Source: Ophelia neglecta
Lineage: Eukaryota
DNA length: 64,000 bases
Assembly: GCA_965285935.1 (NCBI GenBank)
Contig: OZ260666.1
Location: 69,316,001 to 69,380,000 of the forward strand
Reading direction: 5' to 3'
The position numbers and the translations under genes were made by a program. Shown piece after piece: positions 1 to 64,000 of this stretch (its first letter is position 1; each line of letters begins with the position of its first letter). The notes beneath the pieces are model-generated. The model searched no databases. It saw only the letters and a list, made by a program, of their open reading frames with translations, and had not been told where the DNA came from.

Positions 1-856
1 CGTGGGTGGAAGCAATGATTGACGATGTTAATTTTTAGAGGCTTTTGATTGCTGTGTCAATAGTTACCAGTCCAGCCTCTCAGCAGGTGATAGCTTATAC
101 AGATGCCAGCGAGCGTTCACATCATTTGCCTTTGGTTATTTCGCGGTTATAATGGACATATCAGCAACTCATAATTCAACATCGAGATTATGGGGACATC
201 ACAGACTGCCCACAAAAAACTCTTTGGGTTTATCAAATGTCACACAAATAGTCACACATTGGCACAAGTTTGTAACGTTAGTATCTTTTTATACGCCCAT
301 GATTTAAGTGGGGTTTAAATGCATGGGCCGACGACCCTTTGGCAATCAAGCCATATTCTAAGCTTAATAGATGAATTACTAACACATGGTCGCCCATCAA
401 CGGCCATTGAAATGTTTTCATAACAGCTTACGTTTAACATTACTGAGCAATTAGATTTCAATTAGTTTTTTGTAAAAGAGTGTCTTGATGGCGCTCTGGC
501 CTGTTTCTGACATTTAGTGACGTAACCGCCGACTTTTACGACATTTGCACAGGACCCGTTTCTGATTGTCGTTATATTTACGCAGCGTCTGTTGGCGGTT
601 GTCAGATGAGACCACGAGGTGGTGACGGACGGCGATTAAAATGTAAAATAATAGCTCTAATCGATTTAACATGTACGTCAGCTGGCGAGACCCGGATGAG
701 GGAACAGAAGGGGCCGTGGGCGCTCGTATCTCAGCTCAAGGAGAATGTCCCTCGCAATGAGGCCTGTTTAGTCCTCCATATCATTGTAATAAGCTGAGGA
801 GTTTAACAGTATTCTGAAGAATCTTACTGATAGTTTTTATGGGAGACCCTATAATA

Positions 857-1032
857 CATCGAAACCTGCCTTAAAGACCACCTCTATATTCTGACCACCT
901 GCCAATAGAGACCACTAATATGAAGACCATAGTTTCCCTTTAATGTAAAATAACCTTTGTAAATAGACCACCTCCATAATCAGACCAGTATTTGCCAGTC
1001 CCTTGGGTGGTCTTACTTCACAGGTTTTACTG
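857..1032 (+). mobile_element. Tc1/mariner/pogo-type MITE, family A
   Basis: TA-flanked, degenerate CAGTGAAACCTG TIRs, internal GACCACC repeats, homologous to 11 other copies in the window. Confidence 0.85.
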
Positions 1033-1211
1033 TACTCCCTGATTGGTAGAATCATTCTCGTCGGTGTTGCCCAATTCACTCTTCTCATTTTGTCACTTAA
1101 GAGAAGGTCGCGGACCACGATGAATTGATTCTGACCACTTGAGGTGGACCGTACTGACAAGTGGCCAAATATGGAGAGGAGGGTCCGCTTCAAGAAACCT
1201 TCAGAGTCTAA

Positions 1212-1386
1212 TTGTGAAACCTGTCTATTCAGGTGCGTCAAGAGACTGGGAAAACTAACCACATTATGAAGTGGCCTTAATAGGCAGGTCTCTTAACTCA
1301 GGCATTAATTGGGAATGGGTTATCTTTAAGTGACCTAAGTGGACAGGTGACCTTATTACACAGGTGACCACAAACAGGTTTCACTC
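1212..1386. mobile_element. Tc1/mariner/pogo-type MITE, family B
   Basis: GTGAAACCTG...CAGGTTTCAC termini, internal CAGGTGACC repeats, homologous to 20468 and 36917. Confidence 0.75.
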
Positions 1387-1479
1387 TACAAGTGAGATTT
1401 TCAATTGATAGAACAAATCAGTGAAAAAAGGCAGCATCAGCGATAATTGTTCTTATACCGGGTTACCCCCTAAGTCCAG

Positions 1480-1696
1480 GGTCCGGTTTCCGGAAGGGGT
1501 CGTAAGTTTAGGGAGTAGATTAGCTTATTACCGATTACCTGAGACTTGTTTCAATTAATCAGGATTAAATTTAAGACCAAAATGGCCAGGTTTAATACCA
1601 AACCCAGTTTCCAGAAACCCTGATTAGCAGGTAAAGACAGATTGAATCTGTTTTTAATCCGACTTTAGAGTTAACAACGCTTCTAAAAACCGGACC
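1480..1696. mobile_element. PIF/Harbinger-like MITE
   Basis: TIR GGTCCGGTTT/AAACCGGACC, 3-bp CAG duplication on both sides, inverted homolog at 39223-39456. Confidence 0.7.
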
Positions 1697-3654
1697 CAGA
1701 TGATTACTACTAAGTGAGATTGTAGATTTCCGGAGAAATTACTATTTAAGTTTTAAAGCTTTTAGTTTTATGGCTTCTCCGACAAATTAAGAACCCCTGA
1801 AATAATCAAGACGGCACCATCCGCCATAACAACCTCACTGAGTGAGTCCATGCAGGGAGGATATTGTTGTCCTGGTACGTGCTACCCACCGAAGCCTACT
1901 TTTTTATCGGCTCTTTATGACCCCTGGTGTCTATTTCATCAATTTTGTTAAGATGACTACGGTGCACATTTCATCAATTCTCTAGTGACAAGGCTATTAT
2001 TTTCTCTCGGTTCTTCATGAAACTTAGGACAATCCAGAACTCCCCTTTTTACATTGATAAAATGACAAAACTAGTCAAAATGTGATCTCTAGTGCTGGCT
2101 CCAATTGGCCCGTTCAACCCCATCTCAACCCTAAATCCATATTTAAATCCATGGTGTAAATTTCTTTAAGCTACTTAAAAGTCTTTCAACTTGATCGTTC
2201 CATATTTTGGCTGGAACCAGAGTTCAGAGGTCATATTGATGTCGTCTGCTTTTACTCGGGGAAAGTGATGTTTGACTTCGAGGTTGCCTCTCGCACAATC
2301 TCGCGCGTGACGAGAGTGATAAGTGCAGATATGTTTCTTCTGAATGCCGTCTGATCTCTAATTGCCCAGATCACCTCCGACATGCATCTGGCGTCTTGCT
2401 GCGTTCCCGCCTGCCAAGGTCAAACAAATATTTGTCTGTCAGTTACCTTTCACCGAGGATGGTCCCGGGCAGATGTTAGACATTCTATCCGACATTCTAC
2501 TAAAGCTATATTACTATGGAGATATGCATTATCAATATCAATTGTCGGATTATAAGAAGGGTAGAAGGTGGTAGCCTTCTGTACTGGCTGTACGTGCTTA
2601 GCAGGGTGTAGGATGGTCCAAGGCCCCTCTGGAAGGGACATCCTACCCGTGCCCTTGCCTTAAATCCCCCCTCCCCCACACGCGCTCACCTTTAAGTATC
2701 CCTTTTAAGATTACTGCCCCTGAAATCTGACGTTAATCAAAAATAATGAAAACTGATATTTTACAGTTCCGGAAATCAGTCGTTTGCAGCCCAGAATTCA
2801 CTCCAAATTTATAGGAGAATGAGGCCCGATTCCTACACAATTTTTGGCTTTTGACTGAAAGTCAGTAACCATGTCATAACATGACAGATTTGACCAGTTA
2901 TTCGTTTGTTTATGGGTCGATGATGAGCAAGGGGGGTTTAAGCTATTGTCGCCGGGACTAATTCTACTCACTGCTCTAAATTCAATGATTGGAGATTGGT
3001 TGGTTGATTGTTTATTATATGTGACACAGTGTTTACATTTATAAGCATACAAAGTAAACCCTAAACAAACCAATTACACCAAGCCCTACTGGGCTTATTA
3101 GTCACCTGCAAATATGACATTTCATAAAAGGCAATAAGCAGGAGATTGTTCTCGACTTTACCCTCATTTTGGCTTATACTGTTTTAGAATTCGACTGGGA
3201 GCGGTTTATCTGTTCAGCCCAAACCATTAAGTTGCGAGGCTTAGAAACTTCGAACGATAGTTACGTAGCTTTAGTTTAAGAGCGCACAGATCATAATTAA
3301 AGAAATTTAAGAGTATGAAAACCGTATCCGCCTGTAAACTCATTGCCACCCGGTGCATTAATTGTCCTATAGGTACATGTATATGAAAGTCATCTAATCA
3401 GAACCATGTTATATCGAGCTCCTCATCAGACTTGTCGGTCTTAAACTTAAAATAGAACCTTTAAAGGCCCTTAGGCGCTGCTCGACAACGGCATTATCTA
3501 TGGACCGTGTCCTTATTTGCAGAAATCTCCAGTTTCACTCGGAAAATAACAGCGATATCGCTATAATGGCTGGCGGATGGAGGAATGGGTCGGGTGGGTC
3601 AGTTGGGCGTCTGCGGTTTGTACTCGCCTTGCCTTGACTAGCTACAAGTTGCCC

Positions 3655-4985
3655 AGGACCCAGAGGGCACCACGAGTTTTTGGGTGCCCCTACCAAAGAG
3701 GGCGCCACGGGTTTCGGGCTTGATTCCCCAGGCCCCAGGGAGCGTCATGGGGTATTTGGGGTGGATGCCCAAGACCCAAGGGTTCACCAAAGAGTTTTTG
3801 GGCTGGATGCAATAGGTTCCACAGAGCGCCTAGTGTTATTATGATGGATGCCCCAAAAACCAGAGGGCACCACGGATTTCGGGGTGAATCCTTCAGGCCC
3901 AAGAGGGCGCCAGGAGTTAAAAGGATGGATGCCCAAGGCCCTCGAGTGCAACAAGAGTTTTTGGGCAGGATGCCCTATATGACCTAAAGAGCGCAACAAG
4001 TTGTTGGGTTGGATACCCCATACACCAGAGGGCCCCACGAGTTGTTGGGTTGGATACCCCATACACCAGAGGGCCCCACGAGTTGTTGGGTTGGATACCC
4101 CATACACCAGAGGGCCCCACGAGTTGTTGGGTTGGATACCCCATACACCAGAGGGCTCCACGAGTTGTTGGGTTGGATACCCCATACACCAGAGGGCCCC
4201 ACGAGTTGTTGGGTTGGATACCCCATACACCAGAGGGCCCCACGAGTTGTTGGGTTGGATACCCCATACACCAGAGGGCCCCACGAGTTGTTGGGTTGGA
4301 TACCCCATACACCAGAGGGCCCCACGAGTTGTTGGGTTGGATACCCCATACACCAGAGGGCTCCACGAGTTGTTGGGTTGGATACCCCATACACCAGAGG
4401 GCCCCACGAGTTGTTGGGTTGGATACCCCATACACCAGAGGGCTCCACGAGTTTTTTGGGTTGGATACCCCATACACCAGAGGGCTCCACGTGTTGCTGG
4501 GTTGGATACCCCATACACCAGAGGGCCCCACGAGTTGTTGGGTTGGATACCCCATACACCAGAGGGCCCCACGAGTTGTTGGGTTGGATACCCCATACAC
4601 CAGAGGTCCCCACGAGTTGTTGGGTTGGATACCCCATACACCAGAGGGCCCCACGAGTTGTTGGGTTGGATACCCCATACACCAGAGGGCCCCACGAGTT
4701 GTTGGGTTGGATACCCCATACACCAGAGGGCCCCACGAGTTGTTGGGTTGGATACCCCATACACCAGAGGGCTCCACGAGTTGTTGGGTTGGATACCCCA
4801 TACACCAGAGGGCTCCACGTGTTTTTGGGTGAATCCTCCAGGCTCCAATGTACATCAAGAGTTCTTGGGCTGGATGTCTTAGGACCCAGAGAGCGCTGGG
4901 AGCTTCTGAATTTAATGCCCCCAGCTTCTCCCTGGTGGGGCACACCGACGCTACCAGCACTGGGGGCTCTTTGGTGTCCCCATCT
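3655..4985. repeat. 41-bp minisatellite (~20 near-perfect units 3998-4820, degenerate units on both flanks)
   Basis: Unit GAGTTGTTGGGTTGGATACCCCATACACCAGAGGGCCCCAC, no spacers. Confidence 0.97.
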
Positions 4986-7900
4986 GGATGGAAGCGCCCA
5001 AACTAGACCATCCAAGCTGAACCTTAGCAGCCATGTATGAGCATTCTAAATCCGCCCCCTGGCGACGGTTTAGGGTAAGTGATTTCCAAGTCGGTCAGAA
5101 ATTAGCATCGATTTCCGATGGCGCTGAACGCGAGCGATAATTAAGGAATATTAAGTTGCATATTGCAGCCGCCTGTGATGGCAGATTATATATTTAGTAC
5201 AAATGACCCCTGGCGAAAGTCATCAGCCAAGCTGACCTTGAACCCTGGCGTTCCTCGGATGGAATTAACTTAGGGCACAGACTAGAGCGTTGGTCTCTTA
5301 TCACTGTCGTATCGAAGGTCTATGAATGGGTAGTCCGCTTCCACCTGTGAGTTATGGGCCCTTTAGGGAGGCGTCTCTTCCAGAGGGGCAGGCGTTGGTT
5401 AGGGGGAGAGGGGGAGGGTGGGTTAGCCCATTCGAATAAGCACTGGTAATACAATAGCGGTCATGACCGCAGTGGATGAATATATCCGACAATCCTTTAT
5501 CATGGTGTGACCTTGTGTTTAAATCTAATGTATTAATAGAAAACGTCTGATGTTTAAAAGTGTCCAATTCATTTTGTTCAATCGAAATTGCCCCGAAGCC
5601 GGAATCTTATTTCTTCAGCCCTGTCTGGCGTCTTTGCCCTGAAGCCAAGATAAATAGTTGCTTGATTTGACTTGTGACAATATTATAACCCGTTTGTGTT
5701 AGCCTAAATTTGACATGTGTATTTGTCCTGGTGTAATCTCTTGTGGGAGTCAACTAGGCTGATTGAATAGTAATCATAGACTCGTATAACCAATTCCACG
5801 AGCCGCATGCGTATTATATGCGCCTCTCATTTGATCTAATACCTTTATGATGGAGAGTGTTTTTACAGACAGTTCTTTCTATTTGCTGTTTTGAATGTTC
5901 ATTGCAGGAATGTTTTGATAGAAAATGATATTTATGGCATTTGATCACTCAAGCAACGCAGAATTACTGATAACAACTTGTAAAGCATGCCGCAATTATT
6001 GTTATTTAAGATTGTGAATCTTAACAATACAGGCTTGATGCTGTAGTAATACAGCCTTTGTCACCATAAATATTAAGTTGAACAAATATTGTCGCAAAGT
6101 TTTTAGCCACAACGAATGAAAGACTTTAACAGTATACGTCAAATGATTCCCCCATTAAAAGTAAAGTGCAGCCTTCTGATGTTTTTCGTTGTCGTCTGCT
6201 TTGGATCTTAACTTACACAGGCCCAGTCGCAAGATACGGTTTGCTGAGTCCCCGCCTGCCCCGTACTCGTAAGAGAGGGTGGTAGGGAGGACTCCTCTTT
6301 AGAAGACGCGCTCTGGAGTAACTTGCAGAGATCTATCCATGAGCTCAAGGATGTTCTATGGCCCAGTGTCTTAGTACTTTATTGTGCCTTTAAAAAACTA
6401 AAATGCGTATAGAAAGGTCAATTGGCCCATAGAAAAATCCTGTGCCAACAGAAAACCCAAGCCCATAGAAAGATCTCTGACAAATCTTATGCCCTAGTGC
6501 CCATAATGAAACCTCAATAAAGCCCTCTTACCCATTGATAGTGATGGGTCCATCGAAAGGACGCGTGCTAAATATGGACCCGTGCCCACTCTAAATGGGC
6601 CAATTTCAAGCCCATAGGCCCATCGAAACACCCCGAACCCATAGAAGGCCACGTTACCCCCAGAAGGACCCGTACACATTCCATAGGCCTTACCTCTTTA
6701 ATCCCGCCACTATTGAGTGCGGTCCTCTAGACATACACGTACCCCGGTTATTAGTTCCGCCCTGTCTAGTCCATGCTAGTGGTGTCGCCTACGCCCCCTT
6801 GTGACAGCCGATCGATAACGATGGACACGGGACCTAATTTGATTATTTTCCTGATAAATGATCTCACGCTATCTGTCGGAGTCCAGTCTCATCTGAGGGA
6901 TGGGTCTTCGTGGCAATTGTCCGAATAATGGCAGCTGAGATTGGAAAGCCTTCACAGATTTTTGGATGAAAATGATGACTTGGTAAAGAGTGGAGAATTC
7001 CTGAGTACCAGCCGGAAGTAACATTACCTGCGCACCCATTACCGTACATAGTGAGATAAGGTTCACGAAATGTTCCTGCTCACATAAATATGTACGGGTT
7101 GTCATACTTACCTTATTATGGGATATTAAAGTTATGGTTTATTATTGTTCGTATTGTGCAGCTGGTAAAGTAGATTATCGCTTAGGGATTTTCTTCTAGT
7201 CAACCCGTCTCCCGCTACCCCCTACCCCACCCCAAATTCCTAATCATGGTGCGACACTTTACGGCTGGATATCAATTTTCTTTACTGCTTCCCTGCCCCG
7301 TTTGCAATGTCATTAAAGCATCTAAGTTATGAAATAGAACGTGTCATTGACATTGTAAAAAAAAACTGTTCAAAAGCTATGTTATTACTTTAGTAGGCCT
7401 ATAACCTGTCAGTATTATTTACATAGAATTACAGCAGGAATTTTTACTAACATTCGTACGCTTATGAACTAGGCCTTCATGTACATTTCGCAAGCAAATG
7501 GGCCAACTTCTAAACTTCAACACTATTTAAAACGCATTTCATTCACATTTCTCTGCATCTTTTGTTGATATTTGGCAGAAAATAGAAGGTTTTGTTGTAA
7601 ACGAGATCAAATAATATGGCCACTGTCCCGCCGTTGGTCGCTTGCCCTCCGGATATAGTTAGTTAGCTCGGGGGACGCGGCACGTTTGACATATTGCCAA
7701 TCAGCGATAGAGCACGGACCCTACAAGGTCAAACTGCGAACCTGACAAGGTCAAACTGCGCTCGAGTATACACACATAGCTGGCATCCAGCTTGGTGAAA
7801 ATAATTAGGTGTGGAGTTTGCCACACTAGGTAGGGAAAGGTAGCATGAAAACGATTAGCCAGACTGGCAACTGCCTTAACCTTTATCCAAAATATAATTA

Positions 7901-8540
7901 ACTCCTTAATCTCAAACAAACGTAATCTAAACCACCAATCAAACTTTAATAAAACTCCACAAATCCTAATCTAATGACTAACAGAAAAAACGAAAATCCT
8001 TAACAGGGGGCGCCACATCTGTGTTATGCTTTGTTAGTCCACCTATGCCACTTTCTCTGATGTGACGCCGATAAATATTGAATTGATCCGAATTTATAGG
8101 ATGTAAAGATAGAGTATATTAGTTAGACTAGGTATAGAAAACTCCAAACTCCTAAACAATAAAAACACTAATAATGCAACTACGTGTAAAAAAAGGACAA
8201 AATTGAATAACTATCACTTGCAATAAGAAGTAGTTTTCCATGATGCGATTCCTCATTAGTATGCAAGGACCATTACATCCTTATCTTGTCTCGTGTTTAT
8301 TTTATCTGTAGTGTCCAATGTTGAGAAAGCTTAGCCCACCATAGGCTGTACTGGGGCTTATTTTACCAGTGTCGTACGTTGACCACTGATCCATTTGTTT
8401 AATGTTCCTGACTCGCATCATTGAAAAATGATGATTAATTCTAATTGCAAGTGATATCAAAGTTATTTTTCTTTTTTATTTGTATTACAAGTTGATGAAC
8501 TATTTGGGAGATGAGATTGATGTATGCGGACCTGTGGCTG

Positions 8541-8754
8541 CAGTGGCGGATTCAGGGGGGGGGGGGGCAGGGCAGGGGCCCCGGCCCCTCCTTTTTGCCA
8601 AAAAGTGGGCCTGGAACAAGGCCCATTTCAGGACCCACGCAAGGTGGTTTCAGAGGGTTCGGAACAGGGACAATCCAGACCTTGCCTTGTCAGGCTTGTA
8701 AAATTTGCCCCTCACCCCCACCCCCTCCTTCCTGAAATTCTGGATCCGCCACTG
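8541..8754 (+). mobile_element. CAGTGGCGGAT-ended MITE (hAT/Tip100-like termini), 5-bp TSD GGCTG
   Basis: TIR CAGTGGCGGATTCAG / CTGGATCCGCCACTG. GGCTG lies on both sides, while a paralogous uninterrupted segment near 11115 has a single GGCTG. Confidence 0.88.
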
Positions 8755-9039
8755 GGCTGCTTGTTCTTGATGATTTCGTACCTATTTATTGGACTTCTCT
8801 CGTTTATTGATTTTGCTTTCCCTGCCAGGTATCCAATCCCGTTTATCAATCCATAAGTTGGTAAATGTCGTTATTCTGGGATGTGCCATCGCCGAAACCA
8901 AATTGAGTTCGTTTCGCTGATGAGGTAAATTCATTATCGAGCACATTATATGCAGCAAATAGTTTCTAATAGCGACTCGATATCAAAATTCAAACAACCC
9001 GTCGAGGCTTGCATAATGTATTAGATGATTTAATAACTG

Positions 9040-9350
9040 GAAACTGGCAGCTTAATTCTTCAGACCTGGAAGAACGTGGTAATGAACGGGATGAACTAAT
9101 CATAGCGAGTCCATACTGGAGACATCATTGGCCATTAATTCGTTTAGTGTCCATGTTAACTGATATTAACAAGTTGGTCAATGGCATTTTCGGGTCGAGT
9201 TTAGATACTCTAATAGGAAGCCCAGTGCAGCCCTGGTCGGAATTGATGGGAACAAACTTGGGTACATTCTACAAAGCCAGGATGCTATTGCAAACGCCAC
9301 AAGTTGCTCGCCGAGTTATTGACCAGCAAGTAGTATCCATTAGTAGTTTC
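9040..9350 (-). pseudogene. Decayed Penelope-like reverse transcriptase fragment
   Basis: Manual minus-strand translation across stops and frameshifts gives VNNS...SILAL*NV/PSLFPSIPTRAALGFLLEYL and INGQ*CLQYGLAMISS. These match Penelope RT motifs (SxDVxSLFxxIP; FxGxxYxQxxGxAMGS) in the correct order. Confidence 0.55.
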
Positions 9351-10829
9351 CGGTATTAATGCCCTTCACTATCACTTTCTGTTTGCTAATGCTTTATTGC
9401 CAGGAGCTTGCAGTGTTTTCTCTCTCTCTCCTCCTAAAATTTACTTGAAATATTGAACGTAAGTAACTCTGCCATGAATTCCCCAGATATATATTATATC
9501 AATCCCGCTGTTCACATCACCAAATACTTTTTTCTGATGAAACCTCTGCTAAAAATAAAATTGAATACTGTCTGAAAACCATTGGCTACCATCACGATAT
9601 AGAAAACATTTGGATAATTCCGCGGAACACTCAGACATAACCATACATCTTTCTTTAACTCTCATCCTCAGACCACCCTCGCCTGTAGCACCTGGCTGAG
9701 AAAACCATAAAATCACACCTTTTCCAAATCTCTCCATATTTGACCAGTCTGATACAAAACTGTGGGTATCATTTTCTTCGCTAAAAGCCCGAATGTTCAT
9801 TCTTGGCATTCTCACTGACTATTGAGAGGCCTAATCGCTCCTGTAGCAATTCAACCCCTACCTACCCATTTGATCAATTTTCAATGTGGATGGGCAGTTA
9901 CCGGCAAGGTTTGTATTGTGAGATTTGGTCCGTAAATGACCTATTTGCGTGTTTTGTGGTTGACCATCACTGACAACTCGTTTAAAGTTCTGTTTTTATC
10001 ACTAACACCTGTCTAGTCAACACAGGAAAGTCCAGGTGCCGGTCACAGATTTAAAGGAAGTTGGCCAGTGGTCTATTGAAGTAGTTTGTACCCTTACTGT
10101 GACCCCACGGCCGGCACTCACACTTCGAAAAAATTCTATGCAAGGGATATTGCACTTTTTTAAAGCTACACAGAGGTGTTAAAATGAACCACAGGCGAAT
10201 TTGTTTTAATCACTTTAAGGAGCCCAGTTTCTTAACCTGTTGATCATGAACGCCCAACCGAACTACATGTCTAGATTGTAGTGGGCCTATGTTGCGAATG
10301 AGTTTAATATTTCCATCCGAAGGTCTGACATTTATTGGAGCCATAACTTAGCAGGTGTAATACCTTTTTTATCATTACCCACAACACACTGCTGCATTTG
10401 ATAACAGTGTGCCCAGGCTTATCTAATCAATGTTTAATATTAACGTTAACCATTTAAGATCAATAAATGTATTATATTATTTTTTTTAATTTAATTGACA
10501 AACATTCTTTTAAGTGTATATAGAATTGCTTGCTGCCCGGTCAGTTTCAAAACAGCGATGTTACCGTTTTCCCGATGCATTCTCATAGGGCCCAAAAACA
10601 TTCATCTTAAGGAACATATGTTAGTTATGAGGAAGGAATATGTATCGCAGTGGGCATGGTTTCTCATGGTTCGAACTGTATAATAGAAGGTTTATACAAA
10701 TACCCATTGTAATAAGAAATCATCAAATCCTGGACTGTTTTCTTCAACTTGAACGACTTCATTTATTAACATTAGTCATATGTTTACTAGGGATGAGATG
10801 TTGAATTATGTTTGGTTACTTCTGATCCG

Positions 10830-11140
10830 AATATAGCGTAACTTTGGTCTAGTGTTTATTAAGAATATTTCCCTTTTAGTCTCTAAAATCATGAGAGAGC
10901 TTAGACCATCAACTAACACCATCTCTTATGGTATGTTTCATATAAGTCTTGCGTTGAAAACTAACCGGTTTAATTCGTGCTCTGACTCGCATCATGGGAA
11001 ACTGTTAACTATACTTCTTATTGCAAGTGTTACCAATATGATATTTTCATTTCTATTTGCATTGCAAGTTAATTTACTGTTTGGGAGGCTGGGGATTGTT
11101 GTATGGTGGCCTTTGGCTGCAGGTTCCTGGTGATTTCGCC
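10830..11140 (-). pseudogene. Repeat segment, possibly a Penelope GIY-YIG endonuclease remnant; paralogs at 8405-8780 (direct) and ~8200-8250 (inverted)
   Basis: Shared GACTCGCATCAT...ATTGCAAGTG...TTTGGGAG...TGGCTGC...TGATTTCG sequence. Minus-strand fragments TCN..NII..TCNKKY and ILETKREIFLINTRPKL only weakly resemble GIY-YIG. Confidence 0.35.
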
Positions 11141-12964
11141 TGATAAAATAGACTATTCACGATAGATTGTTTTGTTTTGTCTGTCGTGTATCCAATCTCA
11201 TTATTATGTCTTGCATGCTCATAAAAACAGCAGCTGGTATCAGATGTGGGCGTTATTTTACAAGTTACCATATTGGGCCGACTATTTGCAAGCTCATATG
11301 AAACAACAATAACCAGGGAATGTTACCCTAAGAGCTGCCATATTCCGTCATGCAGGAATATGCTTAATTGTCCAGAAATGATGACATTTTAGCTGCTCTT
11401 AGTCAAATCATTAGTCAAGATTTGTCCAGCAAATAAATCAGATGACCTTATCCCCGGGGCCTCTTTCCTTGTGAGAAGCCACAAACGCTCAAGCTTGCAT
11501 TTACTTGCTCAAAACGAAACATCGGTATTTTGCTAGCTCTTAAGGAAATGTCCATTGCTCAGGTACCTTCCGCTATGAGCAACCACCCCGGTGTATATTT
11601 TCCTCGGAACTCTCTCGTACTTTTTTCCGCGGAGTAATGGCTCCTCGTTTACCGAGGTTATTCTGAACTTTAGATAACAGAGAGAATAAATAGCAGAGGT
11701 TCAATATTTATTGGGGTAAACTTTGATCAAGCTATACCAATATGAAAAAGCCTAGTGAAATCTGACACCTTACATGTGTATGTCAATCACTCATATATCT
11801 TTATAAGGATTTTCCGCGGAAAGTTCGGACGCCCGGCCCACCAAGGTTTATTAAGTGTTAATTTGTTCGTGGGGAAACGGCATTAGTTTAGGAATACGAT
11901 TGCCGAAGAGGAAATAATTCTTATTTGGGCATATATATTAACCCAAATAGGAACTTGCTTACATTTCAATCAGAATATTAAGGAACAGAATATAAATTCT
12001 AGCATTCAGCCCTCGGCCGAGGCAAAATTGCTATACATGCAACTAAAGCTGAGAGACTGTGGTATAGGGAGTTTCTACTGGATTGTTGTATTGTTAGGGG
12101 TGTCGAGACTGGTATATATAGATATGATTATTTTCAATGAAGTCATCGTAGACTCGTACATTGGACAGTCGTTGTAGAGATACATTATGGCATCGGGAGA
12201 AAATAATGCAATGCAATTAATACATTAAATACTCGAAGTATTCGCAATTCACTGGACAGCACACCAAAACATAGACCCCATATGTCAACTGGCACTCTTA
12301 TCAGCATATACACCTATTATATCCTACACTGCAATATTATAGTTAATTTTATGTATTTAAAGAGCTTTTTTGATAAAGAGTAGATATATATAGGAATATA
12401 TCTGAAGATCACCTCATTTCCACAAGTCTTATGCTATCGAAGGCTAGCATAAACGACATTCCTAGCATAACGACACAATGTCTGAAATATACACCCCGGT
12501 AACCATAGCGACACAATTGTCTCTTTAGTGAACTCGAAACGCCTGCAAAATGTATGATAAGTCGATAACAATGAATATATGATTACCGGGCGAGGATCCT
12601 GTGTGACCTGGACCGCGGCCAGGCCATGGTCGGGTGACACAGACGGTCCAAACAGATAAGGGGTGTGTTTCTTCGTAGTGGAACACGCCTTCAAGTATAT
12701 ATATACATATATATATGTATTTATATAACATTAATCATCCATATTATAATAATATAGCTAGGAATGACACCCACATATCATGTCCCGCCCTCAATACGCT
12801 TATCTATCACAAACATAAGTTGAGGTTTTGTATACCAATAGATTTGTTTACAAGTTGAACGTTAGTTAGAGACGACATGAGATGAACTATTGCGTCCCTA
12901 TTTTTGTATACTTGAAATCAAAAAGGTCACCCTGGAATAGATACAAAGCAGAAATAAGACTAAA

Positions 12965-13048
12965 AGGAACCCATATTAGCAAGTTAAGGCCGATTAAGCA
13001 CTTTTATCCTGATTATAAGAGCTAAGACGACTTACAGAAACCGGGCCC
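12965..13048. mobile_element. Partial copy of the Harbinger-like MITE
   Basis: Ends in GAAACCGGGCCC and resembles the right half of 1480-1696. Confidence 0.5.
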
Positions 13049-13891
13049 ACAGGATTATTCACTGCTAATTCTCAGACACCCTATCCAGCACACTCGAGAG
13101 TAATTCGGAGAGAACTGTTTTAGTCAAGTCCATGTTTATAAAATGGACGTTTATTACAATCTTAAAGCTATACTTATTATTTATCTAAGGGTTATACTTA
13201 TTAACTGATTGTAACTTCCTTTAACCCAATTATTTCATCACGTTTCTTTTGTTAAGAATATGCTTATATTTTACGTGCTCTTTTATACATAATGACAATA
13301 AGATTTATTAATATTAGATAGCTAATCATCTGTTCGATTGTCTTATAGTGTAAATGACATTACAGCGGCTGTTATATATGAAAACATGCACTTTTTGTTA
13401 TTCCTTGGCGCTGTCTGCCTTAAAACTGCAATGTTTAAATAGTGGTAGGTCAATTTATTGCTAGATATTTCCACTTGCTACACCGGTAGCTGATGAAAGA
13501 ACTAAATATTGCAGCTTTCAAATGCACTACGCTCTCAAACCTTTTGATAAACCTCTTTTGAAAATTTTAAATTATATATGTTAAGGAAAGCTATAAGTTA
13601 AGTGTATTTTAATGTCTGTCTCATTACCAGCGAGCTGGTACAGCGATAAAAACTCAATAGACTTTAATTGTAGGGCGGTTTGATGAATATTTGCAATTAA
13701 AAGCTGTTAACTTTTTATAAAATCTGCCTCATAAAACGAATGTCAAGTTTCCAAAAGTTCTTAGCTACTTAGCGAGGTGAATGTGATAAATGTTTAAGTG
13801 CATACTTAACGTTTCCTTGAGCATGGTTACACAAAGATTCTGTATCATTGAATTTATGACAAGAAATAAATAGGTGAGTTTACATATATGT

Positions 13892-15563
13892 CATTGGCGG
13901 ATCCAAATATGAGGGGGACTGATAGAAGAAGAGGTGGCTGAATAGAGGAGCCTGATAAACGAGAATTCCGGATAAAGGAGGGGACTTCATAGAGTAGGGG
14001 GTCCGAGAGACGAGGGAGCCGCAGGATGGGGGTCGGGTAGAGGAGGGGATGGAGAGAGGAGGCGATGGATAGAGGAGGGGCTGAATATAGAGGAGGAAGG
14101 GGCCGGATAAACGAGGAAGCCGGGTGGAAGAGGGGACTTCATATAGGAGGGAGTCCGAAAGAGACTAGGGGGCCGCAGGATGGGGGTCGGGTAGAGAAGG
14201 GGAAGGAGAGAGGAGACGATGGATAGAGGAGGGGCTGAATATAGAGGAGGAAGGGGCCGGATAAACGAGGAAGCCGGGTGGAAGAGGGGACTTCATATAG
14301 GAGGGAGTCCGAAAGAGACAAGGGGGCCGCAGGATGGGGGTCGGGTAGAGAAGGGGAAGGAGAGAGGAGACGATGGATAGAGGAGGGGCTGAATAAAGAG
14401 GAGGAAGGGGCCGGATAAACGAGGAAGCCGGGTGGAAGAGGGGACTTGATAGAGCAGGGGGTCCGAGAGAGACGAGGGGGCCGCAGGATGGGGGTCGGGT
14501 AGAGGAGGGGAAGGAGAGAGGAGACGATGGATAGAGGAGGGGCTGAATAAAGAGGAGGAAGGGGCCGGATAAACGAGGAAGTCGGGTGGAAGAGGGGACT
14601 TGATAGAGCAGGGGGTCCGAGAGAGACGAGGGGGCCGCAGGGGGTCGGATAGAGAAGGGGAAGGAGAGAGGAGGCGATGGATAGAGGAGGGGCTGAATAA
14701 AGAGGAGGAAGGGGCCGGATAAACGAGGAAGCCGGGTGGAAGAGGGGACTTCATAGAGCAGGGGGTCCGAGAGAGACGAGGGGGCCGCAGGATGGGGGTC
14801 GGGTAGAGGAGGGGGTGGAGAGAGGAGGCGATGGATAGAGGAGGGGTTGAATATAGAGGAGGAAGGGGCCGGATAAACGAGGAAGCCGGGTGGAAAAGGG
14901 GACTTGATAGAGCAGGGGGTCCGAGAGAGACGAGGGGGCCGCAGGATGGGGGTCGGGTAGAGGAGGGGAAGGAGAGAGGACACGATGGATAGAGGAGGGG
15001 CTGAATAAAGAGGAGGAAGGGGCCGGATAAACGAGGAAGCCGGGTGGAAGAGGGGACTTCATATAGGAGGGAGTCCGAAAGAGACGAGGGGGCCGCAGGA
15101 TGGGGGTCGGGTAGAGAAGGGGAAGGAGAGAGGAGGCGATGGATAGAGGAGGGGCTGAATAAAGAGGAGGAAGGGGCCGGATAAACGAGGAAGCCGGGTG
15201 GAAGAGGGGACTTGAAAGAGCAGGGGGTTCGAGAGAGACGAGGGGGCCGCAGGATGGGGGTCGGGTAGAGAAGGGGAAGGAGAGAGGAGGCGATGGATAG
15301 AGGAGGGGTTGAATATAGAGGAGGAAGGGGCCGGATAAACGAGGAAGCCGGGTGGAAGAGGGGACTTGATAGAGCAGGGGGTCCGAGAGAGACGAGGGGG
15401 CCGCAGGATGGGGGTCGGGTAGAGGAGGGGAAGGAGAGAGGAGGCGATGGATAGAGGAGGGGTTGAATATAGAGGAGGAAGGGGCCGGATAAACGAGGAA
15501 GCCGGGTGGAAGAGGGGACTTCATAGAGCAGGGGGTCCGAGAGAGACGAGGGGGCCGCAGGGG
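13892..15563. repeat. 154-bp purine-rich satellite (~10 units, runs into a gap), preceded by a CATTGGCGGATCC TIR-like end
   Basis: CCGGATAAACGAGG recurs at 14103, 14257, 14411, 14565, 14715 (one 150-bp unit), 14869, 15023, 15177, 15331, 15485. The plus strand is strongly G/A. Confidence 0.95.
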
Positions 15564-15703
15564 NNNNNNNNNNNNNNNNNNNNNNNNNNNNNNNNNNNNN
15601 NNNNNNNNNNNNNNNNNNNNNNNNNNNNNNNNNNNNNNNNNNNNNNNNNNNNNNNNNNNNNNNNNNNNNNNNNNNNNNNNNNNNNNNNNNNNNNNNNNNN
15701 NNN
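15564..15703. other. Assembly gap (N run)
   Basis: 140 Ns. Confidence 1.
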
Positions 15704-16139
15704 AAGTCATACACGTGGCAAGGAGAAACAGTTTATTGTAAATTACTTTGAAAAATAAACACAATACAGACGGTATATCATGATAAAATCAGATTTATTT
15801 ACACCTACATTTACAAGCCGGCACTGTTGTTCTGTTTTTATTACGCATGTTGACATTTTGCAACGTGATCCGTTTTCTCACGAATGATGTCGGACCCCTC
15901 GACAGCGGGATGTTTGAACTTATTACGGCTTATTACACTCTGCCAGAAAATTAAAACGCTTTATACTTTTTATTTAGCCGCTTTAGTTAACTATTTAGCC
16001 ACGTTAATAAATTCGACTTGGTTATTATTAGTTTTGACGCCTAGTATGATAATGATAACCAGGTGAAATACACTAGTAAAGCCTCTTGGTGTGGTCCTGT
16101 CCGTAAGCCCGCACTCCCCAGGTGCAGAACGTACTCACA

Positions 16140-16439
16140 CTACACCCATCACCCTGCTCCCTTTCCCCTGCTAACTGTTGCCTCCTGCTCCTTTCTCTCC
16201 CCCCCCCCCCTGCGGACCTCCCCCCCCCCCACCTTCCAATTTCTCTGCCCCCTTTTCCCCCATTGCTTACCCCCTTCCGCTTTCCCTGCTCCCTCTTTTT
16301 CCCCCTGCTTACCCACTTCCGCTTTCCCTGCCACCTCTTCCCCCCTGATTACCCCTTTCCCTTCTCCCTCTTCCCCACTGCTTACCCCCCCCCCCCTTCC
16401 CCTACTGCCTCTTCTCTCAGGCTATACGTCTTCCCCCTG

Positions 16440-16518
<79 letters not shown>

Positions 16519-16556
16519 CTCTGCTCCCGTTGCGCCCCCCCCCCTCCCCCTCTCTA
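16140..16556. repeat. Pyrimidine-rich low-complexity tract including (CT)n microsatellite ~16441-16516
   Basis: Direct reading. Confidence 0.95.
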
Positions 16557-16842
16557 GATCTGATTCTTGCTATATCTAGGAATAGGCCCTACATATCCGT
16601 ATATTATGGTGTTTGGATGTCATAATTTGATTAAAAGGATTATTTTGCCAAATTGATGACCTATTATAGCGAAGAAAAAACAACCAATGCGCACCGTATA
16701 ATTCCGAGCAGAGAGTCAGCTAATTCCGCGCAGGAGAGAGGGCTATTCAGCGCACAGTGGGAAGGGAACATTTTAACTCATCGTTTAATTCCGCTCAGTA
16801 GGTCGCATTATTCCGCGCACTTTAATATTACTTACTGCGCGG

Positions 16843-17100
16843 CCCGGGGGGGGGGGGCACTCTGTATACTGAGGTTATTACATAGGTGCCGCCGTTTCGA
16901 CGCCCCTTTTTCGACCTATGTAGAATTTCGACCCCCTATTTTTTACCTACATGTAGAATTTCGAGCCCTGTTTTTAGCATATGTACGAATATAGAATTTT
17001 GACCCCTATATCTGGCTGAAATGTAGAATATCGACCCCTGTTTTCAGCAATTTTGTAGAGCTTGCGCCTTTGATTTGAAGACTGGGCGGCACATACACAA
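16843..17100. mobile_element. Probable DNA-transposon end (CCCG..GCACTC terminus with subterminal TGTAGAATTTCGACCCC repeats)
   Basis: CCC+polyG start and ~5 degenerate subterminal repeats; partner end not found. Confidence 0.4.
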
Positions 17101-17446
17101 TTTCGCGGGATGAACAAATGGGCTTGATTAGCAGTTTTGATTTAAAATACTACTGGGCAATGCAAACCGAAGACAAGTCCCATATAATTGTAAATTAATG
17201 GCATATTGTGTCATAGGTGACAGCAAAAATCACATCGCTATATATAAGGTATAGTATTTCGTTGTTTTAAAGACACGCTGACTTTTATGACTTTTCGCTC
17301 ACAACTATACTGAATGATGTGTTTTTTTTGACACAGCCCCCCAAGGCGTTCGCCGTCAGACGCCGAGCAGACGGCCGAACTCGAGATCATTTCGTCTGGG
17401 ACACCTGCAACACCAGTCGCCCTGCTAAGCTTAAGGGCTCAATCAC

Positions 17447-17460
17447 GTTACCAGGGTAAC
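17447..17460. promoter_or_regulatory. RFX X-box-like palindrome GTTACCAGGGTAAC
   Basis: Fits the X-box consensus GTNRCC(N0-3)RGYAAC. It lies in a CpG-containing non-repetitive patch ~150 bp before a strong splice donor AAG|GTGAGT (17607/17608). Confidence 0.5.
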
Positions 17461-18049
17461 CAGACAGCCACTTAAGGGATATAGGACCTCTTACTGTCAT
17501 AGGAATTAAAGGACTCAAAAAAAGACAGAACTTAAAATCGGAAGAATGTGATTTTCACTCGGAAGGATACATTTCGAACTACATTGCGGGCCACAACACC
17601 AGTAAAGGTGAGTTTTTCACTATTGTATTCCATACCGGTTTGCGTTGTAATAAAACCTACTATGTAAGACAAATATATACGACACAGCCTAGCTGAACTA
17701 CACTCTAAGCAGCTAAGCCCAAGTCACTGTACTATATCCGTCTCAATGTTTATTTAAACACCACATGCCTAATAAAATAACAAATGTAGCTGTGAAATGC
17801 GTTATTTTTGTCATAACGCGTGGATGGTTCGTGGTTGGTGCCGACTATAGATAATTGTTCTTATCCATAGCAAAAAAAGGAACCAATAGTTTGATTAGAA
17901 ATCTGACGCTGGGCATTTAACTTGCTCCTATAACTTGTCCTGTACAGGGGCCCAACGCCCGTCAATGTCATTAGGGCCCGAAGAGCCAGGAAAATAGAAT
18001 ATGCGAATTAACACTCATATAAGAGTTTTTGATAACATTGGTGTAACAA

Positions 18050-18273
18050 AAATATCTGTTCTGATTTGCCAGCCTGCTGGCACATCTAAGAGCAACCAGC
18101 AGCATATTTCGCTGCTCCCGAGCAGCACATACAGTACATTTTACAGTAATATGTCGACCACATATACGTGATGGCAACCAGACAAGAAGTTTCTCTGCTG
18201 ATCTGTTCTTGAGTTTTTTGCCAGCCAGATGAAAGTGCCACCAGAACAGATATTCATCAGAACAGTTTATTGG
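18050..18273. mobile_element. Degenerate MITE-like repeat (ATATCTGTTCTGA / CAGAACAGATAT inverted ends); homolog at ~52878-52960
   Basis: Shared TTTTGCCAGCCA...CAGAACAGATATTCRTCAGAACAG...TTGGG sequence. Confidence 0.5.
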
Positions 18274-20467
18274 GTGCGTTCGTCTGCCTATAGAGGCTAG
18301 TATTAGAGCATTCTATAAAGAATACATGATAATAATGACAAGTTCCACTGGGATTATTCAACTACCCTCTAATTCTGAAAAGTGAAACCCCTCCTAACCT
18401 CTATCCAAATAAGGGATATTCCATTAGAGGGAGTGAAATAACCACCTCCATCCACTAACACTGGTATTTGTACCCTCACCCAACCCCGATCCCCTCCCTC
18501 AGCCTAACTCTATACTAACGTGTATGCTAAAAAACGCAGGGCACACACTATACGCTGGTCAGTAATCAGGAAAAGGTGGGTCAGTATTTTTGGAGTTGTT
18601 AATAAATAGGGGTCAATTATCAACGCCTCCAGCTGAGGCCCTGTGAGTAACGACTTTAGAGCGTGCCTGCTCAGAATACAACAAGCCACGTCAATGTTTT
18701 AATTAACCATAGTTTCATTCTTGAAGCTGCGCATCTGAAATAAAGGATATGTGTGAACAATTACGGTGACGTCTAGTATATAATATACCGTTACAAAGAC
18801 CGTTACAACGATTGTCTGGATCTTTGAACTATGGGCTAAAAGGTATTATAGCCAATCTTTAAACGACAGGCTAAGGTATTATCTCCGATCTTTAAACGAA
18901 AGGCTGGTGTGTAGCCGATCTTATATATAACCTGTGGCAATGAGTGTTTCAAAATTTACCAACGCCGGGTCGGTTATTATAGCGGATACGGTATCTCGCC
19001 GCTTGTCATGGAGCATCCCGTACTTTAAGTAATCTGGCCGACATTTCGTGACTTATCACGTAACAACACCGGCAAATTGGCGTATCTCAACCCTTGAGAT
19101 CTGAGCGCAGTGATCTTACCTGCTAGTATTGTGTGTTTTGATCGCAATGAGTGGCAAATTGATCAATTGTGGACGTTTTTTAGTTTCTGATATTAAATTC
19201 CGCCTTATCATAGAATCAGTCGGCGTGGGAAACTCTCCCCAGGCCATGGCAAAGGTGGGTGATAAATTAAAGCAATTTATTCATAATGCTAATATTGAAG
19301 AACTTTTACCAAAAACTTACCTGACGTGATAGCTATGAATATGAATGATGTATAATTTGATATTTATGGCGGCAGGCTTATTAAATGAAATTGTACTCGT
19401 TAAATGTATCCTATTTACTATAAACTGGAAACTTTTATAAAACTTGTTCACAAAAATTGCATGTGCCTATATATATTTATATATACATATATATATATAT
19501 AAATATATATGATTATTTATATGAATGTGGTATATTTTCTAAGCAATCCAACGTTGCCTGCATGTTGCTTTTATCACCAAAGTTTAAGACCGTAGTGAGG
19601 AGGTTATTAAGGTTTTTCTTTAAACTTTGCAGGAAGTCTTATCATAAATTATGTTTATGTTATCATATTATTTTGCCTTTTTTGTACACTAGGTTTAATA
19701 CTGACTGGTGTAGCAGTGGAGGTTATGGGTGAGGGGGGGGGAGGGGTAACCTTGGGAGGGGGGGGCTATTAAGGGTAAGGGGGCAGTGTGCCGAGGGCTG
19801 TTGTGGATGGGTCATAGAGGGGAGGTAATCCGTGGGGGGGGCTATTATGGGCAAGGGGCAGTGTGCCGAGGGCGGTGTGGATGGGAGTGGGAGGGGGAGA
19901 GGGTCTATTGCGGGTAAGGAGGCGGAGGAGGTGGTCCCTTACTTTGTGGTCCCTTCTTTCCTATTGTCCTTTTGACAGTTTTGGGTTAGGGTTATGGTTG
20001 GGGTTATCGACTCCAGCGTATTATCAGTGTTTCCCTTCCGAGGCGGTTCATGCAGAGGGCGGAGCTTACGGCAAGTAGCAGTGTAGCCTATCCGACCCAC
20101 GACACAAACCCTAAATCAGCCCCTTATTGAAAATATTACTGTATCGTTGAGTTGCGCGGAACAAATTGCGTTGAAGGCAGACAGGTAATAAACCTAGCTA
20201 GTCATATCCCGCCCTGGGGCCTTCAGGTTATGGGAATATCGTGTTGTCTCAATCTTACATGATAATTAGAAGTACAGTAATTAGAAAGAGACAGACACCC
20301 AGGAGTGTATCTTCAAACAAATACCTGCGAGCTGGCTAATTTGTGTTTTTAAACACTTCATCTGCGTAATAAGTTTCATAAGTTTCATGAGTTTCGGTAA
20401 TTAGTTTTCATCGAGGAACTTTAAACATCAGGAAAATGTGTACCGATTTCAAGATAGTACAATAATA

Positions 20468-20635
20468 CAGTGGAACCTGTCTAATCAGGTCAGTGAAGGG
20501 ACTGGAAAAAACTGACCACATTATTTAGTTGACCATAATAGGCAGGTCAGTTAAAACAGGCATAAATAGGGACTGGGCGACCTTAGTGGGCAGGTGACCT
20601 TATTACACAGGTGGCCACAAACACAGGTTTCACCG
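20468..20635. mobile_element. Tc1/mariner/pogo-type MITE, family B
   Basis: TA|CAGTGGAACCTG...CAGGTTTCACCG|TA. Confidence 0.85.
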
Positions 20636-20894
20636 TATTTGTAGGTTTACCTGCTTGTTATTATATCCAGGGAAAGGTATCTATTTAATCATATAGGGCT
20701 AAGTTTGCTAATGGCATGCATTGTTTAATTTCGCGAAATTAAACTATGCGCGAAGTTACCTAACTTTACACTGTACATGTGTTATACTGAAAAGTATGCA
20801 CATGCTTGAACAAATAAAAAAAGCTAGGAAACTTATATAAGGTGATACTTCAAAAATTCATATTAAATTAGCCAATTAATTATTTTCCGTGCAG

Positions 20895-20943
20895 GTGGAA
20901 GGGAGTAGTTTACGTGATGGCACGACCCGGTGTAAACCTCGAG
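20895..20943 (+). other. Candidate 49-nt exon of a host gene (ATG at 20917 gives MARPGVNLE)
   Basis: Acceptor TATTTTCCGTGCAG|G and donor GAG|GTACAT; no homology evidence. Confidence 0.3.
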
Positions 20944-21486
20944 GTACATTTAACACGCTAGCGTGTTTAATGCTTGTTATAATCTAATTTGTATATAAGT
21001 ACCCGACCACAAAATGCTCGTATCAGTAAACGAGTTTTACCTAAACACTATTGGCGGTGTTTACACTTAATACAAGACACTTCTTAATGTTTAAGGGTAG
21101 TTTACATCCAATAATTCATAGATTTTTACACTCAACGATTGTTAAAACATGCTTCCTGTGTGCAAGAAGCGTGAGGCATGGATTTCTTGTGCACCTCTCA
21201 ATGTCATCTGAAGATTTATACTGAGAAGACCTTTTATAATTTATGAACATCTATATTGTAATTGCTCTGATATCAAATTTACATGTATGGGTGTTATCTA
21301 GAGTCTCATTCTTCTGAGATGCATGACATGTATGCGCCCTTTTCATCCATGTTAAGGGCATTAGACTTGTACAAGAGAAACCCATTCACTCTGAAACTAT
21401 CAAACATTGAATTCGGAATAATGTGTACCAAGTCGGTATCCCTTTTGTAGATTTTTATTCACGGTCGTAAATTTATTTGGTAGATT

Positions 21487-22008
21487 CACTGGCAGGATCC
21501 ATGGTGCATCGTCTGCGGATTTAGCCCCGGGACTGAGACCCCTAGTCTGCGGATTTAGCCCCGGGACTGAGACCCCTGGTATGCCAATTAAACCCCTGGG
21601 CTGGGACCCCTTGTGCTTATTGACGGATTGAGCCCCGAGGCTGGGACCTTTTGTCGCCGGATTAAGCCCCGAGACTAGCGTCCCTCTTCTGGGATTTAGC
21701 CCCGGGACTTGCACCCCTAGTCGCCGGAGTTAGCCCCGGGACTGGGACCCCTTGTTCTCCCTGCAAGCTGAGAGCGCCCTGAGAGTTTGGAATGGATGTA
21801 GCTCCCCACCGGAGTGTCTTAGCCCCCGCACAACACTCTAGGACCGCGGACACCCATCCCAAAACCTCGACAGTATCTCTGGGGACACTTGTCAAATACA
21901 AAAGTTCGGACGGATCCCCAATGCCTCTTATTCTCAAGTATAGGCCACATGCCCCCCCCCCCCCCTCATCCCCACCCCACCCCTATGAACATACAAGACC
22001 CGCCGGTG
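21487..22008. mobile_element. TIR-bounded element carrying degenerate ~30-35-bp tandem repeats
   Basis: Left end CACTGGCAGGATCC, right end GACCCGCCGGTG. Internal GGATTTAGCCCCGGGACTG repeats at 21515-21750. Flanks GGTAGATT / TCTAGATC match only partly. Confidence 0.5.
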
Positions 22009-22459
22009 TCTAGATCTTTGCAGATTGTTTGACCTAGGTAAATACTCTGGTTTAATTCAAAGTTTTATATAACTATAGTTGACAGGGATAAATACATTTG
22101 CCTTGAATTAGGAAAACAAACACCGTAAGTATTCAACCGATTTGAATTAATATATGTAGGCCTCGGATCAGAACAATGTCTTGTTTGTCCTAACAGATTT
22201 ATAGGCTCCTCGATGCCAAGTAACCAAATCATGTGTAAGGGGGTCATCGACTTAAATCTCACATTAATTGCCTGGGATTCGAGTTAACCCTCGGACCTGG
22301 TTTATTTTATGTCTATTGACACTTTGAGATATGTGACAGGTCCTTGTAGGCGGCCATGGTGTCACAAGAAGTATTGTAAAACATGAAATAGGCCGTTTTG
22401 GTCGTCTGCTTCTCAGATCCAAGTCAAGAGGGTGTGACCTCCAGGGGGATGATGGTCCC

Positions 22460-23150
22460 CTGACAGGGGAGTAGGCCCATCGAGGGTTTATATAGGTCCT
22501 TTGACAGGGGAGTAGGTCCATCGAGGGTTTAAATAGGTCCTCTGACAGGGGAGTAGGTCCATCGAGGGTTTATATAGGTCCTCTGACAGGGGAGTAGGCC
22601 CATCGAGGGTTTATATAGGTCCTCTGACAGGGGAGTAGGCCCATGGAGGGTTTATATAGGTCCTCTGACAGGGGAGTAGGTCCATCGAGGGTTTAAATAG
22701 GTCCTCTGACAGTGGAGTAGGTCCATCGAGGGTTTATATAGGTCCTCTCCCAGGGGAGTAGGTCCATCGAGGGTTTATATAGGTCCTCTCCCAGGGGAGT
22801 AGGCCCATCGAGGGTTTATATAGGTCCTCTGACAGGGGAGTAGGTCCATCGAGGGTTTATATAGGTCCTCTGACAGGGGAGTAGGCCCATCGAGGGTTTA
22901 TATAGGTCCTTTGACAGGGGAGTAGGCCCATCGAGGGTTTATATAGGTCCTCTGACAGGGGAGTAGGTCCATCGAGGGTTTATATAGGTCCTCTGACAGG
23001 GGAGTAGGTCCATCGAGGGTTTATATAGGTCCTCTGGCAGGGGAGTAGGTCCATCGAGGGTTTATATAGGTCCTCTGGCAGGGGAGTAGGTCCATCGAGG
23101 GTTTATATAGGTCCTCTGGCAGGGGAGTAGTCCCATGGAAGGTTTATATA
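22460..23150. repeat. 41-bp minisatellite (~17 units)
   Basis: Unit CTGACAGGGGAGTAGGTCCATCGAGGGTTTATATAGGTCCT. Confidence 0.97.
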
Positions 23151-23339
23151 GGCAGGGGGAGCTCATTAGGTGGGTGGGGGGGGAGGGGGTTAAGCCTGTC
23201 GAGTCGTGGGGTTTATATAGGCGGGGACAGCCTATCGAATAGACCTATCGAGGGTTTCATGTTAACGTTAACGACTGCTGGTCCTCGGCTGCCCACCTTT
23301 TCAAAGAGAAAGACCAGATGTACATATAGATTGACTCTC

Positions 23340-23700
23340 ACTTCTAGATGTGAGACAGAGGGCGGCTTAGCCATCTTGAGGTGGGACAGGGTGGGGTTCA
23401 TCCTTCTAGAGGTACGACAGGGTGGCATGAGCCCTGTAAATTAGCCATATTGGCGCTCCGCCCTCTAAAGGTGAGGCAGAATGGGGTAAGCCCTCTGTAT
23501 TGAGCAATTTAGCGTTCAGCCCTCTAGAGTTGAGATAGGTTGGAGCTCAGCCCTCTAGCTGTGAGACAGGGATGGTTTCAACCCTCCAGAGGAGAGACAG
23601 GGAGGTATTCGGTCCCTGGAGTTGAGACAAGCTGGGGCTCAGCCCTCTAGTGGGAGTCAGAGTGCATGGGGCACAGCCCCCTAGAATTGAGACAGAGTGT
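23340..23700. repeat. Degenerate short tandem repeat (CCCTCTAGAGGTGAGACAGGGTGGGGTTCAG-like)
   Basis: Recurrent CCCTCTAG..TGAGACAG motif. Confidence 0.7.
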
Positions 23701-24317
23701 GGTCCTTAGGTCTAAATGACGTCTGACCACATGGAGTGACCTTCCGTGAGGTGACATTAAGCAGACGTATACGGGGATAGACCCAATCTTCTTATACTGT
23801 CTGTATCTGAACGTATAAGTCATATACTTAATACATGGCAGCTAATTCCTCAGTTAATCGTTTTGATATGACCCCTCTGCCGCTTTTATAGCATTATGTT
23901 GATTTCAGTCGTGCTATGATTTCATAATATAGGAGGTGGGAGTTTTCCTTGGAGGTCGTGTGAAGTGAGGGGCGTCTTAAGGCGGCCCCCAGAACCTCTT
24001 CTGGGAGGGGACTCGCATCTACATGCTTTCGCCATGGGGTAGCTCTTGGGGGAAAAAGGAAAGATGAAAGTCGTGGCCGGTCCTCGACCTTGACTCAGTG
24101 CGGTATCCGGGTATCGTTCACCCCCCCCCCGCCCACCCCACCACCAACCCAACTGGAACAAGGGAAATACCAAAAAAGATCTTTCTATCAACCCCGGTGA
24201 CAGATCACTTTGGGTTATTTACCGTAATGATGGAATACTCTAATGACTAAATACCGTAATGATGTATGTGAGCGTGTAGGCAAAGCTTGGTACGGATCTA
24301 GACTCTACCAAAATATA

Positions 24318-24495
24318 CAGTGAAACTTGCCTTAAAGACCACCTCTTTAATCAGACCAGCTGTCTATTCAGACCTCTAATATTAGGGCCATACTGTATAG
24401 TTTCAATGTTTAATTACCTGTCTAAACAAACCACCTCCAAAATCAGACCAGCATATTCCAGTCCCTTGGGTGGTCTTTATTCACAGGTTTCACTG
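24318..24495 (+). mobile_element. MITE family A
   Basis: TA|CAGTGAAACTTG...CAGGTTTCACTG. Confidence 0.9.
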
Positions 24496-25280
24496 AAGTT
24501 ATCAGCCAATCGGGTTCAACTAACTAGTAAATGACCGCTCTCTTCCCCATCCTACCCCAGCGCCCGAGGGGCGGGAACCCCCGGCAGAATGAATAAATGG
24601 TCACTGAATCATTTTCGGTGGTGCTGTCTATTTTCACTATCGTGATCTGTCAGTGGAAAAGAACTCAGTCAAGCTATATATCTGAAGTGTAAGATATAGT
24701 AGGTGTATATTCTGATGAGAGTACTGTGTTATATATTTGATTCATGTTTTGAAGCTGTCTAGTGTATTGAGAACACCTCGAGTATTTATTCATGATGTTT
24801 ATTTATTTGTATTCTTTTCTCCCGATGCCATAATGTATCTGTTCTATAACAGTCCAATGTACAAGCCTATGATGACTACATTGAATAAAGAAAATACATA
24901 TATAAATTGACTTGTGACTTAAAATCGGCCCTCTATTCATGGAGAGGGGTGTTGATTTCTGGGATTCATAGTTGGATCTGGGATCTCCTCTTAAAAGACT
25001 GAACAAATAGAGGGAAGTGGTCAGAATCACGTGTGAGGCTGGGGCTTCTAGTTCTAGGTGGATTTCCACCGAATTAACTGACAGTTTTTTATTAATGGCT
25101 TTGTTTTGTCTCCAGTTTTTACCAGGGCGGAAAGGGGACTTCTCCGAGAGGCTGCCTTGACCAGTCTGAAACCGCCCCCTTCCCCGCTCCCTCATGGTAC
25201 GGACTTTACCCTTATTGTTTGGTAAACTCGCGTCATTTAGAACGGGGCTGTGTTACAGCAAGGTACACAACACTGTCATG

Positions 25281-25471
25281 CAGTGGCGGATTCAAGGGGG
25301 GAGCAGGGTCCCCCCCCCTCTTTTTTCCATAAGTGGGCCCGGACCAGGGCTTATTTCTTGACCCTCGCAAGGTGCTTTCAGAGGGTTGGTAACGGGGACA
25401 ATCCAGACATTTGCCTAGTCAACCTTTAAAAATTTTGGGCCCTCCTTCCTGAAATTCTGGATCAGCCACTG
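25281..25471 (+). mobile_element. CAGTGGCGGAT-ended MITE with 13-bp flanking duplication
   Basis: CAACACTGTCATG (25268-25280) / CAACACTGTAATG (25472-25484); body homologous to the 8541 copy. Confidence 0.88.
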
Positions 25472-25739
25472 CAACACTGTAATGTTAGGAGCAGGGGTAT
25501 CGGTATAATGTTGACGTCACGTGATTGATAATGATTACTTGCTTCGACAACAAACCGTGTAAACATCTGAAGGGTTATTGGGGAACTGAGATCTACCCCT
25601 ATGCTTTACCTCGGTGTTCCCTAAACCCAGCCTTTGTCTCCCATATCTTGTCGGTCCATATATATATGTTTTGTAGATATAAAGAGCAGGTAAATTTTCT
25701 ACTCCCACCTCTCTCCACCTTCTCCACTTTTAATCAATC

Positions 25740-26050
25740 GGCTTCGGAGAAGACTGGATGCCACCACCATACCGCCTTCCCCCTCTCCTAACAATTCGGC
25801 TTTGGAGAGACTGGATTTTGCCACCACCACCCCCACCGTCCCCTCTCTTTACAATTCACATTTGGAGAGACTAGATTTTGCCACCACCACCCGCCTTCCC
25901 CTCTCTGAACGATTCGGCTGTGGGGAGACTGGAGTTTGCCACCGCCATCTCGCCTATCCCTCTCTTAATACTTCAGTTTTGGAGGAGACTGGATCTTGCC
26001 ACCACCACCCCGCCTTCCCCTCTCTTTACAATTCAGTTTCGGCGGAGTCT
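25740..26050. repeat. Degenerate ~60-bp tandem repeat
   Basis: GGAGACTGGAT..GCCACCACCACC..CCTTCCCCTCTCT, about 5 copies. Confidence 0.8.
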
Positions 26051-26642
26051 GGTTTAAGTTTTTCCCTGACTATAATGACATTCTCCTGGCAAGTCCTGAA
26101 CGGATTTAGTTGAACTCTACTCGTTTCGGTATTTCACATTGTGACAAGCACTCGATTAATGGCTCTTTTATATAATTTGTACTTATATAATATCAATAAA
26201 GTAGGCCTAATTGATAAAAGTCGCAATAAGTATTCTGCGTCTGTTGTGCTCGGAACGAGGATTCTTAGTGCGTGGAATTAAACGATGCAAACGGGTGATT
26301 GCCTTAACAATGTGCGCGCAATAAGCCTACTTCCGCCATGGAATCAACTGACTTCCTGCGCGGAGTTAAACATTGTGCCAACATTACTATGTATACAGTG
26401 TCACCGCCATGTATAATATTATTGAATGGGGGAAACAAATTCGAGTGTGTGAGCACGTGCCGAGAAAACTAGAGTTACCAACAGTGAAAAAATGGGAGAT
26501 TGATGTTAGAAAACAGATGTTGTATGTTTCCCATCCAAGGCCGACTCCTGCTCACGGGTGTATAGTAATCGAGGTGCGGAGACTACCGTACACAAAGAAA
26601 TCTTCGCAGGGCGGATAATTTCGCAAATCTTACATGTATTTA

Positions 26643-26822
26643 CAGTGAAACCTGTGAATTAATACCAACCAAGGGACTGGAAAATGATGGTCTGATTTCG
26701 AAAAGGTGATCTGTTTAGACAGGTTATTTAACATTAAAAGTTTACATCATGGTCCTCCTATTAGTGGTCTGAATTGACAGGTGGTCTGATTATAGAGGTG
26801 GTCTTCAAGGCAGGTTTCACTG
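26643..26822 (-). mobile_element. MITE family A
   Basis: TA|CAGTGAAACCTG...CAGGTTTCACTG|TA, reverse orientation. Confidence 0.92.
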
Positions 26823-28845
26823 TAATCCTAAATTTTGGACAGGAAATATCGTCCTTTAGGAAGGGTAGAGATTAGAGTTATATGGAATTGCGGCTACGTA
26901 GAATATCTCTTCGCATACTGACAGTAATTTCGGTGAGCTGAACTTGTTCGTTGTAATCGATTCTTAGCTCGCTAAAATGTCGTACTTACAGTATTACGAT
27001 TTCTACCTGATGTTCCTTGTTCATGTAGGATCAGCTGGTAGCGGTCACGATCTATACGGGATTCCCAGCGCTAATTTATTGACGAAGTAACCAGACAAGC
27101 TATGGTAATGGCCGTCCGGTAACTTAGGAATGCTCAAGTTAGTCGAGTTCAGGCTGCTATCAATCAATACCGATACTATCAAATCAATGTCTTATCTTTA
27201 TTATATATTAAGCAATTCATCATCATATATACAGCATTTAAAATGTGTCTTTTCAAGTTTGGGGCGGGGGACTTTATGCGTCGAATTTGAGAGGACTGGT
27301 TTCGCCAAATATGGAAAAAAAGGGGAGCGGATACCCGGCATACAACACAAAATCATTAGTCAGGAAAAGTCTATTTATCCGTATTAGGTTTGCCGATTAC
27401 AAAACGTTTTGGAGGAATGATTACATAAAGTTTGGAAGGACTGATTACATGACGTTAGGAGAAATGATTACTGTAACAGCAAGTTTGGAGGAATAATTAC
27501 ATCTGCTCAGGGGCCTGGTTTGGGGAGAAGGGTTGCATCCATTTTTGGGTGACTGATTAAATCAAGTTTTTGAGTTATAACAAACCTCAAGTTTTGTGAG
27601 ATAGATTATATAAAATTTGGGCGTACAAGTTACACCAAGTTCGGAGGAATGATTGCATTAAGATTTAGAGATATGATTAGTTGCTGCATTAAAAGTCATT
27701 TGTGAGGACGTGGTGCTATTATGTAAAGCGAATGACCCGAGGACACAGTTAGATAATGGGCCAGTTTCATGGAGAGAGATATAGGAAAATTTCGACCACT
27801 AGCGATAAACACTTGTTTCATGTCATTCCCATGGTGAAGGACAATATCTCAGAACATATATTTTCGGTTTTTTTTTTAGTTCTTGCAGTCCGTTTTACTG
27901 TATAATTGTTCAGAAAAATACTCTGAATTTTGTTAGGAACTGCTTCCTTCGTCGAGAAAGATAGGATGCGGGTAATGAGAAAAGCTGAACAAAGGCTCTC
28001 TTACAAGACATAGGATTGGCAATTTATTACTTTAAGTCTATGTGTGAATCTTATTCAATCTGTTTATTGCGTTTCATATTGAAATGAATGAGGACCCTTG
28101 GTGCATCCGCCCTTAATGTTGATTTACCTGTAAACCATTTGGTGTTTTAATCAGAAGCAGAACCATAGATTTCAATGCGATGAGTGTCAGCTTAACATAG
28201 AGGTGGTGCGGTGTGTTTCCTAGCCGAGGGGGGTATGGGACCCAGCCTTATACCCCCACTGGGAGATGTACTAATGACCCACTCTGGAACAACTTTGTGC
28301 AATGAAAACGGGTGCCCTCCCCCCAATCCTCACCCACCCACCCCAGCCCTTGTATCCGCTAGTCTGTTAGTCATATTCACAAGCGGCCTCGCAGAGTTCT
28401 AAGTGTTGACTAAGTAACAATAATAGTCTGCAGGGACCTGGTACCTTCTCTGTGAGCAATACAGCCTCGTTGGCTCTCCTAGAAAATATTCTACTTCAAG
28501 GAGCTCGAGTTTCAGCGTGGGCGGACTCTAGAATGGGTATATATATGATATATAATCAACTGGAGTGGACACCTGACAGACAAAGTCAAATCATTGTCCA
28601 GGAATAGTCCCCTATATCTGTCCGAATTTACAGAAACCAGCAGCACCACACATTAATAGATCAATTTCCATCTCCCAAACAGTAGATAACATGCAAATAA
28701 TTATATATCATTTGCAATACGAAGTAGTCAGCAATTTTCAATGATGAGAGTCACATCAAAAAACAAGCGAGTTAGTGGTCATAGTAGTATAGAGATGAAA
28801 TATGTCCCAACGGAGATAATGGAGGTGTAAGATTTCACGTAATAT

Positions 28846-29445
28846 TTAGAGACTATAGATGACCGTGTGTCAGTATACACTAGATCACAGAGGGCTTAGA
28901 GACTATAGATGGACGTGTGTCAGTATACACTAGATCACAGAGGGCTTAGAGACTATAGATGGACGTGTGTCAGTATACACTAGATCACAGAGGGCTTAGA
29001 GACTATAGATGGACGTGTGTCAGTATACACTAGATCACAGAGGGCTTAGAGACTATAGATGGACGTGTGTCAGTATACACTAGATCACAGAGGGCTTAGA
29101 GACTATAGATGGACGTGTGTCAGTATACACTAGATCACAGAGGGCTTAGAGACTATAGATGGACGTGTGTCAGTATACACTAGATCACAGAGGGCTTAGA
29201 GACTATAGATGGACGTGTGTCAGTATACACTAGATCACAGAGGGCTTAGAGACTATAGATGGACGTGTGTCAGTATACACTAGATCACAGAGGGCTTAGA
29301 GACTATAGATGGACGTGTGTCAGTATACACTAGATCACAGAGGGCTTAGAGACTATAGATGGACGTGTGTCAGTATACACTAGATCACAGAGGGCTTAGA
29401 GACTATAGATGGACGTGTGTCAGTATACACTAGATCACAGAGGGC
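28846..29445. repeat. 50-bp minisatellite, exactly 12 units, essentially perfect
   Basis: Unit TTAGAGACTATAGATGGACGTGTGTCAGTATACACTAGATCACAGAGGGC; only the first unit differs (GACCG). Confidence 0.98.
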
Positions 29446-29495
29446 TGTAAAAAGGTGCCTGAGTAATAACGAAGAAACTGGTATCAAATCTACTA

Positions 29496-29675
29496 CAGTG
29501 AAACCTGCCTTAAAGACCACCTCTACAAACCACCTACCAATTCAGACCACTTATACTTATATAAAGACCTTAGTATACTCTATCACTGTAAACTAAACTG
29601 TGTAAAAAGACCACCTCTATAATCAGACCAGTATATGCCAGTCCCTTGAGTGGTCTTATTTCACAGGTTTCACTG
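29496..29675 (+). mobile_element. MITE family A
   Basis: TA|CAGTGAAACCTG...CAGGTTTCACTG|TA. Confidence 0.92.
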
Positions 29676-31690
29676 TAGATTATCTAAGCTTAGCTCCCCC
29701 ACTCTCAATGAGACGGACCTGCCGTTTAATGTAGAAAAGGTGTTTGGATTTAGGCCGATTTCCTCCCTTGTTCCCTGGTAACCAAAGACCAGCTCCTGAT
29801 CGGATTTAATATTGAGGGATAGTAATGGGAATGTTGGGAAGATGAATTTGTAGGATGAGGGCGAGGCGAGAGAGGGTATGGAAGGAAGAATGGGAAGAAG
29901 GGGAAGAGATTTATGTATTATATATCTAACAACACAAATAGATTAGATCACCATGATAAATCTCCACCAAGTTGGTGCAGGGACCGAACCAGATAAAAAG
30001 CATTAGACCATGGCCCGCCCGCAAACAACCGAAGCAGGGGCTACATTATCAACGCACATTACGATACCAGCATATTGGTTCTTTACCACTTTACCTCACA
30101 GGACCGCCGACTCAGTGTACCTGTCGACAACTGCTCAAACATCGTTAACGCTGCTCTAATTGCTCGAATTTGAGCAGGTGCTCAACCCGAGTTCAAAGTC
30201 CTGTGGATGGTCTTGTTAGATCACATATGGAGCGCTTTGCACGTATCGGGGAAAGCCTTGTTTATTTTCACTTGATATTCAAATGCGGGTTTGGGGAGGC
30301 CACGGGGTCCCACCTTTCTCTAAAGAGCGTCTTTAGAATGGGAGGCCATACTCCCAGAAGGGCTCAAAGGCTTATGAGCCCCCACCTTCCGCTCCCCCTC
30401 CATCTTGTTTTTTTTTTTGTAAACTCTACATCTGTCAGTAATATTTTATCATATGGTTGCAATGAACTCAAAACGACCTCCCCGTGTCTGACTAATGACA
30501 AAAAACTGATTAATGTGCGTTGATGGTTTTCTGAGACCCTGCTCGTGCTTAATCTGCAAGAGATTTAGATTTGTTTCCATTCCTAAAACACTAACTTGGC
30601 AGAAAATGACGCCATGATCTAGCGTTTTTGTTTTTTTGTTCTTATTTTAGTTTTGTTTTTATTTTTGCTGTCGACACGTTCCAAAGTTACCGGAATGTTC
30701 CGATATATTTTGCATTCTCCATATTAAAAAATTGGTATTTCCAAAATGGAAATTTAATAGATATAGTTCGGTTTTTTTTAAAGCTTTAGTTTTATTTGTT
30801 TTCATCAACCTACTGTAAACAAACTGAACAGCTGCGTTTGTATCTAAGTAAATGTATCTGGCTATCAGGGAACTTTTTATTATTATTAATTAATTACAGT
30901 GCGTTTAGGGCTACCCTGTGTTGGAGAAGCCAATATTCCAGTTTCTACGGTAGCATCGTCCCTGTGGACTTGTGCAAGCGGCAAAAATTCTTCTCTGAAT
31001 ATGTGCAAGTTCATAGTCGGTTGTTTTCGCTCATATTTTAATTTCGCACAGTAAATGTGCTTATTACGGCCAAGTTGTTTACTTAAATTATACGTAAATT
31101 GCCCCTCTGTTATAATTTGCACGGAATAAGGCTATATCCTGTTCGGAATTAGCCCACTCCCTGCGCGGATTTAAACGATTAGGGACATAACCCGACATAA
31201 CCTATTCATATGTTTGATGATCTGGGATTTTCTTCATGGCGGAATGAGCTTTACTTAGAGGCGGAGGGGGGGGGTGGGGGCGGGGGTGATGGGGGGCTGT
31301 CCTAAAGATCATTTAGCAGTATAGGGGCCCTTAGTATTAAAGTATCGCCCAGCTCTCGAATTTCTTCATGATCCCTGGAGTAATGATATACTTTTTACTA
31401 TGCTTAAATAATGTAGTAAAACTTTTTTTTCCAACTTGATAATTTCCTTACAACTTTTTTGTTTTCGCTATATGGGCCTATCCTGATCCTGAACTTAGTT
31501 TGTCTCCGCCTAAATAAACATCAACAGTGGCCGTTTTTACAGCACCTGGTGTCGTTTTACCTCCTGGAAACACTTGAAGAACACGAAATGATTCTGTAAT
31601 ACAAACTGACAGGTTTCTACATACGATATCACTTGTCTATCATTAACACTCCCAGCCCAGGGTCGGCTCGAGAAATAAGGAAAGAGGAAG

Positions 31691-32200
31691 GGGGTCTGCT
31701 GTCAACGGGGAAGGGTGGGGCAGGGGTCCGCTCTCGCTGGGGGAGGGAGGGGGGATCCTCTGTCAACGGGGAAGGGTGGGGCAGGGGTCAGCTCTCGCTG
31801 GGGGAGGGAGGGGGGAAGAAGTCCTCTGTCAACGGGGGAAGGGTGGGGTAGGGGTCCGGTCTCTCTGGGGGAGGGTGGGGGGATCCTCTGTCAACGGGGG
31901 AATGGTTGGGCAGGGGTCCGGTCTCTCTGGGGGAGGGTGGGGGGGGGTCCTCTGTCAACGGGGGAAGGGTTGGGCAGGGGTCAGCTCTCGCTGGGGGAGG
32001 GAGGGGGGGGGTCCTCTGTCAACGGGGGAAGGGTGGGGCAGGGCTCCGCTCTCGCTGGGGGAGGGTGGGGGGATCCTCTGTCAACGGGGAAGGGTTCGGG
32101 CAGGGGTCAGCTCTCGTCGGGGGAGGGAGCGTGGGAGAGGGGATCATCTGACAAGGGGGAAGGGGTCCCCTCTCTCCGGGGAGGGGGTGGGGGCAGCCGT
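31691..32200. repeat. G-rich ~60-66-bp tandem repeat with G-quadruplex potential
   Basis: TCCTCTGTCAACGGGGAAGGGTGGGGCAGGGGTC..CTCTCGCTGGGGGAGGG, about 8 copies. Confidence 0.9.
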
Positions 32201-32904
32201 CATATGGGAGTGGAATAGGGGTCCGCTCTCGCCGAGGGGCAGAATGCGGGCTACATAATCAATTTCAGGTAGCTAAAAACCCACCAAACCCAAGACATAA
32301 TTACAGCAGCATATACAAATTTGAATGGCTAATATATGTTCTCGGATAAAAAGGAGATAAGATAATATAAGATTTATTTTCAAACTAGCAGTAAGAAGCA
32401 CTATATACCATTGATAACGTTGAGACGGGCGTGTTTTTGTCTGATTCTAAAAGCTTCTAGACAAAAATACTCAGCTGTTATCACCGCCAGGGGAGGGGGT
32501 GGTGCGTTAGTGGACAAGAAAAGTGCGCAGGCAGACTAGTCTTATTAAACATACTAAATGATGGGCTTCCTGTTCTGAGTGGTGAGTGGCAATAGCCTCC
32601 ACTCTCGTATTGTTCTCGAGGGACTGCTCGTGTTCATTAAAAGGAACAATGTTAATGTATCGTCCACAAAATGGTGAGGTAAGGATTCGGTTTTCTTCGC
32701 CTCACCATTGACTATTTGATGTTCCAATCTTTTTTTTTCGATTCAAATTATTTACACATGCAATATAGAATAAAAGGTGTGGTCAGGACGCCGACACTAG
32801 CACGGCTGTTTCGTCCAACTCTCTGTGGTAATCATTAAGTCTTAATAAACAAAAAGATCAAAACGAAAAAAATATATATACAACCTGTTAACTGCTAGCC
32901 GAGT

Positions 32905-33230
32905 TAGAGGATCACTATGTCAAAAACTAATAAACCACGATGCGAGTTTGATTCCAATGCCATGGTGATAAATTTGGGCCTCTTATTGCGATGCGACAGG
33001 ACATCAAAATCCTTTGAAAAGTGTACGATGTTTATATTCGATGATGTGCCATTCCTAAAGTGCTTATTGAATTTTGAATTTTTGATATTTTCATTAGCAA
33101 TGAGGTGTTACTGGAACAAAGCCATGCAAAAAGTACAAAACAAATGACTAGGAATATATTACTGAAATAATCAATTATCTTGGCAAGTTGAGAACAAAAT
33201 GTTAAAGCTTTGTCACACTTGAACAAATTT
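32905..33230 (-). pseudogene. Decayed CR1-type LINE reverse transcriptase fragment
   Basis: Minus-strand translation gives LHGF, VHFSKDFDVLSHR and YHHGIGIKLASWFISF, matching QHGF / DFSKAFDxVxH / YGIxGxxLxWIxSF in order. Confidence 0.65.
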
Positions 33231-33248
33231 ATTCTTCGAGCCCACCAA

Positions 33249-35353
33249 TGGTTAGGACAATGTGATATTAAAATGTGTTCTTATAGGTGTTTGGTTAGGA
33301 CAATGTGATATTACAATGTGTTCTTGTGTTTGGTGAGAAGAATGTGATATTATAATGTGTTCTTATGTGTGTTTGGTTAGGACAAAGTGATATTACAATG
33401 AGTTCTTGTATGTTTGGTTAGGAGAATGTGATATTACGATATGTTCTTGTGTGTTTGGTTAGGAGAATGTGATATTACAATATGTTCTTGTGTGTTTGGT
33501 TAGGACAAAGTGATATTACAATGAGTTCTTGTATGTTTGGTTAGGAGAATGTGATATAACAATATGTTCTTGGGTGTTTGGTTAGGACAAAGTGATATTA
33601 CAATGTGTTCTTGTGTTTGGTTAGGAGAATATGATATTACAATGTGTTCTTGTGTTTGGTTAGGAGAATATGATATTACAATGTGTTCCTATATGTGTTT
33701 GGTTAGGCCAATGTGATATTACAATGTGTTCTTGTGTGTTTGTTAGGAGAATGTGATATTACAATGTGTTCTTGTGTTTGGTTAGGACAAAGTGTTATTA
33801 CAATGTGTTCTTATATGTGTTTGGTTAGGGCAATGTGATATTACAATATGCTCTTTTGTGTTTGGTTAGGCCAATGTGATATTACAATGTGTTCTTGTGT
33901 GTTTGGTTAGGAGAATGTGATATTACAATGTGTTCTTGTGTTTGGTTAGGACAAAGTGATATTACAATGTGTTCTTATATGTGTTTGGTTAGGGCAATGT
34001 GATATTACAATATGTTCTTGTGTGTTTGGTTAGGACAAAGTGATCTTACAATGTGTTCTTGTGTTTAGTTAGGACAAAGTGATATTACAATGTGTTCGTA
34101 TGTGTGTTTGGTTAGGACAAAGTGATCTTACAATGTGTTCTTATATGTGTTTCGTTAGGAGAATGTGATATTACAATGTGTTCTTGTGTGTTTCGTTAGA
34201 ACGAAGTGATATTACAGTGTGTTCTTGTGTTTGGTTAGGACAAAGTGATATTACAATGTGTTCTTATAGGTGTTTGGTTAGGACAAAGTGATCTTACAAT
34301 GTGTTCTTGTGTTTGGTTAGGAGAATGTGATATTAAAATGTGTTCTTGGGTTTGGTTAGAAGAATGTGATATAACAATGTGTTCTTGTGTTTGGTTAGGA
34401 CAAAGTGATCTTACAATGTGTTCCTATATGTGTTTGGTTAGGACAAAGTGATATTACAATGTGTTCTTGTGTTTGGTTAGGACAAAGTGATCTTACAATG
34501 TGTTCTTGTGTTTAGTTAGGACAAAGTGATCTTACAATGTGTTCGTATGTGTGTTTGGTTAGGACAAAGTGATCTTACAATGTGTTCTTGTGTTTAGTTA
34601 GGACAAAGTGATATTACAATGTGTTCGTATGTGTGTTTGGTTAGGACAAAGTGATCTTACAATGTGTTCTTATATGTGTTTGGTTAGGAGAATGTGATAT
34701 TACAATGTGTTCTCGTGTGTTTTGTTAGGACAATGTGATCTTACAATGTGTTCTTGTGTTTAGTTAGGACAAAGTGATATTGCAATGGGTTCTTGTGTGT
34801 TTGGTTAGGACAATGTGATCTTACAATGTGTTCTTGTGTTTAGTTAGGACAAAGTGATATTACAATGTGTTCCTATATGTGTTTCGTTAGGGCAATGTAA
34901 TATTACAATGTGTTCTTGTGTTTGGTTAGGCCAATGTGGTATTACAATGTGTTCTTATATGTGTTTGGTTAGGAAAAAGTGATATTACAGTGTGTTCTTG
35001 TGTTTGGTTAGGCCAATGTGATATTACAATGTGTTCTTGTGTGTTTCGTGAGGCCAATGTGATATTACAATGTGTTCTTGTGTTTGGTGAGAACAATGTG
35101 ATAGTATAATGTGTTCTTATGTGTGTTTGGTTAGGGCAATATGATATTACAATATTTCTTGTGTGTTTCGTTAGAACGAAGTGATATTACAGTGTGTTCT
35201 TGTGTGTTTCGTTAGGACGATGTGATATTACAATGTTTCTTGTGTGTTTGGTTAGGCCAATGTGATATTACAATGTGTTCTTATATGTGTTTGGTTAGGG
35301 CAATGTGATATTACAATGTGTTCTTGTGTGTTTCGTTAGGACGATGTGATATT
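33249..35353. repeat. ~2.1-kb minisatellite with variable unit length around 39-45 bp (~50 units)
   Basis: Core TGGTTAGGACAAAGTGATATTACAATGTGTTCTT plus a variable GT/AT linker. Confidence 0.97.
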
Positions 35354-36916
35354 TCACATATCGCAATTGAGGAAACAAACCTTCATGGTCAATTATAAGC
35401 AGTTCGTACTATTTTAGCCACACCGACCTGGCATGCAAATCCAGTGCAAATGTAGCTTTTGCTATGAATAGATCAATGGGTATTTTTTTAGTGATTTCAC
35501 TTTGACAATATAATCTAATCCAAAATTTAAAGAATCATCAGATGCGTAACCTAGTCTTTTCTTTGCATCTAGCTGCTGAATTTTCAGTCTAACTTAAAAT
35601 TTCCCTTATTGAACTTATAATAATTGTCAATCTCAATGCTCAGGTAAACATTAAATTCGAAACAAAACTGTTGCTGGATAAATGAACAAAATGTATTTGA
35701 AACCGTTATTTGTCTTTTTAAAGCTATTATATATAAACGTCTATATATATTATATATACCAAGATTCGTAGTCTGGTTCAGATAAGTTATATTTGTTTTG
35801 GTAAAAGTGACAGAGTCATTCTGTTGACTAACGTTTTCTCAAATGCAAGAGGGGCGCGGGGGGGGGGGGAGGAGCGGAATACACAGCCACTGTCAAATGT
35901 TTCCTTCTGAAGGTCATACATAACATCTCTGGGCCTTACAACCTCCCTGTTATCACCTCTCCACAGAGAACTTACACATGTAGACCGTCAAGTTTTAAAC
36001 CACATGGCACTATGGAACAAGGGCGATCAAGGATGGCGTGGCAACATTATTAATCCATCTAAATTGACTGACGCCCCCAAGATCGCGCGATATTTCCAAT
36101 CATATATTTTTATTTCCGGTTTGGTAGAAAAATGTAGCATCTAAAATCATATAACTATTACCATCTTTTTGTTGTGGTGCCTTGTTGAAAAAACACTGAT
36201 GGCTTAAGCTCCCTGTAAACCGTTTTATGTGTGTGATGGGTTTCTTGGAGGTCTGAGACAGCATAGAATGTGAAGGGTTAAGGCTTATCAATCATCTTTT
36301 TTATATAAATACCATAAGATAAGACAATTAATATCATTCACTTGTCGGGCAATATTTTGTAACTGGCTTGTGGCCAAGGTTAAATCAAGTGGGGTGAAAA
36401 AACCTGCCACAAGGTATTTTACGCATTTACACTATTTAACTTCGTAAATAGCTTGTTACCCAATACTGCCCTATCAATGACATAGCGACATATGTACTAA
36501 TTATTTAAAACCTAAAGACATACAGACACAAACAGACACACATTTGAGAACATCAACGATTTTGAACTTTTCTAGCAATGATTTTTGAATTATTTGAATA
36601 AAAACCCGTCTATTTAGCTAGCAATGTAAGGAAACACCACTTCATTGGTAGACAAACATTATTTATTATTTAAAATGTAGATCCATTTGATGTTTGAACA
36701 TACATTTTGTATATTATAAAAGATCTGATAAAATCTTAGTCTAGAAAAAACATACAAACAGAAACAAACTGCCATTTTTTATAAATAAAATAGATTTGAA
36801 CATAGTCTGTCATATCTCATGAGAAATGTGACTGGCAAAACGATCATCGTTAAAAGTTGAGATCCACCAGACATTGCCTAGTGCTATGTCTATTTGTTAA
36901 GAATATGTATATAATA

Positions 36917-37097
36917 CAGTTAAACCTGTCTAATCTTGTCAGTCAAGGGACTGGAAAAAACTGATCACATTATGCAGGTGACCTTAATAAGCAGGACAGT
37001 TAACACAGGCATAAATGGGGACTTGTTGCTTTTATTAAGTGACCTTAGTGGGCAGGTGACCTTATTACACAGTTGAACACAAACACAGGTTTCACTG
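36917..37097. mobile_element. Tc1/mariner/pogo-type MITE, family B
   Basis: TA|CAGTTAAACCTG...CAGGTTTCACTG|TA. Confidence 0.88.
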
Positions 37098-37346
37098 TAT
37101 ATTGGTCACATTCTGTTAATAGGTACGTGTTTATATATGTACGAATGTGTATAAAAATACCAAAATACCAAACAAGAGAGCAAACACCAACAAAATAATA
37201 AACATACCGAGAGCCAACTCATATACCATTCAAATCCATACTATATATCATGCATTGTCGGACATTTAATTTCTTTTATTAAATAGATATCGCCTGGATC
37301 CATATCGCCGTCACCGACGAGAAGGGGACTCTTGGAGAACCATGTC

Positions 37347-37565
37347 GGCTTTGTGTTAACGGCGAAAGCGACAGCTTTTGCGAAAGCAGCATTGGTGACA
37401 CAATAATCTAAAATATCCGTTATTTTATAACCCAACCCTAACCTAGACATCTCAGTTTTGTTTTTGAAATAAATGGGTAAGGGTAGGGTTATTATTGTGT
37501 TCATATTAGCTCAATTTAAGAGGCCATGCGGCTTTCGCCGAAGCTTTCGCCGTTAACACAAAGCC
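37347..37565. mobile_element. MULE-like MITE (homolog of 62761-62985)
   Basis: Perfect 23-bp TIR GGCTTTGTGTTAACGGCGAAAGC; flanks AACCATGTC/CCCCGTGTC match 6/9. Confidence 0.85.
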
Positions 37566-37924
37566 CCCCGTGTCCCCTGGTTCTATAAGGCCCTACCCAT
37601 TAACAAGGGGCTTCTGTCCCCCGGTCCCCCTGGAGCCACCATGAAGTTCACAATAATAGCTATATCCATTTGTAACCCACTGCTAGGCCTGAGCATTGTC
37701 TCTCACACCGGTGAATCTCTGTTTTCTACAGAACATTAAACTTTGTTTTTGTAAGTTATTAACAAGGTACCAGGTATCTCCAGCCGCAGGCTCTATATCT
37801 CAGGAAATTAAGGGCTATTCTTACAGATTTATGTATCTTGCTCATTGGGCCTGTAACAATAAAACTGTTGCGTTCCGCCCCATTACTGGGGGGCTGGAAT
37901 GGTTTATATGCACAGACAGGATAT

Positions 37925-38115
37925 CAGTGGCAGATCCAGGATTTCAGGGAGGGGGGGGGGGGGCAAAATTGTTCAAGGCTGACAAGGCAAATGTCTGGAT
38001 TGTCCCTGTTTCCAACCTTCTGAAAGCACCTTGCGTGGGTCCAGAAATAGGCCCTGATCCAGGCCCACTTTTTGGCCCCTTGCCTCCCCCCCCCCGCCCC
38101 CTGCATCCGCCACTG
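37925..38115 (-). mobile_element. CAGTGGCGGAT-ended MITE, 6-bp TSD GGATAT
   Basis: GGATAT|CAGTGGCAGATCCAG...CATCCGCCACTG|GGATAT. Confidence 0.88.
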
Positions 38116-39222
38116 GGATATATTGTTTTAGGAAACATAGCCAGGTGATACTTTGATGTTTAAGCGAGGCAGGCGATAATAGATGTAACAGTGTGTTATA
38201 ATATTTGTTGTTGTCAAAGCTGGTCCTAATCGTCTGCAGTTAACTAAGTAACGACCTCCCACCACCTTCTCTGTGTCTGAGCGATCTGTGTGTTATATTT
38301 AATTATACTCGTTAGTTACCAACCAGTCGCTATTAATAGAGAAGGTCCTGACTCCTAACTCCCGGGGGGGGGGGGAGTTGGGGGCGGGGGTCTTCCAACT
38401 GAATGTGCCCCTAAGCCTCTGGAAAGGGACCCTCTGTCTCATAGGTATTTGTCTCGTATTAATTATGGAACCCCCCCCCCCCCTATCTTCGGTACATGGA
38501 ATGACCTAAGTGTATAAAGGGAGGGATGGGTTATCACGGGAGGCTAGCCATCATAAAACATTAATACGAGATAAATATCTGTGCTTTGATTGTGCCTCCT
38601 ACAAGGCCTGTGACCGAATTCAAAAGCAGTACGAGCTAAGGACCTTTCTACAAGAGGGTGGACGCCACAGGTTTCGGGCCGAATTATTATGGACACCCCC
38701 ACCATCGGCAGCCTACCCTTTCTATTCTACCCCCCCCCCCCCGGCCCTACTACCACCACACTCAACCGATGTACAAAACATACACGCCACATGAAAGGGA
38801 CCCCCCACCTTAAACTAGGAAAATCTAGCTCCTTCAGTGGAGAGGCTAATTTCGGTAATTTATGCAAACTTCAAAGGAACGGTTTATGGGAATGAAATAG
38901 GCAATTTAACGACTCGGTGGCTGCAGGGTGTAGACAAGTACTGATCGGTTCACTATTTATTGGATTTTAACATTACAATGCAGCAGACTGCTTAGACTTC
39001 TTGTCACCTTTGGATGAATCTGGTCACATTAAACACATTAAAACGCATTAAAACGAATTAAAACGCATTTAAACGCATTAAACTTACCTTAGGAATATAG
39101 CGTGCACTTTTCGATAATTTTATTACCGATTATTCTGTTAAAAGCAAGTACAATAGAGGCGGATTTAGGTGGTAGGCTTGGCACTAGGTGTCGCTCCCAT
39201 GTCTATAGCGGGCCTCCCTCAG

Positions 39223-39456
39223 GGCCAGGTTACTGGAAGAGGTCTTAAGTCTTAATCTTAACTCAGAATTAAAGTGCTTTATCGGTTTTAGCTGTGTAAT
39301 TTTGGTTTCTGGAAGCTGGATTTGGTCCTGGTCATTTTGGCCTTAAACTTAGAATTGGTCAATGAACACACGGATTAACGGATTAACGCGGTCTCAGTTA
39401 ATCGATAATAGGATGAGCTAATCCCTACACTTTAGACCGATTCCAAAAACCGGGCC
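39223..39456. mobile_element. Harbinger-like MITE, inverted homolog of 1480-1696
   Basis: GGCCAGGTTA...AAAACCGGGCC ends; internal reverse-complement similarity to 1500-1545. Confidence 0.6.
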
Positions 39457-39998
39457 CTCGGGGATCAACTATAGACGCAACAAGCGTATAGTTCACCAAT
39501 TGGCGGATTGCACACGGACGTATCTAAAATAGAGTCCACATTCCAGGACTTGATGCACAACAACTAATGGTTCGGGGGATTTTTATAATTTTAATACATG
39601 TACTACGGATAAACTAAAAATTCGCTTCAAGGTGGAACAGTTTTTGGGGTAACATTTGCACACTTATGCCCCTGTTTGCCCCTTTTTAGCGGCCGCTATT
39701 CTATGATTATATGATTCTAATCACCCCACTGTGTGCCTCCCCCCCCCCCTCCTGATTCTCAGAGATAGATCCGCCTACGCCACAGGACATTAAGGCCCTC
39801 GGAGCTGCACGTGTGACATGATACTTTAAGTCTGTCCCAGTTTGTTGTTGTCACACAAGCCTCCAGGTGATTTGACGCACACGGGATGGCTGGTGACGCA
39901 GGTACTGTCATTGTTCGGCGGCCAGGTGTGTCTGTGTGAGGAAATACCACTTGTAAAAATCACAGGATGAAGACTTGATTATTTTATTGGCGTAATGT

Positions 39999-40398
39999 CA
40001 CTGGCGGATCCAAAGTGGAGACGCCATTTGGCTAGCAAGTATTTTTAGAGGGGTCCTCGATGGTGTGTGACGGGTGCCTCCTGCTAAGGGTGGGTATGGT
40101 GTCTAAGTCCCCAGATTTCCTCTGGGGGAAGGCACCCATCACACACCCTCAATAAACCTCCACAGCCCCTTCTGAGAGGAGGCACCCATCACACACCCTC
40201 AATAAACCTCCACAGCCCCTTCTGGGAGGAGACAGCCATCATACACCCTCTCTCAACCCCCACAACCTCTTCTGGGAGGAGGCATCCATCACACACCCTC
40301 CATACGCCCCCACAACCCCTTCTTAGATAAACCGCCAGTCAAACACCCACACCAGGACACCAAAAACGAACCTTTCATGAAATCTGGATCCGCCAGTC
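39999..40398. mobile_element. TIR element carrying ~60-bp tandem repeats
   Basis: CACTGGCGGATCCA / TGGATCCGCCAGTC termini, flanks AATGT/AATGC, and 3-4 internal GGCACCCATCACACACCCTC units (40125-40330). Confidence 0.75.
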
Positions 40399-40547
40399 AA
40401 TGCTAACATCCATCGATTCAGTTATCTACCAAGACTCTAATATAATCATCAGTGATTGATATAATGAGTAAGTGTCATTATCTTATGTATTTATGTCATG
40501 CGTGTTAGGGTATTATTCACATAAAGCATAACTGAGCATTCTCCTGC

Positions 40548-40609
40548 ATTGATTGATTGAAATACATTTATTCTGGACGCCAGCTATAGCATCTGCCGTT
40601 TTTGCTGGC
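40548..40609 (-). promoter_or_regulatory. LINE 3' end: stem-loop, poly(A) signal and (TCAA)n tail
   Basis: GCCAGC (40579-40584) pairs with GCTGGC (40604-40609). On the minus strand this is followed by AATAAA and TCAATCAATCAAT, the usual CR1/L2 3' architecture. Confidence 0.7.
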
Positions 40610-40724
40610 CGCCCCTTTGAGACATAGTATATATGACGTACAATATTAAGCGTGACGAGATCACTAAACATTTCAGAAAACTAATAAACTGCTGTGTGCA
40701 GACGAATATATACGACGTACAATA

Positions 40725-43700
40725 TCAGACAAGAAGAGTTTTGTTACATATGTAACAGCTATTTATATTACAGGTGTTAGTATATGCATTTATGAAATAT
40801 GCTTTGTAGTTGTATGATTGACTTAGTGGTATTTTGTAGTGGTGAAGGATTTGGTTGGTGACACTGAGCAGTTTAAACCAAAGACATTGTTTAATAATGT
40901 TTGTTCTAAAGGGTTTTCTTACAATAACGTCATTGTTTCTGGTGTAGTATTGTTTTTTGCCTTGGTCAACAAGTTCAACCGATTGTTTTGTAAAGTTTGG
41001 GCATTTGGATTGTATGATGTTGAAATAGATTTTTAATGCTTTGACAAAATATAGATCATTTAATCTTAGAATTTTGAGCGATTTGAAAAGTGGTTCCGTA
41101 TGGGCCAGGTACCATGATTTTGAGATGGTTCTCATGGCCCGTTTCTGAAGGAGAAAAAGTCTATTGCATGTTGAGAAGTTTGTGCAGTTATAGTAGGCTG
41201 TGATACCATAAAAGAGATGAGGTTGTATTAAAGAATTGTAGATAATTTTTAGAATGTATGTTGGAAGACATTGTTTTAGGCGATTCATCAGCCCTATGAT
41301 TTGGGACACTTTCTTACATTTTTCATTTATGTGCGTTTTCCAATTGAGATGTTCATCAATATGTATGCCAAGAAATTTGAATGTAGAAACTTGTTCTATT
41401 ATTGTATTGTCTATTTTTACTCTAAATAAATCGGGAATCTGGTCTGGTGGGTTGTAAGAGTTTTTGAAGATCATAAATTTAGTTTTCTTAATGTTGAGGG
41501 ATAGGAAATTTGATTTAATCCAGATTTGTATATTTGAGAGTTCGTGATTGATGTTATTGTATAACCTCTCTAAATGTTTATTATGAATAATTACACTGGT
41601 GTCGTCAGCAAACAGGATAGGTAATGATGTTGTATTCAGTGATTTATATATGTCGTTTATGTAAATTAAGAAGAATAAGGGCCCAAGGATTGACCCTTGA
41701 GGTACACCAACTTTCTGTTTTAGTAATTCTGATGATTTTTGTTTGAAGAGAACATATTGAGACCTATTAGAGAGATAGCTTTTCAATAGATTATGGGGTG
41801 TACCCCTTATGCCATAATGAAATAGTTTCTGAAGTAGAATAGTGTGTTTGATGGTGTCGAAAGCTTTGGTAAGGTCTATGAATATTGCAGCAACATGTTT
41901 CTTTTGGTCTAGTTTCTGGGTAATGTGTTCTATTAGTTCTAGGGTTGCATGTTCTGTCGAATGATGTTTTCTAAAGCCATATTGAGAAGGGAAAAATATA
42001 TTTTGCTTGGTGAAAAAATTATATAATCTGTTGTATATCAGCCTTTCGAATATTTTGGAAAATGTAGGTAGGATTGAAATAGGTCTGTAATTTGTAACAT
42101 TTGTTAGGTCACCTGACTTATAGAAAGGAAGTACCTTTGATATTTTCATGTCCTCTGGAAATTCACCCGTTTTGATCATACTGTTAAAAATCTGTAATAA
42201 AGGAAAAATAACAGAAGGAAGGATTTGTTTAATAAATTTTGGGGACTGATTGTCAAAGCCACAAGATGATTTTGGTTTCATGTGAATAGCTATTTTCTTT
42301 ATTTCGGCTGCAGTTGCCTCGTTTAGGAAGATAGAGTTTACTAAGGGGTCGTTCATGAAACTTTTATAGTTTATGTTGGTATTTTGTGATAAATTGTTTG
42401 TTATTTCTTCGCCAATATTGGTGAAGAATGTATTGAAATGATTAGCTATAAGAGATGGGTCTGTTATTTTGTGGTTATCCCGATCATAGAAGAGGGTTTG
42501 TATGTTGTTACTGCGTTGGGAACCTAATATTTCCTTTATGTTCATCCATGTTTGTTTTATGTTGTTATAGGATTGCTTAAATCGTATATCCCAATGTATT
42601 GCTTTTGCTTGCTTGATTACTTTATCGAGGATTGCCCTATACTCCAGAAAATGTGCGTTGATTTCATCATAGTTTGGTTTTTGTTTGCTTTTATTTCTCC
42701 GTTTAGATAATATGTCTCTTGTTTGAATTGAACGAATTATTGCATGTGTTATCCATGGTTTGTCCTTATGCTTGTATTTGTTAAATTTCCTTGTTACTTC
42801 TGGAATATGTTTATCCATGGTCTGTTTTAATATTTGTTGAAAATTTGCATATGCTTTATTGGTATTGTTGTCTTTACAATCTTGGATTACCTTTTCCCAA
42901 TTTTGTAGATACATACTTTGAGTGAAATTATTAATATTTCTTGGATTGTATTTTCTATACGTGTATAGTTTAGGTGTGGGTTGTTTAGAAGTACATGTTT
43001 TGTGCAGATACACGAAGTTAGGATAATGATCTGATATGGATGAGAGTATGGTACCGGCAGTGTACTGCAGGTTTGGATTGAATTTGAGAAATAAATGATC
43101 AATGAGAGTAGCTGATGACGGGGTGACACGTGTTGGATGAGATATTAAGGGAATGTAGCTAAGAGAAGTTAGGGCATCAATGAACTCGGAGGATGATCTG
43201 TGGTTTGTGGTGTTTAGAAGGTCTATGTTCATGTCACCGGTAAGTATGCAATCAATATTTCCATATTCTATTTTGTTAAGAGTAGTTTCAATATAGTTAG
43301 TAAATTGAGTTATATTACTATGATTTGGGGGCCGGTAAAATGTTCCAATTAGAAGTTTGGGACGCAAACTTGTACAGTTAATTTCTATAAATAAACTTTC
43401 ATAATATTCATGATCAATTGATACATCATCGCGTACAGTATAGTTTAAGCCATTTCGTACATATATAGCAAGACCGCCACCAATTTTTGCAGGCCTATGT
43501 TTAAAAATAGATGTGTATCCTTCCAATGCAGCCAATTGTTCATTTTCATTTGTAAGCCAAGTCTCCTCTAATGTCAGAACATCTAGTACCTTATTGTTCA
43601 TAGCCATCTCCTGTAGCAGAGATTCAATTTCGTGCTTCTTATTTAGTAAAGATCTTATATTAAGGTTTAAAATCAACAATGAATCATTTTCATTTTTGAG

Positions 43701-43787
43701 ATTACAAAATTCTGACCTTGAATAATAACGTGAAGTTGTGGTCATGGTCACAGAATAGTCCTCCAAGTCAGTGATAGTGCTAGCCAT
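40725..43787 (-). CDS. LINE ORF2: apurinic-like endonuclease + reverse transcriptase, 1020 aa
   Basis: APE motifs LNIRSL, ETWL, GGGLAIY, YRPP, GDMNID, TRVT..IDH, SDH. RT motifs YRPISILPTFSKIFE, QYGFR, DLTKAFDTI, GVPQGSILGPLFF, FADD, KFLGI. C-terminal CNINSCYIC. No RNase H seen. Confidence 0.97.
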   Translation of the reverse strand: MASTITDLEDYSVTMTTTSRYYSRSEFCNLKNENDSLLILNLNIRSLLNKKHEIESLLQEMAMNNKVLDVLTLEETWLTNENEQLAALEGYTSIFKHRPAKIGGGLAIYVRNGLNYTVRDDVSIDHEYYESLFIEINCTSLRPKLLIGTFYRPPNHSNITQFTNYIETTLNKIEYGNIDCILTGDMNIDLLNTTNHRSSSEFIDALTSLSYIPLISHPTRVTPSSATLIDHLFLKFNPNLQYTAGTILSSISDHYPNFVYLHKTCTSKQPTPKLYTYRKYNPRNINNFTQSMYLQNWEKVIQDCKDNNTNKAYANFQQILKQTMDKHIPEVTRKFNKYKHKDKPWITHAIIRSIQTRDILSKRRNKSKQKPNYDEINAHFLEYRAILDKVIKQAKAIHWDIRFKQSYNNIKQTWMNIKEILGSQRSNNIQTLFYDRDNHKITDPSLIANHFNTFFTNIGEEITNNLSQNTNINYKSFMNDPLVNSIFLNEATAAEIKKIAIHMKPKSSCGFDNQSPKFIKQILPSVIFPLLQIFNSMIKTGEFPEDMKISKVLPFYKSGDLTNVTNYRPISILPTFSKIFERLIYNRLYNFFTKQNIFFPSQYGFRKHHSTEHATLELIEHITQKLDQKKHVAAIFIDLTKAFDTIKHTILLQKLFHYGIRGTPHNLLKSYLSNRSQYVLFKQKSSELLKQKVGVPQGSILGPLFFLIYINDIYKSLNTTSLPILFADDTSVIIHNKHLERLYNNINHELSNIQIWIKSNFLSLNIKKTKFMIFKNSYNPPDQIPDLFRVKIDNTIIEQVSTFKFLGIHIDEHLNWKTHINEKCKKVSQIIGLMNRLKQCLPTYILKIIYNSLIQPHLFYGITAYYNCTNFSTCNRLFLLQKRAMRTISKSWYLAHTEPLFKSLKILRLNDLYFVKALKIYFNIIQSKCPNFTKQSVELVDQGKKQYYTRNNDVIVRKPFRTNIIKQCLWFKLLSVTNQILHHYKIPLSQSYNYKAYFINAYTNTCNINSCYICNKTLLV

Positions 43788-43890
43788 TAGTATATTGATT
43801 GAGACATGATCTATACTACAATATTGTCAATGTTTCGATAACTAAAACATATTCTCCATTTTTTCAAAAATATATTCTCCATTTTTATTA

Positions 43891-45096
43891 TCATTTCTTA
43901 TGTAGTTTCGCAGTGTGATCAATAGGTGTAATATCCTTTCTTTTAGGTTTTCTCACTCCAGTTGGCGTCACAAAATCTGTTATGTTTGGCTGACCGGGAT
44001 CTTTGTTTTTTTGTTTCTTTTTGGACTTCGTCTTCTTGGCTTTTGTAGGAGTTTGGTTCATGGTATCTGTGGTTTCCTTTCTTTCATTGTTTACCTTTGT
44101 GGTAAATACAGGTTCTGGTAAATCAGTGACATTGTTTACGGTGATACTGGTATCTGGGTCAGGGCCATCGGGTGCAGATGGGCAGGATTCAGCGTCAGAA
44201 TCTGTGTCACTGTCATTGGTACCCGAATCGTTGGTTAGGGAATGCTCCTCGGCATCATCCGTGGTGTGTTTGTTCTGAGACACTAGTTGAATATCGTCAG
44301 TTTTCTCGTTGACATTTACTGGGTTCTGATTTTTGTGTGGCATGGAGCTGTTCGGGGTGTGGAAACTCCGTTCCAGTTCATCTGTGTGGTGGTCACTTCC
44401 ATGACCCCTTTCACCACAGATTGGACAAGTCATCCTTGACTTAAGGATTGGACAAGCATCAATGTGATGGTCGTCTCTACAGTACCTACAGTTTATAGGC
44501 TGGTTGTCATGATATACCGTGATTCCTAGTTGAATCAGGTTAGATGGCTCACATGGGTCGGCCAAATCATAGTTGTAGTAGCGTGGAATTGGTTTAATGA
44601 TAGTCTTGGCATACACATATCTGTGTCCAGAATACAATGTTTTAAAAGCACTGCTGCTTGTAATTTTCACTGTATGGTGTTGAACATGGGACGCCAACTC
44701 AGCATGGGTAGAAATCCAGTTTTCAACTTCTTGGTTTGATATGTGATATGGTATTCCGTGAATAGAAATACGTTTGTTTTTTACAGATGACAAAGGGTTG
44801 GACTTGAAGAAGTCATTGATCTGTCCCAAAGTGTTCCTGAGGTGGACAACCTGCATGTCGAGGATGTTTTGTTTATTCACCAGGTCGGCTGTGTACACAA
44901 TCCAAAACTTCCTAGGTTGAATATATTGAACCCCCAAAATTGCGTTTGGAGGGAATTCATTGTGCCTCTCTCTTGCCTGTGCCAAAAGAGACTCGGCAAT
45001 CTCCAATTCAGACATTCCTGGAAGTCTGACCCCTGATATGGTTAGCCACAGTGATTTATTTTGCAGCGCACTGTAATCATTATTACTAGTAGCCAT
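43891..45096 (-). CDS. LINE ORF1: RRM-like domain + two zinc knuckles, low-complexity acidic then basic tail, 401 aa
   Basis: Lies directly upstream of ORF2. RRM-like RISIHGIPYHISNQEV and SGHRYVY segments. Knuckles CRYCRDDHHIDAC and CPICGERGHGSDHH. D/S/T-rich segment followed by a K-rich (NLS-like) C-terminus. Confidence 0.9.
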   Translation of the reverse strand: MATSNNDYSALQNKSLWLTISGVRLPGMSELEIAESLLAQARERHNEFPPNAILGVQYIQPRKFWIVYTADLVNKQNILDMQVVHLRNTLGQINDFFKSNPLSSVKNKRISIHGIPYHISNQEVENWISTHAELASHVQHHTVKITSSSAFKTLYSGHRYVYAKTIIKPIPRYYNYDLADPCEPSNLIQLGITVYHDNQPINCRYCRDDHHIDACPILKSRMTCPICGERGHGSDHHTDELERSFHTPNSSMPHKNQNPVNVNEKTDDIQLVSQNKHTTDDAEEHSLTNDSGTNDSDTDSDAESCPSAPDGPDPDTSITVNNVTDLPEPVFTTKVNNERKETTDTMNQTPTKAKKTKSKKKQKNKDPGQPNITDFVTPTGVRKPKRKDITPIDHTAKLHKK

Positions 45097-46432
45097 TGTA
45101 CCAACTCTTCTACAGTAGGTGCAGGTGACAATACAATGTATATAGCCAAAATCAGTCAGGCGTGAATCAAAGTTCCAAGTAAAAAGATAAGACTCTCACC
45201 GAAATGCCTGAAAAGTCCTGTGACAAATGTTCATTCCTGTCAAAGGTTCGGAGTCCTTGTTCATTCACGGCAGAATTGACGTAGTTTAATGTTATAATAA
45301 CTAATATCGTAGGTGAAAATTGATGTTTTTGTGTAGTTGACCATAACAGCTGGTGCAGTAGGTACAGGGTGTCTCCCTGCATGTCCTTCTTCAATCTGGA
45401 CGAAATTCATCTAGCTATCTACCCACTGTGCACAGACTAAACTATCTATGTTAAGTATTGTAGTTAAAAATTTACACATGAATTAGAGTAAAAGAACAAT
45501 CTTTTTTGTCGTAGTGTACTTTTTGTACCAATGAATAAAATATATATACATACATATTGAGACGTGAGATGTGCCAATTTTAGTATCCTTTTCTAAGCCG
45601 GTTACTTACCTTAGCTCTAACCCTACGTAAGTTACAATAAAAATGAAATTTACTAAGAAAGTTCCTTGCAATTTACTATAAGTTCCCCATCTTCATGGTG
45701 TGAGTAGTTCACATTGAATCATGCCAATGGTATATCAAGCTGTTTAGGTGTGTATAAAGCCTTCAATATGATAACTCTCCTTGGACCCTCGAGGGCATTA
45801 GAATACAGCAGACGAGTTTGGGGTAATTTATTTAAATTTCATTATTGACAGCCTTGGATTGTCGTACATCGGCTTTATTAGTCAAGGCGACTACCCACAA
45901 ATACTCTTAAACAAACCGATAACTATGGGAAAGTCTACTTTTAATCAATTTGGGATTAACTTGTCAAAGCCTTGTTTGTGTGTGAGGTACATAATATTGA
46001 CTTGTATATTTGCTTGTCCCTGAAGACTAAGACGATATAAAACCATAATTAAATAGGCTGATTAGACAAATAAGACCACTAAGAAATCTGGTGGCACGGA
46101 ACAGCGTTCTACGTTTGTTTTTAGAGGTTATGACCTTAGACACATCTTTACTGTGCGTTTGTCTAGCCGAGAGAAAGGTAATTATCGCTTAGTTTGGCGC
46201 GAATTACTGTAATTATCGTAGTTTGGCATGAGGAGCCTTATTAACATTAGATGCAGGTGTGGGCTTCACTTCTACCTGCAGCTATTTTACTATTTAAATA
46301 TCTGGTTAGAAAGACACATTTTATCTAGCATACAGCAGGTTGTGGACAGAGCAACAGGGGCTGGTCTTTTATTGGAAAAAGGCTACACTTTTATGTAAAG
46401 GTTTGGGAAGGCTATCCCCCCCCCCCCTCATG

Positions 46433-46592
46433 AGACCACCTCTATATTCAGACCACCTGCCAATTCAGACCACTCATCAGAAAACCTTACTGTATACTTT
46501 AAATGTAAAATAACCTGTCTAATCAGACCACCTCCATATTCAGACCAGTATTTTGAAGTCCCTTGGTGGGTCTCAATTTACAGGTTTCACAG
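46433..46592 (+). mobile_element. MITE family A, left end truncated
   Basis: GACCACCTCTATATTCAGACC...CAGGTTTCACAG|TA. Confidence 0.85.
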
Positions 46593-46708
46593 TACTGTGT
46601 AGACAATAAGTTGTTTTAGTATACACATGGAAGTGTTGACTAAACCTATTCAGGAAATCTTAAAACTCAACAATCTCATTGACCCAAAATCATACACTTT
46701 GCTATATA

Positions 46709-46886
46709 TAGTGAAACCTGTTAATTAAGACCACCAAAGGACCTGGAAAGCACTGGTCTGATTTCTGAGGTGGTCTGTTTACACAAGTTATTCTATATAG
46801 AAAGTGTATACCATGGTCCTAATATTAGTGGTCTGAATTGACAGGTGGTCTGATTATAGAGGTGGTCTTTAAGCCAGGTTTCACTG
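46709..46886 (-). mobile_element. MITE family A
   Basis: TA|TAGTGAAACCTG...CAGGTTTCACTG|TA. Confidence 0.9.
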
Positions 46887-47109
46887 TAATCTGTAGTGTG
46901 GCGTCTTACATTCCCAGGAGTTAACACTTTTTATTTTAGTGGCCATTTTGCCCCTTTTTTGTCAATTTATGGTTGATAATTGCTCCATTATCTCTTGTTT
47001 ATCATTACTACTTGCTTTTATAGATTCCATTAGTGTCTGATGAAAGCATTATTCTGACATTAACAAAACAATACACATTAAACAATGCGAAAAAAAGCCA
47101 TTAAAATGT

Positions 47110-47480
47110 TTGGGCCTTGTTTGCACTAAATGTACCATGCACAGTTGCATGCCGCGGTAGTTCATTCGTGTTCAGTGGTGTGCCATTTCAGCCTGGCCTT
47201 TCTTGTTAGGTAGATAACAACATCAGAAAATTGTTAAATAATTGTCGATATCAATAAAACTCATATTTTTAATATCTTCAATCTTCTTTATACTCTATTC
47301 ATAACGATTCTTGTCACAAAAATAAGGTCGATCTACTCATAGTTTCTGATGGAAATTCATAAAGCAGAGAAATCCTCTTGAGTACACACTGGCGATGGTA
47401 TTTGTAAGCCATTTTCTCTCCAAGAAAGCATTTCTGGGTGAGCAGATATCAAGAACAGGCTTTATACTATCGCCTGCAAA
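47110..47480 (-). pseudogene. Decayed RTE-like LINE ORF2 C-terminal fragment
   Basis: Minus-strand fragments NFHQKL, RIVMNRV and RKARLKW resemble FHQRCLR..N.EVL..RRLRWxGH in order; many stops. Confidence 0.4.
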
Positions 47481-47811
47481 ACGCTAACGAGTTATGCTCA
47501 AACGTGTCTCAAAGGACGGAAGTCTTTTTGTTGTTGATCATGCGCTCGAACACTTCCGGATTGTTAAGCTTTCGTTATTGCCAATACGATCATTTGATTT
47601 TTGTTTAATGTTCAATCCTGACCCGAGGCACGGATTGACCGATTTATTCATGCCTAATACGCCGTGAATTTGCAAATCGACAGGGTCGATTATTGTATCA
47701 AAGAGATATGAACTGCTGAGCAGTCCCTTGCATTCCGGTGGCCCCTTGTCCAGCTGAGTGGTCAATGACAGGTCACACACTCGGCGTCTCGCGTTTATGG
47801 GGTAACTCTTC

Positions 47812-47944
47812 GTATCTCCCTGACCTCCGTATCCCCCTGACCTCTGTATCCCCTGACCCCTGTATCCCCCCCGCAACCCTGACCGTCGTATCCCCCTGAC
47901 CCTTGTATCCCCAGAACCCTGACCTCCATATCCCCCTGACCCCT
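47812..47944. repeat. Short degenerate tandem repeat (GTATCCCCCTGACC)
   Basis: Direct reading. Confidence 0.8.
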
Positions 47945-48917
47945 AGACAAGATTTCTCTGACTAATAACCAACTTACGTGTAACTTAACCGGCAATGTAT
48001 GCTAAATTTTGACCACAGTAACTTAGTCAAATCTGTGAGTTGATGTATCGCACTCAATGTAAGCGAAAGCTGGCCACATTGGCGAAATTCCTAGAATTAT
48101 CAAGTTCATCTTTTGAGGCGTCAATGACATTGACATGACATTGTACACGAGTCATGTACATGACTCGTGTAGCCGACCTTTTTGTAAACTGTCCCAAGAC
48201 CCCCACCTGAGAAGTAAAAATTATCAACCACCCTCCATGCAAAAGCCGACCCCTTTCCCATCTCTGAAGAAAACCCAATTCCCAATCAGATGCTAACTAG
48301 ACTTGACACTGTTATACAAGAAACGTCAAGCTATCGAACATGTCCATAGCATGAGTGGGTCATACATCTTAGTCACGTGTAGGGGGTAGAAAGCTGAATT
48401 ACTGTTTAGACTACAGGTTCGATTCTAGTGACAGGCAGATTACCTTGAACGTCTATGTGGAAAAAAGTGGTATCTCGTGGAACTCGTGGCGCCACCTGTT
48501 TACCAATTATGTGTGCTAATGTTAGATGTGGATTAATAATTGTTATTTTTAAAGCTTGATAATCTATACGACAGGATATATAATGGCGGCTAGGTCAGGG
48601 GTCAACATTAAGGGTTCGAGATTATAGTGTCAGGGGTCATCTTAAGGAAACTAGGGCTAGTTTCCGGAGTTTGTATTAAGGTACTAGCCTTAAGTCGTAT
48701 GGTCATGATTAACGAACGAGGGACAAGAGGGCTCAAGTAAAATGAAGAGGTAGGGTTTGGGGTCAGATGTACCTGTTTATGGTGCAGTGATTGTTCTGGT
48801 CAGTTCAGGTGATAATGGTTTGCGATGCTCCCACCAGCTTGCTAAGTTCTGTATTCAACTAACATGGGAAAGGGTGATCTGTCTTTTATTAAAGTATCTA
48901 TGGGTCTAAATGGTATA

Positions 48918-49095
48918 CAGTGAAACCTGCCTTAAAGACCACCTCTATAATCAGACCACCTGTCTATTCAGACCACGAATATGAGGACCGTCATGAATTC
49001 TTTCAATGTTAAATAACCTGTCAAAACAGACCACTTCTGAAATCAGACCAGTACTTTCCAGTCCCTTGGGTGGTCTTAATTTACAGGTTTCACTC
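48918..49095 (+). mobile_element. MITE family A
   Basis: TA|CAGTGAAACCTG...CAGGTTTCACTC|TA. Confidence 0.92.
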
Positions 49096-49769
49096 TATTT
49101 GCCTAGGACCTCCAGACCCCCAATGCGGGGGGTCCCTGGGAGGGTGGTTTAGCAGCCTTGTACGTACAATGGGCGCTCTGCGGCAGCGATAAACTCTATT
49201 TTAGAAATAAAAGGTTTTTAAGTGGCTCAATACCGGGCTGTTAGTTGACCCAATACCCTCGACACCCAGCCTGTCGTCTGGTGATAAATTATTTCACGCT
49301 TCACGTTTAATTGATTCACTCCTATGTATCACTTTCCGCCATTTTGTATTTTTTAACAATCAAGTGTTGAAGTTGACGAAAATATATTTCTTTTGCATAA
49401 GCTATCAGCAGGTATCATCTTGTTCCCGCCTCAGAGTGGGAATCTTAAATTCCGCGTCGTTGTAGAGCTCTGCAGGGGGTCGAAATTCAATGTCAGATTG
49501 GAAAAATAACCTTACCTTCGTGTTGTCTTCACCTTTTAAGGTTTTCTATCGCTTAATTAGCTCTGTAATTCAAGCTCATCCAGGGGCCCTTCAACCAAGT
49601 AGGTTTTCCTTGTTGCCTTTATGATTTTGCCAAAGCGGCGTTTTTCAACCAATTCAAACTTTTAAATGGCATATAATTTTATAAGAATTTAATATGATCG
49701 TTTTTTGGGAAAGGCCATTTTTATATTACATTTGTTTTATGATATAAAGGTTCTCTCTGGTCATAAGAG

Positions 49770-50010
49770 ATTATTGTTTTCAGTAACATCGAGTGTGCTC
49801 CTACTCAATTGCTCAGCCTGATTTGAGTCTTCAGCCTTCTATCATTCATCTTTGTTTTTAAAACCATGAACCATATGGTATCACACCAAGTTATATATAA
49901 CAGCCACTAACTTGGCCCACAACCAAATTGTTAAGACAACTCGAAGTGGCAGAGCATGCACATGCATATAGTGAGTCTGTGTTAAGATTTCTATGAGGTG
50001 ACAATCAATT
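49770..50010 (+). pseudogene. Possible decayed RTE-like LINE fragment
   Basis: VTSSVLL, IWYHTKLY and LLRQLEVAEHA weakly parallel VESVLLYG..ISW..H...LY..RRLRFAGH. Confidence 0.25.
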
Positions 50011-51129
50011 CATATATCCATTAATATGAGAGTCATATACCTGCTGTTCATGGGCACATCAGGTGTGAGATAGTATCTACACGTGTCCCCTTGCCTTGAA
50101 AACCTGCTTAAAACCATGTGACCAAACATGAACACGTGTTAAGATAAGTCATAATATTATCATGCATCGCCTTGGGTTATAAACCCCTGTGTATTGATTG
50201 TTTAATATGGGGACCAGATGTTTCAAAGTGACCTTATATATTTAATACATGTTTGCCTTGTACGTTGCTAAGATGTTTATTCTCTTGGAGCGGGAGAAGA
50301 CATTATTTATGCAATAGGAGAGCGTATTACCGGCGAAAAATATGTCCCTACATCACAGGACCAGTTGCCAATGTAAAGAAATATTGCAGAATTACTTCTA
50401 GATCTATACCTTAAAAGTCAAGTAATTTCGCGACTCGTTAATTTCCTATGCTTTCTGTGTTGGATTAAACGGTGCGTGAAATAACGTGTCTTTACACTGT
50501 GTTTTCACAGCTGTGCGGAATAAGCCGAAACGTTCTGCGCGGAATTTAACGATGCACGATTTAACCCGATAATTAACATATGTAGCTTATGATAAGGCCT
50601 AATTTGTTTCTTTGTAGAGACAAGTTTGCCAATGTATATCTGTCTTATTGTGCTGTTCACAAAAGTAGGGTATGTATTATATCAGATCAGGTGAAAGTTT
50701 ACATAAAGAATTAAGAAAAGAAAACTTGTCTCATAATACATTTAGACAAAGAATGTATATTGCATTATAGAAAGTGAGTAATTGGGGTCAGTTAATGGGT
50801 TAGTTTTTACTACGCGACTTTTTGGTTTCTTTGAATTAACATCATACCATTTTTATTAAAAACTCATATGGAAAATGCCTAAGTTCCTTTTTTTGATCAA
50901 TTCCTTTTTCTATTGGTGAAGGCCTAGGCCTATATCGGAAAAAAAGAATGTCTGCCTGTTTTGTAGTAAATTGAATTCCGTTCTCGTCTTTTATGTTCCA
51001 ATTTTGATGCAGTTACATAGGAAATGGGTGTGGCATCATGTGCATGGTAACTACCTCGGTTACTTATAGAGGCCTGTTGCCACTAAATGGTCGTGCGGAG
51101 GTGGCGGAGATTTGGGATTGAAGGTGGTG

Positions 51130-51530
51130 AGAGGGTTATTGTAAGGGTTATATGGTGTAACTAGGCCCTTCAGAAGCTGGGGCGGAAGGACATTGTAAGA
51201 TTTATATGGTGTCCACCATATCTTTCTGACGGGGTTGTCGCGAAAGGTTATTGTAAGGGTTATATGGTGTAACTAGGTCATTCGGACGTTGACCCGGAAG
51301 GTTATTGTAATGGTTCTATGGTGTAACGAGGTCCTTTGACCAGATGCTGGGGCGGAAGGTTAGGGTAAGGGTTATATGGCGTAACCATATCCTTCGGACG
51401 TTGGCGCGAAAGATTATTGTAAGAGTTATTATGGTGTAACTAGGTCTTTCGGACGCTAGGCCGGAAGGTTATTGTAAAGGTTCTATGGTGTTTCGAGGAC
51501 CTTTGGACGCTGGGGCGGAAGGTTAGGGTA
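51130..51530. repeat. Degenerate ~55-bp tandem repeat
   Basis: GGAAGGTTATTGTAAGGGTTATATGGTGTAAC, about 7 copies. Confidence 0.85.
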
Positions 51531-51624
51531 AGCTTAAGAAACAGGCCAATGCTGACGTTTGGTATATATCACTCCGCCAAGCAGCATGTCGTTTGTAAAA
51601 GCCAGTACACAAATGCTTAAGTGT

Positions 51625-51985
51625 TTAATATTTGTATCTGTTTTGATCCGCCAAATTATTTTCCTTTAAACAAATACTGGTCCCAGAGAAAGTGCTAACA
51701 TTGACACTTTATATAAATTTATATTCGCGGATAAATATTTGCTGGTTTTCTTGTCCATTGGGGCATCCGTTGTCTATTTCTACAGCGAAGACAAGAGACA
51801 GAAGTAGGGTGTTAATCATGTAAGAAAGGAACCACAGCTCTTCTACTTAGAGAAATACTTTGATATCAACGCTGTGCTTCCAGTCCTCGTATTTGTTTTG
51901 ATCCGCCATCTTATTTTACTTTCAACAACACTGGGCCCAGGCAAAGGCGCTAACATTAACACTTACACTTGGATAAACATTTACT
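51625..51985. repeat. Local diverged duplication (~260-bp spacing)
   Basis: TGTTTTGATCCGCCA...ACTGG.CCCAG...GCTAACATT.ACACTT at ~51640 and ~51895. Confidence 0.7.
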
Positions 51986-53411
51986 TCTCCTCTTCTCCAA
52001 GTTTTAAAGAAGAAAGAAAACTTAAATACTTTGGAGATGTATCTGTTGATTCTTCTAAACAAACCCGTTCTTGGTTATTCCGGGTAGAGCTTGAATTAAT
52101 TATGTTTACCTCAGGTTTGTCTTCTTTCACCATGAACACTTATTATTGTACCGTTATGATCTGTCCATAACAAGGGTGGAATTTATGTTAAAACTGTGTT
52201 TATCGTAAAAACAATCTCTGGTAAGGCGATAAACCAGACATCTTCCGAGTTGTCATCGGCACACTCCGTATTTGGACCCTGACATGTGGCTACACGACTG
52301 TTTTATTTCAAAGCGGTTGATCCGGGCGTGGTTCCTTAGATGGACTTGTGGGTGATCTCTCGATGAAACTTCCCCTGTCATTTACTATGCAAATCCACGT
52401 CAATCAATGCCTACAGGGTAAACTCGGGCAATTTTGCCCACCGTTTAATTTCGCGCGGTGAAAAAATATATAGTATAATCTCATTTCCTGCGCAGTATAA
52501 AAAGGATTCTATTAGATACGGGCGATTGAGCTAGTTTTTTTCTTTCAGACATTTTAGCTGTTTTTATGCGGCCTTTCTATAAATAGTAGTAGGTACAAAA
52601 AGGACACTTTAAACTGACGCAGTCGCAGGTGTATTTTAGTACAGTATTATTCCCCGCAGGGGTTAGCCTTATTCCGCGCACTGTGAATGAGGCCACTTAC
52701 TATGTGGTATTAAACAGCGCACAAAATTAGCCGATTTCACCATTGATTTGTTTAGCTTGATAAGATTTATAAATAAATTTCCGGGATTCTGTTTACCTTG
52801 CAGTGTTGCTGAGGTGTTCCAAGAGTCATTAAATGGGAGGCTGTGATGGTTGGTAGCCTATGAGGGTTTTGTCAATATGGGTTTCTGTTCTTATTAGGTT
52901 CTTTTGCCAGCCAACCAATATTGGCATCAGAACAGATATTCGTCAGAACAGATCTTTGGGGACCCCCAATACATGTGAAAGAAATTGAGTCAAGTATTTC
53001 CATCGGCCTGTAGATCAAAAATATCAAACACTTTTTCCTATTACCATTCAGTTATACACAAGAGTCGGGGAAACACTGGAGATGGCTAATCATAGTTCTT
53101 GTAAGAAAACAAATTTAAGCGTGACAATGCAAATGATATAACTGCGACTATTTCCCAGTTTTGCAAAAAGAAAAAAGTGCGCTGGTATTTCTGTCTTGTT
53201 CCTGCGTAATAAGTATAATATCAATGGATTTCACTTCACATCAAGCACCGTTGGTTTCCTTTCTTGAATTTTCATTTGTTAAAAGTCCAAGATGTGTTGT
53301 ATGATTTGTGACTTGCGATTGCTTTAAGGTTTCTGGTTTGGTGTCTCTCCCAAGGGGAGGTTTAGGGGCCTAGGAAAGAGCAGAAAGACGGCTCAGTTTG
53401 CACCGGAGGTA

Positions 53412-53589
53412 CAGTGAAACCTGTAAATCAAGACCACCCAAGGGACTGCAAAATACTGGTCTGAATATGGAGGTGGTCTGATTAGACAGGTTATTTTACC
53501 TTCAAAGTATGCAGTAAGCTCATCTGATGAATGGTCTGAATTGACAGGTGGTCTGAATACAGAGGTGGTCTTTGAGGCAGGTTGCAATG
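53412..53589 (-). mobile_element. MITE family A
   Basis: TA|CAGTGAAACCTG...CAGGTTGCAATG|TA. Confidence 0.9.
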
Positions 53590-54340
53590 TATATGTTTTT
53601 ACCGCGAACATTGGAAGGGCAAGAACGCTGGGAAAAGAATAAGACGCTGCTTGTACTGTACGGAATTGTACGGAATCGTACGGAATCGTACGGAATTGTA
53701 CGGAATTAAACGAGGCCTTAAAGTACCCGACATAAAAGGCTAGGCCTATCTCTTTCCGAAAATGATAAATATTGTTTAATTTCCTTTCGCTTAAGTATAG
53801 GGCAATCTGTATCACAGTATGGGGGGGGGGGGGTACACTGTACGTGCACTAACTAATAGTAACTGTTAAACCATTGAAAACAATAAGCTGTATGGGTAAT
53901 TTTCAGTCACGTGACTGGGATAGTGCTGTTTTTTCTCAACATGTATTTGAGCTCACTGCACGTAATTGCAGAGCTGTACACTGTACGCCCTACTGTGTGT
54001 ATATGAGAGCAGTATATAAGCTGTCTACCCCACACCCCACCCCTCTCTACCCTCCAACCCTTCTCTATTTTTTTTGACACACACGACGACACCCTGGCTA
54101 GGATATCGCAGAGGATCGTGTCTATTCATCTGCTTGTCATTTCACTAATGAATGCCACTAATGATAAATGAGACAAAGAGCATTCCTCGCCCCATTTTAC
54201 TTCTAACAGACCTCCAGGACCTATCACCCGTCTGTCCCCAGCCATATACCAGTTCACGGGAGGGACGCAGGGTTAAAGGTCACACTAGATGGTGGTGAGG
54301 ACGCCACACTTTCTTGATACATGATAATAATATAATAATA

Positions 54341-54518
54341 CAGTGAATCCTGTGAATTAAGACCACCCAAGGGACTGGAAAATGCTGGTCTGATTTTAGA
54401 GGTGGTCTGTTTAGACAAGTTATTTGACATTAAAAGCGTACATCATGGTCCTCATATTTGTGGTCTGAATTTACAGGTGGTCTGATTAAAGAGATGGTAT
54501 TTAAGGCATATTTCACTG
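54341..54518 (-). mobile_element. MITE family A, inserted in an (ATA)n tail
   Basis: TA|CAGTGAATCCTG...TTTCACTG|TA. Confidence 0.9.
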
Positions 54519-54520
54519 TA

Positions 54521-54570
54521 ATAATTTATTGATTTATATATCGCCTATCCAAGGCTCTAGGCGCTGTACA
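54521..54570 (-). mobile_element. L2-type LINE/SINE 3' terminus
   Basis: Minus strand reads TGTACAGCGCCTAGAGCCTTGGATAGGCGATATATAAAT...AATAAATTAT, with a CGCCTA/TAGGCG stem and a (TAT)n tail split by the MITE. Confidence 0.55.
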
Positions 54571-55167
54571 TAAAATTTCAATCAATTTAATTTTAAAGAT
54601 AAATAAATAGCAATCAGCAAAAAGGTAAAGTTTGGTTTAGCAAAAGGTAAAATAATGAAATAATAGATAGTTGAAAGACATAATAATAATGAAATAAGTG
54701 TTCATGGCACAGTGAAATCATGATGCTTCTTCGAGCGTGTTCAGGTGTCCCCTCCCTGAGGGCGGTCGGGGGGACTAAGCCCCCCAGACCGCCCTCAGGT
54801 CCGGACACCTATACAGCCGCCAGACCCCCTCAGGGAGGGAATAGTCATCCAGCACGCGCCGAATTATATCAAAACTTGAAAATCCCAGTTTCATCATTGC
54901 TGTCATCTGCCGACAAGTGCTATCCGTGACAGGTCAACGTCACAGATTATTTATACATAACTTTACGATTTTATTGACGGCACACCGGCTCAGAAACCTC
55001 AAAGTATTGTTGGCCATATCGTCCTCTAATTTCACCATTCTGACAATTCCACCATGATAGATCCGCTTTTTAGTGTCGGATTTGTTTACATATCTGGTTC
55101 ATCTTTATGTAAACAACCTACTTATCACTGTCTTCCTGTGATTTATCTACGAGTATGAGCCTGTCTA

Positions 55168-55762
55168 TGTTACAGGGGTCCGCATTCGTGGCTAGGGGGG
55201 GACCCCGTGGGAGGTTAGAGATGGTCCCCGTGGGGGTTAGATGGGGTCCCCGTGGGAGGTAGCCGGATTAAGAACACCAGAGAGATCCTTTTTGCACAAC
55301 TTTATTACGTGATGGAGAAATCCAGATTGAGTTTCCTGTGACGTGACCGCAGAGGGTGACGGGTCTTAAGGGGGAGGACGACAGGGGGATCCGATAGTCT
55401 CTTTACCGGATGAACCTCTTCTCGATGGCGCTGCCCTCTACACGCGCTACACTGATCTGGGACATTGGTCTGAGGCCCTATCGCCCCTCCATGAGTAGAT
55501 CTTAGTTCATAGGGGCCCCCTCTCTACGGGGGGAGGGAGAGACCTCTCCCTGAGGGGCTGAGGGTTTAGCTGTGGGTATAAGCTCCCAGACCCCTTTTTT
55601 TAAGTGACTGACAGACTCAGGTTTGGTTTCCGACCATATGACCTCCGAGGTTGGCGAGGTTGTCGAGGAGATTGATGGCGCTCCTTGTGGGATTATCCGG
55701 CGTTCTTGTCAGGGTGGCCTGTGTCTTTGGAGGCCGTGTAAAGGGGGCCTCAGCAGTTTAGA
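55168..55762 (-). mobile_element. Probable solo LTR (Gypsy-like, 4-bp TSD)
   Basis: Starts TGTTAC and ends TTTAGA (one change from TTTACA). TCTA is duplicated at 55164-55167 and 55763-55766. Minus-strand AATAAA at 55301-55306 sits ~135 bp from the TAACA end. GC-richer than the flanks. Confidence 0.55.
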
Positions 55763-55766
55763 TCTA

Positions 55767-55944
55767 CAGTGAAACCTGCCTTACAGACCACCTCTATTAT
55801 CAGACCACCTGTCATTTCAGACCACTTATACGAGGACCATGATGTATACTTTCAATGTTAAATAACCTGTCTAAACTGACCACCTCTGAAATCAGACCAT
55901 TATTTTCCAGTCCATTGGGTGGCCTTAATTCACAGGTTTTACTG
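55767..55944 (+). mobile_element. MITE family A
   Basis: TA|CAGTGAAACCTG...CAGGTTTTACTG|TA. Confidence 0.92.
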
Positions 55945-56419
55945 TAATAACAAAAGTGGGGTCTCCTTATAGTCATAAGGGTAGGGGTTGGGGACGCCGT
56001 CCCCCGTACCTCCTCTTCCCGTCCTCGTAATACAATATTTGATATGCATTTTCCACCGAATCTTACGTGGGCGTTATTTTATACCCCAAGGAGCAAACAT
56101 CGTGGAGGTAGGGGGTGTGCGGGGGTGGGGGGATGGATCCCTCAAAACCGCCCTAGCCGGTCAATCCATCAGTGGTAAAACCGGACACTTACGGTCACAT
56201 TTCTAAAGTTCCTCAGAAATTGGATTGACCCCTTGAAATCAAACTAAGTTAGATTTTGGGTATGGGGTATTTGGAGGGGGGAGGAAGGCTCAACCCTTCT
56301 TCGCATATTTGAATACTCCTTTGCCAGAGTTTACCGGGGGAGGGGCTGTTTTTTTTCTCACTACTGGTAAGCTCGCTCTTCCCCGAACACCTGGGCTGGA
56401 GGGGAGGGGGGGGGGAAGA

Positions 56420-56580
56420 ACTCTTAACCGTTGCCCTAATTTGTCGGAGTTGCTCTGAGCTTGCCTGGGGGCAGAACCCTTACCCGTAGCCCTAATTTGC
56501 CGGCGTTGCTCTGAGCTTGTTTGGGGGCAGAACCCTTACCCTAGCCCTAATTTGTCGGAGTTGCCCTGAGATTGCCTGGG
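56420..56580. repeat. ~55-bp tandem repeat, 3 copies
   Basis: GCCCTAATTTGTCGGAGTTGCTCTGAGCTTG..GGGGGCAGAACCCTTAC. Confidence 0.85.
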
Positions 56581-57191
56581 TGCCCGGTGACGTTGGCCAG
56601 ACCCATGTCATTGAGATATTGCCCTGGGATGCCGTGGGTGGAGGGTCCCTTCATCCCAGACGTCAGCCTGCCACTGGGTGACTGAGGGCCACCGGGCCAG
56701 TCAATACCGTCTTTGTTCTATACCACCAGTCTCACACTGCGGCAAAATTCACATCTAATCTGGCTATTCAGTTCGGTGGGAATCATATGACCTTTTTCAT
56801 CACGAATCAATCTTTGAAGTCAACTTTAAAAAATAACTTATACCAAACCGGCGGTTTGTTCAAAAACGTTATTCCTTAAATCGTTTTAGCACGAGTTATT
56901 CCGGAAATTCACGCCAAGTGATAATGTAAAACTCTTCTGTCAAAAGATTTAATTTGAACAAACGGCGATTCTTACATATTATGACAAATAAGATGTCATT
57001 CGTCAAAGCTGTTGAATAACGAGAATTTTTGTCTGAAAAAAATGGCCTTTAAACTGCTGCCTCACGACACAGTATGGCTGAAAAAGACCATAGGAGACAT
57101 GGGAATTCGTCTCGTATTTAGTAGCCATACTTCGCGCATAATTAGGGTGTTTACTGCGCGGAGTTATACGATGCGCGAACTTGTCCGACTT

Positions 57192-57370
57192 CAGTGGCGG
57201 ATCCAGGATTTCAGGAAGGGGGGGGGGGGGCATATGTCTGGAATGTCCCTGTTACCAACCCTCTGAAACCACCTTGCATGGGTCCAGAAATAGGCTCTGC
57301 TTCCGGCCCACTTTTTGGCAAAATGGGGTGGCCCGGGCCCCCTGCCCCCCCCCCCCTAAATCCGCCACTG
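57192..57370 (-). mobile_element. CAGTGGCGGAT-ended MITE, 5-bp TSD GACTT
   Basis: GACTT|CAGTGGCGGATCCAG...AAATCCGCCACTG|GACTT. Confidence 0.88.
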
Positions 57371-57796
57371 GACTTTACCTCGTCTTTATCCTGGGCTATG
57401 ATCCAGCAATTTTACCCCATCGCTAAAATTGTCCAGTTTACAATAGGCACATGAGTCATGAGGGTGAAGACAGCTGGTAATACAGAGCGTTTACCCTAGT
57501 CAACACAACACTTTTAGGGGAAAGTTCACTACTTGGTCGACGGCTTTGGCTATATCTAAACGGCTAAATCTATTAAAGAATTATAATGTCTTGGTGACAG
57601 ACTAAAATGTACTGCCGTAAGAATGGATATTAGTTACCGCTTATATTTGAAAAGATGTGTAAGTGTATTGTTGTGGCACGTCGTTTTATTCCGCGCAGAA
57701 AGTTGCCATGATTCTCGCATTCTGTGCGCAGAATAAAAATAACAATGAATTACAATCCAAGCTGAACACCCGTAGCAAAAAAAATGAAGAGAAGTA

Positions 57797-57974
57797 CAGT
57801 GAAACCTGCCTTAAAAGACCACCTCTATATTCAGACCACCTGGCAATTCAGACCACTATATGAAGACCCTGCTGTGCACTTTCAATGTAAAATAACCTCT
57901 CAAAACAGACCAACTCCATAATAAGACCAACATTTGACAGTCCCTTGGGTGGTCTCAATTCACAGGTTTCACTG
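57797..57974 (+). mobile_element. MITE family A
   Basis: TA|CAGTGAAACCTG...CAGGTTTCACTG|TA. Confidence 0.92.
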
Positions 57975-58095
57975 TAAATCCAATTGGGTGTAGAAATAAA
58001 TGAATAAAAATAAGACTTCTCCTTCACGGAATAAAACTGTGAGCGAAATAATTCGAGTATACCTTATTAATTATACCGTCAATATTTCATATCTA

Positions 58096-58274
58096 CAGTG
58101 AACCTGCATTAAAGACCACCTCTGTATATACCGACCACCTGTCAATTCAGACCAATCATCAGAGGACCTTACTCTATACTTTAAATGTAAAATAACCTGT
58201 CTAATCAGACCACCTCCATATTCAGTCCAGTAGTTTGCGGTCCCTTGGGTGGTCTTAATTTACAGGTTTCACTG
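58096..58274 (+). mobile_element. MITE family A
   Basis: TA|CAGTGAACCTG...CAGGTTTCACTG|TA. Confidence 0.9.
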
Positions 58275-58984
58275 TATATGGTAGACAATTTAAGGCCCGT
58301 AGATCCTAGGTTATTTTCTCTTGTAAGTCTACAAGAGTCTACCCTCTGATGTTGGCATAGGCCTGTGACATTTATTTTTATAAGCGTATCTTTCTTTGTT
58401 TTATAAACGGCTGGATATCACTCGAGACTTAAGTTTACTCAAGCACACATTCTTGGGTAGTTTTTAATTCAATCTTCACGATGACAGAGACAGTATACAG
58501 TCCCTATCAAATGTTCATGGCCCGTGTTATGACCGACATCAACGATCACCGCAAATTAACTTTGATTTAATAGCATATTTTACAGGCACAGTTTGACCTA
58601 TTTACAACCTACACATCATGTGTCTTTCATCAAATCCACGTAAATTTCAAAACGAACTTTTTTCCGTCGTATCGTGCCATAATAAATAATGTGTTTTTTA
58701 CTGACATTCGGAGATGTTCATTTAGTTTTCTCGCGCAATCAAGAATAAAGGTGATTTGCCAGTAATATGGTATATTAATTTCATTAAATACATTATTCTA
58801 ACTTTTTAGGGTATTCTAGTTAAGTGTCGAGAGTAAAGTTGTTTCCCATTAGGTTTCACATTATTTAATTACCAAGCACTGGCAGATATAGAGGCAGATC
58901 ACATGGGTCAGGAGCCCCTTACGCCAGGGGATATAGGTGGGAGACGCAGGGGTTAAGGAGCCCCTTATAACAGGGGATATACGT

Positions 58985-59360
58985 AGATGGAGAAAAGGGT
59001 TAAAGGCCACCCCACCATACATCTCCCTAGCGTGGGAGGCGAAAGGGGTTAAAAGCCACTGCACCATACATCTCCCTTGCGTGTGGGGCGAAAAGGGTTA
59101 AAAGCCACTCCACCATACATCTGCCTTGTTTGTGGGGCGAAAGGGGTTAAAAGCCACTGCAAGACACATCTCCCTTCTGTGTTGGACGAAAGGGGTTAAA
59201 AGCCACTGCACGATACATCTCCCTCGTGTGTGGGGCGAAAAGGGTTAAAAGCCACTGCACGATACATCTCCCTCGTGTGTGGGGCGAAAAGGGTTAAAAG
59301 TCACTGCACGATTCATCTCCCTTCTGTGTGTAGCGATAGGGGTTAAAAGCCACTGTAAGA
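58985..59360. repeat. 49-bp minisatellite (~8 units)
   Basis: AAAAGCCAC/AAAAGTCAC at 59051, 59100, 59149, 59198, 59247, ~59296. Confidence 0.92.
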
Positions 59361-59833
59361 TACCCTTTATGTGTATAGGGCAAAAGTGCCACTTCACTAT
59401 ACAACATCTTTGTGAAATATTTCGCGCATCCTCAGTGCAGTAAAACGCTCATGTCCGTCCTTTCATACACGGAATAAGGCGACGGCGAATGAGGGGGTTA
59501 GGTTTATGCTATATAAAACATTACGCGATAATGCCAGACTTCCCTTTTCCCGGCTGTTATCTTTCGCCCAACTGTTTGTTAATTGTTTTTGAGGTTTTAG
59601 GGGTAGCCAGTGGTCACTCCGACATCTGATCTCTATACGATTAGTGGACCTGCCGTCTGCTTTGACCTTGTCTGACCTCCTTGACCTTGGTCTACCTCCC
59701 CTTGAGTACCTAGTTGATGTACCTTGAAGGCTTAAATGAAATAAGTTTCATTAAAACTAATCCACCCCGTTGAGAGCTAAGTATTAGGGGGAGAGGGCGG
59801 GAGAGAGGAGAGGGGGAGGGGAGGGATGGGATG

Positions 59834-59962
59834 NNNNNNNNNNNNNNNNNNNNNNNNNNNNNNNNNNNNNNNNNNNNNNNNNNNNNNNNNNNNNNNNNNN
59901 NNNNNNNNNNNNNNNNNNNNNNNNNNNNNNNNNNNNNNNNNNNNNNNNNNNNNNNNNNNNNN
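59834..59962. other. Assembly gap (N run)
   Basis: 129 Ns. Confidence 1.
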
Positions 59963-60500
59963 GACAGAAGACATAAAGTCTCTTTGACTTATGACTTGAA
60001 ATTAGTTGGTAGGTAGCCTAGTTCGATGCAATCACTGCGCGGAATAAGGCTAAATATATTCTTCACTTAATTATTGCGTTGAGTCTTTTTGCTCAGAATA
60101 ACCCTATGCCCAGCTGCCAGTTCGGAATAAATCCTATCGCAAAATTAGTCGAATTTACCCAGTAACTAACACGCCACCACTGTATTTAAGTAGACCAATG
60201 TTACCAACTCAGATCACTGGTAACGATCTACTCCGGCGTCATGGGAAGCAGAACCTCCGACAGCCCGGCAGTAAGCCAGCGGGGAATATTTACAATATTT
60301 AGAGTGATCCCTTGCCTCCCGCCTCTCACACTTAGGGTCGGGTTACCGCACGCGATACCAGACCGCTCTGCTCCGGAAAAATACCGAGCTAGACATTCTC
60401 GGCCCTGTGTGAAATAAGCTGAAGTCGGGTAAAGTCGTGAATTGTTTAATCCGAGCAGCATGCATGCTAATTTTGCGATGGGGTAGGCTTATTTCAAGTA

Positions 60501-60630
60501 CCGTGTAAAGGCTTAAGCAGGATTAATCATCGTTTAATTCCGCGCAGTAAGTAGCCTTACACAAGGTGCGCGGAATAAGGTTATTCACTGCGCGAAATTA
60601 AACGTTGCGCGAAGTTACCTGGCTTTTCCC
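60501..60630. mobile_element. Representative of an old palindromic MITE family C (TTAATTCCGCGCAG / CGCGGAATAAG / CGCGAAATTAAAC motifs)
   Basis: The same motifs recur at ~16700-16840, 20725-20775, 26220-26370, 31040-31180, 50420-50560, 52420-52740, 57125-57180 and 60035-60150; boundaries are degenerate. Confidence 0.6.
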
Positions 60631-61147
60631 TACACCGAACAAGAATAGGAAAAACGACCTGCGACAATCTGATAAGCAAATTTGGAATTTATTAAGTCGC
60701 CTAAAATGAAATATTACCATCGGTGTAGGTGGTTTTAATTGGAATTCGGTAAGGTTTTGTTCGTCTGTGATATCAAACTTCTCACTGTTTACACCATAAT
60801 ATCACTCGCCCAATATTCGTTTACAATCTTCTGCATTATCAGTTTTATTTTTCAATTCTAGACTTTAGATGATTGACAGATAGCTTGGTGCCGCCATTTT
60901 TGTTGTTATTTTTCTATGTTGTGAGGAAATGTGAGGCGATCCAATACATTTAAACGCCCGGCCTCTACAATCCATCGATTTGTAACAGCTGTTTGTTTAG
61001 TTCTTGCTGAAAGCCATACCCAGCCTCCACAATATTTTATTTCATAGCCGGAAAGCATGTAATTTGATGAATTTTACTCGGCTACTCGCCCTATGTTTTG
61101 CCACATATTTAATTGCAACAATAACTTAACATATCGTCTGCCTAATG

Positions 61148-61230
61148 TGACCTTGCACGTTGGAGGTCGTGACATTGCACGTTGGAGGTCGTGACCTTGC
61201 ATGTTGGAGGTCGTGACCTTGCACGTTGGA
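61148..61230. repeat. 22-bp tandem repeat, ~4 copies
   Basis: TGACCTTGCACGTTGGAGGTCG. Confidence 0.9.
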
Positions 61231-62760
61231 GATCACGGCCTTGCAGGTTGCAGGGAACTCAATAAATCTCCTATCTCTTACATGTTTAATCGAGGCTTTT
61301 CGACGTCATTTTTCGTATTTTCACAACATAGTGTGCATATAGCGACTAGATTCGCCTAGAGGCTTATGTATTAGGGAAAAATATCAAAAATTCAGCAAAG
61401 CAAATGTACAAAAATAAATTGCTAGAGGCTCGTGGAAGTCATGATCTCGGAAGCTGGAGGTTGATCTTGAACATTTTCCGAATTTATAAGTTCGATGTCC
61501 TGTCCTTGATTTGTTTAAGGTGGTGCCATCTGGTGTCTCCAATTCTCGTCATACACGCCTGAAAGTATTTAGTTTTTACCCCACAAGCCTCGATTTCTCT
61601 TCTCATCCCTTTTATTTTGTGGAAAATGGTTGAGTTTTTCTGTTTTCTTTTTTGATCTTTTAGCTATCCCTTCGTGGAGTGAAACCGAGGAGAGGGGGGG
61701 GGGGCTGGTATACAGTCACTTTGGTTTAAACTTAGTTTACTTGAGTAGGAATATAAAAGAGGTAGGATCATAGTTTTGTCACGTTGTTTTTAGTGCTAAT
61801 AAGGGCAATAATATCGATATAAACATCGAAGGCCCTACGATGTAGATATATGATATAGTGCCTTAATAATTCTATAATCGCTCTAAACTTCTTTGTGGCC
61901 GTTTTACATATGAAAATGACATATATAGTAACTGACACGTTTTTTAACATATTTGTCCACCGGTTGTTGTAAAATATGTTGGAATTCAACTGCTGTCGAT
62001 CAGCAAAACAGAGTAATTCGAACTAACCCTGTGTCAATTTTCCGCGAAAAAATCTTAACTGTCTCGGGTGCGCCCGGTGGTGAGAACTTTCTGCTGGGTA
62101 GGTGTCTGTATAACCTCAGGAGGAGAAAGTTAAGTTCCGTAAAACCCGCCTTGGATTCGAGGAAATAAAGAAGCCCCTAACATGAGCTTTTAAGTGCGTA
62201 ATTTGACGGGCAGATTCTCAAAGGCTAATTCTAAATTAATCGATCATTTATCACCAAAAATATAACTGATTCTGATTATTGCAGACAAAGGAGAAACATA
62301 TGTAGACTGTCACTGCAAATATGTGTCCGTGTGACCTTTTTAAAATCGAGACAGGTCACACGTCATTTGTTTATGTTAAAGTAACAAATTTTACAAACCC
62401 TTAGCAACATCGTGGATACCACAACAAACTCTGACCGCATTACGTCACGGTTGCCATGTCGACAGACTTGACAGCCGATGGACTGGGCTATTGTCAACTT
62501 TCGTCTGGGGGGTGTTAATTATTGACATATTCATTTCGATTGTCAAAACTGATTATTACATTTCACTTTACTATTTAAAATGACCAAGTAATATTGGTTA
62601 ATGGAATAACTAAAGATATAAGAACTTCATATATGTGTTTTGTTACTTTTTTTGTCATTAAGAGAATATAGGTCAAAATTCTATACCTACACGCCCCTTG
62701 CGTCACGTAAAATGGTTTAAGTAATTTATGAATGGAAGAAACAATAATTCAGCCCGACTG

Positions 62761-62985
62761 GGCTTTGTGTTAACGGCGAAAGCGAGAGCTTCGGCGATAG
62801 CAGCATTGGTGACACAATAATCTAAAATATCATTTATTTTATAACCCAACCCTAAGCCAGACATTTCAATTTTGTTTTTGATATATATGGGTAAGGGTAG
62901 GGTTATTATTGTGTTCATATTAGCTCAATTTAAGAGGCCATGCGGCTTTCGTCGAAGCTTTCGCTTTCGCCGTTAACACAAAGCC
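62761..62985. mobile_element. MULE/Mutator-like MITE with 9-bp TSD
   Basis: Perfect 23-bp (imperfect ~46-bp) TIR; GCCCGACTG duplicated at 62752-62760 and 62986-62994. Confidence 0.9.
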
Positions 62986-63956
62986 GCCCGACTGCGCTAA
63001 AAGACGGAAAATATAATATTATGACAAGACGAAACTGGTCAAGCCATTCGGGGTTGTTAGGGAATGATCATGATTCATGCCAGGGGTGGGAGGGTGTGTG
63101 TGTGTGTGGGGGGGGGGGGGGGCAGCGGGTTACGACAATTTCGCAAGTCACGATGAAAATATGGTGGCCCCACCCCTTAAATTTCAGGTACAAATTTTGT
63201 GAACCCCCCCTCCCCCCCCCCCCCGTGACCCCATTATCAAACCCAGGTGCACATACTTTACATAGTAAAAAAAAAGCCAATTTGTCCGCAGGAAAATTTT
63301 GGAACGATTCTTATAGTCGCGCCCTGCATTGTTCCAGGTGCCCTTACATCACATAGTAAAAAAAGGCAAAATAGTCCACAGGAAAAGTTTAAAACGAGTT
63401 ATATGGCTTCGTTCACATTGGCTTATACAAACATCATTTTTATTTACAATTTACATTACACTTAAATAGACATATTTGTGGTCTCGCGTTACACTGCCCA
63501 GCACTCGTCGACGGTACACAGACCCATTGTGGGACGTCCGAGGCGAATTCCGAGGGCTCCGGAGGCGGCTGGCACTATCGCAGGGGTGGGTTTAATTATA
63601 ACAAACACCCAAGGCAAGTTTTACAGCAAACCGGTGCCTGGAATATTTTCATAAACAAAGCAGTTAAAACGTCAGAGTTGGTACAAGTGGTTGTTTTTTA
63701 AAGTGCCGTCACACGCCGCCAGGGTTTATTATGGTGTTTTAATCGTCACAATGACCTTGTGACCCCGCCTGACGTAATGAGCGTCAGGGAACATGGCAAT
63801 TTACACTAAATGATAACCCAGCGGCACTCTGTCAAACAATACGCATGCGTGTCTGAAGCGATCTGTAAAATCCTTTTGATTTAGCCAGGGCAATATTCAG
63901 AACATTGAAGAAAAAACAGGTTCCTGCTTCCCCTTTCTCCCTTCATTCATCCGCAG

Positions 63957-64000
63957 GTGTCGCATTATATACCCCCATGAGGTGGCCCGACCCGGCTGGC
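63957..64000 (+). other. Candidate exon start (runs off the window)
   Basis: A long polypyrimidine tract CTTCCCCTTTCTCCCTTCATTCATCCGCAG|G is followed by GC-richer sequence. Two frames are open (CRIIYPHEVARPGW; VALYTPMRWPDPAG with ATG at 63977). Confidence 0.4.

Follow-up and report, generated by a model that had tools for sequence, protein, structure and literature searches.

Does a DNA transposon family duplicate a fixed number of target bases each time it inserts? DNA transposons are classified by duplication length as a fixed trait, one taken to reflect the degree of target bending between two active sites. Occasional off-length duplications are made by other transposases and integrases, and the evolution of duplication length is largely untested. 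The question is raised by the window analysed here, a 64,000-nucleotide stretch of the Ophelia neglecta genome, for which a preliminary description reported four copies of one MITE family with flanking duplications of 5, 13, 6 and 5 bp and offered three ideas to account for them: a transposase with a flexible stagger, several transposases acting on one MITE, or non-canonical integration.

The passages of the literature cited here describe canonical hAT elements (the Ac, Buster and Tip groups) with 8-bp duplications (PMC3942097) and hATm members with 8 or 9 bp (PMC6004678). Shorter duplications are the defining length of hAT5, at 5 bp, a definition credited to Kapitonov & Jurka 2007 and Putnam 2007 (PMC12730594, PMC9004415); hAT5 and hAT6 are named 5- and 6-bp groups in a Blackjack-containing lineage, hAT7 is a separate fungal group, and the duplications of both hAT6 and hAT7 fall below 8 bp (PMC12730594). 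Several lengths are also on record within one DDE family, where copies of IS481EU-7_TV have duplications of 4, 5, 15 and 24 bp (PMC10045372).

MITE copies in the window

The positions, TIRs and flanking repeats of the four copies were all confirmed (Table 1), the 13-bp repeat with one mismatch. TIRs of the CAGTGGCGGAT type are found as eight matches with 0-1 mismatch, arranged as inverted pairs, and each copy has G- and C-runs just inside both ends. The four are 72-85% alike in pairwise comparison, with copies 1 and 2 in one direction and copies 3 and 4 in the opposite one.

Table 1. Positions of the MITE copies, their flanking duplications and an unfilled paralogous site in the window
Feature	Position	Strand	Description
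MITE copy 1	8541..8754	+	214 bp; TIRs CAGTGGCGGAT; poly-G/poly-C arms
Copy 1 duplication	left 8536..8540, right 8755-8759		GGCTG, 5 bp; exact; paralogous empty site known
Unfilled paralogous site of copy 1	11115..11119		single GGCTG; paralogy about 10968-11200
MITE copy 2	25281..25471	+	191 bp
Copy 2 duplication	left 25268..25280, right 25472-25484		CAACACTGT[C/A]ATG, 13 bp, one mismatch
MITE copy 3	37925..38115	-	191 bp
Copy 3 duplication	left 37919..37924, right 38116-38121		GGATAT, 6 bp
MITE copy 4	57192..57370	-	179 bp; short internal deletion
Copy 4 duplication	left 57187..57191, right 57371-57375		GACTT, 5 bp

No alternative repeat of at least 4 bp (0-1 mismatch) fits at any of the four copies, which bears out the earlier statement that none has an 8-bp duplication; the missing 8 bp is what the known hAT5 and hAT6 groups predict. 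The internal empty site described earlier also held up on alignment: the paralogous stretch matches both flanks of copy 1 and contains one GGCTG only, and this single GGCTG at the paralogue of the landing site indicates that the insertion of copy 1 itself made the 5-bp duplication. The 13-bp duplication of copy 2, whose target includes the element's own terminal CACTG, is the sole one of that size among 175 genome copies. Off-mode lengths are commoner in the window (2 of 4) than among the sampled genome copies, where they make up 23 of 89 exact duplications once those of the window are set aside, and the 13-bp copy makes the family appear stranger than it is as a whole.

Genome-wide spectrum of duplication lengths

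The MITE is about 160-225 bp long, non-coding and present in about 600 or more genome copies. In the 762-Mb host genome, a perfect 11-bp TIR pattern gave at least 445 matches at 187-212 bp, of which at least one listed match belongs to another family, and at least a further 159 at 163-186 bp. We fetched the 40 best BLAST matches, the first 50 of the 445 places, 49 of the 60 in a further listing and 50 of the 159, a sample in which two contigs (C1 and C2) and perfect TIRs are over-represented. An internal-core filter left 199 elements, or 187 after removal of 12 duplicates, and 175 of these have intact CAGTG..CACTG ends.

Exact duplications in the 175 intact-ended copies measure 5 bp in 68 cases, 6 bp in 19, 7 bp in one and 8 bp in four, and duplications with one mismatch measure 5 bp in 36, 6 bp in 13, 7 bp in three and 13 bp in one; 31 copies have no assignable repeat. 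When the chance expectation was obtained by pairing each left flank with the right flanks of other copies, exact matches numbered 0.29 at 5 bp, 0.07 at 6 bp, 0.01 at 7 bp and about 0 at 8 bp, and one-mismatch matches 3.1, 1.0 and 0.25 at 5, 6 and 7 bp. Repeats of 3 bp (1 against 3.1 expected) and 4 bp (3 against 0.9) are near chance, and there are no exact 9-12 bp duplications among the 175 copies. Without the window copies, the off-mode share of exact duplications is 23 of 89, or 26% (hand-computed Wilson interval about 18-36%). The pattern recurs in the 47 copies added last, once it had been noticed, with 16, 5 and 1 exact duplications at 5, 6 and 8 bp.

The departure from a fixed duplication length is real and statistically solid. 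The preliminary description had proposed such a tally of genome copies and had reckoned that a single sharp mode, with the 6- and 13-bp cases arising by chance extension or from pre-existing duplications, would speak against it; the tally instead returned a 5-bp mode plus a 6-8-bp tail, with 19 copies at 6 bp against 0.07 expected. A 5-bp repeat with fixed boundaries extends to 6 bp only in a homopolymer, and the permutation excludes coincidence, so we rejected chance extension. Variable length holds genome-wide (6 bp in 19 of 175), but the idea that length varies freely does not, since a clear 5-bp mode (68 of 92 exact) gives the family hAT5-type behaviour, extended by a tail.

Empty sites confirm the mode. 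A second paralogous one appeared among the fetched loci (L137 against window position 18232), and both it and that of copy 1 give 5 bp; among the fetched loci none was found for any 6-, 7-, 8- or 13-bp copy. At copies 2 and 3, the contigs in three contig sets of one public sample run from flank into element, with no element-skipping joint among the matches listed.

A canonical hAT family as control

As a control, we scored in an identical way a canonical hAT family found in this genome (TIR CAGGGACCGGCACGAT; coding copies L185 and L186). This comparison family has open reading frames. We took 40 loci, the first unpaired entries of a listing; seven lacked a second end in range, and the other 33 comprised 30 exact 8-bp duplications, one 8-bp duplication with a mismatch and two unassigned cases, with no other exact length. 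Eleven more pairs read by eye added eight exact and two one-mismatch 8-bp duplications and one ambiguous case. The off-mode share differs between the MITE (23 of 89) and the control (0 of 30; Fisher p=0.0009), the control being one family only and younger than the MITE. The window's TA-flanked MITE family was also considered as a control and set aside because its 2-bp duplication is uninformative.

Duplication length against subfamily, age and target

Subfamily-specific lengths were ruled out, within limited power, by cluster, divergence and tree tests. Two MITE clusters have 5-, 6- and 7-bp-or-longer duplications in the proportions 50/17/5 and 62/16/5 (p=0.62), and three and four clusters gave p=0.16 and 0.22. 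Divergence from the subfamily consensus is about 7% in both the 5- and the 6-bp class (p=0.81). On the MITE tree, built from a 102-column core and of limited power, length changes 28 times against a shuffled mean of 29.9 (P=0.20).

The 5- and 6-bp classes have A/T preferences in common that are anchored at the cuts. A/T occupies the third base outside the cut in 121 of 142 cases at 5 bp and 32 of 38 at 6 bp, and the second base inside the cut in 103 of 142 and 32 of 38, against a background of 60%. A preference at the same distance from the cut in both classes is expected if each active site recognises identical features and the classes differ in central spacing alone.

Transposase-coding relatives

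The proposed search for coding elements with the same TIR drew on Pfam DUF4371 (6 matches), the hAT dimerisation domain (149 matches, with 150 out of 298 candidates scored), three protein searches and 60 fetched 10-kb regions. Among the hAT matches examined, which are part of the candidates, no coding element has the MITE's own CAGTGGCGGAT TIR. Boundaries could be set for 37 elements outside the canonical group, and of their TIRs that of L194 comes nearest, matching MITE end B at 17 of 22 positions. L194 is a frameshifted element with a DUF4371/hAT-dimer transposase, and its own 5-bp duplication sits in a TA tract. All five readable duplications on its branch (L192, L193, L305, L194 and L300) are 5 bp, too few to reveal a leak. 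Next best is the 6-bp L178 family, at 14 of 22 to the same end, and the ends of the 8-bp L278/L284 family start with CAGTG.

The 37 elements, coding or deleted, include 13 with 5 bp, 16 with 6 bp, one with 7 bp and two with 8 bp; the remainder are one with 6 bp and a mismatch, one ambiguous in a TA tract and three without a repeat. Transposases of the bounded relatives combine a zf-C17orf113 or DUF4371 domain with a hAT dimerisation domain. In a midpoint-rooted quick tree, which gave one long-branch warning and in which broken frames were read with X, they group on a single branch, separate from the three canonical 8-bp proteins. On this tree 5-, 6-, 7- and 8-bp elements interleave, with several inner forks open.

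Lengths also differ between close relatives, coding or deleted and with TIR families of their own, on the basis of one or two off-mode copies per family. L290 has 7 bp and L296 5 bp at 97% DNA identity, and L178 has 6 bp and L239 5 bp at 96%; the L178 family read by eye has six 6-bp pairs and one 5-bp pair. Similarly, L197, L280 and L281 have 6 bp against 5 bp in L282, and L181 and L272 have 5 bp against 6 bp with one mismatch in L180.

Explanations for the mixed lengths

On balance, the spectrum is probably the work of a hAT5-like complex that usually leaves 5 bp between its two sites of attack, 6 bp in about one fifth of insertions and rarely 7-8 bp. A hAT transposase from the short-duplication (hAT5/hAT6-like) clade would have mobilised the MITE in trans, joining both of its ends to the target at a loosely set stagger; each active site would recognise identical features of the nearby target, with a variable number of base pairs bent between the two sites, and one type of enzyme would have made both main length classes. 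The strict 8-bp control, together with mixed lengths among near-identical coding relatives, points to looser cut spacing in the mobilising group. Passages in two papers are relevant to such a mechanism: joining of the two ends at spacings of 2-9 bp needs different degrees of target bending (PMC6900584), and active-site distance and bendability dictate duplication length (PMC10045372). Of the three ideas in the preliminary description, a flexible stagger is the best supported and several transposases are a live rival, while non-canonical or retro-type integration finds no support, save possibly for the 13-bp case, which is probably a rare accident of repair or recombination on top of the loose stagger. 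We propose more tentatively that hAT5 and hAT6 may together form one clade of loose-stagger transposases, each enzyme giving 5 to 8 bp, in which closely related members have switched modal length, some even back to 8 bp, with canonical hATs in the same genome remaining strict.

Against a loose stagger count the lack of any coding element with the MITE's own TIR among the candidates examined and the co-existence of 6- and 8-bp-mode families with CAGTG ends. In an alternative that we consider less likely, yet the most serious of those weighed here, several strict enzymes share the MITE, a 5-bp one moving it mostly and 6- and 8-bp ones with similar CAGTG ends occasionally. Families of 5, 6 and 8 bp with CAG(T/G)G ends do occur together in this genome and clade, among them the L178 and L278/L284 families with the end similarities given above; 8-bp duplications (4-5 copies) outnumber exact 7-bp ones (1), which resembles a separate mode more than a smooth tail; and cross-mobilisation, for which the absence of a cognate transposase among the candidates examined leaves room, would produce an identical spectrum and likewise leave no subfamily signal. 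However, at least three enzymes would have to act on both subfamilies at the same ratio and in the same period, and past the first five bases the TIRs of the families concerned diverge from those of the MITE (9-14 of 22). The young coding families themselves have off-mode copies, including a 7-bp one, and the canonical 8-bp family bears no sign of cross-mobilisation, for all the 5- and 6-bp enzymes around it.

A strict 5-bp cut might also have been lengthened afterwards, by strand displacement in gap repair, by an extra end base carried along, or by recombination of neighbouring insertions. We regard this as improbable for the spectrum at large. An extra terminal base on the element predicts about three non-matching offsets per match, or roughly 50 offset cases for the 19 observed 6-bp copies, and 4 of 187 were seen, while in the 14 one-mismatch 6-bp cases the mismatches are spread over the repeat, so we discarded that variant; host repair is common to all elements, but the control lacks a 9-bp class; and the A/T preference at the third outer base shifts with the 6-bp spacing. 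Only the 13-bp case is fitted well by such post-insertion processes: its target includes the terminal CACTG, and a crossover between alleles inserted 8 bp apart would give a 13-bp repeat. Scarcely credible is the remaining notion, that off-mode repeats are chance matches or come from SINE-like insertion by reverse transcription. Variable duplications combined with a simple-repeat tail do mark target-primed reverse transcription in the passage cited (PMC7805219), but the MITE is bounded by inverted ends, precise in 175 of 187 copies, lacks a tail and has a sharp 5-bp mode with nothing at 9-12 bp, and chance is expected to supply fewer than 0.1 exact matches at 6 bp and longer. Permutation counts and element anatomy refute both versions.

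Relation to known elements

The MITE works like a hAT5 element and is itself an ordinary MITE: short, non-coding, bounded by TIRs and dispersed in many copies with target duplications, as a non-autonomous class II element. Its TIRs of 11-16 bp lie in the short range of hAT elements (10-25 bp, as in the hAT-coding elements), and the CAG(T/G)G start is common to most hAT-coding elements bounded here. With hAT5 it shares these short TIRs and the 5-bp mode, and 5-bp coding hATs with the closest TIR occur in the same genome. It differs in that 5 bp is a mode (68 of 92 exact) and not a fixed length, about a quarter of its readable duplications being 6-8 bp; its likeness to hAT5 is drawn here from lengths and TIRs, and the one literature supplement searched contained no hAT5 sequence.

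Duplications below 8 bp also recall hAT6 and hAT7, and 5- and 6-bp families stand in one clade here, as in the hAT5/hAT6 lineage. In contrast to hAT6, 6 bp is a minority class of the MITE (19 of 92 exact) and not the family length, and 5-, 6-, 7- and 8-bp elements interleave instead of forming separate groups. Canonical hATs resemble the family in short TIRs, in MITE derivatives and in the dimerisation-domain transposases present in this genome, but 8 bp accounts for only 4 of 92 exact MITE duplications and the canonical family tested is strict. IS481EU offers a likeness in the several lengths among one family's own copies, but belongs to another enzyme group, with TGT..ACA ends and discrete lengths (4/15/25 bp) roughly one helical turn apart, whereas the MITE has CAGTG..CACTG ends and lengths of 5-8 bp that differ by 1-3 bp. 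SINE and other non-LTR insertions are set apart by the TIRs at both ends, the lack of a tail and the empty 9-12 bp range.

The hAT5 and hAT6 groups and the mixed lengths of IS481EU are already known; what we have not found described before is mixing within a short-duplication hAT clade. We met no description of mixed lengths within hAT5/hAT6 in the full-text literature searched; one may exist in Repbase, in Dfam or in papers beyond our reach. The effect is a modest one; in practice, about a quarter of the family's readable copies would be lost to annotation tools that insist on a single length. A clade in which near-identical copies leave 5, 6, 7 or 8 bp, found together with a strict 8-bp family in one genome, makes the evolution of duplication length testable, and a single loose-stagger clade, if true, would offer a natural series for what sets DDE cut spacing and how evolution changes it. 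The database relatives of L192, from the branch with the TIR closest to the MITE, are mostly unnamed; the three that are named are ZMYM1-like, two of them from sponge and oyster.

Target duplications of the MITE and of related hAT elements

The repeat at window ~18216-18274 is a paralogue of the site occupied by MITE copy L137 in the host genome, without the insertion, and in this unfilled paralogue the 5-bp target is present once. Duplications of 5 bp also flank two hAT transposase elements (L192 and L193) whose proteins carry an N-terminal OTU-like protease domain (PF02338, E 3.5e-5, over the cut-off), each with a frameshift or interruption near the C-terminus, as well as a 6.7-kb hAT family (L182, L183, L184) that has open frames of 743-773 aa and ends starting CTGCG, not CAG; this family is young, its proteins being 99% identical. 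In the transposase tree, a family with 8-bp duplications (L278 and L284) sits among 5- and 6-bp families, a possible reversion to the canonical length.

Other repeats in the window

The second MITE family (~185 bp, CAGTGAAACC ends, 12 copies) is denser than the main MITE; TA flanks most copies, which suggests that it may belong to Tc1/mariner. The two copies of the third inverted-repeat element are 91% alike. Long reading frames in the five minisatellite arrays are repeat artefacts. The LINE, in which a 434-aa frame (no match in Pfam) lies upstream of a 1033-aa open frame with endonuclease and RVT_1 domains, is apparently full-length.

Coordinates of the hAT elements and of the repeats in the window
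Feature	Location	Remarks
hAT transposase element L192	L192 2941-7379, G000:C2:22.13 Mb	
hAT transposase element L193	G000 C8:35.48 Mb	
8-bp-duplication family	L278 3741-7002; L284 4937-5738	
Second MITE family	window 852-1036, 24310-24503, 26623-26832, 29486-29694, 46433-46892, 48914-49101, 53409-53597, 54337-54527, 55757-55954, 57795-57982, 58091-58289	
Relative of second MITE family	window 1214-1388, 20462-20638, 36911-37100	identical ends, CAGTGAAACC
Third inverted-repeat element	window 37346-37570, 62760-62990	start GGCTTTGTGTTAACGG
Minisatellite arrays	window 3650-4875, 13927-15563, 22454-23152, 28846-29446, 33249-35356	
LINE	window 40725-45195	minus strand
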